In this document: one piece after another, positions 1 to 61,337 of the stretch
How positions within the stretch are numbered: position 1 is the stretch's first letter
Layout of the letters: each line of letters begins with the position of its first letter
Source of the DNA: Pirellulales bacterium
GTDB taxonomy: Bacteria; Planctomycetota; Planctomycetia; Pirellulales; PLA5
Reading direction: 5' to 3'
NCBI GenBank assembly: GCA_040901705.1
Contig: JBBDYI010000374.1
Span: 1-61,337, forward strand
Length of the DNA: 61,337 nucleotides
Notes under the pieces: generated by a model
Database searches by the model: none
What the model saw: the letters and a program-made list of their open reading frames with translations, nothing else
What the model was told of the DNA's origin: nothing
Program-made: the position numbers and the translations under genes

Positions 1-258
1 ATCACGATCTCACCAAGCCAACCAAGAAGCGGGTAAATCAAGAAGTGCCGCTCGCGTTAGATGGTCACCGACCACGAAACCCGCGATGGCCGCCCCAATT
101 TACAAGGCACAAGCCAAACAATTCGCATGGCGTCATGGCCAGAAGTCCATTCTGCTCTGAAAGAGTGCCGCCGAACCATTTCTACGCGACACCAATCGAC
201 CCCTCCGTCGATTCATGGAAGCGTCCGCCTGAAAAAAACAAAGCCGGCTCAATCTTGC

Positions 259-286
259 TTGCAAAACGCCGCCGCCCGATTATAAT
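259..286 (+). promoter_or_regulatory. candidate sigma70-like promoter (TTGCAA-N16-TATAAT) upstream of the PEP-CTERM gene
   Basis: TTGCAA at 259-264, 16-nt spacer, TATAAT at 281-286, in a visibly AT-richer stretch about 80 nt upstream of the ATG at 367. Promoter consensus for this lineage is poorly known. Confidence 0.25.
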
Positions 287-366
287 CCAATCAAGTTTTT
301 AGAAAAATATCGCGAGACAATTGGATCGCTAGTGACGAACAGAGAACTTTCGCAAGGAATTCCCTC

Positions 367-1602
367 ATGACAGCGTTCTTGGACAAGCTACGTTGTTCTC
401 CTCGTATCAGGGCTGTGGTGGCCGCCGGTCTGCTCTCTTTGATCGGCTCTTCGCTGAACGCGGCCAGTCCGATTCCTGGGCTTTTCAACACCGGCGTCGA
501 CGGCGCTGGCGTTAATTTGCCGGGAGGCGCCGACGACCCGCACTACGCGATCATCATCGATCCCAGCGGCCTGGGCGACATGGTCGTGCCCTCGGATGGA
601 TTTCCGATCGGTCCGTGGATCGCCAATGGGCCGAATTCGCAATGGATCGGCCCCAGCGACGGCAACGACGCCGAAGGACCGGGCGGTGATTACTTCTATG
701 AAACGACGTTCGATACTACTGGCTTTCATCCGACGAACTGGTTCGTCAGCGGAAATTGGGCCACGGACGACAGCGGTCTGGCCATCCTGATCAACGGCAA
801 TGGGACCGCAAATCCGGTCGCGGGCGGCTTCGGCGCCTTGACCCCGTTCGTCGTCTCCGGCGCAATGGGCGGCGTACCGGGCGTAAACTCGCTCGTGTTT
901 CAAGTCGGGAACGGGGGCGGCCCCACCGGGTTGCGCGTCGAAGTGGATTACAGTCGGGCAGCGCCGGCCGGCTCGGTGCCGATTCCCGGCCTGCACAACA
1001 CGGGCGTCGATGCGGCCGATCAGCCGCTGCTGCGGTTCGTGGACGATCCGCATTACGACCTTGTTGCTGGTCCGCTTGGCGGATTCCCCGCCGGTCCCGT
1101 GGCCGTCGACGACACGGCCGTCGAGAACGGCGAATTCCCAATCCCGCCGTGGATCCCCAACTCGGCCACGTCGCGTTGGATTTCGCCCAAGCTCGACGGT
1201 GCCGGGAATGCCGAAGAGGGTTTCTTCTATTTCCAGACGACCTTCGACCTCACCGGACTCGATCCCAGCACGGCCGTGATTACTGGCCTTTGGTCCACGG
1301 ATAATACGGGTCACGAGATCCTGCTCAACGGCGTTGCGACCGGCAACCCGCAGGTTGGGAGTTTCCCCGTCTTGTCTCCTTTTGAGATCTCGAACGCGCT
1401 CGGCGATACGTTTCTGCCGGGCATCAACACGTTGACGTTCGTGGTCGAAAACGCTCCGGCATCCTTCAACCCGGCGGGCCTTCGCGTCGAAGGCATGGTC
1501 GCGCACGCCAATCCCGTTCCGGAACCCTCGACGTTCGTCTTGGCGGCGATGGGATTCGGCATGACGGTTTGGAGCATTCGCCGCCGCCGACATGGCCGGT
1601 AG
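367..1602 (+). CDS. PEP-CTERM-anchored secreted protein with two tandem copies of an uncharacterised ~160-aa module
   Basis: ATG start and an N-terminal hydrophobic signal-like segment (AVVAAGLLSLIGSSLNAAS). Internal duplication: IPGLFNTGVDGAG...DDPHYAII...SQWIGP...GLRVEVDY versus IPGLHNTGVDAAD...DDPHYDLV...SRWISP...GLRVEG. The C-terminus PVPEPSTFVLAAMGFGMTVWSIRRRR is a classic PEP-CTERM sorting signal. Confidence 0.85.
   Translation: MTAFLDKLRCSPRIRAVVAAGLLSLIGSSLNAASPIPGLFNTGVDGAGVNLPGGADDPHYAIIIDPSGLGDMVVPSDGFPIGPWIANGPNSQWIGPSDGNDAEGPGGDYFYETTFDTTGFHPTNWFVSGNWATDDSGLAILINGNGTANPVAGGFGALTPFVVSGAMGGVPGVNSLVFQVGNGGGPTGLRVEVDYSRAAPAGSVPIPGLHNTGVDAADQPLLRFVDDPHYDLVAGPLGGFPAGPVAVDDTAVENGEFPIPPWIPNSATSRWISPKLDGAGNAEEGFFYFQTTFDLTGLDPSTAVITGLWSTDNTGHEILLNGVATGNPQVGSFPVLSPFEISNALGDTFLPGINTLTFVVENAPASFNPAGLRVEGMVAHANPVPEPSTFVLAAMGFGMTVWSIRRRRHGR
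469..951 (+). other. uncharacterised module, copy 1 (DDPHY...W.GP...Y.T.FD.TG...LNG...PG.N.L.F.V.N...GLRV)
   Basis: Protein-level repeat read directly from the translation. It aligns with 979-1500 and with 3160-3630 in the next gene. Confidence 0.7.
979..1500 (+). other. uncharacterised module, copy 2
   Basis: Same ordered motif set as copy 1 (IPGLHNTGVD, DDPHY, PPWIPNSATSRWISP, FYFQTTFDLTGLD, LLNG, PGINTLTFVVEN, NPAGLRVEG). Confidence 0.7.
1516..1599 (+). other. PEP-CTERM sorting signal
   Basis: PVPEP motif, then a hydrophobic helix, then an RRRR cluster at the extreme C-terminus. Confidence 0.85.
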
Positions 1603-1775
1603 GCGTTGAAGCGTCGCGTTGCGGCAAATGCCGTCCGAACGCGAGCACTTTTCACCGTATTCGGCCATAATGAACTTGCAGCGGGAGCCGTCCGGGTCTT
1701 GGCCTTGGCGGCTCCATTTCGTTCGTACTCGGTTGATTTTCAATCTGCCCCTCGCCCGTTCTCGGAAGGGTTGCG

Positions 1776-4700
1776 ATGCGTTTGCCCGCCATGTTTCGCC
1801 GACTTCGCCGAGATTGCGGCACCCGCCTTGCCCGCCGCCGCTTCGATCCGCGGTTCGAAGCGCTCGAATCGCGTCACGTGCTCGATAGCGTCGCCGTATT
1901 CAACGAGATCAACTACAACCCGGCGGGCGACAATCAGGCCCTCGAGTGGATCGAACTGAGGAACATGCTGTCGGTCGACCTCGACCTGACTGGCTGGACA
2001 TTGCGCGACGGCGTCGCCTACGCGTTCCCGGCGGGCACGATCATTCCGGCCGACGGATATCTGGTCGTGGCCGCCGATCCGATGGCGCTGCAAAACGTCA
2101 CAGGATTCGCCGACGCCCTCGGTCCCTATCTCGGCAACCTCTCCAACGGCGGCGAGGAGATCGAACTGTTCAACAACAGCGATCGGCAAATGGACGTCGT
2201 CGATTACGGCGACAACGCGCCCTGGCCCGTCGGACCGGACGGATCGGGCGCAACGCTGGCCAAATTCGACGAAAACTGGGACGCGTCGGACCCGGCGAAC
2301 TGGCGAACCAGCTTGCAACTCGGCGGTACGCCTGGAGCGGAAAACTTCCCACGGCCCGATCTCACGCCCCAAACATCGCAGCCGATCGCGTTGACGTCGA
2401 ATTGGCGCTACGAAGACTCGGGCGTGGACCTCGGCACGGCTTGGCGCAATCCTAGCTTCGTCGATGCCGGTTGGTCGCAAGGTCAGGCGGTCTTCCGCGC
2501 CGGCAGCGATCCGGTCACGCCCGCGCTTGGCTTGCGGTTCTTGCCGTTCGCCAACGATGCGGACTCGGGTATCAGCGCGCAAAAGACGTACACTCACAAG
2601 GTCGACTTCGGCATTGCCGATACCGGAGCGCTGGTCAACGGCGTGCAATTCTCTCAAGCGACCCCCGCCACACTCGGCTCGGTGCCGAATTTTTCTCTGA
2701 CGCCGGTCAGCGGAGCACTCACGACTTCTTGTACGAATTCCGCCGCAGCGAACGTCACCGGAAACGTCTTGCAACTCATGCAAGATTCGATGTGCAACGT
2801 CCTCGGCGCCGCAACGGGAGCGGTGACGATCACGCTCTCGGGCTTGACCGTCGGCGCCCATTACGATACGCGGCTGTACAGTCGCCAACCGGCCGCGAGC
2901 GGCGCTCGCGTCATCAACGTGCAGTTCGACACCAACGCCGACGGTACGCCGGAGTCGACCAGCGCGATCGACCAGAACAACGCCGCCGCCAATCCACCAG
3001 GACTTGCCGCAGCCAATCAGGCCTATGCGATATCCTACGACTTCGTCGCCACCAACTCGTCGATGCGAATCCGCCTCGCGCAGACGCAGAGCAACACGTC
3101 GTGGGTTCTCTACGGACTGACGAACGAGGTCATCGGCGGCTCGGCGGTCACAGCCGAACCGATCGACACGCTCTTTAGCACGGGCTTGGGCGACGACGGT
3201 CAGCCGCTATCGGCCGGCGCCAACGACCCGCACTGGTATCACACCGATTCAGCACAACCGGTGTTGGCGATGACGGGCCATCCGGCATGGGCCGGCAACA
3301 CGCCGCAGTCGCAATGGGTTGGCGTGACGTCGAACGGCGGCACGAACGTGCCGAATGGTCCGTATTCGTTCAGCACCCAGTTCGACCTGTCGGGCTACGA
3401 TGCCTCGACGCTTGGGTTTTCCATGTTGATTGGCGTCGACGACGGGCTCGACAGTGTTCGCCTCAACGGCAACCTGACCGGCATCTCGACCAGCGGTTTC
3501 GCGGCCCTCAATGGTCCGTTCACGATTCCGGCGGCGTCGTTTCTCCCCGGCGTCAACACCCTGACTTTCAACTTTACCAACGGCGGCACGGCGGAAAATC
3601 CCTCCGGCTTGCGCGTTCAATTCGACGCGACCGCCGTGCCGCTCGTCGATCATTCCCAAGTCGAGCTCGGTCCCAATACGCACTACTTCCGTCAGGAATT
3701 CCAGTTCGCCGGCGACCCTCAGGACGAGCACGAGCTTGAGCTTAACGCCCTGATCGACGATGGCGCGGTGTTCTACTTGAACGGGCAAGAGATTTATCGC
3801 CACAACATGCCGGCCGGAACGATTGCTTACGCGACCGCCGCGGCGACGGACATCTCGGGGGCGCAACAAACCGGGCGGATTTCCGTACCGGCGGGCGCGC
3901 TGGCAATCGGCCGCAACGTCCTCGCGGTCGAGGTTCATCAGTTCTCGGCCGCGTCCAACGACGTGCGTTTCGGCGCCGAACTCTTCATCACCGAAACGCC
4001 TGTGCCTCCCGATGCTCTGCCGCACGTGGTCATCAATGAACTGCCCGGCTCGCTCGATCCGAACTTCTTCGTCGAACTCAAGAACGAAGACACGGTACCG
4101 CGCGATTTGGGCGGCTGGATCGTCAAGCGGCAATCGATGATCCCCGCTCAATACGTGTTGCCTTCGACCGTTCTCAATCCCGGCGAGTTGCTGCTCGTCG
4201 ACGAAGCGACGCTTGGCTTCGAGGCGGCGGACGGAGACCGTATTTTCCTCATCCGCGCCGGCGGCGAATCGATCATCGACGCGCATGCAATGACGACGCG
4301 CCTCCGCGGTCGCTCTTCTCCACATGGCGGGCGCTGGCTCTGGCCGAGCGCGGCCACTCCCGGCGCGAGCAACACCTTCGATTTCCGCGACGAAGTGGTG
4401 ATCAACGAGATCATGTACCATCACTTCCCGACGTACGAAGTGCCCGCCACAGCGTCGACGTACAGCACGACGTCGCTCGTTCCGATTTCGGCCACCTGGC
4501 GATACAACGACCGCGGTCAGAATCTCGGCACTTCGTGGCATCAGTCTGCGCACGCAGTCGACGGCGTGAACTGGCAATCCGGCCAGGGGTTGATCGGTTA
4601 CGACGTCGACGCCCAACCGGAGCCGATTCGCACGACGCTTGCAAACCCGGTAAGCAACAATCCGTTTGTCGTCACGTACTACTTCGAAACCGATTTCACG

Positions 4701-7700
4701 TTCAACGGCGATCCCAGCGATCCGACGCTGGAATTGATCCTCCGTCACATCGTCGACGATGCGGCCGTGTTCTACCTCAACGGCGTCGAAGTCAGCCGTT
4801 ACAACCTGCCCGGCGGGACGATCACATCGTCGACGCTGTCGAGCACCACGCTGACGAATGCCTCCGATGTCGGAAACATCGTATTGCCGAAAGACCAATT
4901 GCAAGTCGGCGCCAATCGTCTCTCGGTGGAAGTCCATCAGGCCTCGCTCACCAGCAGCGACATCGTGTTCGGCGCGGAACTCGTCACACGGACGCTTCTC
5001 GCGCCCCCCTTGCCCGGACAACCGTATCAGGAAGTTCCCGAAGAATGGATCGAGCTTTATAACCGCAGTTCCTCTGATGTCGTGTTGACCGGTTGGAAGC
5101 TCCGCGGCGGGATCGACTACAACTTCGCGCCCGGCACGACGATTCCCGCGGGGCAGTATCTCGTGGTCGCGAAAGATCGCGTCTCACTGGCCGCGAAATA
5201 TCCGGGAATCGTCATCGTCGGCGACTTCAGCGGCAGCTTGTCGAATCACGACGACGTTGTGCGTCTCGAAGCTCCGGACGACAATCCGGCCGACGAAGTG
5301 CATTACTTCGAGGGCAACGGCGAGTGGCCGTCGCTCGCCGATGGCAATGGTTCCACTTTGGAACTTCGCGATCCGGACGCCGACAACGCGCAGGCGGGCG
5401 CTTGGGCCGCGAGCACACCCGCCGACGGCCAGTGGCAAACGATCACCTACCGCGGCGTCGCCCAAAACCCGCCCGGCAGCAACGATCCGACGAACTGGTA
5501 CGAGTTCGCGCTCGGTTTGCTCGACAGCGGCGAAGTGCTGATCGACGACGTGTCGGTTCTCGAAGATCCCAGCGGCACGCGAATCCAACGCGTCCTCAAT
5601 GGCGATTTCAGCAACGGCGTAAGCAACTGGCGGCTCCTGGGGAATCACGGTCTACACGGACTCTCCGCCGTGATTCCCGAACCGGGCAATCCCGCCAACA
5701 ACGTGCTCAAGGTCGTCGCCACCGGCACCACCGAGCACATGGGCAACCATGTCGTGACGACGTTCGCCGGTTCGGCTCCGATCGTCAACGGACGCGAGTA
5801 TGAAATCTCGCTGCGGGCGAAATGGCTCGGCGGTTCGCCGCAATTGCATACGCGGCTGTATTTCAACCGGCTCGCCAAAACGACCATCCTTCCCACGCCC
5901 ACGACCGCCGGCACGCCCGGACAGGCCAATTCGCAGCGCGTCGCGAATATCGGGCCGACCTACTCAGGTTTTCAACATGCACCGGCGGTTCCGCAGGCCG
6001 GCCAACCGATCGCCGTGTCGGCCGAGCCGAACGACCCCGACGGCATCGCTTCGCTTGTGGTCCAGTATTCCGTCGGCGGCGCTCCGTTCGTCTCGGCCAG
6101 CATGGTCCCGGACGCGGACGGCGTCTGGCGCGCACAGATCCCCGGTCAGGCCGCCAGCGCCATCGTCCAGTTTTACGTCGAAGGGACCGACACGCTCGGC
6201 GCGATGTCGACCTATCCCGCCGCCGGACCCGAATCGCGGGCGCTGTTCAAGGTCAACGACAACGTCGCGACCACCGGCTTGCGACACAACTTCCGCGTCG
6301 TCATGCTCGCCGCCGACAGCGCGTTCATGCACCAGGAAGTCAATGCCCAGTCGAATCATCGCCTCGGCGCGACGATCATCTACGGCGAGCAGCAGGTGTA
6401 CTACGACGTCGGCATCCGCGTCAAAGGCTCCGGGTACAGCCGCGGCGGAGCGGCGACGGGCTACAACTTCCGCTTCGATCCCGAGCGACCGCTGTTCGGC
6501 GTCCACGAAATCACTTCCATCGACCGCAACGGCGGACCATACGGCCTCGGCGCGAGCCACCGCGAGTTGACGATCAAGCATATCGCCAATCGCGCCGGCG
6601 GCGTCCCCATGTCCTACGACGATATCCTCAACTTCATCGGTCCGAGCCCGGCGTACAACAGCAGCGCCCAGTTGCTCGGTTCGCGGTTCGAGGACGAATT
6701 CCTCGATACGCAATTCGACAACGGCGGCGATGGCACGCGATTCAAGCTGGAACTCATTTACTACAACACCACCACGGGCAGTCCGGCCCAGATTCACCCG
6801 CGGCCGAACACGGTCAACGCCGTCGACATTCAGTACATGGGCGAGGATGAGAATTCCTACCGCTGGAATTACTTGATCCGCAATAACCGCGGCCAGGACG
6901 ACTTCGCGCAGATCATCGAGCTGGGCCGCACGCTGAGCATGTCGGGCAGCAACGTCGGCGGTCCGCTCGACGTCGCGTCGCAAGCGGTGATGGACGTCGA
7001 CGAGTGGTTGCGCGTCTTCGCCTGGGAATCGCTCGCCGGCGTGAACGACACCTACAACCAGGGTTTGTCCCACAACCTCCAGATCTACGTTCGGCCCGAA
7101 GACGGCCGCGTGCTGGCCTTTCCCTGGGACAATGACTTCGCCCTGAACCAATCCACGAGCTTGAATATCTATGGCAGCGGCTCGAATTTCCGCAAGGTCA
7201 TCGACATTCCGACGAACCAGCGGCTGTTCCAAGGGCACCTGCTCGACATCATCAACACCACCTACAACACGGCCTACCTCACGCCGTGGGTGAATCAATA
7301 CGGAACGCTCTCGGCCGTGAACGACACGGCATCGATCCTGCAGTACATCGACAGTCGGCGGAGCTACGTGCTCAGCCAACTGTTGCCCAGCGTCCCGTTT
7401 GCGATCACGACGAACGGCGGCGCGGATTTCACCGTCGCGACCGAAAACGTAACGCTCGAAGGGAACGGCTGGATCAACGTCCGCGAGATTCGCCTCAACG
7501 ACAATGCTTCACCGCTGGCCGTCACGTGGCTAGACCAAGACAGTTGGCGCGTCACGCTTCCGCTTGCGGCCGGAGCCAATTCGCTCACGCTGCGAGCATT
7601 CGACCACCAAGGACAGGCGGTCGGTTCCGACACGATCGCGGTGACGACCAGCTTCGTTGCGCCGACGCCGATCAAGCATTTGCGAATCACCGAATTGATG

Positions 7701-8609
7701 TATCACCCGGCAGATCCTTCGCCAGCCGAGTTCGCCGCGGGCTTCACCGACGCCGACGATTTCGAGTTCGTCGAACTCACCAATCTGGCCGATGCCCCGT
7801 TGTCGTTGTCGACGGCGCGATTCGTCAACGGCGTGCAATTCGGTTTCGCCGGCAGCGCGATCGACACGATCGCCGCTGGCGGATACGTGCTCGTCGTTTC
7901 CAACCCGGCTGCCTTTGCCTTCCGTTATGGCAACGATCTTCCCGTCGCGGGTGAGTACACGGGCAATCTGAACAACGGCGGCGAAGCCGTTCGCCTCGAA
8001 ACGACCGCAGGTCAAACGATCCTCGACTTCAATTACGACGACGCGACGCCGCCGTGGCATCCGTCGACCGATGGTCTCGGCTACTCGCTGGTGAAGATCG
8101 ATCCGGCGGCCGCGACGGCGACCTACGGCGACGGCGCAGCCTGGCGACCGAGCTTCGAGTTGTCCGGTTCCCCCGGCGCGCGCGACGCGATGTTCGGCGA
8201 TTTCGATTTCGACAACCGCGTGGGACTCGCCGATCTGGCGTATTTGCAATCCCGCCTCGGCACGGCCGTCGGAGCGACCGCCTCGACGGGCGACTTGGAC
8301 GGCGATGGCGACGTCGACCGCGCCGACGCGGCGCGACTGTCGACCCGCTTCGGCCGCGCGTACATACCGCCGCCTCCTCCGGCTCCGGCCGCGTCCCTGC
8401 TTCGGGCCACAGCCGAGACACTCGAGACTCCACGCGTGACGGCTCGCCCCACGCGGCGCGTGCGCCCGGACGTGCCGCGTCAACCATCTGCCGATTCACC
8501 GACGGAGTCTCAACTTCGTGCCGCGCGGACTGCCCGACTCGCGCCGGCGACGGTCGATGCCGCCCAATCGATCACTATCGCCTGGTCCGTCGCGCGCCGC
8601 CGCCGTTGA
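1776..8609 (+). CDS. very large secreted multidomain protein: several lamin-tail domains, galactose-binding-like domains, CotH kinase-like domain, dockerin-like C-terminus
   Basis: 2,277-aa uninterrupted ORF with an ATG start. Lamin-tail signatures occur repeatedly (FNEINYNPAG..LEWIELRN..LTGWTLRDG; VVINELPG..FVELKN..LGGWIV; EWIELYNRS..LTGWKLRGG; LRITELMYHP..FEFVELTN). A CotH-like core is present (NFRVVMLAAD...YYDVGIRVKGSGYSRGG...NYLIRNNRGQDD). The C-terminus carries two D.D.DG.VD Ca-loop repeats. The N-terminus is Arg-rich with FEALESRHVL and has no hydrophobic signal peptide. Confidence 0.9.
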   Translation: MRLPAMFRRLRRDCGTRLARRRFDPRFEALESRHVLDSVAVFNEINYNPAGDNQALEWIELRNMLSVDLDLTGWTLRDGVAYAFPAGTIIPADGYLVVAADPMALQNVTGFADALGPYLGNLSNGGEEIELFNNSDRQMDVVDYGDNAPWPVGPDGSGATLAKFDENWDASDPANWRTSLQLGGTPGAENFPRPDLTPQTSQPIALTSNWRYEDSGVDLGTAWRNPSFVDAGWSQGQAVFRAGSDPVTPALGLRFLPFANDADSGISAQKTYTHKVDFGIADTGALVNGVQFSQATPATLGSVPNFSLTPVSGALTTSCTNSAAANVTGNVLQLMQDSMCNVLGAATGAVTITLSGLTVGAHYDTRLYSRQPAASGARVINVQFDTNADGTPESTSAIDQNNAAANPPGLAAANQAYAISYDFVATNSSMRIRLAQTQSNTSWVLYGLTNEVIGGSAVTAEPIDTLFSTGLGDDGQPLSAGANDPHWYHTDSAQPVLAMTGHPAWAGNTPQSQWVGVTSNGGTNVPNGPYSFSTQFDLSGYDASTLGFSMLIGVDDGLDSVRLNGNLTGISTSGFAALNGPFTIPAASFLPGVNTLTFNFTNGGTAENPSGLRVQFDATAVPLVDHSQVELGPNTHYFRQEFQFAGDPQDEHELELNALIDDGAVFYLNGQEIYRHNMPAGTIAYATAAATDISGAQQTGRISVPAGALAIGRNVLAVEVHQFSAASNDVRFGAELFITETPVPPDALPHVVINELPGSLDPNFFVELKNEDTVPRDLGGWIVKRQSMIPAQYVLPSTVLNPGELLLVDEATLGFEAADGDRIFLIRAGGESIIDAHAMTTRLRGRSSPHGGRWLWPSAATPGASNTFDFRDEVVINEIMYHHFPTYEVPATASTYSTTSLVPISATWRYNDRGQNLGTSWHQSAHAVDGVNWQSGQGLIGYDVDAQPEPIRTTLANPVSNNPFVVTYYFETDFTFNGDPSDPTLELILRHIVDDAAVFYLNGVEVSRYNLPGGTITSSTLSSTTLTNASDVGNIVLPKDQLQVGANRLSVEVHQASLTSSDIVFGAELVTRTLLAPPLPGQPYQEVPEEWIELYNRSSSDVVLTGWKLRGGIDYNFAPGTTIPAGQYLVVAKDRVSLAAKYPGIVIVGDFSGSLSNHDDVVRLEAPDDNPADEVHYFEGNGEWPSLADGNGSTLELRDPDADNAQAGAWAASTPADGQWQTITYRGVAQNPPGSNDPTNWYEFALGLLDSGEVLIDDVSVLEDPSGTRIQRVLNGDFSNGVSNWRLLGNHGLHGLSAVIPEPGNPANNVLKVVATGTTEHMGNHVVTTFAGSAPIVNGREYEISLRAKWLGGSPQLHTRLYFNRLAKTTILPTPTTAGTPGQANSQRVANIGPTYSGFQHAPAVPQAGQPIAVSAEPNDPDGIASLVVQYSVGGAPFVSASMVPDADGVWRAQIPGQAASAIVQFYVEGTDTLGAMSTYPAAGPESRALFKVNDNVATTGLRHNFRVVMLAADSAFMHQEVNAQSNHRLGATIIYGEQQVYYDVGIRVKGSGYSRGGAATGYNFRFDPERPLFGVHEITSIDRNGGPYGLGASHRELTIKHIANRAGGVPMSYDDILNFIGPSPAYNSSAQLLGSRFEDEFLDTQFDNGGDGTRFKLELIYYNTTTGSPAQIHPRPNTVNAVDIQYMGEDENSYRWNYLIRNNRGQDDFAQIIELGRTLSMSGSNVGGPLDVASQAVMDVDEWLRVFAWESLAGVNDTYNQGLSHNLQIYVRPEDGRVLAFPWDNDFALNQSTSLNIYGSGSNFRKVIDIPTNQRLFQGHLLDIINTTYNTAYLTPWVNQYGTLSAVNDTASILQYIDSRRSYVLSQLLPSVPFAITTNGGADFTVATENVTLEGNGWINVREIRLNDNASPLAVTWLDQDSWRVTLPLAAGANSLTLRAFDHQGQAVGSDTIAVTTSFVAPTPIKHLRITELMYHPADPSPAEFAAGFTDADDFEFVELTNLADAPLSLSTARFVNGVQFGFAGSAIDTIAAGGYVLVVSNPAAFAFRYGNDLPVAGEYTGNLNNGGEAVRLETTAGQTILDFNYDDATPPWHPSTDGLGYSLVKIDPAAATATYGDGAAWRPSFELSGSPGARDAMFGDFDFDNRVGLADLAYLQSRLGTAVGATASTGDLDGDGDVDRADAARLSTRFGRAYIPPPPPAPAASLLRATAETLETPRVTARPTRRVRPDVPRQPSADSPTESQLRAARTARLAPATVDAAQSITIAWSVARRRR
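1854..1883 (+). other. N-terminal FEALESRHVL motif (LE-R-LL type leader; I recall NCBI naming this kind of motif 'LEPR-XLL domain')
   Basis: Follows a ~26-aa Arg-rich N-terminus. The same motif class occurs at 14313-14342 and 55079-55108. Confidence 0.6.
1890..2350 (+). other. lamin tail domain 1
   Basis: VAVFNEINYNPAGDNQALEWIELRNMLSVDLDLTGWTLRDGVAYAFPAGTIIPADGYLVVAAD ... GGTPGAEN. Confidence 0.75.
3160..3630 (+). other. third copy of the uncharacterised module found twice in the PEP-CTERM protein
   Basis: IDTLFSTGLGDDGQPLSAGANDPHWYH...QSQWVGVTS...GPYSFSTQFDLSGYD...RLNGN...PGVNTLTFNFTNGGTAENPSGLRVQFDA. The motif order matches 469-951 and 979-1500. Confidence 0.65.
6235..7300 (+). other. CotH-like (atypical kinase fold) domain
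   Basis: Motifs typical of CotH-family proteins, recognised by eye and not HMM-verified: GLRHNFRVVMLA, GIRVKGSGYSRG, ELIYYN, WNYLIRNNRG, FPWDNDFA. Confidence 0.6.
8192..8356 (+). other. dockerin/EF-hand-like Ca-binding repeat pair
   Basis: GDFDFDNRVGLADLAYLQSRLG ... GDLDGDGDVDRADAARLSTRFG. Confidence 0.7.
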
Positions 8610-8766
8610 ACTCAATTGCAGCCGCGGCCGGTGTAGATCGGTGAGAGCGCTCTCTATTCATTCTTTCAGGCTCTACTGTTGCGCGAGCGCGGTCGTCGCC
8701 CGTTAGTAGTCCATCGTCGACCTCTTCGTCGAAACAGTAGACCCCGTTGGTCCGATTGCTGATGGA

Positions 8767-9819
8767 CTATTTCTCTGCCTTCCGGCCGGAAGCGCGGAGA
8801 ACTTCTTGAAAGCCGCGAATGGCTGTCAGCTCCACGTCGTCCAGTTGTTCGAACAGCCGTTGCGACGTGAGATCGAACGACCTGCGCGGGCGACCGTCTT
8901 TTGCATTGCGCGCATCGCCGTTGTGAAAACACCAGCCCGCCGCGCCGCCTGAGATCGCTCCCCGCAAATCGGCCTCGAAGTCCTTGGCGTCGAACGAAGA
9001 GCTATAGGCCCGGCGCAGCGGCTCCTGAAAATGAACGGGAACGACGTGGCCCATGGCCTTCATCGATTTCAGTAACTTGCGAGTGACTTCGTCGGTATGC
9101 GCGGGCGAATCGTGATCGCGTGGCCGATGCGGGGCCACGAAGTCAACGCCGACTTTGACGATATACTTGCGCAGATCGGCGTCCGAAAGATCGCCACCCT
9201 GCGACGCCGTTACTAAGAGATCTGATTCGAGTTCCCTGACGCGGTCGCGCAGAGCCTTGAGGTCGTCGAAACTAACGAACCGCTCGTCCTGGATGTTCCG
9301 TTCGTTGGCAAGGTCGAGATACCAGTTGCGTCGCGATTTCAGCGCCTCGACGAGCGTCTCGACGGCGCGCCGGTGCGTATCGAGTTTCGCCAGTCGGCTT
9401 GGCCCAGTGACGCCGTTGCCGCGAGACAGCGTAACGTCCACTATCATTCCACGACGGTCGCACTCGTCGACCAGCTTCTGCAGCTTGTCCAAGTACGGCT
9501 GCCGCGGCGCGCCATCGCCATCGACGGCCGACACGTCGTTCCCGAACGCAGCCCAAGTGGCCCAGACCCGAATCCAATTGATGCCAGCCTTCTGCATATC
9601 GTCGAGGTCTTTTTGCCAAACCTCTGCACTCGCGCCGAGCGCCCCGTAGTAGCTGCAGCCCAGCAGGAATACGGGCTTGCCGTCAAGCGTGAACTGCGAA
9701 TCGCGAATCGCCAATTGGTGTCGCGGAGCGAGAGCGTCCGCGTTGGCTTCGACCGGCGAGAAAGTCCAAACCACGATGACGCCGAGAAGGGCGTGCCAAA
9801 GACAACGATTGTGTGACAT
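8767..9819 (-). CDS. secreted glycoside hydrolase, GH5-like (clan GH-A TIM barrel)
   Basis: 350-aa ORF with an ATG start and an N-terminal signal-like segment. Motifs: GINWIRVWATW, YLDLANERN (conserved N-E acid/base position), HFQEP (candidate nucleophile). It is convergent with the upstream giant gene. Confidence 0.7.
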   Translation of the reverse strand: MSHNRCLWHALLGVIVVWTFSPVEANADALAPRHQLAIRDSQFTLDGKPVFLLGCSYYGALGASAEVWQKDLDDMQKAGINWIRVWATWAAFGNDVSAVDGDGAPRQPYLDKLQKLVDECDRRGMIVDVTLSRGNGVTGPSRLAKLDTHRRAVETLVEALKSRRNWYLDLANERNIQDERFVSFDDLKALRDRVRELESDLLVTASQGGDLSDADLRKYIVKVGVDFVAPHRPRDHDSPAHTDEVTRKLLKSMKAMGHVVPVHFQEPLRRAYSSSFDAKDFEADLRGAISGGAAGWCFHNGDARNAKDGRPRRSFDLTSQRLFEQLDDVELTAIRGFQEVLRASGRKAEK

Positions 9820-10157
9820 GGGTGGATTTCTCTCGATCGAGCATACAAGAGGCCAAGGCCGTTATTAGGCCACGAACGAACGGCTGGTGCAAGAGAACGA
9901 TGGACTCGGCACTCGCAGCGCGGGGCATTCTCGCATCGTTTCTCACCGCGCCGCGACACGACGCCATGAGCCACGCGGGAGAAACAACGCATCCGCACCC
10001 TCGCGTAGTCGCCCGCACTCGCCACATTCGCAAGCCGAGGCCATCGGCCATAGCCAGCAGAACGTCAGTAAAATCGCTGGAGTCGATCATCCGGGCAACG
10101 TGCGGCCGCAATGTTGATTCCCTGGAGTTGTCCTGGAATCTATAATCGTTGATTAAT

Positions 10158-10718
10158 ATGACCGACGTTACGCGGATCTTGAGCGAAGTCGAACACGGCG
10201 ACTCAGCGGCCGCCGAAAAGCTGCTTCCGTTGGTTTACAACGAACTTCGCCGCCTCGCCTCCGCCCGACTTGCGAACGAGAATCCCGGCCAGACGCTCCA
10301 GGCGACGGCCTTGGTTCACGAGGCGTACGTTCGCCTGGTGGACGTCGATAAAGCCCAGCATTGGAATTCACGCGGGCACTTCTTCGCAGCCGCTGCCGAG
10401 GCCATGCGGCGGATACTCGTGGAAAGTGCGCGCCGAAAACGACGGGACAAACACGGCGGACAACTACAGCGCGTGGAACTCGACGAGATCGTTCTGGCAA
10501 CCACGACTTCAGACGATCAGCTGCTGGAAATCGACGAAGCGCTGGATGCTCTGGCCGAAGACGATCCCCAGGCCGCGGAATTGATAAAGCTGCGATTCTT
10601 CGCGGGGTTTTCGCTCTCCGAAGCCGCGCAGATCGTCGGTTTGTCTCGCACAAGTGCATATGCCCACTGGGCTTACGCTCGGGCGTGGCTGCGATGTCTG
10701 ATCGAAGGCGAGTCGTAG
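10158..10718 (+). CDS. ECF-type RNA polymerase sigma factor of the kinase-associated (TIGR02999/ECF43-like) type
   Basis: MTDVTRILSEVEHGDSAAAEKLLPLVYNELRRLA...LVHEAYVRL (region 2) and ELIKLRFFAGFSLSEAAQIVGLSRTSAYAHWAYARAWL (region 4). The track ORF opens at TTG 10149; ATG 10158 is the likelier start. No anti-sigma-like ORF is adjacent. Confidence 0.9.
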   Translation: MTDVTRILSEVEHGDSAAAEKLLPLVYNELRRLASARLANENPGQTLQATALVHEAYVRLVDVDKAQHWNSRGHFFAAAAEAMRRILVESARRKRRDKHGGQLQRVELDEIVLATTTSDDQLLEIDEALDALAEDDPQAAELIKLRFFAGFSLSEAAQIVGLSRTSAYAHWAYARAWLRCLIEGES

Positions 10719-10859
10719 AGGCTATCTACAAAGAATTGCCGAGGATCCTGACTGTAGGAGGCGAATACTTTCGCCGAGGCACTTGCTTTGGGGCTCCGTC
10801 GGCTAAAGTATTCGCCTCCTACAGTGTGAAAAACAAGCCCATTCTTTGCGGATAGCCTC
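10717..10859. repeat. nested palindromic element between the sigma and kinase genes
   Basis: Outer arms 10717-10736 (agaggctatctacaaagaat) and 10840-10859 (attctttgcggatagcctct) pair at 18/20. Inner arms 10751-10770 and 10804-10823 are a perfect 20-bp inverted repeat (ctgtaggaggcgaatacttt / aaagtattcgcctcctacag). The left outer arm contains the TAG stop of the sigma gene. Confidence 0.85.
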
Positions 10860-10930
10860 TTAGGCCGTCGACGGCCCGAGAATCTGCACGTTCTTCCCGG
10901 ACGAATTCGCGCCCAACGTCGCACTACGTT

Positions 10931-13900
10931 ATGGAGCCATCGGGCAAGGTGATTGGCATGACAACAAAACTACGCACGGCCAAAGACATTTTCGTCGAAC
11001 TCGTGGCCAACGTCGTTCCCGATCAGTGGGATGCGACCTTGCAAACCGCGTGCGACGGCGATATCGACCTACGCGATCGCGTCCAGGCTTTGCTCCGCGC
11101 GCACGCCAAGCCTGGAGATTTCTTGGCGCGGCCCGCCGTTGCCGCCGATGTCGCGCAGGGTGGAGACGATATCGTCGCCGAGTCGCCCGGTACGCTCATC
11201 GGTCCTTATCGACTCTTGGAGCAAATCGGCGAAGGCGGGTTTGGCGTGGTGTTCCTGGCGGAACAGGAGCGACCAGTCCGGCGAACCGTGGCGCTGAAGG
11301 TCGTCAAGCCAGGCATGGATACGCGGGAGGTGATCGCGCGTTTCGAGGCCGAGCGGCAAGCCTTGGCGCTAATGGACCATCCGAACATCGCCCGCGTCAT
11401 CGATGCCGGGGCGTCCGATCGGGGGCGTCCCTACTTCGTGATGGAGTTGGTCGACGGGGTCGCCGTCACGGAATTCTGCGATCGGAACCGGCTGTCCGTC
11501 GACGAGCGGCTGCGGCTGTTCGCAACGATCTGCCATGCCGTGCAGCACGCCCATCAGAAGGGAGTCATTCACCGCGACATCAAGCCGAGCAACGTGCTGG
11601 TTAAGCTGCACGACGGCGCGCCCGTCGCCAAGGTAATCGACTTCGGCGTGGCCAAGGCGACCGGGCAGCAACTGACCGACCGGACATCGCTGACCCGCTT
11701 CACTCAAATCGTCGGCACGCCGCTCTATATGTCGCCGGAACAGGCTCAGGTCAGCGGCGGCGATATCGACACGCGCAGCGACGTCTACTCGCTGGGAGTG
11801 ATGCTATACGAACTGCTGACGGGCACAACGCCCTTCGACAAAGAGCAGTTGCATCGGGCCGGGCACGACGAAGTACGGCGGATCATCCGCGAGGAAGAAC
11901 CGCCCAAGCCGAGCACGCGAATCAGCACGCTTGGCGCGGCGGCTACGACGGTTTCGACCGAGCGCCAGAGCGACCCGCGTAAGCTCGGTCAACTCGTCCG
12001 AGGCGAGTTGGACTGGATCGTAATGAAAGCGTTGGAGAAGGACCGCGATCGCCGCTATGAGTCGGCCGGCTCATTGGCCCGCGATGTCGAGCGTTATCTA
12101 CGCGACGAGCCGGTACAAGCTTGCCCGCCGTCGACGTGGTATCGTTTTCGCAAATTTGCCCGGCGGAACAAGCGAGTTCTGGCTGCGACGACGTTGTTGG
12201 GATTGGCGCTGCTGGTCGCCGTGGGAGCTGTCGCGGGAAGCTTGGGGTGGGTGGCCCACGACCGTTCGTCGCGGCGACTTATCGCCGAGTTCGAGGCGAA
12301 CCGAGCGCTCGATGAAGTCACCGCCTCGCAGGAACGAGAGAATTGGTCAGCCGCGCTCGCCGCGGTCAAGCGAGCGGAGGAACTGCTGGCCGGAGTCAGC
12401 GACGGCGAGCTACTCAAACGCGCCGGCGAGTCGCGTCGCGAAATTGAGATGGTGCTGCGCCTCGATAGCATCATGCTCGACTTGCAAACGCTGCCCGGTC
12501 AACCGACGCTCTTCGATTTCGCCCAGCCGGATGCCGATTACGCCAAGGCCTTCAGCGAATTTGGCATTCCGGTCGGCGCACTTTCGCCAGCCGATGCCGC
12601 CGAACGAATTCGCCGGTGCGGCGTTCGCCAGCAGTTGGCCGTGGCGCTCGATGCCTGGGCGGAAGCACGGCGCTACGCGGATACGACGCGAGGAGACACG
12701 GTCGGTCCCACATGGCGGCAGTTGCTTGCCATTGCGTCGCTTGTCGATCCAGATCCATCGCGCATTGGTGTTCGCCAGGCGTTGTCGAATCGATCGCGCG
12801 ACAACCTCGAAGACGTTGCTCGCGAGTTGCCGGTAGCCGGTGCGTCGCCCGTGACGCTCGGATTGTTGGGCCGCGCCTTGAGCGATTACGGCGCACACGA
12901 GCAAGCTGAGGTGCTGCTGCGGCGAGCGCAGCAACGGCACCCGAATTCGTTTTGGTTGAATTTCGACCTGGCGATGGTCCTGATCCGACAAAAACCGCCT
13001 CGGACAGACGATGGCATCCGCTTTCTGTCGGTCGCCTTGGCGTTGCGGCCGGATTGCCCTGCCGTGTACGCGCATCTCGTCGCCGCGTTAACCCGGCGCG
13101 GCGCCACGGCCGAAGCCGACGCAATTTGTCAACAGGCCGCCGTTTTTCACGCCGAGTCGGCGGCAATGCACCTGATGCGTGCAGGCGTTCTCGTCGACAG
13201 CGGCCAGCCGGAGCAGGCAATCGCCGCCTGCAAGGAAGCGATCCGTTTGCAACCGAACGACGCTTGGACGCACAACGGCCTTGGGGACATCTTGCGACGT
13301 CAGGGCAAATTGGATGCGTCCCTCGATTGTGTCCGCAAGGCAATCGAAATCGACGCGACGCAGGCGGCGTTCCACACGAACCTTGGCCGTGCTCTGGCCG
13401 GCAAGAATGAACTGAGTGAGGCCATCGCCGCTTTCACCGAGGCACTGCGCCTCAACCCGAATTACGTTCTCGCGCACAATCATCTCGGCCGAGCACTGGC
13501 GGCCCAAGGAGACAACGACGCAGCCATCGCGTGCTACCGCAGGGCGATCGCCATCGATCCGACGCATGCTTACCTTTACAAGAATCTCGGCGTCGCCCTG
13601 GGCGCACAGGGTAAATTCGACGAGGCCATCGCCGCTCACCGCGAATCTATCCGGCTCGATCCGACTGACGCGATCAATCACCAAATCCTCGGCGCGCTTC
13701 TGAGCGGAAATGGTCGGCAGCGAGAGGCACGCGACGCTTTTCGTAAGTCGATTGAGCTCGCCGCCGATAGCCCGACCGCCAACAACGCGCTGGCGTGGTT
13801 TCTTGCTGCCTGTCCCGATTCTGCGCTTCGCGACCCGGTTCAAGCGGTGGAACTGGCGAAGAAAGCCATCGCACTTGCGCCCGATGATGGCAATCTGTGG

Positions 13901-14188
13901 AATACGCTGGGCGTGGCGCAATATCGGGCTGGCGACTGGCCGGCAGCGATTACGGCCCTCGAAAAGTCGATCGCGCTTCGCGGCGGCGGCGACAGTTTTG
14001 ATTGGCTGTTTCTGGCGATGGCTCACTGGCGGCAGGCAGAAAAGGACCGAGCGCGTGAATACTACGAAAAGGCCGTCGAATGGATGGAAAAGCACCCGTC
14101 GCGCGACGAACAATTAAACCGCTTCCGCGCCGAAGCGGAAGCGTTGTTCGGTGGCGAATCTCAGAACACAGAAACCAAATCGCCGTAA
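10931..14188 (+). CDS. transmembrane Ser/Thr protein kinase with C-terminal TPR repeat sensor region
   Basis: Hanks kinase motifs are present: GEGGFGVV, VALK, HRDIKPSNVL, DFGVAKA, GTPLYMSPEQ. There is one TM helix, followed by many TPR-like units (AIAAFTEALRLNPNY, AIACYRRAIAIDPTHA, AIAAHRESIRLDPTDA and others). An alternative ATG start at 10958 is possible. Confidence 0.9.
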   Translation: MEPSGKVIGMTTKLRTAKDIFVELVANVVPDQWDATLQTACDGDIDLRDRVQALLRAHAKPGDFLARPAVAADVAQGGDDIVAESPGTLIGPYRLLEQIGEGGFGVVFLAEQERPVRRTVALKVVKPGMDTREVIARFEAERQALALMDHPNIARVIDAGASDRGRPYFVMELVDGVAVTEFCDRNRLSVDERLRLFATICHAVQHAHQKGVIHRDIKPSNVLVKLHDGAPVAKVIDFGVAKATGQQLTDRTSLTRFTQIVGTPLYMSPEQAQVSGGDIDTRSDVYSLGVMLYELLTGTTPFDKEQLHRAGHDEVRRIIREEEPPKPSTRISTLGAAATTVSTERQSDPRKLGQLVRGELDWIVMKALEKDRDRRYESAGSLARDVERYLRDEPVQACPPSTWYRFRKFARRNKRVLAATTLLGLALLVAVGAVAGSLGWVAHDRSSRRLIAEFEANRALDEVTASQERENWSAALAAVKRAEELLAGVSDGELLKRAGESRREIEMVLRLDSIMLDLQTLPGQPTLFDFAQPDADYAKAFSEFGIPVGALSPADAAERIRRCGVRQQLAVALDAWAEARRYADTTRGDTVGPTWRQLLAIASLVDPDPSRIGVRQALSNRSRDNLEDVARELPVAGASPVTLGLLGRALSDYGAHEQAEVLLRRAQQRHPNSFWLNFDLAMVLIRQKPPRTDDGIRFLSVALALRPDCPAVYAHLVAALTRRGATAEADAICQQAAVFHAESAAMHLMRAGVLVDSGQPEQAIAACKEAIRLQPNDAWTHNGLGDILRRQGKLDASLDCVRKAIEIDATQAAFHTNLGRALAGKNELSEAIAAFTEALRLNPNYVLAHNHLGRALAAQGDNDAAIACYRRAIAIDPTHAYLYKNLGVALGAQGKFDEAIAAHRESIRLDPTDAINHQILGALLSGNGRQREARDAFRKSIELAADSPTANNALAWFLAACPDSALRDPVQAVELAKKAIALAPDDGNLWNTLGVAQYRAGDWPAAITALEKSIALRGGGDSFDWLFLAMAHWRQAEKDRAREYYEKAVEWMEKHPSRDEQLNRFRAEAEALFGGESQNTETKSP
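12175..12258 (+). other. single transmembrane helix of the kinase
   Basis: RVLAATTLLGLALLVAVGAVAGSLGWVAH, flanked by basic residues on the N-terminal side. This places the TPR region on the non-cytoplasmic side (inference). Confidence 0.6.
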
Positions 14189-14222
14189 CGCCAGTCGCGT
14201 CGGCGCCTCGCAGAGTTTTGCC

Positions 14223-17200
14223 ATGATGCGTCGATTCAACGCCAGCAAACGAAAACACCAACTCCGATCGACGCGACGTTACGACGCCAGCCACCAACTC
14301 TCGGTGCTGCGATTCGAGGCACTGGAGGATCGGCGATTATTGTTCAGCCCCTACACGCACATTTCGGCCGCCGAACAGGTGCTGGCCGATCTGACCGACG
14401 ATTCGCAGCTCACGATTGCCGGGCAAGACTATGACGTGCGCCCCGAAGTCATCGCGGCGCTTCGCGACTATCCGGCGTATTATCGCGCCGGCGTGGTCGG
14501 GCCGGATAGTTATCCGGACGTGCCGCTGGGAGCGGGCATCATTCACGCTGAAAACGCCGGCTTGTGGGCGCGGCACGTGTTTCGCGAAGCCTGGGCGGCT
14601 CAAACCGATCCCGGTTACGACGCCGCCGAGCGATCGCAAATCCTCGCCTGGTCGTACGGATTCTTGACGCACATGGCCGGCGACGTGTGGGCGCACACGC
14701 TGGTCAACGATCTGGCCGGAGGCGTCTGGCCGGCGATTGGCGATATTCCGAGCGAGGCCCAAAATGCCGCGATCGTGCTCCGGCATCTGGCGATCGAGGG
14801 TTACATCGCCGACTACACGCCTGGCTACGACGGGAACCCGACGCGCAACCCCGGCGATACGAGCGACACGACAACGCCGGAACTCGTTTTCGCGGTGCCG
14901 CACGAGTTCGTCTACAAAACGCTGATCGAGCCGGATAACGGCTTGCATACCGAAACGCGCGGCGTGCTAATCGACCGATTCTTGAGCCTGCGTGCGACTT
15001 TGGAAGGCTTGAAGACCCCAGCCAACCGTGACCTTCGCAGCGAAGCGAGCACGGCGGTGTCCGATGTCCTCGGCAGTCTCGACGCGGCCGAAGCGGCCTT
15101 CGACGCAGCGGCCGGCCCGTGCTTCGATACATTCGACCTGACCGCATGCGTGCAATCGCTCGGCAATCTTGCCAAGTGGGGCGCGGTAAATTCCGCCGCC
15201 GCGTTCGAAAGCTTCCGCCTGTCGACGCTCGACGACTTGGCAACCGCTCTGTTCGATTCCTATTTGAACGAGTGGATCGGCAACATCGACGCGGGATTGC
15301 GGCACTGGACCGAGTTCAGCCTGGCCGTCAGCAATGCGTTGCTGAATCCGCAAACCCGCCGCGACGCTCAAGACTACCTTTGCGCGCCGCGCGGTGGCGA
15401 GTTCGATCCGGCCCGCATCGCGTGTGAAGATGATGTCGGCTTTCTAGACGTGATTTCCTATGCGACGACCGATTTCGTAAACGATTACTTGCTCGGCATG
15501 CTCGGTGCGCCCGACTTCTTGGGCGGGTTGCGGGAGAAGTTGCAGGACTTCGCTCACACGCTCGACTTGGCGTTAGGCCCCGCATTCAATCCAATGCGAT
15601 TGACGCAAGACGCGCTGCGGGACTTGAGCCAAACCATCTCGCACACGGCTTTAGAGGCCACATTTGGCGTCGATTTGAATTTGCTCGAGAGTTTCCTCAA
15701 GACGCCGTCGGCGATGCTCGACGTGACCGAGATCGACCTGGGACCAACGTTCGGAGTTACGCCGTTGTTCCAGCCGGGCGATCACGCGCGGTTGGACCAA
15801 CTGTTGGGAATCGTGGGCACCGACCATCACGAGACCACCGATCCCAAAGTTCTCAAGGCCGACGAGGCGTTCGATCCAACCAGCCCGACGGTGTTCGCGG
15901 CCTACGCCAACACCGTGACGATGTCGAAGCTGCTGCTACTCGACGGAGCGACGCTCGACGACGTGTTGGGTGACATCATCGGCGAGCCGGGCTTCGCGTT
16001 CTATCAGCTTGTCGACACCGACTTGCCGGTCCGTGGCAACGTAATGCTCACGCCGCTGCCGGGCGTCGGCGCAACCGAATTGTTGTCGTCCGAATTGATG
16101 GACTCGCGATACCGCAACCAACAGTGGCTGCACTCGATCGACCACGACCACGCCTGGCGGGCCGACGGGCTGCCGGCGTTCGCCAACAGCAACGCGGCGG
16201 GCGCGCACAATCGGCCGCTTGACGACGGCTTTCCCAACAGCGGCGGCCTGGGCAATTTCCCGTTGTGGGAGAGCGCGACGCTGCGGCCGGCGTTTCGCGT
16301 GCTGTTCCGCGATTGGGAGAATCCGCAAGGCTTTACGGACTTCCGCGATGACTACGGCGACGCGCCGACGATAAATCCCGTCGAGCGTTTGGACGACCCC
16401 GGCGTGGCGGCGGCGCTCGAAGCCGGACTGGCCGAGACGATCGAGTGGTTCGGCTCGCTCGACGGAGCGGCTTCTCCACCGGCAAGTTCGAATTCGCCGC
16501 CCGTTCCCGCGGCGTCGCCGGACGCATTGGCGTTACTCGCACAGCCGTTGCCGCTCGTCGGCATGTCCGTTGGGCAGGCCCTCGATATCGAAGGCCTGTT
16601 GCGGCAGCTACTGCTCGAACCGGTCGAAGCGTACTTCGGCGGCGACGCCACGCCAACGGCGGCGGAACTGGTGGCCGTGCTGTCGCAACTTTCGACGACG
16701 GTCGGCGACGTCCAAGCAGACGTTGCGCCTCTTGGCGCGGGCGGCGGACTGGCGCAAACCGCGCTCGGCGAGGAACTCGCATTCAGCATACGGCTGACGG
16801 CTAGCCGCACGCGCACCGACGTGCCGCTGTTGCTGCCCAGCCAAGACGTATGGGGAATTACGCTCGGCGCGGCGGCGACCGTCGACTTGACCGCGACATT
16901 GGCGATTGGTCTGACCTTCGGTTACGACCTCACGCCCGGCGTATCGGCCGCCGATGCGTTCTTCATCTACATCCACGAGTTGACTCCTGGCGTCACGGTT
17001 CGAACGGACGACCTGAATTTCTCGGCAAAGGTCGGCTTCTTGGACATCGGTATCGAGGATGGCATCGTAAACCTTGACGCCGAGTTGCCTTTCGAGGTCG
17101 TCGATCCAGGCCCCGATCTGTTGGGGCGGATTTCGTTGGCGGACTTGCAAGCCACCAGCCCAGCCATGCTGTTCGACGTGGCCGCGCCCACGGCGACGTT

Positions 17201-20200
17201 CTACGCAAATCTGCCCGTGACCGGAGGACTCGGTGGTTTTTCGCTCAGTCCGTTCTACAGCACACGGCCGTCGATCGAGGTCGAGGACGACGACTCTTTC
17301 GACGCAACCCCACCCCAGACGCGCGTCGAGAATTTCGACGAGCTGCTGAACTTCAACGCGCTGTCGCCGCAAACGGTCGTCGCGGCGCTCGAGCAACTGG
17401 CCGGCTGGCTCGACAATTTTTCGCAGTCCGCGGTCATGGCGACGCCGATTCCATTGACCGGCGGAACGACGCTCGGCGACGTGGTCGCATGGGGCGAAAC
17501 ATTCGCCGCAAGGATTGTCTCGCCGCTGAAGTCGCTCACCAGCACGCCGCTGTTCGACACCGCCGAGGAATTGGCGAACCGCTTGGCCGAGGCGCTCGGC
17601 CTGGACATAGCGGCAATCGACGCCGATTACAACTGCTTCACCGACGAGTTGACCTACAAGCTGAATCTGTCCGATGTCCTGCAACCGATCGACGTGCCAA
17701 TCGATTTCGACCTGGAACTCGGCTCGGTCGGACTCTTGAGCACGTCGAGCACGCTGCGCGTTACCGGATCGGCGGACATAGAACTGACGCTCGGCTTCAA
17801 GTTGTCGCCGCTAGTCGCGGTGGTGACGGCCGCGGGCACGGCGCCGTCCGACGGCGTGTTATCCAGCGACGCTCACTTTGCACTGACGGTTGGCGACGGT
17901 GGCCCCATGCCGATCGTTGTGCCGCGCGATGACGCGAATACGTCCGTGGCGGACCTTGTGGCCGACATAAACGCGGCGATCGACGCGACGTGCCTGAGTG
18001 GGCGCGTAACGGCGTCGCACGACAACGGCACGTTGCGGCTGGCCGCGCGGGTGATCGACTCCGCACCGTCGTTTCATTTGGAAGCAACGGCCGGCGACTC
18101 GGCGATCACTGATTTGCATTTCGCGGCGACGAACGCGGCGACCGCATCAACGCTCGACCGGTTGTTCGTTCGCGATCCGCGTCTGACCGCCTCGCTGCAC
18201 ATGGCGGCCGACGATGTGGACGCGCTTGCGCGATTCGGATTCATTGGCATCGAGGTCGTCAACGGCTCGGCGACGGCCGACGCGTCGATCGACGTTTCGC
18301 TAACCGACCCGGGAACGGTCGACCCGGACGGCGACATCAGCATCACCGAGTTGTGGACCGCGTTGAGCGATGTTTCGACACTTGTGCCGTCGCCCGAAGT
18401 GTCCGGCAGCGCCCATGTCGTGCTGCCGATCCGGTTGAACCCGAACTTCCTCGGCGCGGAGCACCCGGCCGACCCGCGGATAACGGTCGATTGGCCGGAC
18501 ATCACCAACGCCGGCACGCTGACCTTGAACTTCAACGAAGACATGCAGGAATTGGCGAATTTCGAGTACGTGTCGCAACTTGACGTGATCGACGCGCTGG
18601 CGAGCGCTGCGGAATACCTGGCGTCGCTCGAGGAATTCTCGTTCCTCGGCGAGAAATTGCCGCTCGTCAATCGCAGCGTGAGCGATATCCTCGGCTATGC
18701 CGCGGAGTTCACGCGGCAAGTCCAGTCGGTGCGAGACGACCCGGGCGCGACGTTGCAGGAATTGGAACGGCGATTGGAAGTGGCGCTGGGATTGGTTCCG
18801 GACAGCCCACTGGTCAATCTTTCGTTTGACGGCACGGCGCTGCGGATCGAGCTGGTCGCGGCGGCAGCGTTTGACGAGTCGGTGGCGATCGACTTGGACC
18901 TGGCCGCGCTGTCGGCCGCCGCCGGGGGCGTGCCGGGATTGGAAAACGTGTCGCGACTGGTCGACTTAAGCGGCTCGGGCGTGTTGTCGCTCGCGGCCAG
19001 CGCCACGGCCAACATTCAGTTGGGAATCGACGTCGCCGATCCGTCCGACCCGCGGTCGTTCTTGTACGACACCACCGAGCTTGTCGTCGAAGTGCGGGCA
19101 ACCGGGACCGATCTCAATTTCGACGCGCCGCTGGGGCCATTGGGCGTGTACATTCGTAGCGGCGTGGCCGTGTTGGACGGCGACGGCATCATCGGAACGA
19201 CCGCGCCCGCGCGATTCAGCGTCTCTCTCGTCGATCCAAACGGCGACGGCCGGATCGACTTCGCAGAACTGGCCTCGCTCAATCCGGCGATCGTCGATGT
19301 CGATCTGACCGGCCAGGTGCGGGCGACATTGCCGGTCTATTTCCCGAGCCAAACAACATGGCTCGGCGACATCGACCTGAGAATCACATCGCTTTCCGAT
19401 ATTCCCGGAACAATCGAACTGACGGCGCCGCCGATCAGCGGACAATTCGGCCTCGTCAACCTGCTCGACAACTTGGGCGTGGTCGTTATCGGACTCGACA
19501 GCGTCCTGGCGCGTATGCAGGACGCGCTCGACGGCGTGGTGTTCGCCGCGCGATTGCCGCTCATTGGGCGCGATCTGCAAAAGAGTGCCAAGTTTATCGA
19601 TCGGCTGCGGGAAGAAGCCGTGCAGCCGCTGGCCGACCTGCTCACCGACACTCCGCCCGTGGACGCGGTGCGTCAAGGACTGTTCGACATTCTGGGTCCG
19701 TCGGGGTTGAACCTGCTGGACAAGGACTTTCACGACGAACTGTCCGACAACGTGCCCGACGCCGCGGCGAATCTCGACGACGTGGTGCTCGAAGTCTCGA
19801 TGGGTGGCAACCAGATTCAATTCAACGTTCGCCTGAAGCGGGCGATGGAACTGGTCGACGCGCCGATTGCGTTCGACGTGGGCCTGCCGGCGCTGGGATT
19901 GGAAGTGGACGGCGACGTCAGTCTGCGGTTGGGTTATGAGCTTACGCTCGGATTCGGTGTCAACATCGCTCAGGGTTTTTACTTCGACACGTCGCCGCAA
20001 AACGAACTGCTCGTCGAATTGGAAGCCACGATTCCCGGCATGACCGCGACCGGACACCTCGGCTTCCTCCGCGTCGACGTCGAGGACGACCCGACCATGC
20101 CGAGCCGGCTGACCGGAAGCTTTGCGATCGACCTGATGGACCCGATCGACAACCCGCTCGACCCGGACGACGACGACCAGTTGTCGATTCTCGATCTGGC

Positions 20201-23200
20201 GTCTGTCGGAGAACTGTCCGATGTGGTGAATGCTCGTTTTTCCGCGATGGCCGACGTGAATCTGCGCCTGGCCACAAGTTTCGTCACCGACGCGCGGTTT
20301 CCGTCGATATCGGCCGACTTTCATCTGGATTGGACGTTCCTTAATGCCAATCCAAGCGGCAATCCGGCGGCGCTGGGAAACCGTCCGCACGTTGTGTTCT
20401 CCAACATCACGCTGCCAATCGCCGAGTTTTTCGACCACTTCGCGGGCCCGATTCTCGGCCAAATCAAAGACTTGATCGAGCCGATCCAGCCCCTGATCAA
20501 GTTCTTGACTGACCCACTGCCCGTGATTTCCGATTTGCCGGGCATCGACGACGTTTCGATTCTCGACATCATCGCCGTGCTGCCGCCGATCAATGGCATC
20601 GACATCACGCAAGATCAAGTCGAGTTCTTCGAGGCGGCGGCCCGGCTGATCGGGCTGATCGACAAGATTCCCGAAAACTTCGCCGACTTGCAAATCGCAT
20701 TGGGCAGCTTTGAAATCGGCGGCCAAGGGGGAACTGGCGACCTGCGGCGGATTCTAGGCTCGGTCTCCGACGACGACCTCGATCACGTCCAGGAAATGGA
20801 CACCGCACCGCAGCTTCAACAGGATCACGACGTCGGCGACTTTTTCGACGAGGCCGCGGACATCGACGGCGGCGTCTCCTTTCCGATTCTCACGGACCCT
20901 AGCCAGGTGTTCGAATTGTTGCTCGGCGGCGATGCGACGCTGTTCAAGTATCAGTTGCCGGAGCTGCGCGCCGAACTGACGTTCAAACGCGAATGGCAGC
21001 CGTTTCCGCCGGTTCCTCTGTTCGGCACGTTCCGCGGCGTCCTCGGCGCTACCGCCAATCTCGGTTTCGGCTACGACACCTCTGGATTGCGGCGTTATCG
21101 CGAGTCGGGCGACTGGCGCGACGTATTCGGCGGTTTCTTCATCGACGATCACGCCACGTACGACAGCCGCGGCGAGCCGATCAAAGACGACCCCGAAGCC
21201 ACGATTTACGGCAGCGTCACCGTCGGCGTCCAACTCGGAACCGGCATCGCCGGCGGCATCGAGGGCGGTCTGTTCGGAACCGTAAACATCGACTTGATGG
21301 ACCCGATTCCCGACGGCGCGGTCCACTTCGACGAGCTGGTGGCCAGTCTCGACGAAGGCCTGCTTTGCACGTTCGCCGTCAGCGGCGAAGTCCGTGCGAA
21401 GATCCTTGCCTACCTGGAAGTGGCCGGCGAACGGACGAGCGAGAAAAAACTCGGCGAGTCGGGACCGATTCTGTCGTTCGATTTGAGTCCCGACCAGTGC
21501 TTCTCCTCGCGCTTCGAGTCGAACAACGTCATCGACACAGCGGCGGACATCGGCGTGGCGCCGGGCATTCACCTCGCCGATTTGAGTCTGATGCCGGCCG
21601 GAGACACCGATTGGTATCGCTTCGATCTATTGCGGCCCGACAGCGTGACGATCGTCGCCAAGGGCGATGTCAAGCTGGAGGCGACCAACGCCAACGGGAG
21701 CCTGCTCGGCCGCGGCACGGACGAGGGAGGCAAGACGCGGCTAACGCTGCAGAATCTTGCCGCCGGCACATATTACGTTCACGTTTACGGTAACGCCGTC
21801 GGGAATTACGATCTTTCGATCGACGCGGCTACGGGAACATCACATAGCGGATTACTGGGACCGCAAGGTACGCCGACCCGCGTGTTCTACGTCAATGACC
21901 CGACCGTCACCGATCCAACGGTCGCCAGCTTCTACTCGCTCGAACCGGGCGACGACGCGAACGATGGCCTATCGCCGCGGACGCCCAAAGCGACGGTCCA
22001 AAGCGTACTGGCGACGTATGATCTTGGCGAAAACGATTTGGTGCTGATCGACAGCGGTGCGTATGGTTCGGGCGCAATCACGCTTGGCGTGGCGGATTCC
22101 GGCGCGATGTTCGCCGGCGCGCCTGAGGGAAGCGTGTTCGGCTCCGGATCGCGGTGGCGGCTCGTCGGAGCCGACGACGTCGTGATCGACGCGCTGACGT
22201 TCGAAGGCGGCGGCGGGCCGGCGATAGAAATTGACTATGCTCGCACGATGCCGGCGGACGAATCCAACGACAACGTCCTGCGCCGGATCGTATTTCGCGA
22301 CGTGGGCACGGCGATTCGGATCGATCGCGGGTCGGGAAACCTCGTCGAACGGAACCGGATCGATGGCGCCGCGGCGCTGGGCATCGATGCCGTTTCGCCG
22401 ACGGCTCTGACCATCCGCGACAACGAATTCTTCGACACGCCAACGGCGATCCGGTTGGATCGCGCTCCGGGCGGGGTCGTCCAAGCCAATACGATCTTCG
22501 GCGCGACGGCGACGGCGATTCACACCATCGACGCGACGGGGACCATCATCCGCACGAACGTCATTGAGGACGCGGCGACCGGCATTCTGATCGTCGGCGG
22601 AGATGGAACGACCGTCGACGACAACGCGATCCTCGCGACAAATACGGGCGTCCTGGCGCAGAACGCAGCAGACCTTACCGTTAGTGGAAACGTGTTGACC
22701 GCCGTTCAAACGGGCGTGCGATTGGAGGATGTGCAATCTGGTGCGCTCATCAACAATGTCGTAACGGCCACAGGTCTCTACGGAATGTGGTTGCGAGGCG
22801 GAGGAGCGTGGACGATCCGCGGTAACGTCGTCGAAGGGGCGGCCGAGGGAGTACTGATTAGCACGACCAGCGGCCAATCGCTCGACTTGAACGCCCGGAA
22901 TAACTTGGTAACCGCCAGCAGCACCGGCTTTCGCGTGGCCGACGCGGGAGTCAGCGGCCGGCTCACCGCCAACGAATTCCACGACAGCGGCACGGGGCTG
23001 ATCGTCACGGCGAGCGGAGTCGAGGTCGACGACAACGAGTTCCGCGGCAATCAGACAGGGTTGCGGCTCAGCGGAAGCGCAGCGACCGTGCATGACAACG
23101 ACATGCATCACAACGCGATCGGCGTCCATGTCACTTCCGGTGTGGCCAACATTTACGGTAACTCGATTCACGACAACACGGTCGGCGTGCGAAGCGACGC

Positions 23201-26200
23201 AACGTTCGGCCCGGCAAGCTGGTCGATGGCCGATCCGAACGACGTGTTTCGAAACGCGACCGGCATCGAAGCGCTCGGCGGCGCGACGATCCAGTTCAAC
23301 CGCCTGCACCATAACGTAATCGGCGTCCGCGTGGCCGGCGCGGCGCACGTGCATCACAACGTCGCCTATCGAAACACAGACGCCGGCATCTTGGTCAGTG
23401 CCGTTACCGGCGCGACGGTTGAGAGCAACACGATTTACGCGCCCGCTGGCGATGCCGTCCGCTTGGATGGCCCAACCACCAACCTCGTCCTGCGCAATAA
23501 CGTCCTGTGGGCCGAGAGTGGATTCGCGCTGGCGTCGCCGACCGACAACCATGCGGGTCTGGTGAGCGATTTCAACAATCTGTACGTTTCCGGTTCCGGC
23601 AAACTCGTGCTGTGGAAGAAGGAGATCAATGACCTGTTGAACTGGCAGGTGGAAACGGATTTCGACATGCATTCGATCGGTTACACGACCATCGACCCCG
23701 GGCGCGACAATCCGCGGTTCGTCGATCTGGCCAACGACGACTATCACTTGCTCGACGCAGTGTCGACCAGTATCGACGCGGGCGACCGGCTGGCGGCGTT
23801 CAATGCCGAACCGGTGCCCAACGGGGGCCGGATTGACCTCGGCGCCTACGGCAACACGTCGGAGGCGGCGATGTCTCCGGCCAGCTCTCGACTTGAGATC
23901 GACTATCCCAATTACTACACCGACTGGACGACCGACGAGGGGCGATTCATTCGCTGGGCCGGGTACAACGTCGCCGGCAACGTTCACATCGAACTGTACG
24001 AGGAGGGAGTCGGCAAGATCGGCGACGTGGCCGTGGTGTCGGCGAGCGCCGGTCCCTACCTATGGTCGCCTGGCGACAACGGCCTCGCCGGCGACCCGAC
24101 GCGACGCTATCGATTGCGGATTTCCTCGGTGAACGACCCGGCGGTGTTCATCTTCTCGCGCGAGACGTTCAGCGTGCCGCCAGAGACCGCGGTGTTTTAC
24201 GTCAACGACGCTTTGACCCCGCAGGACGAGTACGCAACGGCCGCCGGCAACAATCGCAGCACGGGACGCACGCCAGCCGATCCCAAACCCAGCCTGCTGG
24301 CCGTGCTGAAGTCTTACGACCTGGACGCGGGCGACACGGTTTACGTCGATGCCGGGGAGTACCGCCACCTTGCCGATGCGGTCTTGAGCGGCGATCTTGC
24401 CATCGGCAATGACGAAGGTATGACCGTGACGGGACCAGGCGATTCTGCGCGCGTGGCGCGGCTCGTGCAGTTCAGCGACCGTCCCAGCCAGGCCGCGATT
24501 GATGTAAACAACGCCGACTTTGTCACGATCAGCCACCTCACGCTTGTCGGCGCTCCGACGGGGCTGTGGGTGCGGAATGGCGCCACCGATTTTCGAGCCG
24601 TTTTCGTCACGACAAATGGCCATGTTCTGGACGGACTACGCATCGACACCGGATCGTCGGCCGCGTCGTTGGCGTCCATCATCGCGATCGACAATGGGCG
24701 GTACGGGATCAATACCCAGGGACCATTGGGCGAGTTGGTCGACAGCACGATCTACGGCAATCGCAACACGGGCGTGTTGCTGAGCGCCTCAGGCAGCCCG
24801 CTCGTCGCGAATAACCTAATTCACAGCAATCGGGGTGATGGCATCACGATTCCGGGTGCGGAAGGCGCCCGGATCGAGGCGAACCGCATCTACGGCAATT
24901 TGGGGCAAGGTCTTCTGCTTTCGGCAAGCGGACTGCTGACGACAATCGGCCACGACGATTTGTCGCTCGGCCGCGGAAACATCGTGTACGACAACGGCCA
25001 GAACGGCATCTATGCCACCGGCGCCGTGCGTGTCGTCGGCAATACAGTGTATGGTCACTCGGCGAACAATCAAATCGGCATCTACGGCGCCAAAGAGATC
25101 ACTTCCAACGTCGTGTTTGGCAATGACATCGGCATCCACAGCACCGACACCGTTTCGACCAATCGCGTCTACCAGAACCGCACCACGGGCATCGTAACGG
25201 GAGCTTCCGGCCGAGTTTCCGGCAACGTCGTCTACTCCAACGGCGTCGGCATTCAAATCGGGTGTTGCGGCCTTTACAACGCCGCGGAACTGACGAACAA
25301 CCTGGTCTATGCCAACGCGACCATTGGAATCAGGGCGTATCCGGGCAATGGGATCAAGCTCATCAACAACACGGTTTACCAGCCGTTCGGCAATGCGCTC
25401 GTCTTCGAAGGCGACACGACCGCGTTCGCGATGCGCAACAACATATTCTCCGTGGCCGTCGGCTATGCGATCAACGCCGGGAGCTTCAACCTGCCGCAAT
25501 TGGCGAGCGACTACAACAACTTTTTCGTGACCGGGACGGGGCAGGTCGGTGTGTGGCAGGGAATCGCACGCGCTACGCTTGCCCAATGGCGTTCGGCGTC
25601 GTTTACCGACGGCAACAGCCTGGCGCAGAACCCGCTGTTCATCGACCCGGACGGCGGCGACAACCTAATCGGCTATTCGAGCGTTCTGGCGGACGGGCGC
25701 GACGATGATTTTCATCTGCAAGGCCTATATGGAAGCTTCCACGGCGGCTCGTCGGCGCCAGTCGTCGCCACGGCGCCTGGCCTGCCGGTGGCGATGCCGC
25801 CGATGGAATCTCTCGACGCCGCGCAATCGCCGCTGATCGACGTCGGCGCGGCGTCGGACTCGTTCGCTGCCGAGCCGCTTCCCAATGGCGGGTTCGTGAA
25901 CCTCGGCACCTACGGCAACACGCCCCAGGCGTCGAAGAGCCCACCGACGTACGTGCGTGTATTGTCGCCAGACGGCGGCGAAGCGTGGCCCGTCGAGCAA
26001 TCGTTCGCGATTCGCTGGCGGAGTAACGACCCTCTCGCAGGTTACGCGCTGGCCTTCGATGGCATGGACGACTACGTGGCGATTGCCGAACCAACCGACG
26101 GTAGCCTAGACTTGGGAACATCGGCCACTCTCGAAGCGTGGGTCAAGTTCGCCGCGCTTCCTAACAATTCGTTGGCGACGATTCTCAGTAAGGATCAAGG

Positions 26201-29200
26201 TGGTGGACAGCAAAACAAGTGGATATTCGGCTACGCGCGGAACTATGGCAATATCGCCAACGCCACGTTTTTCCACATCAACTCGCCGGCCGGCGGGGCG
26301 GTATTTCTCACTTCTAACCCCTGGACGCCCGACATAGGGCGGTGGTATCACCTCGCCGTCGTGCGCAGCGGCAATCAGTTCGACTTCTACCGCGATGGCG
26401 TGCTCGACGGAACGGCGACCACCGCGTTCGCGGTTCCGCAGGTCGCGTACCCAGTTGAAATCGGTCGCGCCGAAGGGTTCGCGTATTTCAACGGCACGCT
26501 CGATGACGTGCGCATCTGGAATACGAGCCGTCAGCCGGCCGAGATTCAGGCCGCGATGACCGAAGGCGTTACCGGTGGTGAAGCGGGACTCGTCGCCGCA
26601 TGGGATTTTCAGCAGGGCGTGGGAAATATCGCGATTGATCGCACGCCGCACGGCCACGACGGCACACTCGGCGGCGGCATCGCCACGCGACGACCGGCTT
26701 GGGTGACGCGGACGCAAGCCGTGACGGTCGATATCGACTTGCTTCAGGCAGGAGAACAAGCGTCGGTTCTGTCCATCGCCGACGATACTCCCAACGACGG
26801 CGAGTTTGTGTGGACCGTGCCGTTGACGCTTGAACCGGCGGCGGATTATGCGATTCGCGTGACGCGGACCGACAACGGAGCTACCGATGCCAGCAATGCC
26901 GCCTTTTCCATTTCGCCGCCGGTGAATCACTACTATGTCAACGACGCCACGGTTGACGCGGGGGATTGGACAACAGCGTCTGGCAACGACGCCAACGATG
27001 GTTTGACGCCGGGATCGCCGAAGGCGTCGGTACGCGCAATTCTCGAAACGTACGATCTCGGACCGACCGATACGGTGCTGGTCGACGCCGGCCTGTATCT
27101 GTTGACGACCAACCTGACGATTACCGCCGCCGATTCCGGCGTAACGATTGTCGGCTATCACGACGCGGCGTTCCCCGACCGACGCGCCGTTTTGAATCGC
27201 GGTGCGACGGCGGCGAGCAATCACGTGTTCGAGTTGGTCAACGCCGACGACGTGACGCTGGACCACTTGTCGCTGACGGGCGGGTATTACGCGGTGTACG
27301 CCGTGTCCGGGTCCGACAGCGACCGGCTGACGCTGTCGAACAACGACATTTCCGGCTACGCGGGCGTGAGGCTCGAACTTGCCAACGATGGCGCGGTGAT
27401 CGTCGGCAACTTCGTCCACGACCTGGCCAGTGGAGCGTATTACCTTTACGTGCATGGCTTCGACTCCACAGTCGTCGGCAACCGGATCGGACGCAACGGC
27501 GCCGCGGCCGACGGCACCGGCGTGAACCTGGGCGGCGAGCGGAACACGATCCAAGGAAACGAAATCTGGAACTTGAACTACGGTATCACCAACGGGGGCG
27601 GCGGCAGCGGCGCGGCCAATCGCAACGTGATCGTGGGGAACCTGATCCACGACAACCTGTACGTCGGCATCCAGGATGGCGGCAACACGCTGATCACTGG
27701 CAACACGGTGTACGGCCAACGCGGGCCGGGCGACGTGGGCATCTTCGGCTATGGAGTTGGCCTCATCGAGAACAACGAAGTGTACGACAACGCCACCGGT
27801 CTGCAACTCCAGGGTGGCACGGCGCGCAACAACCGAGTGTACGGCAACAACCAGATCGGCATCGTCACCGGCGCCAGCGCCGTCATCACCGGCAACACGG
27901 TGTACTCGAACCCGCTAGGCATCCAAGTCGGCTGCTGCGGACTCTACAACGCGGCCCAGGTGACCAATAACCTCGTCTACGCCAATACGACGGCTGGGAT
28001 TCTGATCGGGCGATCTTATGCGGCGAACGGCGTGCTGATCGGCAACAACACGGTCTATCAACTTCAAGGCGATGCCTTGGTGTTCGAAGGGGACACATCG
28101 CTGGTTAGCGTGAAGAACAACGTACTTGTGTCCGGCGGTTATGTTATCAACGGCGCGAGTTACAACTTGTTGGGACTGACGAGTGACTACAACGTCCTCA
28201 ATGCAACCGGCGCGGCGAAACTTGCCCGCTGGCAGAACCGCGATTTCACCAGCCGCGTCGACTGGTTCTATGAACTGGGGCTGGACGCCCACAGCCAGAC
28301 CGTCGATCCTCAATTCGTCGACATCGATGGCCCGGATAATCAACTTGGCTACGTATCGGGCGTGGACTACGGTCTGGACGATGATTTCAGCTTGCTGACG
28401 ACATCGCCCGGCGTCGACGCGGGAAATCCGGCGGACTCGTTCGTGCTGGAACCAAACCCGAACGGGGGTCGGATCAACATCGGACATCAGGGCAACACGC
28501 CGCAGGCCACGAACAGCCCGCTGCAAACGGTGCAAGTCCTGTCGCCCAACGGTTTGGAAAAATTCGAGACGAACCAGACCGTGGCGATCCAATGGCGTTC
28601 GGCCGGACTGCCGGTCGAGGCCACCGTGGCGATCGACGTTTCGATCGATGACGGAATGTCTTGGACGCCGCTTGCCGCCGGCTTGCCGGGCAATGGCACT
28701 TATGCCTTTACGCCCACGGTTGCGACGTTGGGCAATCTGGCTCTGGTTCGCGTGCGGGCCGACACGCCACTCGCGCCGCAAGACACGAGCGACACCGCGT
28801 TCCTGATCGCCAACAGCGGCGCGGACTATTACGTCAACGACGGCGCGACGACCGGTGACGCATTTACGACGGCTCTGGGCGACAACGCCAACAGCGGCAA
28901 GAGTCCGTCGTCGCCGATGGCCAGCCTGTCGGCGTTGCTCGCAGCCTATGACCTGGATTCGGGCGACGTGGTCCACGTCGATGCGGGTACGTACGACCTA
29001 GTCAAGAATGTCGTCATCACCAGTCAAGACAGCGGCGTGCGGATCGAAGGACCAACAACGGCTGCGGCGATTCTCAACCGCGGCGCGGTGGCCAGCAGCA
29101 ATCACGTGTTCGAGTTAGTCAACGCCGACGACGTGACGCTGGACCACTTGTCGCTGACGGGCGGCTACCACGCGGTGTACGCTGCTTCCGGTTCCGACAG

Positions 29201-32200
29201 CGACCGGTTGACCCTCTCGAACAACGACATCTACGGCTACGTGGGAGTGCATCTGGAATCCACCAACGACCAGGCGGTGATCGTGAATAACTTCGTCCAC
29301 GACCTGGCCAGCGGAGCGAATTACATCTTTGTGCGGGGCAACGACACCACGATCGTCGGAAATCGGATCGGCCGCACCGTTGCGACCGACGGCACGGGAT
29401 TGAGCCTGCACGGCGAGCGAAACAAGGCCCAAGCCAACGAAATATGGCACCTGAACTACGGGATCAACAACTCGGGCGGCGGCAGCGGCGAGGCCAACCG
29501 CAACGTGATCGTGGGGAACCTGATCCACGACAACCTGTACGCCGGCATCCAGAACGGCGGCAACGCGCATGTGACCGGCAACACGATATACGGCCAGCGA
29601 GAGTCGGTGGGCGACATGGGAATCCACAGCTTTGGAATCGGCCTCATCGAGAACAACGAGGTGTACGACAACGCGATCGGCATCGTGGTCTATGGCGGGC
29701 TGACCCGCAACAATCGCGTGTACCGCAACAGCCAGGTCGGCATCATGGCCACCCAATCGGCGATGGTGCAGGGAAACACGGTGTACTCGAACCCGCTAGG
29801 CCTCCAAGTCGGCTGCTGCGGCGTGTACAACTCCGCCCAGGTCACGAACAACCTCGTGTATGCCAATACGACGGCGGGTATTCTCGTGGGGCGAACGTAC
29901 GCGGCCAACGGCGCGCTCGTCGCTAACAACACGGTCTATCAGCCTCAAGGCGACGCCTTGGTCTTCGAGGCGGACACATTATTGGTTAGCGTGAAGAACA
30001 ACATCCTGGTCTCTGGCGGCGGGTATGTGATCAACGGCGGAGGCTACAACGTGCTCGGCCTCGCGAGCGATTACAACCTGCTATTCGCATCCGGGTCGGC
30101 CAAGTTGGCGCGTTGGCAAAATCGTGATTTCACCAGTCGCGCAGATTGGTTCTATGAACTGGGATTCGACACCCACAGCCAGACCGTCGATCCGCAATTC
30201 GTCGACATCGACGGTCTGGATAATCAACTTGGTTTTGTGAGTGGCGTTGACTATGGCTTGGATGACAATTTCAGCTTGCTGACGACTTCGCCTGGCGTCG
30301 ACGCGGGAAATCCGGCGGATGCCTTCGCGTTGGAATCCAGCCCCAACGGCGGCCAGATCAACTCGGGGCACCACGGCAACACGCCGCAGGCGACCAACAG
30401 CCCGCTGCAATTGGTGCAGATCCTTTCGCCCGACGGACTGGAGAAGGTCGAACGCGGACAATCGGTCGCCATTCAATGGTCGTTTCACGGGCTCCCTGCA
30501 AACGGCGATCAGGACGCCTTATTGGCGCACGCGCCGCTGGTCTATTATCGATTCGACGAATCTAGCGGCACTGTGGCCGTGGATTCTTCGGCCAATGCCC
30601 TGCACGCGACGTACACGAATGGTGTGACGCTGGGAACCACTGGCGGACTGAGCGATGCCACGAATCGTGCCGCCCGATTCGACGGCCAGAACGATTACGT
30701 GGCCGTGCCGGCAACGAATCTCTTCGATACCGCGCAACTTTCAGTCGAGGCTTGGGTCAACCCCGATCCCGCGACCGCGGATTTCACGCCCGTGCTGCTC
30801 AAGACCAGCTCGGATGCGTGGGATGACGGCTGGGGATTGTTTTGGAACGGCGCGGGAAGCCTGCGGTTCTTTGTCAATCACTGGTACGACTCGGCGTCGG
30901 CCGCCGTCGACGTCGCCGTGCCGACGAACGCCTGGTCGCACGTGGCCGCGACTTACGACGGGGCGATGGTCCGAATTTATCTCAACGGAACGCTGGCCGC
31001 CGCCAAAGCGTATACGTCGCCAATCCGCCACGGCAGCCGACCGTTGTCGATCGGGCAGCGGGAATGCTGCAGTCCCCGCTACTGGAAGGGCGGGCTGGAC
31101 GAAGTCGCCGTATACGGCGTTGCGCTGTCGGCCGTCGCGGTTCAAGCACACTATTTGCGACAGAGTTATGGCACGGCACGCATCGAACTGTTCGGCGCGA
31201 ACGATCCGACGCCCGTGCTGACCATTGCCACGACCACGCCAAACAGCAACAGGTACGATTGGACGGTTCCTGCGAATCTCGCAGAGGGAGAGTATCGGAT
31301 CCGAGTCACCGCCAATTCCGGACTACAGCCCGAGGACACGTCGGATGCGTCGTTCCTGATCGCCAACAGCGGCGCGGACTATTACGTCAACGACGGCGCG
31401 ACGACCGGTGACGCATTTACGACGGCTCTGGGCGACAACGCCAACAGCGGCAAGAGTCCGTCGTCGCCGATGGCCAGCCTGTCGGCGTTGCTCGCAGCCT
31501 ATGACCTGGATTCGGGCGACGTGGTCCACGTCGATGCGGGTACGTACGACCTAGTCAAGAATGTCGTCATCACCAGTCAAGACAGCGGCGTGCGGATCGA
31601 AGGACCAACAACGGCTGCGGCGATTCTCAACCGCGGCGCGGTGGCCAGCAGCAATCACGTGTTCGAGTTAGTCAACGCCGACGACGTGACGCTGGACCAC
31701 TTGTCGCTGACGGGCGGCTACCACGCGGTGTACGCTGCTTCCGGTTCCGACAGCGACCGGTTGACCCTCTCGAACAACGACATCTACGGCTACGTGGGAG
31801 TGCATCTGGAATCCACCAACGACCAGGCGGTGATCGTGAATAACTTCGTCCACGACCTGGCCAGCGGAGCGAATTACATCTTTGTGCGGGGCAACGACAC
31901 CACGATCGTCGGAAATCGGATCGGCCGCACCGTTGCGACCGACGGCACGGGATTGAGCCTGCACGGCGAGCGAAACAAGGCCCAAGCCAACGAAATATGG
32001 CACCTGAACTACGGGATCAACAACTCGGGCGGCGGCAGCGGCGAGGCCAACCGCAACGTGATCGTGGGGAACCTGATCCACGACAACCTGTACGCCGGCA
32101 TCCAGAACGGCGGCAACGCGCATGTGACCGGCAACACGATATACGGCCAGCGAGAGTCGGTGGGCGACATGGGAATCCACAGCTTTGGAATCGGCCTCAT

Positions 32201-34433
32201 CGAGAACAACGAGGTGTACGACAACGCGATCGGCATCGTGGTCTATGGCGGGCTGACCCGCAACAATCGCGTGTACCGCAACAGCCAGGTCGGCATCATG
32301 GCCACCCAATCGGCGATGGTGCAGGGAAACACGGTGTACTCGAACCCGCTAGGCCTCCAAGTCGGCTGCTGCGGCGTGTACAACTCCGCCCAGGTCACCA
32401 ACAACCTCGTTTACGCCAATACGGAGTACGGCATTGTTGTTGGACGCACCTACGATGCCAACGGCGCGCTGATCGTCAACAACACGGTCTACCAATCAGT
32501 TGGCGACGCAATTCGCGTTGAGACTGGTTCAAACAATTTGACGATCAAGAACAACATTCTCGCGTTCGGCGCGGGATACGGGCTTAACTTTCTGACGACC
32601 AACCACACCAACCGGGCGTGGGACTATAACCAGTTCGACCGTTTGACGCAGACGCAAGCGAGCGTTGCGTTTTGGGGAGGCGAGGCGCGGGCGACGCTCG
32701 CGGATTGGCAAGTCGCCGCGGCGCAAGACGTCAATTCTCTCGCCGCGTCGGCTGGTTTTGTCGATATCAACGGCGCCGACGACGTGCTCGCATTCTCGGC
32801 CGGCAGCGGCTACGACGGCGGCCGCGACGACAATTTTCACCTTGCCGCCGGATCGCTGGCCATCGACCGGGGCGATGCAAACGCTGCACCGCTCACCGAC
32901 CGCAATGGCCAGGGACGCGCCGACGATCCCGGTTCGCCAAATCTGGGTAATCCGGTCGGCTCGTTCGTCGATCTAGGAGCCTTCGAGTTCCATGGATCGA
33001 GCATCGACGTCGATCCGCCGGTCATCGTGGGTACGCAGCCAGCGGCGATTGCCGCCGGAGGGCGGATTGCATTGCTTGTTGACGTGACGCTCCTGTTGAG
33101 TGAGCCTCTCAACGCGAACGACGCCGCCGCGACGTCGAACTTCGAATTGCGGGCCAGCGGCATCAACGGCCTGTTCGGCGACGAAGATGACATCGTTTAC
33201 GTACTGACGCCCGAATACGGAATCGGCACGACGGCGGTAATCCTGCATCCGGAAATCGGCAGTTTGCCAGACGGCGACTATCGCATCACCGTTTCTCCGA
33301 CCGGGAGCCTACGCGACGAATCTGGATTGGCGCTCGACGGCGATGGCGATGGCGCGCCGGGCGGAGCGTGGATGCGTGTTTTCACCGTCGGCTTCACGAT
33401 CGGCGATTTCGACGGCGACGATGACGTCGATGCCGCGGACATCGATGCTCTGTTTGCCGCCATTGCGATCGGCGCCGTCGATCCTCGCTACGATCTCGAC
33501 GGTGATGGCCGCGTCGATGCTGCGGACGTAGGCGAACTTGTTGTCGGCATTCTCAATACACGGCCGGGCGACGCAAATCTCGACGGCCGCGTCGATCGCG
33601 CCGACGTCGCGCTGTTGGCGTCGCGGTTCGGCCGCGTCGGCGTTCCGCGCTGGTCCGACGGCGACTTCGACGGCGACGGCATGACGGGTCTCGTCGATCT
33701 CGGGTTGTTGCAACGAAACCTGCTCGTGTCGCAGAGCACCTCGATGCCGGGCGACTTCGACGGTGACCAAAATGTGGACGCGGACGACATCGATCGACTC
33801 TTCGCGGCAATTGCCGGTGGCGCGACGGCTGAAGCGTTTGACGTGAACCACGACGGAAACATCGACTACGGCGACGTCGTCTATGTGGTGGAAAACATAC
33901 TTCACACGCGAATTGGCGATGTCGATCTGGATGGTCGAGTCGATGAGGCGGACATTGCGATCGTCGCCACGAACTTCGGCCAATCGAGCGAACGGCGGTG
34001 GTCTTTGGGCGACATCGACGGCGACAGTCGCGTATCGCTGGCTGACCTGGCAAGCCTGCAACGGCGGCTTGGACAAGGTTCGACGGCGTCGCCGATCATA
34101 GCTCCGGCGGCACGCGCGACGATCGCCGCCGTTTTCCGCAACGCCGCTGCGAAACAAGTCGACCAGGCCATACTCCTTGCCGTGGCGCATCGCAGGATGA
34201 CGGTCGTTTCACCCAAGAATTCGGTACTCGCGGCGCGGACCGGTCCGTTGCCCGCGGATCGGCGTCCGAAAGTCGCTTTGTCGGTACGAATTGTGAATGG
34301 GCCGACCGAAGTGAACTTGCGTGCGACTCGACATCGACGCGCCGGGCCGGTCGACGAGGAGTATGTCACAATGATCGATACGGCGGTCGAACACGTTTCC
34401 CGTGAACGACGCTTGCGGCGCATCATCGCGTAA
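14223..34433 (+). CDS. giant (~6,736 aa) secreted multidomain protein: LE-R-LL leader, zinc phospholipase-C-like head, ~2,200-aa unassigned region, PPC domain, five parallel beta-helix modules, two LamG domains, Ig-like segment, eight dockerin-like loops, basic tail
   Basis: Single uninterrupted 20.2-kb reading frame. The track opens it at ATG 14151, inside the kinase gene. ATG 14223 (MMRRFNASKRK...) is the first start after the kinase stop. Domain evidence is given in the sub-features. Confidence 0.9.
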   Translation: MMRRFNASKRKHQLRSTRRYDASHQLSVLRFEALEDRRLLFSPYTHISAAEQVLADLTDDSQLTIAGQDYDVRPEVIAALRDYPAYYRAGVVGPDSYPDVPLGAGIIHAENAGLWARHVFREAWAAQTDPGYDAAERSQILAWSYGFLTHMAGDVWAHTLVNDLAGGVWPAIGDIPSEAQNAAIVLRHLAIEGYIADYTPGYDGNPTRNPGDTSDTTTPELVFAVPHEFVYKTLIEPDNGLHTETRGVLIDRFLSLRATLEGLKTPANRDLRSEASTAVSDVLGSLDAAEAAFDAAAGPCFDTFDLTACVQSLGNLAKWGAVNSAAAFESFRLSTLDDLATALFDSYLNEWIGNIDAGLRHWTEFSLAVSNALLNPQTRRDAQDYLCAPRGGEFDPARIACEDDVGFLDVISYATTDFVNDYLLGMLGAPDFLGGLREKLQDFAHTLDLALGPAFNPMRLTQDALRDLSQTISHTALEATFGVDLNLLESFLKTPSAMLDVTEIDLGPTFGVTPLFQPGDHARLDQLLGIVGTDHHETTDPKVLKADEAFDPTSPTVFAAYANTVTMSKLLLLDGATLDDVLGDIIGEPGFAFYQLVDTDLPVRGNVMLTPLPGVGATELLSSELMDSRYRNQQWLHSIDHDHAWRADGLPAFANSNAAGAHNRPLDDGFPNSGGLGNFPLWESATLRPAFRVLFRDWENPQGFTDFRDDYGDAPTINPVERLDDPGVAAALEAGLAETIEWFGSLDGAASPPASSNSPPVPAASPDALALLAQPLPLVGMSVGQALDIEGLLRQLLLEPVEAYFGGDATPTAAELVAVLSQLSTTVGDVQADVAPLGAGGGLAQTALGEELAFSIRLTASRTRTDVPLLLPSQDVWGITLGAAATVDLTATLAIGLTFGYDLTPGVSAADAFFIYIHELTPGVTVRTDDLNFSAKVGFLDIGIEDGIVNLDAELPFEVVDPGPDLLGRISLADLQATSPAMLFDVAAPTATFYANLPVTGGLGGFSLSPFYSTRPSIEVEDDDSFDATPPQTRVENFDELLNFNALSPQTVVAALEQLAGWLDNFSQSAVMATPIPLTGGTTLGDVVAWGETFAARIVSPLKSLTSTPLFDTAEELANRLAEALGLDIAAIDADYNCFTDELTYKLNLSDVLQPIDVPIDFDLELGSVGLLSTSSTLRVTGSADIELTLGFKLSPLVAVVTAAGTAPSDGVLSSDAHFALTVGDGGPMPIVVPRDDANTSVADLVADINAAIDATCLSGRVTASHDNGTLRLAARVIDSAPSFHLEATAGDSAITDLHFAATNAATASTLDRLFVRDPRLTASLHMAADDVDALARFGFIGIEVVNGSATADASIDVSLTDPGTVDPDGDISITELWTALSDVSTLVPSPEVSGSAHVVLPIRLNPNFLGAEHPADPRITVDWPDITNAGTLTLNFNEDMQELANFEYVSQLDVIDALASAAEYLASLEEFSFLGEKLPLVNRSVSDILGYAAEFTRQVQSVRDDPGATLQELERRLEVALGLVPDSPLVNLSFDGTALRIELVAAAAFDESVAIDLDLAALSAAAGGVPGLENVSRLVDLSGSGVLSLAASATANIQLGIDVADPSDPRSFLYDTTELVVEVRATGTDLNFDAPLGPLGVYIRSGVAVLDGDGIIGTTAPARFSVSLVDPNGDGRIDFAELASLNPAIVDVDLTGQVRATLPVYFPSQTTWLGDIDLRITSLSDIPGTIELTAPPISGQFGLVNLLDNLGVVVIGLDSVLARMQDALDGVVFAARLPLIGRDLQKSAKFIDRLREEAVQPLADLLTDTPPVDAVRQGLFDILGPSGLNLLDKDFHDELSDNVPDAAANLDDVVLEVSMGGNQIQFNVRLKRAMELVDAPIAFDVGLPALGLEVDGDVSLRLGYELTLGFGVNIAQGFYFDTSPQNELLVELEATIPGMTATGHLGFLRVDVEDDPTMPSRLTGSFAIDLMDPIDNPLDPDDDDQLSILDLASVGELSDVVNARFSAMADVNLRLATSFVTDARFPSISADFHLDWTFLNANPSGNPAALGNRPHVVFSNITLPIAEFFDHFAGPILGQIKDLIEPIQPLIKFLTDPLPVISDLPGIDDVSILDIIAVLPPINGIDITQDQVEFFEAAARLIGLIDKIPENFADLQIALGSFEIGGQGGTGDLRRILGSVSDDDLDHVQEMDTAPQLQQDHDVGDFFDEAADIDGGVSFPILTDPSQVFELLLGGDATLFKYQLPELRAELTFKREWQPFPPVPLFGTFRGVLGATANLGFGYDTSGLRRYRESGDWRDVFGGFFIDDHATYDSRGEPIKDDPEATIYGSVTVGVQLGTGIAGGIEGGLFGTVNIDLMDPIPDGAVHFDELVASLDEGLLCTFAVSGEVRAKILAYLEVAGERTSEKKLGESGPILSFDLSPDQCFSSRFESNNVIDTAADIGVAPGIHLADLSLMPAGDTDWYRFDLLRPDSVTIVAKGDVKLEATNANGSLLGRGTDEGGKTRLTLQNLAAGTYYVHVYGNAVGNYDLSIDAATGTSHSGLLGPQGTPTRVFYVNDPTVTDPTVASFYSLEPGDDANDGLSPRTPKATVQSVLATYDLGENDLVLIDSGAYGSGAITLGVADSGAMFAGAPEGSVFGSGSRWRLVGADDVVIDALTFEGGGGPAIEIDYARTMPADESNDNVLRRIVFRDVGTAIRIDRGSGNLVERNRIDGAAALGIDAVSPTALTIRDNEFFDTPTAIRLDRAPGGVVQANTIFGATATAIHTIDATGTIIRTNVIEDAATGILIVGGDGTTVDDNAILATNTGVLAQNAADLTVSGNVLTAVQTGVRLEDVQSGALINNVVTATGLYGMWLRGGGAWTIRGNVVEGAAEGVLISTTSGQSLDLNARNNLVTASSTGFRVADAGVSGRLTANEFHDSGTGLIVTASGVEVDDNEFRGNQTGLRLSGSAATVHDNDMHHNAIGVHVTSGVANIYGNSIHDNTVGVRSDATFGPASWSMADPNDVFRNATGIEALGGATIQFNRLHHNVIGVRVAGAAHVHHNVAYRNTDAGILVSAVTGATVESNTIYAPAGDAVRLDGPTTNLVLRNNVLWAESGFALASPTDNHAGLVSDFNNLYVSGSGKLVLWKKEINDLLNWQVETDFDMHSIGYTTIDPGRDNPRFVDLANDDYHLLDAVSTSIDAGDRLAAFNAEPVPNGGRIDLGAYGNTSEAAMSPASSRLEIDYPNYYTDWTTDEGRFIRWAGYNVAGNVHIELYEEGVGKIGDVAVVSASAGPYLWSPGDNGLAGDPTRRYRLRISSVNDPAVFIFSRETFSVPPETAVFYVNDALTPQDEYATAAGNNRSTGRTPADPKPSLLAVLKSYDLDAGDTVYVDAGEYRHLADAVLSGDLAIGNDEGMTVTGPGDSARVARLVQFSDRPSQAAIDVNNADFVTISHLTLVGAPTGLWVRNGATDFRAVFVTTNGHVLDGLRIDTGSSAASLASIIAIDNGRYGINTQGPLGELVDSTIYGNRNTGVLLSASGSPLVANNLIHSNRGDGITIPGAEGARIEANRIYGNLGQGLLLSASGLLTTIGHDDLSLGRGNIVYDNGQNGIYATGAVRVVGNTVYGHSANNQIGIYGAKEITSNVVFGNDIGIHSTDTVSTNRVYQNRTTGIVTGASGRVSGNVVYSNGVGIQIGCCGLYNAAELTNNLVYANATIGIRAYPGNGIKLINNTVYQPFGNALVFEGDTTAFAMRNNIFSVAVGYAINAGSFNLPQLASDYNNFFVTGTGQVGVWQGIARATLAQWRSASFTDGNSLAQNPLFIDPDGGDNLIGYSSVLADGRDDDFHLQGLYGSFHGGSSAPVVATAPGLPVAMPPMESLDAAQSPLIDVGAASDSFAAEPLPNGGFVNLGTYGNTPQASKSPPTYVRVLSPDGGEAWPVEQSFAIRWRSNDPLAGYALAFDGMDDYVAIAEPTDGSLDLGTSATLEAWVKFAALPNNSLATILSKDQGGGQQNKWIFGYARNYGNIANATFFHINSPAGGAVFLTSNPWTPDIGRWYHLAVVRSGNQFDFYRDGVLDGTATTAFAVPQVAYPVEIGRAEGFAYFNGTLDDVRIWNTSRQPAEIQAAMTEGVTGGEAGLVAAWDFQQGVGNIAIDRTPHGHDGTLGGGIATRRPAWVTRTQAVTVDIDLLQAGEQASVLSIADDTPNDGEFVWTVPLTLEPAADYAIRVTRTDNGATDASNAAFSISPPVNHYYVNDATVDAGDWTTASGNDANDGLTPGSPKASVRAILETYDLGPTDTVLVDAGLYLLTTNLTITAADSGVTIVGYHDAAFPDRRAVLNRGATAASNHVFELVNADDVTLDHLSLTGGYYAVYAVSGSDSDRLTLSNNDISGYAGVRLELANDGAVIVGNFVHDLASGAYYLYVHGFDSTVVGNRIGRNGAAADGTGVNLGGERNTIQGNEIWNLNYGITNGGGGSGAANRNVIVGNLIHDNLYVGIQDGGNTLITGNTVYGQRGPGDVGIFGYGVGLIENNEVYDNATGLQLQGGTARNNRVYGNNQIGIVTGASAVITGNTVYSNPLGIQVGCCGLYNAAQVTNNLVYANTTAGILIGRSYAANGVLIGNNTVYQLQGDALVFEGDTSLVSVKNNVLVSGGYVINGASYNLLGLTSDYNVLNATGAAKLARWQNRDFTSRVDWFYELGLDAHSQTVDPQFVDIDGPDNQLGYVSGVDYGLDDDFSLLTTSPGVDAGNPADSFVLEPNPNGGRINIGHQGNTPQATNSPLQTVQVLSPNGLEKFETNQTVAIQWRSAGLPVEATVAIDVSIDDGMSWTPLAAGLPGNGTYAFTPTVATLGNLALVRVRADTPLAPQDTSDTAFLIANSGADYYVNDGATTGDAFTTALGDNANSGKSPSSPMASLSALLAAYDLDSGDVVHVDAGTYDLVKNVVITSQDSGVRIEGPTTAAAILNRGAVASSNHVFELVNADDVTLDHLSLTGGYHAVYAASGSDSDRLTLSNNDIYGYVGVHLESTNDQAVIVNNFVHDLASGANYIFVRGNDTTIVGNRIGRTVATDGTGLSLHGERNKAQANEIWHLNYGINNSGGGSGEANRNVIVGNLIHDNLYAGIQNGGNAHVTGNTIYGQRESVGDMGIHSFGIGLIENNEVYDNAIGIVVYGGLTRNNRVYRNSQVGIMATQSAMVQGNTVYSNPLGLQVGCCGVYNSAQVTNNLVYANTTAGILVGRTYAANGALVANNTVYQPQGDALVFEADTLLVSVKNNILVSGGGYVINGGGYNVLGLASDYNLLFASGSAKLARWQNRDFTSRADWFYELGFDTHSQTVDPQFVDIDGLDNQLGFVSGVDYGLDDNFSLLTTSPGVDAGNPADAFALESSPNGGQINSGHHGNTPQATNSPLQLVQILSPDGLEKVERGQSVAIQWSFHGLPANGDQDALLAHAPLVYYRFDESSGTVAVDSSANALHATYTNGVTLGTTGGLSDATNRAARFDGQNDYVAVPATNLFDTAQLSVEAWVNPDPATADFTPVLLKTSSDAWDDGWGLFWNGAGSLRFFVNHWYDSASAAVDVAVPTNAWSHVAATYDGAMVRIYLNGTLAAAKAYTSPIRHGSRPLSIGQRECCSPRYWKGGLDEVAVYGVALSAVAVQAHYLRQSYGTARIELFGANDPTPVLTIATTTPNSNRYDWTVPANLAEGEYRIRVTANSGLQPEDTSDASFLIANSGADYYVNDGATTGDAFTTALGDNANSGKSPSSPMASLSALLAAYDLDSGDVVHVDAGTYDLVKNVVITSQDSGVRIEGPTTAAAILNRGAVASSNHVFELVNADDVTLDHLSLTGGYHAVYAASGSDSDRLTLSNNDIYGYVGVHLESTNDQAVIVNNFVHDLASGANYIFVRGNDTTIVGNRIGRTVATDGTGLSLHGERNKAQANEIWHLNYGINNSGGGSGEANRNVIVGNLIHDNLYAGIQNGGNAHVTGNTIYGQRESVGDMGIHSFGIGLIENNEVYDNAIGIVVYGGLTRNNRVYRNSQVGIMATQSAMVQGNTVYSNPLGLQVGCCGVYNSAQVTNNLVYANTEYGIVVGRTYDANGALIVNNTVYQSVGDAIRVETGSNNLTIKNNILAFGAGYGLNFLTTNHTNRAWDYNQFDRLTQTQASVAFWGGEARATLADWQVAAAQDVNSLAASAGFVDINGADDVLAFSAGSGYDGGRDDNFHLAAGSLAIDRGDANAAPLTDRNGQGRADDPGSPNLGNPVGSFVDLGAFEFHGSSIDVDPPVIVGTQPAAIAAGGRIALLVDVTLLLSEPLNANDAAATSNFELRASGINGLFGDEDDIVYVLTPEYGIGTTAVILHPEIGSLPDGDYRITVSPTGSLRDESGLALDGDGDGAPGGAWMRVFTVGFTIGDFDGDDDVDAADIDALFAAIAIGAVDPRYDLDGDGRVDAADVGELVVGILNTRPGDANLDGRVDRADVALLASRFGRVGVPRWSDGDFDGDGMTGLVDLGLLQRNLLVSQSTSMPGDFDGDQNVDADDIDRLFAAIAGGATAEAFDVNHDGNIDYGDVVYVVENILHTRIGDVDLDGRVDEADIAIVATNFGQSSERRWSLGDIDGDSRVSLADLASLQRRLGQGSTASPIIAPAARATIAAVFRNAAAKQVDQAILLAVAHRRMTVVSPKNSVLAARTGPLPADRRPKVALSVRIVNGPTEVNLRATRHRRAGPVDEEYVTMIDTAVEHVSRERRLRRIIA
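14313..14342 (+). other. N-terminal FEALEDRRLL motif (LE-R-LL type leader)
   Basis: Preceded by a ~30-aa Arg/Lys-rich N-terminus with no hydrophobic h-region. Confidence 0.6.
14352..14820 (+). other. zinc-dependent phospholipase C-like domain
   Basis: HISAAEQVLADL...YYRAGVVGPDSYPD...GFLTHMAGDVWAHTLVND...LRHLAIEGYIAD. The G.L.H...D...H pattern is typical of the Zn-dependent PLC family. Recognised by eye only. Confidence 0.5.
21598..21828 (+). other. bacterial pre-peptidase C-terminal (PPC)-like domain
   Basis: AGDTDWYRFDLLRPDSVTIVAKGDVKLEATNANGSLLG...LQNLAAGTYYVHVYGNAVGNYDLSIDA. Confidence 0.6.
21880..23870 (+). other. parallel beta-helix module A
   Basis: Opens with VFYVNDPTV...GDDANDGLSPRTPKATVQSVLATYDLGENDLVLIDSGAYG. 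Many N/G-rich PbH1-like turns follow (NNVVT, GNVVEG, HDNDMHHNAIGVHV...). It closes with DDYHLL...DAGD...PNGGRIDLGAYGNT. Confidence 0.75.
24189..25945 (+). other. parallel beta-helix module B
   Basis: VFYVNDALTPQDEYATAAGNNRSTGRTPADPKPSLLAVLKSYDLDAGDTVYVDAGEY ... GCCGLYNAAELTNNLVYAN ... DDDFHLQ ... PNGGFVNLGTYGNT. Confidence 0.75.
26042..26690 (+). other. LamG/concanavalin-A-like lectin domain 1
   Basis: LAFDGMDDYVAIAEP...SATLEAWVKFAALP...RWYHLAVVRSGNQFDFYRDG...FNGTLDDVRIWNTSR. Confidence 0.7.
26922..28515 (+). other. parallel beta-helix module C
   Basis: HYYVNDATVDAGDWTTASGNDANDGLTPGSPKASVRAILETYDLGPTDTVLVDAGLY ... GCCGLYNAAQVTNNLVYAN ... PNGGRINIGHQGNT. Strongly similar to modules D and E, with long runs of identical residues in the translation. 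Confidence 0.8.
28798..29845 (+). repeat. perfect 1,048-bp direct repeat, copy 1 (inside the giant ORF)
   Basis: Identity with 31351-32398 at a fixed offset of 2,553 nt. I spot-checked it at eight positions across the repeat. It is corroborated by identical shadow ORFs in the track (29115-29756 = 31668-32309; 29456-29683 = 32009-32236). The first mismatches are at 28797/31350 and 29846/32399. Confidence 0.9.
28818..30400 (+). other. parallel beta-helix module D
   Basis: GADYYVNDGATTGDAFTTALGDNANSGKSPSSPMASLSALLAAYDLDSGDVVHVDAGTY ... GCCGVYNSAQVTNNLVYAN ... PNGGQINSGHHGNT. Confidence 0.8.
30535..31155 (+). other. LamG/concanavalin-A-like lectin domain 2
   Basis: LVYYRFDESSGTVAVDSS...ARFDGQNDYVAVPA...LSVEAWVNPD...AWSHVAATYDGAMVRIYLNG...GGLDEVAVYGVAL. 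Confidence 0.7.
31351..32398 (+). repeat. perfect 1,048-bp direct repeat, copy 2
   Basis: See 28798-29845. The offset of 2,553 nt equals 851 codons, so the two copies are in the same reading frame. Confidence 0.9.
31371..32995 (+). other. parallel beta-helix module E (mosaic: first ~343 aa identical to module D, remainder different)
   Basis: Identical to D up to ...SAQVTNNLVYANT. It then diverges (EYGIVVGRTYDANGALIVNN...RDDNFHLAAGSLAIDRGD...FVDLGAFEFHG). Confidence 0.8.
33402..34075 (+). other. eight dockerin/EF-hand-like Ca-binding loops in two blocks of four
   Basis: DFDGDDDVDAAD, DLDGDGRVDAAD, DANLDGRVDRAD, DFDGDGMTGLVD, then DFDGDQNVDADD, DVNHDGNIDYGD, DVDLDGRVDEAD, DIDGDSRVSLAD. Confidence 0.75.
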
Positions 34434-34583
34434 CGTCTGGCCGCGGACATGCGCGCAAAACTTCGCCAGCTTCGTTTGACAAACGTGGCAATAAGGGCAC
34501 TTCCGCGCGTGGCCCGGAATGCTCGTCTAACCAGCGGCGACGTCTTTCTCGACAAGTCGTCAGTCACGATCGCACATCGCCCG

Positions 34584-34613
34584 CCTGTCCCCTGTCTCCT
34601 GTCCCCTGCCCCC
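34584..34613 (-). repeat. heptad microsatellite (GGGNCAG)x4 directly abutting the stop codon of the alpha/beta-hydrolase gene
   Basis: The plus strand reads cctgtcc cctgtct cctgtcc cctgccc cc, followed immediately by tta (stop codon TAA of the minus-strand ORF at 34614-34616). Confidence 0.85.
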
Positions 34614-37175
34614 TTATTCAGGCCCCGGCTCCGGCCATTTCAAGTGTTTGTGCAAAAACTTGAACGTCCCTTGGCCGTTGATCGTGTGCGGGCCGACGAA
34701 CCATTCGATTTCGCACCGGTCGCCGATCCCCAGCCGCGCGGCGTAATGATGCCGCACCTTGGCGAACTCGTGGGCGACGTTTTCGTCCGAGCCAACGCCG
34801 TCGAAGTGCCCGCGTTCCACCATGAACGGCCGCGGAGCGATCAGGGCCGCCATTTCCGCGTAGTTGAACGTGCTGCCCAAGTCCCACTCGAAGATTTCGT
34901 ATTCGTTGCTCCACACGTAGCTGTGCGGGTCGCGCGTCGAGGCGTTCTTGTCGACCCATTCGTTGAAATCCGCCGAGCAGATCGACAAACAGTAATTCTT
35001 CACGAGCGGCGGAATCCGCATCGCGCTCTTGCCGCCATACGACAGGCCGTAAAACCCAATCCGCTCGCCGTCGACCATCGGCAGCGTCTTGAGCCAGTCC
35101 GTAATCTGCTGATGCTGCGGCACGATCACCGAGAACAACGTCTTGCCAAGCGGGTTCGCCTTTCGCTGCAACGAGCGAAAGCGGTCGCCAAAGATGTACA
35201 AGTTCTGCGGAGCGAACGTGATAAACCCCCGCTCACAAAGCTTGGCGGCAAAGTCGTGATAGGCGTCTTTGTTTCCTTCGATCACGTCCTGCGGCCGGCC
35301 CTCCAAACCATGCTGACAAACCACCACCGGCCGCTTCTTGCCCGGCTTGATGTCTTTGGGCACCAGCAGCACGCCATACGCAATCACATCGGGAAATACG
35401 TCCAGCACGACTTCGTACCCAGTCCACTTCTCCTTGTCGTAAGCCTTCCGCGTCCGCGGATTCGCCGGCAACAGCGGATCGTCGAACCGGCCAATCACGT
35501 CGTTGTAGAATTTCTCGCGATACTCGTCCGCCACTTTCTCATACGCCGCAAGGTCCTTCGTGTCCGTTGCGTCGTAAAGCCTCTTCATGTACCGCTCGCG
35601 AACATACGGGCTTTCGCGAAGGACGAGTTGCGTGTGCCGGTCGATCTCGGCGATTTGGCGGGATTGACGGGCGGGTGGATCGGTTCTTCGAGTATTAATA
35701 ACGGCTTTGCTTGGCGACATCGCTAGTTTCTCATTGCTTGCGCACGTTCGCACAAACTCCGTTAGCGCCGAATCTCCGCAGAATCGCGAACGATTGGTCA
35801 CGTCGCCGTGAAGTGACCAGAAACGTGATGCGGCCTTGAATCCATTGAGAGCTTCATCGACGAAGTGGAGAAGCAGCGCGGCGGCTACATCGTTACTTGG
35901 CGAGACGATCTCCGCCGGCGCGCCACCATTGCCGGGCAAGTTGACTCTAGGGCTTGTCGCAATGTCGACGATCAACCGTCGCGGGGCCACCATCGTAATC
36001 AAGTCTTGATCCGTGAATTGCACGAAGAAGTCAAACACATTGCGGTCGATGGGTTGGCGCCAGAAGCGGAGTTCGCGTACTTCGCCAACGAATCCGCTTA
36101 CGCATGTGGCGTTGATGCGCGTGTCTAACGCGGTGGAGTACAGGGCGATCATGCCGCCCTCGCCGTAGCCGATGACGCCGATGCGTGGCTCAGGCTCTTT
36201 CTTGGTGGATGCCGCATTGCCGCCGGTGTTTTCACCGGCGGCTAAATGGTCGCGCTCGAACCAATCGACGAGGGCGAGGACTTTTTGGACTTCGTAACCG
36301 ATCAAATGGCGGCCGACCTCGAAACCGCCGCGGTAGAGATACTCGCGGTTGGTGAGCGTTGCTCGGCCGTTGCGCTGTTTAAGTTCGCGGCTGATGAGTG
36401 TTGGAATCACCACCCGACAACCGGCTTTGGCCAATCGGCGCGCAAACTGTGATTCCGGCGGCACACCTTCCGCTAACCCAACGATCTGCTCCGGCGTCTG
36501 ATCCGCGTCGGGAATGGCGATCACGTCGGCGATTGGTTTCTTGTCGCCCGTCGGCACGCACAACAGCCCCTCGCCGTACACAATCACGTCGCTGCGGTTC
36601 GGGTCCGGGTCCGCCAGCACCGGCCAGCGAATCGCGTAGATTTCATAATTCTCGCCCTTGCCGACGAGGGCCGATTGCTTCGTCGTGGCGACGAGTTCCG
36701 GAGCGTCGAACGGTACGCGGGCGTCGCGGATGCCGAGGATGTCCGCCAGACGCTTACGGTTCGGCTCGATCGACTTGTTGTACGCCTCGGCCGAAGAAAA
36801 ATCCCGCTTCCAATGCCGCTCCCGCTTCTCCACCGACTCGTCGATCTTCCGCAGCAGAAACTTATCAACGCCATCGACAAGCTGCGAAGCAATATCGCCC
36901 TCCATCACGAGCGGCTCCGTCCCAGCCAGCGGCTCAGGCTTCGGCTCGTCGGCGAATGTCGAGCGCGTTGGCAACGTCGCGCCCAGCAGACTAACCACAG
37001 AAAGCACAACGAGCACAGCGCGGCCATTGGCCGCAACGAAAAAACAAGCTGGTTCGTTTTTCAACGCGGAGGTCGCAGAGGTTTCGCAAAGGTCGCAGGG
37101 AATAGCGCGAGCGGGGCGGAACGGTGCATTGGTAAGGTTTCCAAGAATGTCTTCTCTGCGCCCTCTGCGCGCCAT
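34614..37175 (-). CDS. two-domain alpha/beta hydrolase (dienelactone-hydrolase / acetyl-xylan-esterase-like); N-terminal half lacks the nucleophile serine
   Basis: The C-terminal half has VVVCQHGLEG and the nucleophile elbow GLSYGG. The N-terminal half has the paralogous IGVIGYGEGG, with Gly at the Ser position. A signal-like segment is present (LVVLSVVSLLGATLPTRSTFA). The start is uncertain: the track opens at 37280, ATG 37175 (MARRGRRE) is used here, and a GTG near 37010 is also possible. The first ~60 codons overlap a palindromic repeat. Confidence 0.8.
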   Translation of the reverse strand: MARRGRREDILGNLTNAPFRPARAIPCDLCETSATSALKNEPACFFVAANGRAVLVVLSVVSLLGATLPTRSTFADEPKPEPLAGTEPLVMEGDIASQLVDGVDKFLLRKIDESVEKRERHWKRDFSSAEAYNKSIEPNRKRLADILGIRDARVPFDAPELVATTKQSALVGKGENYEIYAIRWPVLADPDPNRSDVIVYGEGLLCVPTGDKKPIADVIAIPDADQTPEQIVGLAEGVPPESQFARRLAKAGCRVVIPTLISRELKQRNGRATLTNREYLYRGGFEVGRHLIGYEVQKVLALVDWFERDHLAAGENTGGNAASTKKEPEPRIGVIGYGEGGMIALYSTALDTRINATCVSGFVGEVRELRFWRQPIDRNVFDFFVQFTDQDLITMVAPRRLIVDIATSPRVNLPGNGGAPAEIVSPSNDVAAALLLHFVDEALNGFKAASRFWSLHGDVTNRSRFCGDSALTEFVRTCASNEKLAMSPSKAVINTRRTDPPARQSRQIAEIDRHTQLVLRESPYVRERYMKRLYDATDTKDLAAYEKVADEYREKFYNDVIGRFDDPLLPANPRTRKAYDKEKWTGYEVVLDVFPDVIAYGVLLVPKDIKPGKKRPVVVCQHGLEGRPQDVIEGNKDAYHDFAAKLCERGFITFAPQNLYIFGDRFRSLQRKANPLGKTLFSVIVPQHQQITDWLKTLPMVDGERIGFYGLSYGGKSAMRIPPLVKNYCLSICSADFNEWVDKNASTRDPHSYVWSNEYEIFEWDLGSTFNYAEMAALIAPRPFMVERGHFDGVGSDENVAHEFAKVRHHYAARLGIGDRCEIEWFVGPHTINGQGTFKFLHKHLKWPEPGPE

Positions 37176-37274
37176 CCGCGTACTTTGCGTTAAAAAAACC
37201 AACCAGCCCAAATTTGCGAAAGCGCGCAAGAAGGTCCGGATTGGAAGTGCAGAGGTGCAGGCGCGAAGGAGGGT
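37038..37274. repeat. imperfect nested palindromic region with short tandem units (ctctgcgc cctctgcgc; ggtcgcagag gtttcgcaaa ggtcgcaggg)
   Basis: 37045-37080 (gctggttcgtttttcaacgcggaggtcgcagagg) is an imperfect inverted repeat of 37154-37207 (ctctgcgccctctgcgcgcc...ttgcgttaaaaaaaccaaccagc). 37247-37268 (gtgcagaggtgcaggcgcgaag) is partly complementary to 37154-37172. Confidence 0.55.
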
Positions 37275-37377
37275 GAACATCGGCGATACTCCCGTGAGTG
37301 GCCCGACGACCGGCCGTCGGGCGGTGGAGGAATACCACGATGCTAACCGCGCCGTCGCGGCGGAACAATCGCGATGC

Positions 37378-38028
37378 CTACCGCACCGAATGCACCGAGA
37401 ATGTTGTGTCCGGGACCATCGCGTTCATCTCGTCGAGAATCGTCGTGAAGTGTCGCGAGCGGACCGTGGTGCCGATGTTCAGTGCGCTGTCGTAGTCGGC
37501 GACGTGCGTGCTGGTGGCGCGATATTCGTCGCCGCGTGCGAGCACCGCCGTGTTGCCCGCCGCGTGGCCGAACTCGTGGGCGACGGGCACCTGGCTGCGG
37601 CACTGGGCGCCGGTGTTGTCACACTTTTGCACGGCTTTGAAGTCCTCGCTGTCGAGGCTGATCCGCCGGTCGGTCCAAAAAACTTCGCTGACGCGAAACG
37701 CGCCGGCGGCGATCTTCGTCACCGTAACGTTCCAGTGCGGCCGCGACGTGACCCAGCGAATGTCGAGGTTGATGCTGACCGGCGTGCTGCGAAAGCGGCG
37801 GGCGAACGCGGACGTGCCGGCCACGGCGAGCCTCGCGCGGTTGCTCCACGCGGCCCAGATCGCGCGGTCGCAGCGGTTGTGAAAGTTGCGTCTTTCGGTA
37901 AGCGTCCAGGCCGATTGCCCTGCGGCCGTGACCCAGTTGTACATCCATCGCTGCTGAAAGAACACAAACCCGGTGGCGGTATTGATGTCGATGACACACC
38001 AATCGGTATCGCGAACGACGTGACCCAT
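37378..38028 (-). CDS. small HExxH zinc-metallopeptidase-like protein, no signal peptide, family unassigned
   Basis: 216-aa ORF with an ATG start. VAHEFGHAAGN (HEFGH at 37564-37578) is followed 12 residues later by GDEY, a possible third-ligand Asp/Glu as in aspzincin-like enzymes (inference). Confidence 0.65.
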   Translation of the reverse strand: MGHVVRDTDWCVIDINTATGFVFFQQRWMYNWVTAAGQSAWTLTERRNFHNRCDRAIWAAWSNRARLAVAGTSAFARRFRSTPVSINLDIRWVTSRPHWNVTVTKIAAGAFRVSEVFWTDRRISLDSEDFKAVQKCDNTGAQCRSQVPVAHEFGHAAGNTAVLARGDEYRATSTHVADYDSALNIGTTVRSRHFTTILDEMNAMVPDTTFSVHSVR

Positions 38029-38044
38029 GATAAGACTCCTGAAT

Positions 38045-38065
38045 GGGAGATTGGAGATTGGAGGG
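38045..38065. repeat. heptad microsatellite (GGAGATT)x~3, 17 nt upstream of the HExxH gene start
   Basis: g ggagatt ggagatt ggaggg. Confidence 0.7.
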
Positions 38066-38231
38066 TTTCGTTTCGAGCCTTGCTTCGATCCTCAGTCCTG
38101 CTTAATCCATTTTCGCTGCGGTGGCCACGGCGGTTGCGTAGAATCTAGCAAGAAATCTTGCCGGGATGAATCGGGCACCGTATTTCGGGCACGGTTTTCG
38201 TCGTTCGCCGGAGGGCAAGCGTCGCTGCCGT

Positions 38232-39188
38232 TCAAAATAGCCGCTCCTGCCGCGGTCTGCCGAGGACGAACGCATTCCAACCGGCGTCGAGCAAGCGATC
38301 GACGAAGCTCGGCGGGCCGTGCGTGCAGTGGACTTCGCGGGGATTGACCTGCTCGACGGTCGCCATCAAATCGTCGTAGTCGGCATGGTCCGACAGCGGC
38401 ACGGCGTGGTCCACTCCCAAGCGATATTTGGCCGCCGGATCGTGCGCCCAACCGGTGACGGCGATTCGCACCGGCCGCCGCACGCCAGCCATATGCTTGT
38501 AGCGGCGGCCCGGCGGAACGACGACCGCTCTGCCGGGCACGAGATTGGCCGCCAGCCGCATGACGTTGCCCAACGGCATTCCCTGTTGTTCGTAGACCTG
38601 CGATACGCGATGCACTTCGGCGTGTTGGAGGACGGCGATGCCCGCGTCGGTGAGAATTCGGGTCACTTCTTGCGACTTGCCGAGCGCGTAAGCTTCGATC
38701 ACGGGAGTCTGCTTGTCGGCGAGCGTGCGGCGGACGAGGTCGATCAATTGCCCGATCGCTTCGTCGCGCGGCGGCAATCGATAGCGTGGATCGCCGAACG
38801 TCGACTCCATCACGAGTATGTCGGCCCGCGGAAGTTCGGCCGGTTCGCTGGTCGCCGAGGGGCCGAGCTTGAAGTCGCCAGTGTAAAGCAGCGTCTGCTG
38901 GCCGTTGTCGGCGAGCAACATCGCCGACCCCAGGCAATGCCCCGCCGGGAACGTGGTGAGCCGCAATCCGCCCCATTCCACCGTCTGCCGATAGGGCAGC
39001 GCCATCACCGGCCGCACGCCGCACCGCAAGTGGTACAGCGCCGCGGTCGCCGGCGTGCAGAGAGCCAGTTCGTGCCGAGCCATGTGGTCGCTGTGCGCGT
39101 GCGAAATGAAACCGCGCGGCTGACGGCGGCGAAAGTCGACGGCCAGATCGGCCGCGGTGAGTTTCAGGCCGCTGTCGAAGTGGAACAC
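38232..39188 (-). CDS. metallo-beta-lactamase fold, beta-CASP family nuclease (resembles the ligase-associated DNA-damage-response exonuclease)
   Basis: Motifs ISHAHSDH, FPAGHCLGSA, YTGDFK, LVMESTFG and LSDHADYDDL...VHCTHG. GTG start at 39188. No DNA ligase, Lhr helicase or PdeM gene is in the window. Confidence 0.8.
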   Translation of the reverse strand: MFHFDSGLKLTAADLAVDFRRRQPRGFISHAHSDHMARHELALCTPATAALYHLRCGVRPVMALPYRQTVEWGGLRLTTFPAGHCLGSAMLLADNGQQTLLYTGDFKLGPSATSEPAELPRADILVMESTFGDPRYRLPPRDEAIGQLIDLVRRTLADKQTPVIEAYALGKSQEVTRILTDAGIAVLQHAEVHRVSQVYEQQGMPLGNVMRLAANLVPGRAVVVPPGRRYKHMAGVRRPVRIAVTGWAHDPAAKYRLGVDHAVPLSDHADYDDLMATVEQVNPREVHCTHGPPSFVDRLLDAGWNAFVLGRPRQERLF

Positions 39189-39220
39189 GGGTCGGGGGTC
39201 GGGGGTCAGGGGGCAGTGGG
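39189..39220 (+). repeat. heptad microsatellite (GGGTCGG GGGTCGG GGGTCAG GGGGCAG) directly abutting the start codon of the beta-CASP gene
   Basis: gggtcgg gggtcgg gggtcag ggggcag tggg begins at the nucleotide next to the GTG start (39186-39188 on the minus strand). It contains five G-runs of at least 3. Confidence 0.85.
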
Positions 39221-39926
39221 CTGCGACTTCGTCGACAATCGGCGTTAGGCATCCTTATGGCGTTACGACTTGCGATCAGTTGAGCGCGGTTCGAGAATTC
39301 GCTTGTCGCTGGATTTTCAAGCAAGGGCACGATGGATTCAAGTCAGCCGGAGGTATTCGCCGGAATTGCTTTTCAAGACCGGCTGCTCCATGCCGACGGT
39401 GACCTGGTTGCAACGGTGGGCATCGCGCCGCGGGGTGCATCAATGGGGCGCTCAGGCAACGCTCGTCCTGGTCCGCCGTGGCGGCCCGATGGACACACAC
39501 CCCCGGAACGAGCCGTGTACGTAAGTGGATTCGCGGGGGCCGGTTTCGACGCAAATTGGTGTTGGGATTGGGTTTGCGCTGGCTTCCTGAGGAGCGAAAG
39601 AATCTGGGGATTTCGGCGTTGACCCCGGTGCCAATGCGGCTATGTTTGGGGTCCGGTTTCGGTCGCCGCATTGCCCGGATCGGCTCCACGCATTTTCGGG
39701 CCAAACCGGCTACAATGAGATCTTTGACTCGAGGAGTCGTCCGTCCGTTCGGTTCGTCGCAATCCTCGAAGGCGCGGGTGCCGGCAAAGGCCACTGGCCG
39801 GCATCCTGGTTTGGAATGACGCGGGTCTTCCGAACCCGACGAGGACCAGGCGCTGTTCCGCCACGAAGGTGGGCAGACGCGAACCGCGACAGCGTTCGCA
39901 TGCGTGCGTTGCCGCCGGCGTCTCAA

Positions 39927-39968
39927 CCGCCCTGGCGAATGGAATCGTACAGGGCGGGTTTTTCTTTT
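39927..39968 (+). terminator. rho-independent terminator-like hairpin plus T-tract
   Basis: The stem ccgccctg (39927-39934) pairs with cagggcgg (39950-39957). It is extendable by gcga/tcgt with one bulge. The tract g-tttttctttt (39958-39968) follows. The reverse strand lacks a T-tract after the stem, so it is orientated for the plus strand. Confidence 0.5.
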
Positions 39969-39993
39969 AACAGGCCGTAGGCTTAAGCCTGTT
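39969..39993 (+). promoter_or_regulatory. 7-bp hairpin (aacaggc / gcctgtt) ending 1 nt before the rsmH ATG
   Basis: aacaggc cgtaggcttaa gcctgtt, then g-ATG (39995). The 3' arm covers the alternative TTG start (39992). Confidence 0.35.
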
Positions 39994-39994
39994 G

Positions 39995-41026
39995 ATGTTC
40001 GGCCGAGAGTCAGTCCAAGGACCGATCGCGATGGGCGTCGACGGTAATGGGAACTTTCTTGTGCCTGTTGGTTCCGACGGTGGCGATGCAGCGATCCACG
40101 TTCCGGTGCTTTTGGCCGAAGCAATCGAGTGGCTTCGCCCGCAGGCCGGACAGGTCATCGTCGACGGCACCCTGGGCGCCGGCGGGCACACGCGAGCCTT
40201 CGCCGAGCGCGTGCAGCCGGGCGGACAGGTGATTTCGCTCGATCGCGACCCGGCGGCCATTCGCCGCGCGTCGCGCGATCTCGAAGGATTACCGGTGCGG
40301 TTCGCCCAAGCCAACTTCTGCGATTTAGCCGAAGTTCTCGAACTTCTCCAGATTGACTCCGTCGACGGCGTGCTGTTGGATCTCGGCCTGTCGAGCGATC
40401 AACTCGCCGACGACGAACGCGGGTTCAGCTTTTCCAGCAACGGACCGCTCGATCTGCGTTTCGATCCCGAAGAAGGCGAGCCAGCGTGGCGACTGCTAGC
40501 GGGGCTGCACGAAGATCGCCTGGCGAATCTGATATACGAATTCGGCGAGGAACGACTGAGCCGCCGCATCGCGCGAAAGATCGTCGAGCGGCGGCTGGCC
40601 AATCCGATCCGCACGGCAACTGAACTGGCCGATTTGGTGCGAAGTTGCTACCCTGCGTCGGCCCGGCGGGATCGCATTCACCCGGCTACGCGGACGTTTC
40701 AGGCCCTGCGGATCGCGGTAAACGAGGAGCTGAAGTCGTTGGAAATCGCCCTGCGGCGGACGCCCGATTTGCTGCGAGTTGGCGGCCGGTTCGCCGTCAT
40801 CAGCTTTCATTCGCTCGAAGATCGGCGGGTGAAGCAAGCGTTTCGCGGCGACCCGCGTTTGCGGGAATTGACGCGTAAGCCGCTCGTCGCCGGCGAGGCC
40901 GAATTGGCCGCGAATCCGCGGGCGAGAAGCGCGAAAATGCGGGTAGCCGAACGGGTTGTGCCGCCGCCCGATGCCGCGAATGCGTCTGGCGATCCGGTGG
41001 CGCGAGGCCGCGGCAAACGCCGATAA
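39995..41026 (+). CDS. rsmH: 16S rRNA (cytosine1402-N4)-methyltransferase RsmH (MraW)
   Basis: HVPVLLAEAIEWL...VDGTLGAGGHTRA...LDLGLSSDQL...RGFSF...PLDLRF...IHPATRTFQALRIAVNEEL...ISFHSLEDRRVK. Alternative starts are TTG 39992 and ATG 40031. Confidence 0.9.
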   Translation: MFGRESVQGPIAMGVDGNGNFLVPVGSDGGDAAIHVPVLLAEAIEWLRPQAGQVIVDGTLGAGGHTRAFAERVQPGGQVISLDRDPAAIRRASRDLEGLPVRFAQANFCDLAEVLELLQIDSVDGVLLDLGLSSDQLADDERGFSFSSNGPLDLRFDPEEGEPAWRLLAGLHEDRLANLIYEFGEERLSRRIARKIVERRLANPIRTATELADLVRSCYPASARRDRIHPATRTFQALRIAVNEELKSLEIALRRTPDLLRVGGRFAVISFHSLEDRRVKQAFRGDPRLRELTRKPLVAGEAELAANPRARSAKMRVAERVVPPPDAANASGDPVARGRGKRR

Positions 41027-41095
41027 TGGAAGATGGAACGAAACTGAAGCTGAGTTTCACGACGAATTCGGCGCGGAGACGCGCCCTACCCGAGG

Positions 41096-42559
41096 ATGAG
41101 GAACCTTCTCATGAAAGAGAAGTTTGCCAGGGACGGCAAATCGTTCGACGCAACGGCCGCCGACGCAGCCAATGCAGCCGCCGGCAACCCGACGGACGAC
41201 GGCCTCACGCCGATGGAAAGCCTGATGATGCGCCGCGAGGTTCGCATCGGCATGGCCATCATTGCCATATTGGTACTGATCTTCGGGTATGTGTTCGTGC
41301 AAAAGATCAACGAGAACGGCTCGGCGGCGACGCCCGTGGCGGACTCGCAGCGGTCCAGCGAGCCGGCAGCGAATGAGGCCGCGGCCGCTGATCCGCCGCC
41401 GACGGTCGTGACGGGCGACGCGGGCTATCGGCCGATCGTCGGTTCGCCCTCCGTCGCAGCGGGACGGGGCGGCGCGTATGCAACCGACGTCGCTCACGAT
41501 GATCTTTCGCCCCCCAACAAATCGTACTTGCCGCCGCGCAGCGCGATCGACGCCACCGCGACGTACGCCGCGAAGCCGGGCGATACCCAAGAATCGGACG
41601 TCTCCACGGCAATCGACCATCGGTCCGCGGCGTCCGACCATGCGAAGTATCTACCGAACGATGTACCGAGGGTGGGCGTCACCGCCCCACCGGACGCGCC
41701 AGCGTATCCCCACGACGGTCGCGGCGTTGCCCTAGCGGGCGATGCGGCAACCGACGCTCCGTCTGCGGTCGCGTCGTCGGACGACGCAGCCCGCACCGCG
41801 GCATCGCGATACGCCGACTCTCCACCGCGCGGCATCGCGGACTATCCGGTCGCGGACCATGGCGAAGGAAACGCCGAGCCGCCGCCGGCGAAGTCGATCG
41901 CCATCGAGGCAACGCCGGTCGACGAACCATCCCCGATCGTCGAACCAATTCCGACGCACGATACGCCCGCGGCCAGCGATCCGCCGGCTGGCATTGCGCA
42001 ACAGCCGGCTGCCGACGAGCCTCGCAATCGTACTTACGTCACCGTGAACGGCGACACGCCGGCTTCGATCGCCGAGCGGCTTTACGGCGACGACCGCTAT
42101 GCCGCGGCGTTGATGGCCTACAATGGCGTCGACATCGCTCCCGACGTCGGCGTCAACGCGGGCGGCGAAGTTCTCGTCCCGCAATTGGTCGATCTACGTC
42201 GGGCGTTTGCGCAACTGATTCCCGACGATTCGTCGCACTCCGTTGCAGCGGATGTGGCGACGGCGAACGCACCCAGGGACCAAGTTCCAAATAACGCCGC
42301 GGTAGCGAATCGCGACGACGTCGCGGCCCACGCGAACAACGTCGCCACGCGAGTTTACCAGGTCGCCCGCGGCGAAACGGTGTACGACATCGCGCGCAAA
42401 GAGTTGGGCCGCGTGTCGCGATGGCGGGAGATTCTGCAGCTCAATCAGGATCAACTCGGCGGCGACATCGACGCCGTCGCGCCGGGCATGAAGCTTCGCC
42501 TGCCCGAAGACGGCCGCGCCGAAGTTGCGCGGCAACGCGGCGAACTGTTGTGGCGCTGA
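41096..42559 (+). CDS. bitopic membrane protein with a long low-complexity linker and two C-terminal LysM peptidoglycan-binding domains
   Basis: TM helix VRIGMAIIAILVLIFGYVFV (about 41238-41300). An Ala/Pro/Asp-rich ~270-aa linker follows. LysM-like units: TYVTVNGDTPASIAERLYGDDRYAAALMAYNG...GEVLVP and VYQVARGETVYDIARKELGRVSRWREILQLN...GMKLRLP. Confidence 0.8.
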   Translation: MRNLLMKEKFARDGKSFDATAADAANAAAGNPTDDGLTPMESLMMRREVRIGMAIIAILVLIFGYVFVQKINENGSAATPVADSQRSSEPAANEAAAADPPPTVVTGDAGYRPIVGSPSVAAGRGGAYATDVAHDDLSPPNKSYLPPRSAIDATATYAAKPGDTQESDVSTAIDHRSAASDHAKYLPNDVPRVGVTAPPDAPAYPHDGRGVALAGDAATDAPSAVASSDDAARTAASRYADSPPRGIADYPVADHGEGNAEPPPAKSIAIEATPVDEPSPIVEPIPTHDTPAASDPPAGIAQQPAADEPRNRTYVTVNGDTPASIAERLYGDDRYAAALMAYNGVDIAPDVGVNAGGEVLVPQLVDLRRAFAQLIPDDSSHSVAADVATANAPRDQVPNNAAVANRDDVAAHANNVATRVYQVARGETVYDIARKELGRVSRWREILQLNQDQLGGDIDAVAPGMKLRLPEDGRAEVARQRGELLWR

Positions 42560-42563
42560 GCGT

Positions 42564-42818
42564 CTAACCGCCCGCGACCGGTTGCAGCAACATCAACTCT
42601 GCGTCGTCGACTAGCGGAACATTTTCGTAGTCGCCGAGCGTTCCCAGGTGCCGTCCGGCGGCGATGACCAGCGTGCTCGCCGCAAGTTGGCCAATCGCGT
42701 CCGGACCGAACGCGGCGGCCAGCGCGTCGGCGACCGTCGCGCCGTCGGACAATTCGACCACATCCGGCGTTTGGGCGGCATCGTACCCTCGACCGGCGAT
42801 CACCAGGCGAATCTTCAT
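42564..42818 (-). CDS. MoaD/ThiS-family ubiquitin-like sulfur-carrier protein (C-terminal Gly-Gly)
   Basis: 84 aa, ending ...LLQPVAGG-stop. Its ATG overlaps the stop of the upstream E1-like gene (ATGA at 42815-42818). Confidence 0.75.
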   Translation of the reverse strand: MKIRLVIAGRGYDAAQTPDVVELSDGATVADALAAAFGPDAIGQLAASTLVIAAGRHLGTLGDYENVPLVDDAELMLLQPVAGG

Positions 42819-43600
42819 GGCGTCCCTCCCTTGCCCGCCGCAGACCGATCAAGCGCATTTGCACAGACCGGGCAGTTGGGATTGCGGCGCAACTCGACGA
42901 CCGACGGCACGCCGCGAAACCCGTCGTACACGAGCATTTTGCCCAGCATCGGCACGCCTGTGCCGGAAAGAATCTTGATCGCTTCAAGCGCGGCCAGCGA
43001 TCCGATGGCCGACGAGATTGCGCCGACAACGGGGAAAAACTCCTCGAACGGCGGTTCCGTGGGATAAACGCACGCCAGGCAGGCTGTCCGGCCCGGTTCC
43101 AGGACGATTAGCGTGCCGCCCAGCCCCCACTGCGCCGCGTCGATCAACGGCTTGCCGGCAGCAACTGCGGCACGATTGAGCCGCAGGCGTTCCTCGAACG
43201 TCGGCGGGCAGGAGATCAACAGATCGCAGCGCCGAGCGAGCGCGTCGGCCTCGGCGTCGTCCGGTTCGTGGTCGACCGACTCGACGGCGACAAAACGATT
43301 CAGCTCGCGCAGCCGCTCGGCGAAGTGTTCTGCCCGCAGCCGCCCAATGCCCGCTTCGCTGCCGAGCACCTGGCGGTTCAAATCCGGCGAGATCATCGCG
43401 CCGCCGTGAGCGATGATGACGCGGCCGACTCCGGCCATGACCAGTGCCTGCGCCGCCGGCCCGCCCATGCCGCCAACGCGCGTGACGAGCACCGTCGACG
43501 CTTTCAGTCGCGCTTGCCCTTCGCGCGACAACACCGCCGGCCCGATCTGCCGGGCATAGCGCTCCCATTCGGCGTTGGACAAAGACGTCTTATCGGACAT
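42815..43600 (-). CDS. ThiF/MoeB/HesA-family E1-like adenylyltransferase
   Basis: RYARQI...LKASTVLVTRVGGMGGPAAQALVMAGVGRVII (nucleotide-binding loop), with paired CxxC motifs (CLAC, CPVC). ATG at 43600 (MSDKTSL). The longer track ORF up to 43768 overlaps argJ and looks spurious. Confidence 0.85.
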   Translation of the reverse strand: MSDKTSLSNAEWERYARQIGPAVLSREGQARLKASTVLVTRVGGMGGPAAQALVMAGVGRVIIAHGGAMISPDLNRQVLGSEAGIGRLRAEHFAERLRELNRFVAVESVDHEPDDAEADALARRCDLLISCPPTFEERLRLNRAAVAAGKPLIDAAQWGLGGTLIVLEPGRTACLACVYPTEPPFEEFFPVVGAISSAIGSLAALEAIKILSGTGVPMLGKMLVYDGFRGVPSVVELRRNPNCPVCANALDRSAAGKGGTP

Positions 43601-43748
43601 CGGGCAGGAAGATGAGTGGGACGAAAGGATTGGTGGTGATTGGAAAACGGCGAACTGCGAATCAAGAACAAGAGCGATCGGCGCCCGCAGTGACTCCACC
43701 GAGTAGCGATGTCGTGCTTGCAGCCGCGCGTCGCCGAATTCGATCACC

Positions 43749-44969
43749 CTACGTCGTATAATCCGCATTCAACCGCACGTACTCCGCCGTCAGATCGGTT
43801 GTCCAGAACCGCACCGATGCCGCGCCGGCCGCCAGCTTGAGTACGATGCTCGTGTCGCGCTGCTCGCGGATCGACTGCGACACGGTTGCTGCTTCGAACG
43901 GCACCGGCGCGCCGCCGCGGTAGAGCAAATGGCCGTTGACGATTAGCTCGATGCCGAGCGGATCGAAATCCACGTCCGCATAACCGACCGCCGACACGAT
44001 CCGCCCCCAATTCGGATCGGCCCCGGCGATCGCCGTCTTCACCAACGGGCTGTCGGCGACGCTCTTGGCGATTGCGTGGGCGTCGTCGCGCGTGCGGCAG
44101 CCGGTGACGTCGATCGTTATCAAGTGCGTCGCGCCCTCGCCGTCGGTGGGAATCGCTTTGGCAAGCTCCGCGCAAACTTCGTGCAAGGCCGCGCGAAACG
44201 TCTCCAGGTCGGCAGCGGCGAGCGGCTGGTTCCCCGCCGTCGAGGTCGTCTCGCCGGGCCGCGACGCGCCGTTGGCCAGCAGCAGCACCGTATCGTTTGT
44301 GCTCATGTGGCCGTCGACGCTGATGCAATTGAACGTGTCGACCACGGCCGCGGAAAGCAACTCCTGGGCCTGCGACGGCGCGAGCGGCGCGTCGGTCAGG
44401 ATCAGCCCGAGCATCGTTCCCATGTTCGGGGCGATCATCGCCGCGCCCTTGGCCATGCCCAGCACGTGCGCCGGCCCGAACGAAAGCTCCGCGGTGCGGC
44501 CTGACAACTTGTGAACCGTATCGGTCGTCATCATTCCGCGGGCTGCGGCGACGAGCATTTCTTCTCCGCGGTCGAGTTTCTCGGCGGCCGCGGCGATGCC
44601 GGCCGCGATCTTGTCCATCGGCATGAAGAACCCGATTACGCCAGTCGAGAGGACAAGCGCCTGGTCGGCACTCGCGCCACACGTCGCGGCGGCCAGCCGA
44701 GCCATTTCCGCCGCGTCGGCGAGGCCCCGCTCGCCGGTGCAAGCGTTCGCGTTGCCCGAATTGATCGCCACGGCCCGAAACCCATCGCCGGGCGTCCGCG
44801 CGCGATCGAAGGCGACCGGCGCGGCGAACACTTTATTCTTCGTGTACACTCCGGCGGCCACGGCCGGCCGGTCCGACACGATGAGCGACAAGTCCTGCTT
44901 GTTCGGATTCCGCTTGATGCCGGCATGAACGCCGGCCAGACGAAACGCGGCGGGGATGGTGAGAGACAT
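43749..44969 (-). CDS. argJ: bifunctional ornithine acetyltransferase / N-acetylglutamate synthase ArgJ
   Basis: MSLTIPAAFRLAGVHAGIK...NSGNANACTG...MMTTDT...APNMGTMLGLILTDA (autoprocessing Thr)...SVDGHMSTNDTV...ADPNWGRI...NADYTT. ATG at 44969. The 653-aa track ORF is an upstream in-frame extension. Confidence 0.92.
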   Translation of the reverse strand: MSLTIPAAFRLAGVHAGIKRNPNKQDLSLIVSDRPAVAAGVYTKNKVFAAPVAFDRARTPGDGFRAVAINSGNANACTGERGLADAAEMARLAAATCGASADQALVLSTGVIGFFMPMDKIAAGIAAAAEKLDRGEEMLVAAARGMMTTDTVHKLSGRTAELSFGPAHVLGMAKGAAMIAPNMGTMLGLILTDAPLAPSQAQELLSAAVVDTFNCISVDGHMSTNDTVLLLANGASRPGETTSTAGNQPLAAADLETFRAALHEVCAELAKAIPTDGEGATHLITIDVTGCRTRDDAHAIAKSVADSPLVKTAIAGADPNWGRIVSAVGYADVDFDPLGIELIVNGHLLYRGGAPVPFEAATVSQSIREQRDTSIVLKLAAGAASVRFWTTDLTAEYVRLNADYTT

Positions 44970-45037
44970 GGCGTTCCTAGCGAGGGACAAGTAGTTCCGC
45001 GAGTTCGTTCGAGAGTGCTCGGTGTGCGGACGACGAG

Positions 45038-46045
45038 TTACAGCGCCGTCGTTTCCGCATACCCGAACATCAAATTGAAATTCTGCACGGCCGCGCCGGA
45101 CGCGCCTTTGATCAGGTTGTCCAGGCAACTGATCGTCACCACGCGGCCACGGACGAGGCGAACCGTTACGTCGACGAAGTTCGTATCGGCCGTGTCCTTG
45201 GTGCCCGGCAAATGTTCGACAACGCGGACGAACGGCTCGTCGGCGTAAAAGGTGCGGAGCGCGTCGAGCAGCATTTCTTCGGTCGCGTCGCCGGTCGGCC
45301 GCGAGTAGGTCGTCGTCAGGATGCCGCGGTCCATCGGAATCAGGTGCGGCGTGAAGATAACCTCGACCGACTTGCCGCAGGAGAGCGAGCAGATGCGGTC
45401 GATCTCCGGCGTGTGCCGATGGCGGCCGACATTGTAGGCCGAGACGCTTTCGTTGCATTCCGGATAGTGCGTGGTCAGTTTCGGCGTGCGTCCTGCGCCG
45501 GAAACGCCGCTTTTGCTGTCGACGACGATGTCGCGCGGCTCGATGAGGCCGGCCTTGAGCAGCGGGGCGAGCGCGATGATCGCCGACGTCGGATAGCAAC
45601 CGGGATTGGCCACCAGCGGAGCATCGACGATCGCCTCGCGGAACAGTTCCGGCAGTCCGTACGGCGTCTTGCCCAGTCGCGCGGCATCGGGATGCTTGTG
45701 CTCGTACCACTGGCTGTACGTTTCGGCGTCGCCGAGACGATAGTCGGCGCTGAAATCGATCACCCGCGATCCGGCCGCGATGACCGCCGAACAGAACTCG
45801 GCGCTGGCGGCGTGGGGCAAGCAGCTAAACACACACTCGGCCCGCCCAGCGACCTGAGCCGGTGCGAGGTTTTCCAGCCGGATGTCCAGCCGGCGGGCCA
45901 GCGCCGGGTGGACCGACGCGATATGGGCGTTGCCTTCCTGACGGCTAGTAACCGCCGTAATCTCAACGTGAGGATGCCGCAGCAGGAGCTTGATCAGCTC
46001 GAGCGCGGTATAGCCGGAGGCGCCAAGAATCGCAACTCGGGTCAT
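45038..46045 (-). CDS. argC: N-acetyl-gamma-glutamyl-phosphate reductase ArgC
   Basis: MTRVAILGASGYTALELIKLL..HP...NPGCYPTS...SKSGVSGAGR...HRHTPEI. Confidence 0.93.
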   Translation of the reverse strand: MTRVAILGASGYTALELIKLLLRHPHVEITAVTSRQEGNAHIASVHPALARRLDIRLENLAPAQVAGRAECVFSCLPHAASAEFCSAVIAAGSRVIDFSADYRLGDAETYSQWYEHKHPDAARLGKTPYGLPELFREAIVDAPLVANPGCYPTSAIIALAPLLKAGLIEPRDIVVDSKSGVSGAGRTPKLTTHYPECNESVSAYNVGRHRHTPEIDRICSLSCGKSVEVIFTPHLIPMDRGILTTTYSRPTGDATEEMLLDALRTFYADEPFVRVVEHLPGTKDTADTNFVDVTVRLVRGRVVTISCLDNLIKGASGAAVQNFNLMFGYAETTAL

Positions 46046-46355
46046 GGCTGGCGGTTTCGTGAAGCGAAGAATTCGGAGTACGCAAAGTCGTCAACGTAAC
46101 GCGAAACGCAAAGCGGCGGCGGAATTGGCGGCCCGCCGACCGGCGGCGCGTCGGAACGCGCGTCAATATACGACGCTCGCGGCGGCAGCGCAAGTGGTTT
46201 GGCGACGGTGCGTGCATGGGGGCGGCCAATCGTGTGGATCGGGTGAGCCGGCGATCGTTCGCCGGCGATTAGAATGACGTGGCGCATCGCTATGAGGTTC
46301 GCGCCACCAGTGCGGCGCTCGATTCGAATCGGCGTCCATGTTGGACGGCCCCGGC

Positions 46356-46610
46356 CTAATGCGTCCGCCGCGCATCGTCCGACGCCGACGATAGATCGAT
46401 GTTCACCAGCGGCAAGGTCTTGCCCGCCATCGACGCACCGTCCGTCGACGCACCATCGGCAGCCGTCCCGCTCGCCGGACATTTCGCACATCCGCCGCAA
46501 CCACCCGCGCGGCCTAAGCCGGCAGTTCGCCGCCAACAACTCATGGCGAGATAGACCGTCGCGGCCGCGACGGCCAATACGACGCCGACCTGTTGCGCGA
46601 ATTCGTTCAT
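46356..46610 (-). CDS. small membrane protein with a Cys-rich motif (resembles the FeoB-associated Cys-rich / p12 family)
   Basis: One TM helix (VGVVLAVAAATVYLAMSCW) followed by GGCGGCAKC. It starts 9 nt after the stop of the upstream DHQS-like gene. The tail is longer than I expect for this family. Confidence 0.45.
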   Translation of the reverse strand: MNEFAQQVGVVLAVAAATVYLAMSCWRRTAGLGRAGGCGGCAKCPASGTAADGASTDGASMAGKTLPLVNIDLSSASDDARRTH

Positions 46611-46618
46611 CGCAGCGT

Positions 46619-47854
46619 CTATGCCAAGGGCAAGGCAAATTCACCCGGCGACCGTGCGTACGTCGCTACATAATCGATCGCCTGCCGCATCAAATCGTGG
46701 TCCACCTCGTGAACTTCGATCGGATCGCCGACGCCGCGAAGCATGGTCAGCGTCAGCCGTCCGCCGAGGTGCTGGCGAAATTCCTCCAGGCCGCCGAACA
46801 ACGCGTCGCGGCGGTCGAGCACCGGATAGTCGAAGGCGAAACCCAAGTCGCCGAGACATCGCAACACCCGCTCGGCCGTTTCCTCGGCCAGCCCCAGCGC
46901 CAGCGACGAATACACCGTATCGATCGCCACGCCGATCGCCACCGCTTCGCCGTGTCGCAGCTCGAAATCCGTCATCGCTTCGAGCTTGTGCGCCGACCAG
47001 TGTCCGAAATCGAGCGGGCGGGCTTCGAGCGCCTCGAACGGATCGCCGCCCCGCGTGATGTGGTCCAGATGCAGCATCGCGGAGCGGCGGATGATCGGCA
47101 TCGCGACGTCCCGCTTGCGGCGGCGTACTTCCGTGGCCTCGGCACATAGCAATTCGAACAGCGCCGGGTCTTTGAGCAGCGAGACCTTCACCGCTTCGGA
47201 AAAGCCGGCCACGAAGTCGCGGTCGCTCAGCGTCGAGAGCAGCGCTTCGTCGTTGATCACCGCCCAGGGCACGGCGAACGAGCCGACCCAGTTCTTCTTG
47301 CCGAACAGATTGACGCCGTTCTTGACGCCGATGGCGGAGTCGCCTTGTGCCAGCGTGGTCGTCGGCAAACGCACGAGCCGAATGCCGCGATGGGCGATCG
47401 CCGCTGCAAATCCGACCGCGTCGAGCACCGCCCCGCCGCCGATCACCACGACGTAACTTCGCCGATCCAGTTCCGCCGCGTTCATCACCTTGAGCATCCG
47501 TTCGAGGATGTGAATGTCGTTCTTCACATCCTCGCCGCCGGGCACGACTTGCAGCGACCCGACACAGCGAATCCGCCGCCGGTGCCGGTCCGCGAACCGC
47601 CGAATCCGCTCGCGCAACAGGGGCATCGCCGAGAGCACGTTCTCGTCGACCCAAAACTGCACCCGCGGCGGCGCGTCGCCGGATGGTTCGATGGCGGCGA
47701 GCAACACGTCCTGCTCGTCCGCCAGCACGTCGCGCGTAAAACGGACGCGGTGGCTCTGCGGCACGGAAAACGAAACGTCGATCGAGCGGTCGTCGGAGGC
47801 GGGATTCAAGGCAGGCAGGCGGGGTTGGAGAAGGTGGGCGGTGTCGCGTCGCAT
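46619..47854 (-). CDS. 3-dehydroquinate synthase family protein (sugar-phosphate cyclase superfamily); assignment to canonical AroB uncertain
   Basis: [47 protein letters not shown]...[14 protein letters not shown] at 47854 (MRRDTAHLL). The 531-aa track ORF extends upstream through an AT-richer, promoter-like stretch. Confidence 0.8.
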
Positions 47855-48232
47855 CAAAGACAATTTACACGAATTCCGCGTGGAATTACCGAGTCGGATC
47901 GACGATGCCATAGAATGATAGAAAGCTGCGAGTCGCCGGCATCCAAAAGTCATTATACGCAAGCCTGACCGCAGCAGCCACACTCTCCCAAAAGGGTGGT
48001 TTCCGCGTGCGTGTTGCAATTCTCGGCATCGATCGCGTTTGTCGATATCGCATGGCGCTTGCCAGAGTAATATCGCATTGGCGAGAGCCGTTTTCGCGAT
48101 CGGCCTTGCTCCAGCGGCGAGCTTCGATACCATGACGCCCCGATCAGTCCGCGCACCGCACCAGCACGACATCGAATTCGAATTGCCGATCGCGGCATCC
48201 GGTTCGCCGTACATTTTCCGCCGAGGCCATCA

Positions 48233-49333
48233 ATGAAGCGTCTTTCCGGCATCGCCTTTCGCAGCCGCCCGCTCGTTGGAGCGGTCGTATTGCTTGCCGT
48301 CGCCGGATTCGCCGCCAACGGCGATTGCTTCGCCCAGCAACGGCTGATTGTCGACCTACCGATGCGAAGTGAATTGCCCGCGCCGCCACAATCGGCGCTG
48401 CAGTCCGCCAAAGGCGGCGCGCCCGACTGGCTCGACAGCGCGATCGCCTGGACCGACCAACTTTACTTTCGCGGCTGGCGAATTCAACGGCACGTCAAAT
48501 CCAATGAATTCCGCCTGCTCGACGAAGACGACGCCCAACAGGCCGCGGGCACATACGACGAATGCAACGCCGCCCTCGATCGCATCAAGCAAGAAAAGCA
48601 CCTCGAACCGATGCGGGGCAAAGTCGTTATCCTGCTGCACGGATTGGCTGCGCCGCGGTGGTCGATGAAGCCGCTGGCGGCTTACCTGCACAAGCATGGC
48701 GAGTACGAAACCATCATCGTCGAGTACGCCAGCCTCCGCTCCTCGATCGACGACGCGGCGGTCGGTCTGGCCAACATCATCAAGAATCTCGAAGGCGTCG
48801 AGGAAATCAACCTCGTCGGCCACAGCATGGGCAATATCGTCATTCGCCGCTATCTGGCCGGCGACGAATCGCCGAAACTCGGTTGGAAGCCCGACCGGCG
48901 CATCGGCCGCATCGTGATGATCGCGCCGCCGAATCACGGTTCGATTACCGCCACTCAGCTTTCCGACACATCGACGTTCAAGACGGTCTTCGGCGCCTCG
49001 GGCGTGCAACTGGGAAAGAAATGGAAGGATCTCGAACCGCGACTCGCCACGCCCAGCGGCGAGTTCGGCATCATCGCCGGCGGATACGGTAACCCGCTCG
49101 GGCTCAACCCGTTCGTTCCCGGCGACGACGACGGTCGCATCGGCGTGGAAGAAACGCGGTTGGGCGGCGCTTCGGACTCGCTCGTCATCGGCGCGGTCCA
49201 CGAGTTCATCGTCTTCGATCCGCGCGTGTTCGAGTTCACGGATCGGTTCCTGGCTTCGGGCTATTTCGTATCCGCCGACGAGAAACGCGCGATCCCGAAG
49301 GAATCGGTCGCCCGGCGTCCGCAGGACCGCTAG
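48233..49333 (+). CDS. secreted alpha/beta hydrolase (lipase/esterase-like)
   Basis: Signal-like N-terminus (LVGAVVLLAVAGFAANGDCFAQ), oxyanion-region VVILLHGL, and nucleophile elbow GHSMGN. Confidence 0.8.
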   Translation: MKRLSGIAFRSRPLVGAVVLLAVAGFAANGDCFAQQRLIVDLPMRSELPAPPQSALQSAKGGAPDWLDSAIAWTDQLYFRGWRIQRHVKSNEFRLLDEDDAQQAAGTYDECNAALDRIKQEKHLEPMRGKVVILLHGLAAPRWSMKPLAAYLHKHGEYETIIVEYASLRSSIDDAAVGLANIIKNLEGVEEINLVGHSMGNIVIRRYLAGDESPKLGWKPDRRIGRIVMIAPPNHGSITATQLSDTSTFKTVFGASGVQLGKKWKDLEPRLATPSGEFGIIAGGYGNPLGLNPFVPGDDDGRIGVEETRLGGASDSLVIGAVHEFIVFDPRVFEFTDRFLASGYFVSADEKRAIPKESVARRPQDR

Positions 49334-49688
49334 CGACGAATGCATCGCCAGCCGCCGATTCGACGCGGATCCAGTTTTTCTCGGAGTTGTTCGATTTGGC
49401 GAATTCTCCCGACTGCGACAGGCTAGCCCCGTCGGTGGCATGCTCGGCGCGGAGAAAAAGTCCGGCGAACTCCAAAAAACCGCGTGCCAGCCACGGCGGC
49501 CAACGCTAGAATGCATCGTGGCCGTATCCCGTCTCGATTTTCCGGACGGCGCAGGGCTACACGAACCGCGTCGGCATCGTCGACAACCAACGTGGTCCGC
49601 GCCGAAGGAGTTTCGCTCGTCGAGCGGCTCGATCGGCCTGGCATGCGGTTTCCCGCGACTCGGCCTCCTTGAATTGCGAAGTTTTCCT

Positions 49689-50522
49689 ATGAGAGTATCC
49701 GTCGCCTCGGGATGCGAGCAGCGATTCACCGCGGATGGGACGCCGCTGAGCTATTACGACGTCGGTTCCGGCGAAGTGCCCGTCGTGTTGCTCCACGGTC
49801 TGTTCGGCAGCCCGTCCAATTGGCTGCCGATCATGCACGAGTTGGAATCGCACTATCGCTTCCTCGCGCTGCAGCTTCCGATCGACGCCGCCGGCCAGCG
49901 CCGCCTGGGCAAGTTCGAATCGATCGATCAGCTTACCGATTACGTCGCCGCATTTTTCGACGAACTCGAACTCGACCGTGCGGTGATCGTCGGCAACTCG
50001 CTGGGCGGACAGGTTGGGCTCGACTACTACCTGCGCTGCCCCGAGCGCGTCGAACGACTCGTGCTCGCCGGCAGTGCGGGCCTTTTCGAGCGCAACCTCG
50101 CCAGCGGCAAGCGGTGGCGAATCTGCCGGCAGTTCATCCGCGAGCAAGCCAGCCAGATTTTTTACGATCCCGCGATCGTGTGCAATGAATTGGTCGACGA
50201 CATCTACGACATCCTAAGCGACCGCGGCCATCGCAAGCTGATCGTTCAAGTCGCCAAATCGACGCGCGACCGCTACATGCTCGACGACTTGGCGCGCGTC
50301 GACATCCCCACGCTAATCGTGTGGGGCAAAGACGACACGATCACGCCTCCGTTTGTCGCCGAGCAGTTCGGCGACCACATTCGCGGGTCCAAGCGTATCT
50401 TTATCGATGAGTGCGGACACGCGCCGCCGATCGAACAGCCCGCCGCGTTTGCCCGCGCGCTCCACGACTTTCTCGGCGACCTGGCGTCGACCGGATTCGT
50501 CGCACCCAGCCAACCGCGGTGA
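49689..50522 (+). CDS. alpha/beta hydrolase
   Basis: VPVVLLHGLFGS, GNSLGG nucleophile elbow, C-terminal ...CGHAPPIEQP (catalytic His region). ATG at 49689; the track ORF opens earlier at 49440. Confidence 0.85.
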   Translation: MRVSVASGCEQRFTADGTPLSYYDVGSGEVPVVLLHGLFGSPSNWLPIMHELESHYRFLALQLPIDAAGQRRLGKFESIDQLTDYVAAFFDELELDRAVIVGNSLGGQVGLDYYLRCPERVERLVLAGSAGLFERNLASGKRWRICRQFIREQASQIFYDPAIVCNELVDDIYDILSDRGHRKLIVQVAKSTRDRYMLDDLARVDIPTLIVWGKDDTITPPFVAEQFGDHIRGSKRIFIDECGHAPPIEQPAAFARALHDFLGDLASTGFVAPSQPR

Positions 50523-52762
50523 TCGGCCGCTCCAAGGAATCTCGCCCGGTGTTCTCGCGCGTCCACTGCACCGCCGTGCTGGTCGCGGCGGTCGTGCTGT
50601 TCCCCGTTCTGGCATTCGGTCTCGTCGGGGCGCTCAAAAGCAACTCGAACGACCCGCGGCAATGGCTGCCGAGCGGTTTCGACGAGACGCGCCGCTACGA
50701 CTGGCTGCAACAACATTTCGGCAACGACGAAATCACCGTCGTCAGTTGGCCCGGCTGCACGCTTTTCGACGAGCGCGCCGAAAAGCTCGCGCAGGCCTTG
50801 ACCGAAAACGCCGCGACGGCCTATTTCCTGCGCGCTACCACTGCTGGGCGCGTCCTCGCGCAGCTTATGGCGAAGCCGCTCGATGTGCCGCGCGACGAAG
50901 CGATCGAGCGTCTTAAGGGGACGCTGATCGGCCCCGACGGCCGCACGTCTTGTGTCGTGCTTACCGTGTCGCCCCGCGGGGTCGCCAATCGAGCCGCCGC
51001 GCTGGCCGAACTTCGGCGTGCGGCAAAGCGGGAATGCGACCTCGACGACGATCAACTTCACCTCGGCGGGCCTACGGTCGACGCCGCCACGATCGACATC
51101 GAAAGCCAACGCATGTTGCTCTCGCTGGCCGGCCTCTCCGGATTGGTCGCGATGGCGATCGCCTGGATTCGGCTGGGAAGTTTTCGTTTGACCCTCATCC
51201 TGCTCGCCGTGGCCGTTTATTGCACGGCGTTGTCGCTGGCGATTCTGTACTACACCGGCGGCACGATGAACCTCGTCATGACGATGCTGCCGCCGCTGAT
51301 CTTCGTGCTCGGCATTTCCACGTCGATTCATCTGGTCAATTACTATCGCGATGCGCTGGCCGAAGGCCCGGCCAACGCCGCCCCAATCATGGCCCTGCGC
51401 CACGGATGGCGGCCCTGCTTTCTCGCTTCATTCACTACCGGCCTCGGCCTCTTGTCGCTGGCCGTCAGCGATATCGTGCCCGTCAAGATGTTCGGCATTT
51501 ACGCCGCCGCCGGCACATTCGCGGGCCTGGCCGTCGTGCTCATCCTGCTGCCAGTCGCGCTGCAAGTTTGGCCTGCGAAAGCTCCCGCCGCAAAGTCGAA
51601 GAAGAAGCGCGCGTCCGCGACCGCGACGCCGCGGATCGACCGCTACTTCGACCGCATCCGCCGCCGGCACGCGACCATCGTTGCCGGCTGCATTCTGCTG
51701 ATGGCCGTCACCGGCACGGGCCTGCTGTGGCTCCGCTCGACGGTCAAGCTGCAATATCGCTTCGGCGCGGAAAGCCGCATCCTGCAAGACTACCGCTGGC
51801 TTGAAGAACACCTCGGCCCGCTGGTGCCGATGGAATTGGTCGTTCACGTCGATCCGACCGAACACCCCAGTCTCGCCGATCAACTGCGGCAGGTCGTTAC
51901 GCTAGTGCGCCGCGCCGAACAGCTTTCCGAAGTTGGCGCGGCGCTGTCCGCCGCCGATTTTGCGCCGACCCTCCCGCGCGGCACGGCGGCCCGCGACGTC
52001 GTCCAGCGCGTCGCGTGGAAGCGAAACGCGGCGACGATCGAGCAACACCTGCGGCACAACCACTTCTTCGCCAGCGGCGACGACGGCGAGAATCTGTGGC
52101 GGATCAGCGTCCGCGCTTCGGCGCTCGGCGACGTCGACTATGGCCGCTTCATCGACAAGCTCCGCGAGCAAGTCGAACCCGCCGTCGCATCGATGCGCGG
52201 CGTCCGCGTGACGTACACCGGCATCATTCCACTGATCTACAAAGCCCAGCGCGAGCTGCTCAGCGATCTTACCGAAAGTTTTCTGCTGGCCTTCGCCTTG
52301 ATCGCCGTCGTGATCATGATCGTGCTTCGCAGCATCCGTTGCGGCCTGGTGGCGATGATTCCCAACGTGTTTCCCGTCGTCGTCGTGTTCGGCTTGATGG
52401 GCTGGCTGGGCATCTGGATCGAGATCGGCTCGATCATGACCGCCAGCGCGGCGATGGGCATCGCGGTCGACGACACGTTTCACCTGCTGGCCTGGCATTC
52501 CCGAGCGCTGGGCAAGGGAGCGAACCGCGAAAACGCCGTCCACGCCGCGCTGCGGCGCTGCGCCGGAGCCATGATCCACACCACGCTCGTCACGGCGTGC
52601 GCGCTGCTGGTCTTTTCGTTCAGTTCGTTCATGCCGATCCGTCGCTTCGCCTGGATGATGGCCACGCTGCTCGTCGCGGCGTTGGCCGGCGACCTGATCC
52701 TGCTCCCCGCAATCCTCGTCGGGCCGATCGGCAAGTTCTTTCGCCCTGCATCTCGGAAATGA
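50519..52762 (+). CDS. MMPL/RND-superfamily transporter (HpnN-like)
   Basis: Two 6-TM bundles, each preceded by a soluble loop. The GIAVDDTFHLL motif is present in the second bundle. Candidate GTG start at 50519 overlaps the upstream TGA (GTGA); an alternative GTG is at 50549. Confidence 0.85.
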   Translation: MIGRSKESRPVFSRVHCTAVLVAAVVLFPVLAFGLVGALKSNSNDPRQWLPSGFDETRRYDWLQQHFGNDEITVVSWPGCTLFDERAEKLAQALTENAATAYFLRATTAGRVLAQLMAKPLDVPRDEAIERLKGTLIGPDGRTSCVVLTVSPRGVANRAAALAELRRAAKRECDLDDDQLHLGGPTVDAATIDIESQRMLLSLAGLSGLVAMAIAWIRLGSFRLTLILLAVAVYCTALSLAILYYTGGTMNLVMTMLPPLIFVLGISTSIHLVNYYRDALAEGPANAAPIMALRHGWRPCFLASFTTGLGLLSLAVSDIVPVKMFGIYAAAGTFAGLAVVLILLPVALQVWPAKAPAAKSKKKRASATATPRIDRYFDRIRRRHATIVAGCILLMAVTGTGLLWLRSTVKLQYRFGAESRILQDYRWLEEHLGPLVPMELVVHVDPTEHPSLADQLRQVVTLVRRAEQLSEVGAALSAADFAPTLPRGTAARDVVQRVAWKRNAATIEQHLRHNHFFASGDDGENLWRISVRASALGDVDYGRFIDKLREQVEPAVASMRGVRVTYTGIIPLIYKAQRELLSDLTESFLLAFALIAVVIMIVLRSIRCGLVAMIPNVFPVVVVFGLMGWLGIWIEIGSIMTASAAMGIAVDDTFHLLAWHSRALGKGANRENAVHAALRRCAGAMIHTTLVTACALLVFSFSSFMPIRRFAWMMATLLVAALAGDLILLPAILVGPIGKFFRPASRK

Positions 52763-52901
52763 TCCACAGATGTCGCCGATTGTCGCAGATGGAGTTGCTT
52801 GGCTCTTGTTTCAACATGCTGCTAGCCGCTACTGCTATCCGCTATCGGTACTACTAACGCTCCAAATCTTCACGGCCTGAGAAGGATTCATGCATGACTT
52901 G

Positions 52902-53062
52902 AAAACACGGAGGCACGGAGACACGGAGGGCATGCAAACGATGAGTGATGAGTGGCACTTCCAATCGTAAGGTGGCATCGCCGCTCGTTCATCATTCATC
53001 ACTCATCAATCATCGTTCATCACTTTCCCTTTTTCCTCCGTGTCTCCGTGCCTCCGTGTTTT
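52902..53062. repeat. nested palindromic element between convergent genes
   Basis: Perfect 28-bp arms: aaaacacggaggcacggagacacggagg (52902-52929) and cctccgtgtctccgtgcctccgtgtttt (53035-53062). The arms are built from (CACGGAGR)x3 tandem units. An inner 12-bp inverted repeat is present (gatgagtgatga / tcatcactcatc). The right arm lies inside the last ~19 codons of the 53006-55189 ORF. Confidence 0.9.
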
Positions 53063-55189
53063 GAATTCACTTGCCGAACCGTTTTGGTTGCGGCCAGCGG
53101 CCGCGCTAGGAAATCTGCGTAATCTGCGGATGTCTGCCGATTCGACATGCGACGCAGCAAGCATCGAACTTTCGGGCTCATGGGCGCTCAACTCGCCAAG
53201 CCAAGTTCTTTCCGTGCAAGCAAACGCCGAGTCGACGGCTGTGGCCGCCGACGCCCGCGACAGAAGTTTGCGCGGCGTTGGCGGCCGCTGTCGGGCCGCC
53301 GCAACTAGCGACGCCGCGCTTGCGGCAGCCGCATTCGCCGCGGGTGAATTCGCAACTGTCCGAGAGTTGCGCACCAGCGTCGCATCGACGACGTTCACCA
53401 GTCCGTTGCCGTCCACGTCGTTTCGTGCCAAGTAGGTCGCGCTGCCGATCGCCACGAATTGCCCGGCGACGTTGGCCAGCAGGTCGGCCAAAGTCACCGC
53501 GGCGTCGCCGTTCACATCGGCGGGCCGCACGCGGGCAACCGCAATCGATCCGCCCGCGATGGAATTTCCGGCGAGATCGACGACGTTGGCCGTTAGTGCG
53601 ATCATTGCGTCCCCGCTGCCGAACGTGCTCGGCAGTCGCCATCGCGCCGTGTACGTGGCCGGGTCGTAGGTGAACTCGCTCACCGGGTCGCCGACGCCGT
53701 CGCCGGTGTAATCCAAATCGTCCGCCGACACGACGACGGCTTCGTCGAAGGCGATCTCCACGGTATCGAGATTCACCCACGGCAGCGTCGGTCCCGCCGC
53801 ACCGCCGAGCGGCAGCGCGACGGAAGCCACCGCGGCGTTCCAGTTCGATCCGCGCATACGGACCGCGACCACTTCCGGCGGTGTCGCGTCGCCGGTCGAA
53901 AACTCGTAAGCCCCGATGTCCCACGCGTCGCCGGCCGGTCGTGGCGCTGCGATCAAGTCGAACGCCGGCGCCATCGTGCTCGTCCCGGCGTCGATGGCTT
54001 CGCTATTGGGCGACAGTCGGTAATCGTCCGCGGCGGCGTCGACGAACAGCGTGCTCGGCGTCGCCACGACGGAGTGCATGTCTTGGCCCGTCGCCGTTCG
54101 CCATTGGGCGAGATTGAGCCGCGTCGCGCTATCGTCCGTCGTGAAGCGGTTCATCACGACGTTGTAATCGCTCGCAAAGCCGGCCAGCGCATCGGGGTCG
54201 ATGTCAATACTGCCGCGGAAGCTGTGGTAGTTGTACAGGATATTGTTGTAAACCCGGTTTCCCGTGCTCGGGCCTTGGATGTTGAGCGCCCAGCGGCCGT
54301 TGGACGCTTGCACGATCGTGTTGTTGACGATCAGGTTGTTCTTGGCGCCTTCCGCGGCGTCGATCTGGTACAGTGAAATGCCGCTGGCGTGGTTGTCGTA
54401 CAGCAGATTGTTGCGGATCACGCTCGATTGCAGGCCATCGCCGTTGATGCCCGACCCGCCGCCGAGGCCGTTATCGTAGATGACGTTGTTCTCGATCAGG
54501 GCGCCTGAAATGATGCCGTCGCCGCCTTGCGATTCGTCGCCGTTGAGATGGATGCCGTTGCCGTGGTTGCCCCAGATCGTGTTGCCGCGGACCACCGGCC
54601 GGTCGCCGCTGTTGCTGGCGTAAATCCCGTGCTCTTCGACCGACCGCGAGGTTTCGTTATTTTCGATCAGCAGGTCGTCGCTGAATCCGGTAAAGATGCC
54701 CCAGCGACCGTTCTGGTCGGCCCGATTGTTGCGAATGGTGACGTGATGATTGACCACGGCGCGAATGCCGGCCCGCGGCAGACCGATGAGCGTGAAGCCT
54801 TCGATCGTGATGTAGTCTGCGCCTTCGAGGTTGATTCCGTCGGGCGTCTGTGCGTTGCGCTGATTGATCACCGCGCCCGGCTCGGCCGAGAAAGTGATTG
54901 GGTCGCTTGCCGTGCCGTCGGTGCGCAGATCGAACCCGACGTAAGTCCCGGATCGCACCGTCACGGTGTCGCCCGCCGATACGGTGTTGGCGGCTTTTTG
55001 CAGCGTGAGCCAAGGCGCCTCGGCCGTGCCCGCCGCCGAGTTACTCCCGGTCGGCGAAACGTAGAAATGATCTCCGGCGAGCAGGTCGCGGCGTTCCAAG
55101 CATTCGACGAGATACCGACGGCCAGTTCGCGGCGGTTGTCGTCGAGGTCGATTCTGCCAACTTCGCCAACTCCATTGTCGCGGAAACAT
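53006..55189 (-). CDS. secreted parallel beta-helix repeat protein with LE-R-LL leader, Ig-like segment and dockerin-like C-terminus
   Basis: N-terminus MFPRQWSWRSWQNRPRRQPPRTGRRYLVECLERRDLL. Then HFYVSPTGSNSAAGTAEAPWLTLQKAANTVSAGDTVTVRSGTY and many PbH1-like turns (IRNNRADQNGRWGI, IENNETS, VRGNTIWGNHGNGI, IENNVIYDNG, IRNNLLYDNHASGI). It closes with DDYRLS...AIDAG...WDIGAYEF and two Ca-loop repeats. Confidence 0.85.
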   Translation of the reverse strand: MFPRQWSWRSWQNRPRRQPPRTGRRYLVECLERRDLLAGDHFYVSPTGSNSAAGTAEAPWLTLQKAANTVSAGDTVTVRSGTYVGFDLRTDGTASDPITFSAEPGAVINQRNAQTPDGINLEGADYITIEGFTLIGLPRAGIRAVVNHHVTIRNNRADQNGRWGIFTGFSDDLLIENNETSRSVEEHGIYASNSGDRPVVRGNTIWGNHGNGIHLNGDESQGGDGIISGALIENNVIYDNGLGGGSGINGDGLQSSVIRNNLLYDNHASGISLYQIDAAEGAKNNLIVNNTIVQASNGRWALNIQGPSTGNRVYNNILYNYHSFRGSIDIDPDALAGFASDYNVVMNRFTTDDSATRLNLAQWRTATGQDMHSVVATPSTLFVDAAADDYRLSPNSEAIDAGTSTMAPAFDLIAAPRPAGDAWDIGAYEFSTGDATPPEVVAVRMRGSNWNAAVASVALPLGGAAGPTLPWVNLDTVEIAFDEAVVVSADDLDYTGDGVGDPVSEFTYDPATYTARWRLPSTFGSGDAMIALTANVVDLAGNSIAGGSIAVARVRPADVNGDAAVTLADLLANVAGQFVAIGSATYLARNDVDGNGLVNVVDATLVRNSRTVANSPAANAAAASAASLVAAARQRPPTPRKLLSRASAATAVDSAFACTERTWLGELSAHEPESSMLAASHVESADIRRLRRFPSAAAGRNQNGSASEFKTRRHGDTEEKGKVMNDD
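53363..53522 (-). other. dockerin/EF-hand-like repeat pair
   Basis: ADVNGDAAVTLADLLANV ... NDVDGNGLVNVVDATLVRN. Confidence 0.6.
55079..55108 (-). other. N-terminal VECLERRDLL motif (LE-R-LL type leader)
   Basis: Third occurrence in this window of an Arg-rich N-terminus followed by (F/V)E.LE.R..L. Confidence 0.6.
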
Positions 55190-55285
55190 CGTTGCGCCTC
55201 CGTTGCTGGAATAACATGTTGCTTATATCTCGATTGAGGAAGATTCTTCGTGCGTACCACCCACGGTTCTGGCCTACGCTTTCCA

Positions 55286-56155
55286 TCATCGCAAGTTGGC
55301 GATGTTCACGCGAAAGTCGTGGTGGCACCGCGTGCAGGTTGCATCGAGCGCTCGCACCGCGGCGGAGAAGTCCTTCGCGTTAGCATCGTTGGCCAGCAGG
55401 TTGAGCCGCGCGGCTGCGACGGCCATGTCGGCGCTCTGCTGCTGCCAGAGACGCACTTCGTCGGCGGTCTTGGCGAACTGCTTGGCGTCGCCGGACATCG
55501 GCTCGGCGAGGGCGGCGACCGTCGCGGCGTGGCCGGCGATGTCGGTGCGCGTCTTTTCGGTCGGCGGGCGACGCTTGGCGGCCCGTTGAAGACGATTGTC
55601 GATGAACCGCATCTGCTTCATCAGCATGGCCGTGCCGGCGACAGGGGGCGAGGCGTCCTTGGCGGTGGTCGCATCGCCAGGCTTTTCTTTCGTGGCCAGT
55701 GTGGCGCTGAGGCGCTTGTAGCCGGCGGCGGAAGGCTCGAAGTCGCGGTAGTGGGTCGTGATCTCACTGGCCGCGGCTAGCAGCGCGGGCGCAGCCGGTT
55801 TGAGCGCGTGATCGTCGTCGTGCTTGACGAGCAGCCAAGCGAGGCCTGCAACGGTGGCGGCGTCCTTCTCGACGCGGGTTTGGTCGAGCTCGTTGTAGTC
55901 GCCGTCGTCTTCGAGCGATTCGCCGAGCCGCTCGGCATAATCGCGCAATTGTGCGGCGATGTCGTCAATCTTCGGCTGCGGCGGTTTGTCTGTGGCGGAT
56001 GAATCGGGCGCGGCAGCGTCGGGCGTCTGGCCGACGAGCGCGCGGCCGGCCAACGGAAACGCCACACATGAGGCGGCCAGAGTGAGAAACAACGACAAAC
56101 GAACGTAATGCGGTTTCACGTCGGATCCTCCCGTAGCGGGCAAACGGATCGGCAT
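55286..56155 (-). CDS. secreted cytochrome c'-like (class II, C-terminal CxxCH) protein, about twice the usual length
   Basis: Signal-like N-terminus (LSLFLTLAASCVAFPLAG). A single heme motif CTRCH (55322-55336) lies 11 residues from the C-terminus, as in four-helix-bundle class II cytochromes c. The sequence is helix-rich throughout. Confidence 0.65.
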   Translation of the reverse strand: MPIRLPATGGSDVKPHYVRLSLFLTLAASCVAFPLAGRALVGQTPDAAAPDSSATDKPPQPKIDDIAAQLRDYAERLGESLEDDGDYNELDQTRVEKDAATVAGLAWLLVKHDDDHALKPAAPALLAAASEITTHYRDFEPSAAGYKRLSATLATKEKPGDATTAKDASPPVAGTAMLMKQMRFIDNRLQRAAKRRPPTEKTRTDIAGHAATVAALAEPMSGDAKQFAKTADEVRLWQQQSADMAVAAARLNLLANDANAKDFSAAVRALDATCTRCHHDFRVNIANLR

Positions 56156-56359
56156 CGTAACAAATACGCACGGCGCGCCGCCGGGGTTCGCGTCCTGCTG
56201 GGAGCATCAAACTGCTGGACATGCTGCCGGACGTGTCATGGCGACGCCATTGGGGCATAATAATCTCAGCCGGAGCGCCGCACCATTGGCGCTGCGGCGG
56301 CGAGGCGGTTTTGCCTTTGCTAGCTTGCGACCGCGCCACTCGGCCAGGAGTAGGAATCC

Positions 56360-59300
56360 ATGTTGCGATTGCGACCGAACGTGCCGTTAGGTTTTCTTTC
56401 CGCTCTGCTCGTATGCGCCGCGGCGACGGCGTTATTCGGCCAATCGCCGACGCTTGAAACGCGACTCTTGCAGGAAGGTCCGACCGCACTCGCGCGGGCC
56501 GCCCGCGAAAATGGCGACGCGGCGCGGGGAGCGGTCGTGTTTCATCAGGCCCATACGACCTGCTCGAAGTGCCACCGCGTCGACGACGCGGCCGGCGCGC
56601 AGTCGGGGATGCTCGGCGCGAACCTCACGAAGTTCGAGCTAAAGCCGACGGACAAGCAACTCGTCGAGTCGGTCTTGGAACCGTCGGAAACGATTCGCGA
56701 AGAGTTTCGGGCCGTCAAAGTACAAACGACCGACGGCCGAACGATCACCGGCCTCATCGTCAAGGAAACCGCCGAGGTGCTCACGTTGCGCGATTTGGCG
56801 CAGGATGGCAAACACGTCGCGATTCCCATTGACGAGATCGACGCTCGCGCCGTAAGCAGTCAATCGCCCATGCCCTCGGGTCTCGTCAATCAACTCACCA
56901 GTCGGCAGCAGTTTCTCGATCTGGCTCGTTATTTGTTCGAGATCCGCGACGGCGGCGCGGCGCGGGCGCGCGAGCTTCAGCCGCCGCCGTCGCTGTTGGC
57001 CGTGCAAATCCCCGAGTACGAAGCGCACGTCGACCACGCCGGCATCATCGCGTCGCTCGACGACAAGGCTTTCGCGCGCGGCCGCGAGATTTACCAGCGG
57101 CTGTGCATCAACTGCCACGGCACGCGCGAGCAGCCCGGCTCGCTCCCCACGTCGCTCCGGTTCGCCGAAGGCAAGTTCAAGAACGGCAACGATCCGCACG
57201 CGATGTACCAGACGCTAACCCGCGGCTTCGGCCTGATGGCGCCGCAAACGTGGATGGTGCCGCAGCAGAAGTACGACGTGATCCACTACATTCGCACGGA
57301 GTATCTGCGCAAGCACAACCCGTCGCAGCTGTTCGCCATCGATGAAAAATACATCGCCGCGCTTCCCAAGGGCGACACCCGCGGCCCCGCACCGCGGAAG
57401 ATCGAGCCGTGGGCGACGATGGACTACGGTCCGGTGCTGGTGAACACGTATGAAATCGGCAACGACGGGTCGAACTTTGCCTACAAGGGGATTGCGGTGC
57501 GGCTGGACAGCGGTCCCGGCGGCATTTCGCGGGGACGATCTTGGATGGTGTTCGACCACGACACGATGCGCGTCGCCGCGGCGTGGACGGGAACCGGCTT
57601 CATCGACTGGCAAGGCATCCACTTCAACGGCCAGCACCAGGTCCATCCGCGGATCGTCGGCGACGTACACTTCGCCAACCCGACCGGCCCCGGCTGGGCG
57701 AATCCGCAGACCGGTTCGTTCGCGGACGACCAGCGCGTGGTGGGCCGCGACGGGCGGCGCTACGGCCCGCTGCCGCGCGCGTGGGCGAAGTATAAAGGAC
57801 TCTACTACCACAACGACCGCGCGGTGATCGCGTATTCCGTCGGCAAAACGGACGTGCTGGAAATGCCCGGCGAGTGGATGGCCGATGAGTCTGCCGGGGC
57901 CGCGCTTGCCTCGGTGAAGGCCGGCGACGGGAGCGCGGAAAAGCCGACGGACCGTGGGAGCGAGGGCATTTTTACGCGGGCCATGAACATCGGACCGCGA
58001 TCGGCCGACATGAAGCTGCTCGTCGCGACGCTCGACGACGCTTCGCCGAGCCTCGACGAACTCGCCGGGGGCGTGCGGTTTGGCACAGCCGCTGCCGGAA
58101 CAGAGAAACCCGCGACCGAGAAGCGAGAAGTTCGCTTCGACGGCGGCGGTTACGCCGAAGTGGCCGATGCCGACGCCGACGCCTTCGACATGACCGGGCA
58201 CGACTTTACGATCACCGCGCGCGTAAAAACAAAAGCCGGTGGCACGATCTTCGCCAAGGCCAAACCCGATTCGCCGTGGACGCCCGACGGCAAGACGTTC
58301 TTCGTCCGCGGCGGCCGGCTGTGTTACGACATCGGCTGGGTCGGCGCGGTGCAATCGAAGCAGCGGGTCGACGACGGACGCTGGCACGACGTGGCGCTGC
58401 GCTGGTCGACCGACGCTGGCCGCGCCGAACTATTCGTCGACGGCAAGGCGGCCGGCGATGGCGTGCTACGCCCAAAGCAGGCGGTTTCCGGTCACGTCGT
58501 GCGAGTCGGCTACACGGCGGAGAACTTTCCCACGCCGCAGAGCGCGTTCGACGGCCAGCTAAGCGACGTGCGCTTCTTGCAACGGGCCGCCACCGACAAG
58601 GAGATCGCTTCCGCGTCGTCGATCGATCAGGACGATCGGCTCGTGGCGCGGTGGAAGCTCGACGCGATCGACGTCCAGGGGCAGGTTCGCAACGAGGCCG
58701 GCAAACACCACGCCGCGAAATGGATCGTTGGCGCGAATACTCGCCGCGCGAACACCGCGCCGCTTTTCGCCGGGCTGACGACGCCGATCCCCGGCAGTCA
58801 ATGGAAAGCGGAGGGCAATCGGCTCTGCCTACACATCCCGGCGGGCAAAGAGCCGCTGCGATTCGTGCTCTGGACGACGCGCGGAGAGAACGCCGACGTC
58901 GTCGCGGCATGGACCGCGGGACTTGCGGCGGCCGAAAAATCGCCCGACCTCGCCGCGTACACCTCCGGCGGACCGCCACGGTGGCCGCAGAAGCTGACCA
59001 CGCAAGCGATTCTCGGCGACGACAGCGGCCCGTTCGCCGTCGACGTACTCGTGCATCCGGAGGTCAATCCGTGGCTCGCGCAGACGCGGCTGACGGGTCT
59101 CGACTTTATCGATGACGGTGAAGTCGAGGGCGGCGACGGCCGTGCCGATCGGGCCGTCGTCTGCGCCTGGGACGGCGACGTGTGGATTGTTAGCGGGCTG
59201 GCGAAACTCGACGCCGCAAAGCCATCGTCCGACCACACGCTCACTTGGCAACGCATCGCGTCCGGCTTGTTCCAGCCGCTCGGCATCAAGATGTATCAGG

Positions 59301-60415
59301 GCCGCATCTACGTTACTTGCCGCGATCAACTCGTCGTGCTGCATGACAAGAACGCCGACGGCGAGATCGACTTCTTCGAGTGCTTCAACAACGACCACCA
59401 GGTGACGGACCACTTCCACGAATTCGCGATGGGCCTGCAAGTCGACGCTGAGGGCAATTTCTATTACGCCAAATCGGCCCGCCACGCCTTGCCCGCCCTG
59501 GTGCCCCATCACGGCACGCTGCTCCGCGTCAGCCACGACGGCCAGCGAACCGACATCATCGCCAACGGCTTTCGCGCGGCCAACGGCGTGTGCCTGAATC
59601 CCGACGGCACCTTCGTCGTCACCGATCAGGAAGGGCACTGGAACCCCAAAAACCGCATCAATTGGGTCACGCCCGGCGGGTTTTACGGCAATATGTTCGG
59701 CTATCACGACGTGACCGATTCGTCGGACGAAGCCATGCAACAGCCGCTGTGCTGGATCACGAACACGTTCGACCGCTCGCCGGCGGAACTGCTGTGGACG
59801 CCCAAGGACGCATGGGGGCCGCTCGGCGGTTCGCTGCTCAATCTTTCCTACGGCTACGGCAAGGTCTACGTCGTGCCGTTCGATGAAGTCGGCGGCCAGA
59901 AGCAAGGCGGCATGTGCGCGCTGCCGATCGGTGCGATGCCGAACAATTCACTGCCGACCGGAGTGATGCGTGGGCGGTTTCATCCGGTCGACCGACAACT
60001 GTACGCCTGCGGCATGATGGCCTGGGGCAGCAACGCACGTCAGCCCGGCGGTTTGTACCGCATTCGCTATACGGGCAAGCCGATGGTTCTGCCGGTGGGC
60101 CTCCGGGCGCGGCGAGAAAACATCGAGATCACGTTCACCGATCCGCTCGACACCGACGCGGCGGTCGATAGGGATCGCTACAAGATCAAAACCTGGTCGC
60201 TCAAACGTTCGGCCAACTACGGTTCGCAACACTACGACGAAAAGCCGCTGGCCATCGAATCGGCCACGCTATCCGACGACGGCCGCACCATTCGGCTGCA
60301 CGCGCCGGAGTTGAAACCAACCTGGGGAATGGAGATCGTGCTGCGAATCAAAGGCCGCGACGGAGAGGAAGCCGAGCGCGTCGTTCATAACTCGATTTTC
60401 AAGCTCGGCGAGTAA
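56360..60415 (+). CDS. large secreted di-heme cytochrome c / LamG / beta-propeller dehydrogenase-like protein (Pirellula/Verrucomicrobium-type heme-binding domain)
   Basis: Signal peptide. CSKCH (56561-56575) lies in the context GAVVFHQAHTTCSKCHRVD...VESVLEPS...RLGM-like region. The second heme motif is CINCHG (57104-57118). A LamG-like segment is present (VRFDGGGYAEVADADADAFDMTGHDFTITARVKTKAGGTIFAKA...GRWHDVALRW...LFVDGKA). The C-terminal ~500 aa look beta-propeller-like (VTDQEGHWNPKNRINWV...). Confidence 0.85.
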   Translation: MLRLRPNVPLGFLSALLVCAAATALFGQSPTLETRLLQEGPTALARAARENGDAARGAVVFHQAHTTCSKCHRVDDAAGAQSGMLGANLTKFELKPTDKQLVESVLEPSETIREEFRAVKVQTTDGRTITGLIVKETAEVLTLRDLAQDGKHVAIPIDEIDARAVSSQSPMPSGLVNQLTSRQQFLDLARYLFEIRDGGAARARELQPPPSLLAVQIPEYEAHVDHAGIIASLDDKAFARGREIYQRLCINCHGTREQPGSLPTSLRFAEGKFKNGNDPHAMYQTLTRGFGLMAPQTWMVPQQKYDVIHYIRTEYLRKHNPSQLFAIDEKYIAALPKGDTRGPAPRKIEPWATMDYGPVLVNTYEIGNDGSNFAYKGIAVRLDSGPGGISRGRSWMVFDHDTMRVAAAWTGTGFIDWQGIHFNGQHQVHPRIVGDVHFANPTGPGWANPQTGSFADDQRVVGRDGRRYGPLPRAWAKYKGLYYHNDRAVIAYSVGKTDVLEMPGEWMADESAGAALASVKAGDGSAEKPTDRGSEGIFTRAMNIGPRSADMKLLVATLDDASPSLDELAGGVRFGTAAAGTEKPATEKREVRFDGGGYAEVADADADAFDMTGHDFTITARVKTKAGGTIFAKAKPDSPWTPDGKTFFVRGGRLCYDIGWVGAVQSKQRVDDGRWHDVALRWSTDAGRAELFVDGKAAGDGVLRPKQAVSGHVVRVGYTAENFPTPQSAFDGQLSDVRFLQRAATDKEIASASSIDQDDRLVARWKLDAIDVQGQVRNEAGKHHAAKWIVGANTRRANTAPLFAGLTTPIPGSQWKAEGNRLCLHIPAGKEPLRFVLWTTRGENADVVAAWTAGLAAAEKSPDLAAYTSGGPPRWPQKLTTQAILGDDSGPFAVDVLVHPEVNPWLAQTRLTGLDFIDDGEVEGGDGRADRAVVCAWDGDVWIVSGLAKLDAAKPSSDHTLTWQRIASGLFQPLGIKMYQGRIYVTCRDQLVVLHDKNADGEIDFFECFNNDHQVTDHFHEFAMGLQVDAEGNFYYAKSARHALPALVPHHGTLLRVSHDGQRTDIIANGFRAANGVCLNPDGTFVVTDQEGHWNPKNRINWVTPGGFYGNMFGYHDVTDSSDEAMQQPLCWITNTFDRSPAELLWTPKDAWGPLGGSLLNLSYGYGKVYVVPFDEVGGQKQGGMCALPIGAMPNNSLPTGVMRGRFHPVDRQLYACGMMAWGSNARQPGGLYRIRYTGKPMVLPVGLRARRENIEITFTDPLDTDAAVDRDRYKIKTWSLKRSANYGSQHYDEKPLAIESATLSDDGRTIRLHAPELKPTWGMEIVLRIKGRDGEEAERVVHNSIFKLGE

Positions 60416-60489
60416 GTGGGTATCTGCGCAGACATTCGGACTGGAAATATATTGAATGCGTGCCGCCGGAATTCCGTGGAGGAATTGAT

Positions 60490-61203
60490 ATGGGCATGGA
60501 CACGGTCGAGCTAATCATGGACATCGAAGACCGGTTTGGCGTGTCGATCTCCAACGACGATGCAGCGGCCGTGCGGACCGTGGGCGAGTTGAGCGACATG
60601 GTCGAGCGTTTGCTGTCGGAGAAATCGGCCACCGGCGGCCCGGCGGTTTGCCTGACGTCGATGGCGTTCTTTCGATTTCGGCGGGCCGTCGCGGAAGTGT
60701 GCCACGTCGAACGGAAGCGAGTGTCGCCCGGCGAGGTCATCGATGTGCTGGTGGCGAGAAAGGCGCGGCGGCGGGAATGGGCCGAAATGGCCCGCCGCAC
60801 GTCGATGAAAATGCCGCCGCTGCATCGGCCGGATTGGTGCGTTTGGGTTGGCTTAGGTTTCGTCGCGACGTTCGTGGCCGGTTGCTGGCAGACGCGGCTG
60901 GGGATCGAGAGCACCGCACTGCTATGCTGGGCCACGTTGGCGATATTGATTTTCGGCATAGGGGCGTTCGGATGGGTGACGCGGCCGCTGGCGATTCATT
61001 TATCTCCGCGGACGATAACGTGTGGCGAATTGGCGCGCGAACTCGTGGCGCTGAATTTCGCCAGCCTGCGGGCGCGCGGAGAGACGATCCGCCGCGAAGA
61101 ACTATGGCAAGCCATTGTGCATACGGTGGCGGAAAGCGCGGGGGCGGATGCGGCGAAGATCGAGCGGTCGACTCGGATTGTGGAAGACCTCGCGATGGAC
61201 TAG
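60490..61203 (+). CDS. membrane protein with a split, apparently circularly permuted acyl-carrier-protein-like domain lacking the phosphopantetheine serine
   Basis: The N-terminus MGMDTVELIMDIEDRFGVSISNDDAAAVRTVGELSDMVERLL matches ACP helices II-IV (compare E. coli [38 protein letters not shown]). Two TM helices follow (WCVWVGLGFVATFVAGCW and ALLCWATLAILIFGIGAFGWV). The C-terminus ...LWQAIVHTVAESAGADAAKIERSTRIVEDLAMD-stop matches ACP helix I plus the DLGAD loop. The track opens the ORF at GTG 60460. Confidence 0.65.
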   Translation: MGMDTVELIMDIEDRFGVSISNDDAAAVRTVGELSDMVERLLSEKSATGGPAVCLTSMAFFRFRRAVAEVCHVERKRVSPGEVIDVLVARKARRREWAEMARRTSMKMPPLHRPDWCVWVGLGFVATFVAGCWQTRLGIESTALLCWATLAILIFGIGAFGWVTRPLAIHLSPRTITCGELARELVALNFASLRARGETIRREELWQAIVHTVAESAGADAAKIERSTRIVEDLAMD

Positions 61204-61221
61204 CGCAGCCTGTTGAAAAAG

Positions 61222-61287
61222 GGGACAGACCCTGAGGGAAACCACGTTTTCGCCGAAGAATCCGCCGTGCCTGAGAGGGTCAGTCCC
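61222..61287. repeat. inverted repeat downstream of the ACP-like gene
   Basis: gggacagaccct (61222-61233) pairs with agggtcagtccc (61276-61287) at 11/12, with a 42-nt spacer. The arm shares the GGGGACAG core with the heptad arrays at 34584 and 39189. Confidence 0.6.
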
Positions 61288-61337
61288 GAATGGCACTTCC
61301 TGAGTCGTAACCTCAATTCGCGAAACAGTTAAGCATT

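Follow-up and report, generated by a model that had tools for sequence, protein, structure and literature searches.

An ECF sigma factor, a TPR-ectodomain Ser/Thr kinase and a giant LExRxLL exoprotein as a probable functional unit in a Pirellulales bacterium

Does a giant exoprotein gene that follows an ECF sigma factor/kinase pair belong to that pair, or does it only lie beside it? The question is raised by a locus of a Pirellulales bacterium in which three co-directional plus-strand genes encode, in this order, an ECF sigma factor, a Hanks-type Ser/Thr kinase and a protein of 6,736 amino acids. In planctomycetes, pairs of ECF sigma factors and Ser/Thr kinases number in the dozens, and giant exoproteins are also numerous. 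We analyzed the entire 61,337-nt stretch of DNA that contains the trio, here called the window. Its G+C content is about 62%, and its genes have a planctomycete character (PF07638, PEP-CTERM and dockerin proteins), with the best matches in Planctomycetota MAGs.

A first-pass annotation of this DNA had described the trio as three consecutive plus-strand genes with no anti-sigma gene among them. The open reading frame coordinates confirm this description, and a profile search found no anti-sigma-like domain (zf-HC2, RskA or FecR-like) in or between the three genes. Minus-strand genes lie at both flanks. The upstream neighbor (8767-9819) has a weak GH5-like match, and the convergent downstream neighbor (34614-37280) is dienelactone-hydrolase/abhydrolase-like. 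A fourth co-directional candidate, a 425-aa reading frame on the plus strand at 34449-35726, was dropped as a probable shadow reading frame of the minus-strand gene at 34614-37280, which would make the giant gene the final gene of the unit.

The sigma factor gene ends at 10718 and starts at the ATG at 10158 or, alternatively, at a TTG at 10149. Its 186-aa product scores 211.5 bits against PF07638 (1.2e-62; gathering threshold 21.1) and 198.8 bits against TIGR02999 (cutoff 126.15). Canonical ECF factors carry an acidic DAED/DxxD patch in region 2.2. The corresponding sequence of the window sigma factor is LQATALVHE, with the core motif QATA; the acidic patch is absent and Q48 and A51 are found instead. 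The published motifs for this region are STTA in EcfP, QATE in EcfK and QTTA in the ECF43 consensus; their third-position threonine accepts the phosphate and so provides the negative charge that is otherwise missing (PMC13147305, PMC8999054). T50 (codon 10305-10307) occupies this position within LQATALVHE, in a comparison with EcfP and EcfK that was made by motif and not by alignment to their sequences. Thr50 is therefore a candidate phosphosite of the window sigma factor. The linker between sigma2 and sigma4 also contains a Thr/Ser cluster, TTTS (T115-S118), which resembles the additional sites of EcfK.

According to reviews, the kinase-linked groups other than ECF43 keep a DAED-like charge (PMC8999054), which favors an ECF43-like assignment over the planctomycete kinase-linked groups ECF59-62/217. 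The ascription of the pair to the ECF43/TIGR02999 kind in the first-pass annotation is thus supported by the TIGR02999 score, by the QATA motif and by the adjoining kinase gene. The accompanying statement that direct sigma-factor phosphorylation was established for a single Vibrio pair proved too narrow: besides EcfP/PknT of V. parahaemolyticus, it has also been reported for a Hyphomonas pair and for EcfK/PknS of X. citri.

The kinase gene (10931-14188, plus strand) begins 213 nt beyond the sigma factor gene and encodes a receptor kinase of 1085 aa, recognized by Pfam and NCBIfam matches, catalytic motifs and hydropathy. The Pkinase domain spans aa 93-326 (nt 11207-11908) and its Hanks motifs are complete (GEGGFGVV, VALK, HRDIKPSN, DFG and SPE); together with the one hydrophobic helix (roughly aa 415-441, nt 12173-12253), this bears out the expectation of a full catalytic core and one transmembrane helix. 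The kinase domain is preceded by an N-terminal extension of about 85 aa that is conserved across the family; such an extension has likewise been noted for PknS (PMC13147305). Because the kinase domain requires ATP, we infer a topology in which the TPR domain faces outward. The outward-facing TPR region that was proposed at the outset is thus retained, and its size is not: about 450 aa of TPR repeats had been placed after the helix, whereas the repeats cover about 410 aa (roughly aa 644-1054, nt 12860-14092) and are separated from the helix by a conserved juxtamembrane ectodomain of about 200 aa that is not TPR. The kinase has more than 8,000 homologues, mostly TPR-kinases of Planctomycetota.

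The giant gene occupies 14223-34433 on the plus strand, counted from its first ATG. As described earlier, its reading frame opens 38 nt before the kinase stop codon, with a GTG at 14151. The protein begins with a basic stretch of 33 aa that leads into the motif LEDRRLL (nt 14322-14342). A helical domain of about 650 aa follows (about nt 14355-16292), then about 1,750 aa with no Pfam match, and then a PPC domain. Between about nt 21900 and 33002 the protein is built from five or six NosD/Beta_helix modules interleaved with Kre9/Ig-like domains and two Laminin_G_3 domains, and the C-terminal part beyond them contains Big_5, followed by repeats of dockerin type between about nt 33390 and 34082, and ends in a basic tail. 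Dockerin_1 (PF00404) is matched at about aa 6565-6616 with 46.8 bits, against a gathering threshold of 22.9. The first-pass annotation had called the protein secreted. Its domain content fits this claim, and a hydropathy analysis of aa 1-120 found no hydrophobic signal-peptide core, so that the predicted secretion rests on the domain content.

The helical domain is putatively Zn-phospholipase-C-like. The match to PF00882 (Zn-dependent phospholipase C) reaches 22.7 bits, below the gathering threshold of 26.8. Most homologues of the domain stand alone, as proteins of about 1,000 aa; some carry PF00882 or are named phospholipase C or D, and H..D..H and H..E patterns are conserved. An AlphaFold model of the domain (pLDDT 76, pTM 0.83) gave no significant Foldseek match to a PDB structure, and the N-terminal domain had no sequence match in the PDB. 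We therefore regard the phospholipase-C assignment as tentative. The protein search returned no close orthologue of the N-terminal 1,200 aa. A protein similar to aa ~960-1200 (P0200) was considered as a related locus and set aside, being a stand-alone gene with no sigma factor or kinase gene nearby.

The basic N-terminus that ends in LE(D/P)RxLL and has no hydrophobic core is shared with the proteins that NCBI names LEPR-XLL, and one homologue of the giant (P0144) carries the name LEPR-XLL domain-containing. Searches of aa 1-100 and aa 1-1000 against NCBIfam gave no match at E<=10; the LEPR-XLL model is perhaps too short for the HMMER filters. Since the motif and the N-terminal architecture match and the NCBIfam model does not, we use the name descriptively. 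Like the LEPR-XLL proteins and the giant dockerin proteins of planctomycetes, the window protein has a long repetitive body of beta-helix, Ig-like or cadherin-like type with dockerin repeats near the C-terminus. It differs in its 6.7k aa, an extreme of size, and in the unusual N-terminal helical domain, which otherwise stands alone in proteins of about 1,000 aa. Within its body, about 1.04 kb is repeated exactly, in frame and in direct orientation (28800-29850 and 31353-32403, offset 2,553 nt), which reflects either a very recent duplication or conversion of modules or an assembly artefact that bears on their number. The number of modules is therefore provisional, and so is the exact length of the protein.

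Is the layout particular to this window? A close orthologue of the kinase was not found in the protein database, the GTDB species representatives or the JGI metagenomes, where the best full-length match is about 50% identical. Synteny at the level of orthologues was thus not informative, the best match of all (64% identical) lying on a 3-kb contig and the others not exceeding 52%. In the absence of close orthologues, family-level statistics were used. For these, 162 loci centered on related kinases were examined with tblastn and a heuristic longest-ORF caller. A TIGR02999-like sigma factor lies directly upstream in 83 of the 141 kinases with upstream room, and the sigma-kinase pairing is the rule among these kinases.

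Downstream, a subset of the loci carries same-strand genes whose products start as the giant does, with a methionine and a basic segment of 15-50 aa followed by LExLE(D/P/S)RxLL. Such LExRxLL reading frames occur on the same strand at position +1 in 7 of 77 loci by a strict definition (10/77 by a loose one) and at +2 in 3 of 60, compared to about 1% at upstream positions and 0/126 on the opposite strand downstream; all surveyed loci are centered on kinases, and these rates describe kinase neighborhoods and not a genome-wide background. The association depends on the type of ectodomain. Seven of ten kinases associated with an LExRxLL gene have a TPR ectodomain like that of the window, against 6 of 90 others (Fisher p = 1e-5). 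A frame-independent scan located a motif gene downstream, on the same strand and no more than 4 kb away, in 9 of 13 window-like TPR kinases, and in a symmetric control the downstream same-strand position was occupied in 6/9 loci and the other three positions in 0/9, 0/9 and 1/9 (1/27). Three further loci were picked by kinase identity on usable contigs with their neighbors unseen, and the layout was present in all three: L163, with a 616-aa partner (LEALECRNLP; L163/L164); L166, with a cadherin-like partner of 2,464 aa (LEDRTLL); and L167, with a 999-aa partner (LEDRTFL; L167/L168).

The partners range from about 240 to about 6,700 aa when the window giant is included, and some run off their contigs at considerable lengths (at least 2,719 aa in L017, 2,116 aa in L087 and 1,987 aa in L016). 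Their domain contents vary and include beta-helix with Calx-beta, FG-GAP-like, cadherin-like and beta-propeller domains; the sole feature that they have in common is the N-terminal LExRxLL motif. The idea that the module is tied to a giant gene specifically consequently did not survive the survey: the partner class is set by the motif, and the size range indicates that the window giant is the size-extreme member of a recurring layout and no one-off. The more general expectation, that relatives of the sigma factor and kinase would be followed by such a gene, was upheld at the family level, where an LExRxLL exoprotein gene often follows and is sometimes large. The TPR-type kinases of these loci are only 37-59% identical to each other, suggesting that the arrangement is old and has been kept through deep divergence. 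Two contigs of identical length (P0229 and P0025, both 83,401 bp) were considered as possibly related; they come from different samples and their sequences are unrelated.

The recurrence of the pair-plus-exoprotein layout in distant relatives makes chance adjacency unlikely, and it points to a likely functional link between the exoprotein and the sigma/kinase pair. The neighborhood of the window calls for some caution in this respect. Two more LExRxLL-type genes lie at 1776-8609 and at 53006-55189 (minus strand), and three such genes in 61 kb raise the chance of adjacency here.

How might the three genes be expressed? A sigma70-type -10-like hexamer, TATAAT, is found at 10141-10146 on the plus strand and ends 11 nt before the sigma ATG. 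Hexamers of this kind occur 5-45 nt ahead of the sigma start at 25 of 85 loci, compared to 4.4 ± 2.0 in shuffled sequences. The window hexamer is a candidate housekeeping promoter that would produce a near-leaderless transcript, and a housekeeping promoter with a short or absent leader fits constitutive production of an inactive sigma factor. An ECF-type promoter motif common to the regions upstream of 10158 and 14223, which the first-pass annotation had proposed to look for, was not found: a promoter scan of the window detected no such motif upstream of the sigma factor or the giant, and no bipartite motif was common to the sequences that precede the sigma factor gene, the giant gene and the window's other two LExRxLL genes. 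No ECF-like autoregulatory motif was found upstream of the sigma genes in the window or in the relatives. A de novo promoter search upstream of the relatives' sigma genes was likewise discarded as a source of an ECF promoter; the only enriched words were sigma70-like -10 words and TTGATT, with no consistent -35/-10 spacing.

The spacers of the window differ from those of its relatives. Between the sigma factor and the kinase, from the sigma stop codon onward, lies a near-perfect palindrome of 145 nt (10717-10861) that is predicted to fold into a long hairpin (MFE -97.7 kcal/mol, z -6.7) and contains a perfect 20-nt inverted repeat that occurs once in the window. Compared to the spacers of 65 relatives, this one is an outlier both in folding (z -10.5, where the median is -0.6) and in length (218 nt, where the median is 97 nt). 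The palindrome had no second copy in the window or in the relatives' DNA that was examined, and a dispersed repeat was accordingly rejected; it looks like a local insertion. It could terminate, attenuate or process the sigma-kinase transcript. The kinase-giant spacer is only 34 nt long (14189-14222) and contains no recognizable promoter.

In the relatives, the region between the kinase and exoprotein genes holds a conserved structured RNA of about 145 nt, which we call R1 (alignment A3). It begins 0-120 nt after the kinase stop codon and forms two helices with 92% pairing and compensatory changes. Its G-U wobbles are compatible with the kinase strand only, all of the approximately 32 copies found lie on that strand, and both a GGAG and the next gene's start codon are found at the 3' end of the element. 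R1 is not represented in Rfam 15, where the relatives' sequences gave only spurious miRNA matches. R1 resembles a regulatory RNA of the intercistronic or leader type; this would imply that kinase and exoprotein are normally carried on one transcript and that expression of the downstream gene is regulated. No conserved promoter-like flank was found ahead of the relatives' copies, and this also argues for a polycistronic organization of kinase and exoprotein.

The window has no match to any Rfam family, and R1 itself is absent from it: a covariance-model search run with no filters scored at most 8.8 bits, the level of noise, and the 34-nt spacer carries no R1-type leader. In lacking R1, the window departs from the common layout. 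Given the 34-nt gap and the missing R1, read-through from the kinase gene would be the likeliest route to expression of the giant in the window.

We put the probability at about 60% that the trio is one functional unit, in which an ECF43-like sigma factor activated by phosphorylation and its cognate Hanks kinase with a TPR ectodomain are joined by a dedicated LExRxLL (LEPR-XLL) exoprotein. In such a unit, the sigma and kinase genes would be transcribed from the housekeeping-type promoter just upstream of 10158, and the sigma factor would be inert because, as the sequence shows, the acidic DAED residues are missing from its region 2.2. The kinase would be switched on by a cue, periplasmic or at the surface, that acts on its TPR ectodomain; the active kinase would phosphorylate Thr50 and possibly the Thr/Ser cluster of the linker as well, and the phosphorylated sigma factor would then associate with core RNA polymerase, on the model of EcfP/PknT and EcfK/PknS. 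The exoprotein gene would be expressed within the same transcription unit, boosted by the activated sigma factor, or both. The conserved linkage suggests that the exoprotein is the output of the module or also its cue.

A simpler account is that the giant gene only rides on a constitutive sigma-kinase transcript, with the regulon of the sigma factor elsewhere and the linkage reflecting shared expression or assembly, for instance with the exoprotein serving the kinase as its cue, rather than control by the sigma factor. This is possible, if unlikely. It accommodates the housekeeping-type -10 near the sigma start in the window and in 25 of 85 relatives, the failure to find an ECF-like motif in the window and in the relatives' upstream regions, and the 34-nt gap between kinase and giant, together with the lack of a promoter-like flank ahead of R1 in relatives. 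However, ECF sigma factors usually control their neighbors, and EcfK/PknS lies inside a T6SS cluster that is under its control (PMC13147305, PMC8999054). A 24-kb constitutive transcript for a protein of 6.7k aa would also be costly, and the presence of R1 ahead of the exoprotein gene in relatives implies regulated rather than passive expression. Mere coincidence, in which planctomycete genomes rich in sigma/kinase pairs and in LExRxLL/dockerin genes bring the two together and the giant is transcribed independently, is in our judgement very unlikely. The three LExRxLL-type genes in 61 kb, the lack of an orthologous locus in the collections searched and the missing R1 of the window are what could be expected by coincidence; the enrichment is nonetheless confined to one position, one strand and one type of ectodomain in loci that have diverged deeply, the further loci gave three out of three, and the 34-nt junction has no recognizable promoter.

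The exoprotein could also act as the input of the system. Short linear peptides are characteristic ligands of TPR domains, the association is specific to TPR-type ectodomains, and the N-terminal motif is the only feature common to the diverse partners; all three observations would suit a periplasmic TPR array that binds the LExRxLL peptide, or some other part of the protein, and so monitors its export or assembly in a triad like FecA/FecR/FecI. We consider this improbable; the TPR-type kinases are related, such that a shared ancestral arrangement could yield the same correlation. A bolder extension, which we offer as speculation and also judge improbable, is that these loci are a new class of surface-signaling triads in which the TPR array reads the LEPR-XLL N-terminal peptide and R1 gates expression in most lineages, the window being an R1-less, size-extreme member with the giant transcriptionally fused to its sensor.

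The closest parallels to the sigma/kinase pair are EcfP-PknT of V. parahaemolyticus and EcfK-PknS of X. citri. In these, as in the window, the sigma factor lacks DAED and has a threonine at the phospho-site, there is no anti-sigma gene, and the adjacent, co-directional gene encodes a transmembrane Hanks kinase with an N-terminal extension. PknS also has a periplasmic TPR region, with three TPRs, whereas the window kinase has about 410 aa of TPR and about 200 aa of juxtamembrane sequence. The differences lie also in the host, which is a planctomycete here, and in the neighbors: EcfK and EcfP are next to a T6SS cluster or polymyxin-resistance genes, whereas the window pair is next to a single LExRxLL/dockerin exoprotein gene. 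The grouping of an ECF sigma factor, a membrane-spanning transducer and an envelope or surface protein is familiar from FecI/FecR/FecA and from the ECF/anti-sigma/SusC units of Bacteroidota, in which the surface protein can be both the source of the signal and the regulated product. In those systems the transducer is a sequestering anti-sigma factor and the partner a TonB-dependent transporter, whereas in the window the transducer is a Ser/Thr kinase that would activate its sigma factor and the partner a multidomain exoprotein, soluble or at the surface, with a hypothetical role in signaling.

The sigma/kinase pair is of a known kind, while its third partner class and R1 appear to be undescribed. 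The literature that we searched, which was not an exhaustive set, contained no description of a linkage between such kinases and LExRxLL exoproteins, and the term LEPR-XLL turned up there in only two papers. The linkage of TPR-ectodomain kinases with LExRxLL exoproteins is conserved and polar, and it supplies cognate sets: a sigma factor with a candidate promoter and a kinase with a candidate ligand, to which the relatives add R1 as a candidate regulatory RNA. If the trio is a functional unit, the paradigm of the phospho-activated sigma factor, which has so far been studied in Proteobacteria, would extend to a unit that encodes the very product that it regulates or senses.

In relatives, a conserved, structured and non-coding element of about 145 nt, which we describe by the covariance model R1 (built on alignment A3), begins right behind the kinase stop codon, and its 3' end coincides with the start codon of the following gene, which in many cases encodes an LExRxLL exoprotein. 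There are approximately 32 copies, and every one lies on the kinase strand; examples from loci around related kinases are L086:4848-4990, L163:8608-8751, L167:14943-15088 and L002:15462-15603. Alignment A3 shows two helices with compensatory and G-U changes, together with an invariant segment, TCGGTCTGCGCGC. R1 has no match in Rfam and is absent from the window. It is a candidate for a new cis-regulatory RNA.

The gene that follows R1 is not always an exoprotein gene. In some relatives, including those represented by L004 and L154, the gene directly 3' of R1, flanked by the kinase on one side and the LExRxLL gene on the other, encodes a single-pass membrane protein of about 170 aa. The two proteins (L004:14629-15156 and L154:7950-8459) are homologous and have the sequence RVAWATPG in common. 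Inspection of the window revealed no recognisable counterpart.

The spacer between the sigma factor and kinase genes in the window is roughly twice the family median, owing to a near-perfect palindrome at 10717-10861 that runs from the sigma stop codon onward (dG -97.7 kcal/mol, z -6.7). Searches of the window and of 168 loci turned up no further copy. A MITE/REP-like insertion is one possible origin; alternatively, the palindrome may serve as a site of processing or attenuation. A further long, perfect hairpin (L086:7065-7171) lies 3' of an LExRxLL gene; Rfam matches of this hairpin to miRNA families were spurious. Long palindromes may be widespread between the genes of these genomes.

Within the giant gene, a stretch of about 1.04 kb is repeated exactly, in frame and in direct orientation (28800-29850 and 31353-32403). 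The repeat belongs to a beta-helix module present in three copies, with spacings of 1,881 and 2,553 nt. Its two copies arose by duplication or conversion in the very recent past, or else the assembly may be unreliable as to the number of modules. In the N-terminal part of the protein, residues ~45-690 (14355-16292) make up a helical domain whose family is widespread, in Actinomycetota and others, in the form of stand-alone proteins roughly 1,000 aa long. Some members are named phospholipase C/D, and His/Asp patterns are kept across the family; the predicted structure of the giant's domain had no significant PDB match by sequence or fold.

Exoprotein genes are abundant in the region. A PEP-CTERM protein (367-1602, +) and a 2,277-aa LExRxLL-type protein (1776-8609, +; N-terminal LESRHVL) with four LTD domains, CotH and a dockerin are encoded there, as is a 727-aa LExRxLL-type protein (53006-55189, -; LERRDLL). 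Sigma/kinase pairs elsewhere also precede CotH and PEP-CTERM proteins (L076, L006). A plus-strand ORF of 425 aa (34449-35726) begins 16 nt past the giant's stop codon and has no family matches; it is probably a shadow ORF, because it overlaps a minus-strand gene (34614-37280, 888 aa) with hydrolase-domain matches.

Sigma/kinase pairs of this family also occur in tandem, with two pairs at L002 and three on the contig that carries P0105. R1 copies stand before successive genes in such arrays, an arrangement that suggests expansion through whole modules being duplicated locally.

What the first reader, a model, noticed from the sequence alone, without database searches (positions are those of the whole stretch)
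28798..32398. 1,048-bp perfect, in-frame direct repeat inside the giant gene with razor-sharp boundaries
Seen: 28798-29845 and 31351-32398 are identical wherever I checked (eight spot checks plus identical shadow ORFs in the track). The offset is 2,553 nt, which equals 851 codons. Flanks diverge abruptly: the upstream flank keeps only protein-level similarity (PQDTSDTAFLIANSG versus PEDTSDASFLIANSG), and downstream the two modules continue into different C-terminal halves. A third paralogue (module C, 26922-28515) is clearly diverged at nucleotide level. Inference: this reflects recent gene conversion or duplication between modules D and E. Homologous recombination between the copies would delete or duplicate exactly 851 aa in frame (the module D tail, LamG-2 and an Ig spacer), which is a plausible size- or antigenic-variation mechanism. 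It is also a classic site for assembly collapse or expansion.
Basis: seen in the sequence. Interest (0 to 1): 0.62.

Follow-up and report, generated by a model that had tools for sequence, protein, structure and literature searches.

The report
Gene conversion inside a giant gene
Two beta-helix modules of a 6,760-residue secreted-protein gene from a sediment planctomycete share a perfectly identical 1,048-bp stretch because the front part of one module was recently copied over the other. This is an ordinary recombination process, and it also recurs in related giant genes of other bacteria.

Summary
Window 28798-29845 and 31351-32398 are identical (0 mismatches in 1,048 nt). The offset is 2,553 nt (851 codons), in frame in the 14151-34433 ORF.

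It is not an assembly artefact. In the source metagenome run, repeat contigs lie at 1.92-1.99x the depth of unique parts of the gene. All four junctions are present, and the segment between the copies is at 1.03x.

It is gene conversion, not a new duplication. The tails of modules D and E each match the same-position tails in 21 other genomes (21/21 and 20/21), so both modules are ancient. Only the head is identical. Module C is 80.7% identical to the tract and 79.8% to the D tail, so D was probably the donor and E the recipient.

The pattern recurs in the family:
- L027 has a 1,008-nt perfect in-frame repeat.
- L031, L032 and L030 have repeats at 99.7%, 99.4% and 96.5%.
- 8 of 120 protein homologues carry exact internal repeats of 119-315 aa.
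- In 12 of 22 loci the terminal head is closest to its own neighbouring head.

The 851-aa deletion/duplication arithmetic is right. I found no length variant in the sample and no support for antigenic variation. This is a known kind of process, of modest interest.

The parts
14151..34433 (+). Giant ORF (6,760 codons). It encodes a secreted multi-domain protein with five right-handed beta-helix modules (A-E), Ig-like (Kre9_KNH) spacers, two LamG domains, Big_5 and two dockerin repeats. The real start is probably the ATG at 14223.
26931..28535 (+). Beta-helix module C, an older paralogue that serves as the outgroup. From 27195 it is 79.6% identical to D (to 28567) and 79.4% identical to E (to 28061).
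28798..29845 (+). Repeat copy 1: the head of module D (last 10 codons of the Ig-like spacer, the N-terminal cap and most rungs of the beta-helix). Inferred donor.
29846..29941 (+). Zone just after copy 1 (GCCG...NNLVYAN rungs). It is 77% identical to 32399-32494, the ordinary level between modules. The right end of the tract lies at its start.
29846..30425 (+). Module D tail (D-type). It is closer to penultimate-module tails than to terminal tails in 20 of 21 other genomes.
30426..31350 (+). Ig-like spacer with the LamG-2 domain nested inside it (Laminin_G_3 at about 30681-31142). Together with the D tail this is the 1,505-nt unique segment between the copies.
31351..32398 (+). Repeat copy 2: the head of module E. 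Inferred recipient, overwritten by the D head.
32399..33020 (+). Module E tail (E-type). It is closer to terminal-module tails than to penultimate tails in 21 of 21 other genomes, and only 41% identical in protein to the D tail.

Best explanation
A recent intragenic gene conversion, meaning a non-reciprocal homologous transfer. The first 1,048 nt of beta-helix module D (N-terminal cap plus most rungs) were copied over the corresponding part of the older, position-specific terminal module E.

The right end of the tract lies in the conserved GCCG/NNLVYAN rungs, where the modules are still about 77% alike. The left end lies where homology between the two modules runs out.

This is one instance of a process that keeps homogenising the heads of neighbouring beta-helix modules in this family of giant planctomycete proteins, while their tails stay distinct. 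As a by-product, the two 1-kb direct repeats are a substrate for unequal crossover that would remove or add an 851-aa unit in frame.

Shown: identity, frame, copy number, the antiquity of both modules, and recurrence in homologues. Inferred: the direction D to E, dependence on homologous recombination, and the consequences for length variation.
For: (1) Identity is 0/1,048 mismatches, against 77% just after the tract, 50% just before it, and about 80% to module C.

(2) The repeat is real in the sample. X1 repeat contigs have depth 16.4-17.0, against a mean of 8.5 for eight unique contigs of the gene. A 47-nt word shared by C, D and E has depth 27.6. Contigs enter the repeat from both upstream flanks and leave it into both downstream flanks. 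The only contig breaks inside the repeat are at the 47- and 43-nt words shared with module C.

(3) Both modules are ancient. The E tail is closer to other genomes' terminal tails than to their penultimate tails in 21/21 genomes (p=1e-6). The D tail shows the reverse in 20/21. The heads carry no positional signal (p=0.29).

(4) Direction. C-D identity is 80.7% inside the tract and 79.8% in the D tail (p=0.68), so the tract is continuous with the D lineage.

(5) Recurrence.
- L027: 1,008 nt exact, offset 2,808, in frame, with a D-type tail after copy 1 and an E-type tail after copy 2.
- L031: 99.7% over 945 nt. L032: 99.4% over 646 nt, plus a third module at 95-96%. L030: 96.5% over 888 nt.
- 8 of 120 homologues have exact internal repeats of 119-315 aa at offsets of 833-990 aa.
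- In 12 of 22 loci the terminal head's nearest relative is its own penultimate head, whereas in 18 of 22 the terminal tail's nearest relative is another genome's terminal tail.

(6) The structure model shows that the tract ends between rungs of one continuous beta-helix, so the chimera stays in register.
Against: - No close relative is available (best about 50% protein identity). The state of E before conversion is therefore not observed, and the event cannot be dated against a sister genome.
- The left flank has almost no nucleotide homology (50% over 60 nt), so a tract bounded by homology on both sides cannot be demonstrated. A template switch or a break-repair event with an illegitimate left junction would look the same.
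- The direction rests on a single outgroup module (C).
- The perfection of the identity may be partly produced by the assembler if the contig came from short reads. Logan contigs can hide a few balanced variants, and the repeat depth (92-95% of twice the depth of the adjoining flank contigs) does not exclude one or two differences.
Confidence: 0.85

Rival explanations
1. A recent partial tandem duplication. Module E, or its head, was newly created by duplicating the D head, for example by unequal crossover or replication slippage, rather than by overwriting an existing module.
For: The two copies are direct, in frame and close together. The left junction has almost no flanking nucleotide homology. 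L005 shows that duplication of a whole unit does happen in the family.
Against: Only 1,048 of the 2,553 nt of the unit are identical. The E tail is a positional orthologue of terminal tails in 21/21 other genomes, and the peptide before copy 2 is homologous to the peptide before copy 1 but is encoded by diverged codons. So a complete module E with its own spacer already existed.
Confidence: 0.05
2. An assembly artefact. The repeat was collapsed or expanded, or two similar but distinct heads were written as one consensus.
For: A 1-kb exact repeat is longer than short reads. The sequencing technology is unknown. The public data are k=31 contigs that can drop variants (tool note).
Against: Depth is 1.92-1.99x in the repeat, 1.03x in the intervening segment and about 3x in the word shared with module C. 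All four junction contigs are present. No alternative contigs appear at 90% likeness or above. The same pattern occurs in independent assemblies whose 330-525 kb contigs are probably from long reads, which is an inference from contig size, names and frameshifted genes. At most a few SNPs could be hidden.
Confidence: 0.04
3. The identical repeats are a selected switch. Frequent recombination between them toggles an 851-aa unit in and out to vary the length or surface properties of the protein, as in cagY or the alpha C protein.
For: Any crossover between the copies is in frame, and the product would be a well-formed module. In H. pylori cagY, in-frame recombination between direct repeats gives size variants (PMC2194252). 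Module number differs among homologues, and L005 has a duplicated unit.
Against: The source sample shows no deletion or expansion signal: the intervening segment is at 1.03x, with an sd of about 10% among unique contigs. The arrangement of a D-type then a terminal E-type module is conserved in 22 loci. There are only two copies, not an array. The organism lives in sediment and there is no evidence of immune-like pressure.
Confidence: 0.08
4. The identity is kept by purifying selection on the protein, not by recombination.
For: The beta-helix core is the most conserved part of the modules.
Against: Identity includes every synonymous site (third-position identity is 1.00 in the tract, against 0.5-0.86 between C and D). 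Selection on the protein cannot produce that.
Confidence: 0.01

Closest known systems
Gene conversion between duplicated bacterial genes (tufA/tufB of Salmonella; Paulsson et al. 2017, PMC5485169)
   Same: Non-reciprocal transfer keeps roughly 1.2-kb duplicates nearly identical. Tracts of hundreds to over a thousand nucleotides typically run to the limits of the homologous block.
   Different: The tuf copies are separate genes, inverted and 762 kb apart, and the whole gene is homogenised. Here the copies are direct, 1.5 kb apart inside one ORF, and only the head of the module is homogenised while the tails stay distinct.
In-frame recombination between direct repeats in Helicobacter pylori cagY (Aras et al. 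2003, PMC2194252)
   Same: Direct DNA repeats lie inside a large surface-exposed protein gene, and every recombination product stays in frame.
   Different: cagY has very many short repeats, and its size variants and immune evasion have been demonstrated. Here there are two 1-kb copies, no variant has been observed, and no host is involved.
Intragenic homogenisation of repeat modules in spidroin genes (PMC3933166) and 'horizontal' evolution of protein repeats (Persi et al. 2016, PMC5120217)
   Same: Repeat units within one gene resemble each other more than they resemble their orthologous units in other species. This is concerted evolution (titles and abstracts only).
   Different: Those are eukaryotic tandem arrays of whole units. 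Here the modules are separated by other domains and homogenisation is partial.
Giant genes of Planctomycetota (Reva and Tummler 2008, cited in Kohn et al. 2016, PMC5177795)
   Same: A gene of over 20 kb for a secreted or surface protein in a planctomycete-like genome. Such genes are reported as typical of the phylum.
   Different: The two giant-gene papers I searched (PMC5177795 and bioRxiv 10.1101/2023.11.21.568195) count and annotate giant genes. Neither mentions gene conversion or recombination inside them.

Membership tests
Gene-conversion tract between paralogous sequences (concerted evolution) | A stretch of identity far above the divergence of the flanking paralogous sequence | tested here: met
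   0/1,048 mismatches, against 77% (next 96 nt), 50% (previous 60 nt) and about 80% to module C; P about 1e-101
Gene-conversion tract between paralogous sequences (concerted evolution) | Both copies existed as separate paralogues before the event (the tract and its flanks give conflicting phylogenies) | tested here: met
   The tails are positional orthologues of tails in other genomes (21/21 and 20/21). The heads cluster within the genome and carry no positional signal
Gene-conversion tract between paralogous sequences (concerted evolution) | Non-reciprocal: the donor is left unchanged | tested here: inconclusive
   C-D identity is the same inside and outside the tract (80.7% versus 79.8%), which fits an unchanged D. 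No sister genome is available to confirm this
Gene-conversion tract between paralogous sequences (concerted evolution) | Dependence on homologous recombination (RecA pathway) | not testable with these tools
   Needs genetics. The left flank shows little nucleotide homology
Recent tandem segmental duplication | The whole unit is duplicated, and the second copy has no older history of its own | tested here: not met
   Only 1,048 of 2,553 nt are identical, and the E tail is ancient by position
Assembly artefact at a repeat | Read or k-mer depth and junctions do not fit the assembled copy number | tested here: not met
   Repeat 1.92-1.99x, intervening segment 1.03x, shared word about 3x, four junctions present
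Length-variable (contingency-type) surface protein genes such as cagY | Length variants coexisting in a population | tested here: inconclusive
   No depth signal for a deletion or expansion allele. Contigs of 31-mers cannot show the joined form across a 1-kb repeat, and sensitivity is only about 20%
Right-handed parallel beta-helix (Beta_helix/NosD, pectate-lyase-like) proteins | Matches to the Pfam models above the curated cut-off, and a beta-helix fold | tested here: met
   PF13229 at 216 bits and PF05048 at 128 bits. AlphaFold model with pLDDT 74-94 over residues 67-450, all short strands in rungs. Foldseek gives generic beta-helix hits (tailspikes, Pel9A, AlgG, PL6 lyases) with low TM scores

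The most novel reading that the evidence does not exclude
Across Planctomycetota, the heads of the last two or three beta-helix modules of this giant-protein family are kept identical by sustained concerted evolution, while the tails stay position-specific. The terminal head's closest relative is its own penultimate head in 12 of 22 lineages, including five with 96.5-100% nucleotide identity. On this reading the pattern is favoured by selection, either because the protein needs two identical binding or catalytic heads joined to different tails, or because the repeats act as a built-in in-frame switch for module number.
Probability: 0.2. Interest if true: 0.5.

Novelty: new member of a known kind. 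Interest (0 to 1): 0.3.

Why it matters
For annotation and assembly: exact 1-kb repeats inside giant planctomycete genes can be real. Here the copy number was checked against k-mer depth. Such repeats should not be 'corrected' away, and they explain why these genes break short-read assemblies.

For evolution: this is a clean bacterial example of partial concerted evolution inside one gene. The heads are homogenised and the tails are conserved by position. The signature is seen independently in several lineages, so the family could serve for studying how conversion tracts are limited by divergence.

For function: nothing here shows that the repeat does anything for the cell. Length variation remains a prediction.

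Tried and rejected
- Close orthologues, to look for module-number polymorphism. A protein search and scans of GTDB genomes and JGI metagenomes gave nothing above about 50% identity.
- Other runs. X2 (same study as X1) holds the organism only at about 3x. X4, also from that study, showed no contigs that fitted it. X3 holds a relative at about 90% identity, only as 150-240-nt contigs. This is too fragmentary to compare mosaics.
- One X3 contig spans the right junction of module E at about 92% identity, but it begins with 30 nt identical to module C. It is either a different mosaic in the relative or a k-mer chimera. Unresolved.
- Sequencing technology of the source. Filtering the runs on the word ILLUMINA returned nothing, and the library field is empty. 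Uninformative.
- Direction from head phylogeny. The heads carry no positional signal, so the direction rests on module C only.
- Mobile element or a gene on the opposite strand as an explanation. The tract translates as an ordinary beta-helix head homologous to modules B and C. The window-wide repeat scan found no long inverted repeats near it. The 'shadow ORFs' were not examined; such open frames are common in 62.7% G+C DNA (general knowledge).
- Fold search for a specific function. It gave only generic beta-helix matches with TM 0.2-0.4.

Full report
**1. The observation**

A base-by-base comparison shows that window 28798-29845 and 31351-32398 are identical, with 0 mismatches in 1,048 nt. 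The longest exact run on that diagonal has exactly these ends. The offset is 2,553 nt, or 851 codons. Both copies lie in the same frame of a single open reading frame, 14151-34433, of 6,760 codons.

The left boundary is abrupt. The 60 nt upstream are only 50% identical, although the encoded peptides are similar. The right boundary is a step rather than a cliff. The next 96 nt are 77% identical, and identity then decays to about 45%.

With about 80% identity between paralogous modules, a run of this length has a chance probability of about 1e-101. Zero differences put a 95% upper bound of 0.29% on the divergence of the copies.

**2. The gene**

The ORF encodes:
- an N-terminal region without strong domain matches;
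- a PPC domain;
- five right-handed beta-helix modules (A-E; Beta_helix and NosD models well above cut-off);
- Ig-like Kre9_KNH spacers and two LamG domains;
- a Big_5 domain and two dockerin repeats.

G+C is 62.7%. The best homologues are 44-52% identical and come from MAGs of Lacipirellulaceae, Pirellulales and other Planctomycetota. This is therefore a planctomycete 'giant gene' of the kind reported as typical of the phylum (PMC5177795).

An AlphaFold model of module E gives a confident beta-helix over residues 67-450 of the construct. The identical tract corresponds to residues 31-380. That span covers the end of the preceding spacer, the N-terminal cap and most rungs, and it ends between two rungs. 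Fold search returns only generic beta-helix carbohydrate-active proteins and tailspikes at low TM scores.

**3. Is it an assembly artefact?**

The window is held at 98% of sampled words by one sediment-metagenome run, X1. Only its k=31 contigs are available.

| Part of the gene | X1 depth |
|---|---|
| Eight unique contigs | 7.2-9.6 (seven excluding the intervening segment: mean 8.53, sd 0.90) |
| Three contigs covering the repeat | 16.5, 16.4, 17.0 (1.92-1.99x) |
| 47-nt word shared exactly by modules C, D and E | 27.6 (about 3x) |
| Unique segment between the copies | 8.76 (1.03x) |

One contig runs from upstream into the first 30 nt of the repeat. The contig of the intervening segment starts in the last 30 nt of the repeat and ends in its first 30 nt. 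A fourth contig leaves the repeat into the E tail. The only breaks inside the repeat coincide with the 47- and 43-nt words shared with module C.

The only linear path that fits these depths is flank, repeat, intervening segment, repeat, flank. So two copies per genome are real.

Two limits remain:
- A deletion allele would create no new 31-mer and would show only as lower depth of the intervening segment. Frequencies below about 20% would go unseen.
- If the contig came from short reads, both copies were written from pooled reads. One or two true differences could then be hidden.

The technology could not be established.

**4. Conversion or duplication?**

A self-comparison of the gene shows four internal nucleotide similarities:

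| Pair | Identity | Length |
|---|---|---|
| D/E | 1,048 nt perfect, then 96 nt at 77% | 1,144 nt |
| C/D | 79.6% | 1,380 nt |
| C/E | 79.4% | 871 nt |
| B/C | 68% | 312 nt |

After the tract, the D tail stays C-like at about 80%, while the E tail is only about 40-55% identical to either.

I then collected homologous loci from GTDB genomes, JGI metagenomes and ENA assemblies. In them I mapped heads, D-type tails, E-type tails and LamG domains. Twenty-two loci, counting the window, have a D-type module followed by a terminal E-type module.

The window's E tail is more similar to the terminal tail than to the penultimate tail in 21 of 21 other genomes (p=1e-6). The D tail shows the reverse in 20 of 21. 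The head has no positional preference (p=0.29).

Both modules are therefore ancient and position-specific, and only the head of one has been replaced. That is gene conversion in the usual sense, not the birth of a new module.

Third-position identity of 1.00 in the tract, against 0.5-0.86 between C and D, excludes protein-level selection as the cause.

**5. Direction**

Module C is 80.7% identical to the tract (618/766) and 79.8% identical to the D tail (481/603), p=0.68. The tract is thus continuous with the D lineage. The simplest reading is D as donor and E as recipient.

This rests on one outgroup and is an inference. The first roughly 270 nt of the tract are only 42-56% identical to C. 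D is therefore itself a mosaic, which points to earlier events of the same kind.

**6. Recurrence in the family**

- L027 (a JGI metagenome contig, about 45% protein identity to the window) has a 1,008-nt perfect direct repeat at an offset of 2,808 nt (936 codons). It lies in frame in a giant ORF. A D-type tail follows copy 1 and an E-type tail follows copy 2.
- L031 has 945 nt at 99.7% (924 exact).
- L032 has 646 nt at 99.4%, plus a third module at 95-96% with exact runs up to 323 nt.
- L030 has 888 nt at 96.5%. All three offsets are multiples of three.
- These three come from contigs of 16 to 525 kb with frameshift-split genes. I take that, as an inference, to indicate long-read assemblies.
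- Among the 120 protein homologues, eight carry exact internal repeats of 119-315 aa at offsets of 833-990 aa. The repeats map to different but overlapping parts of the module.
- In 12 of 22 loci the terminal head's nearest relative is its own penultimate head. In 18 of 22 the terminal tail's nearest relative is another genome's terminal tail.

So the heads evolve in concert and the tails do not. The range from 96.5% to 100% identity suggests events of different ages.

L005 carries a 3,221-nt tandem unit at 92.7% (head, D-type tail, LamG, twice, then head and E-type tail). This is what an unequal crossover between two heads would produce.

**7. Mechanism**

The mechanism is inferred from established knowledge of bacterial recombination. 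The conserved rungs of the beta-helix give patches of nucleotide similarity between modules. A break in one module is repaired from the other. The tract then extends until divergence stops it, as in the tuf model, where tracts run to the bounds of the homologous block (PMC5485169). Once a stretch is homogenised, further conversion there becomes easier, while the diverged tails escape.

The weak homology at the left end is the least comfortable point. A template switch with an illegitimate left junction cannot be excluded.

**8. Consequences**

A crossover between the two copies would delete or duplicate exactly 851 aa in frame. The deletion would leave one well-formed module identical to the present E. 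This prediction is sound, and cagY of H. pylori is a precedent for in-frame repeat recombination in a surface protein (PMC2194252).

But nothing here shows that it happens at an appreciable rate or that it is used:
- The intervening segment has full depth.
- The two-module arrangement is conserved across distant lineages.
- There is no evidence for an antigenic role in a sediment bacterium.

**9. Verdict**

The best explanation is a recent D-to-E gene conversion (confidence about 0.85), one case of recurrent concerted evolution among beta-helix modules in this protein family.

The kind of process is well known. The two giant-gene papers I checked (PMC5177795 and bioRxiv 10.1101/2023.11.21.568195) do not mention it for giant genes, and the title and abstract listings from my searches did not point to one that does. 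I rate it a new member of a known kind, with modest interest.

Noticed in passing
window 27195-28567 versus 29076-30451: An older internal duplication or conversion between modules C and D: 79.6% identity over 1,380 nt at an offset of 1,881-1,884 nt. It runs from mid-head through the tail into the start of the following Ig-like spacer. Its left end (about 29067) lies inside the D/E tract, so module D is itself a mosaic.
   Followed up: partly
window about 25950-26900 and 30426-31350: Both LamG (Laminin_G_3) domains appear to be nested inside an Ig-like Kre9_KNH spacer. The spacer's first strands (LSPDG...AIQW/AIRW) come before the LamG domain and its remainder follows it. The C-to-D spacer is an uninterrupted Ig-like domain.
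   Followed up: no
window 14151-14223: The mechanical GTG start of the giant ORF overlaps the end of the upstream Ser/Thr kinase-TPR gene (10931-14188). The ATG at 14223 (MMRRFNASKRK...LRFEALEDRRLL) is a more likely start.
   Followed up: no
window 14355-14717 (aa 69-189 of the giant protein): A weak match to zinc-dependent phospholipase C, below the curated cut-off (PF00882, E=1e-4, 22.6 bits against a cut-off of 26.8).
   Followed up: no
window 1776-8609 (+): A second large secreted-type protein (2,277 aa) with four lamin-tail domains, a CotH kinase-like region and a dockerin repeat.
   Followed up: no
window 53006-55189 (-) and 56360-60415 (+): Another beta-helix protein (727 aa; Beta_helix/NosD/DUF1565), and a 1,351-aa protein that combines cytochrome c, DUF6797, LamG and an SGL-like region. 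The window-wide repeat scan listed no nucleotide repeat shared between them and the giant gene.
   Followed up: no
run X3 contig laid on window 32324-32529: A 237-nt contig from a different study is about 92% identical to module E on both sides of the tract's right end. Its first 30 nt are identical to module C (27860-27889) rather than to the tract. It is either a different conversion mosaic in a relative or a k-mer chimera.
   Followed up: partly
L005 8277-11424 versus 11498-14640: A planctomycete MAG carries a 3,221-nt tandem unit (head, D-type tail, LamG) at 92.7% identity, followed by a head with an E-type tail. The three heads are 86-93% alike. This looks like a past expansion by unequal crossover between heads.
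   Followed up: partly
L032 1584-2145 versus 3689-4251 and 6482-7010: In this homologue three modules are 95-99% identical in patches, with exact runs of 197-502 nt. It is a mosaic of several conversion tracts rather than one.
   Followed up: partly
window modules B-E (for example 27930, 29811, 32364): A conserved rung motif with two adjacent cysteines (GxQVGCCGxYN...NNLVYAN) is present in four of the five modules. The right end of the tract lies just after it.
   Followed up: no
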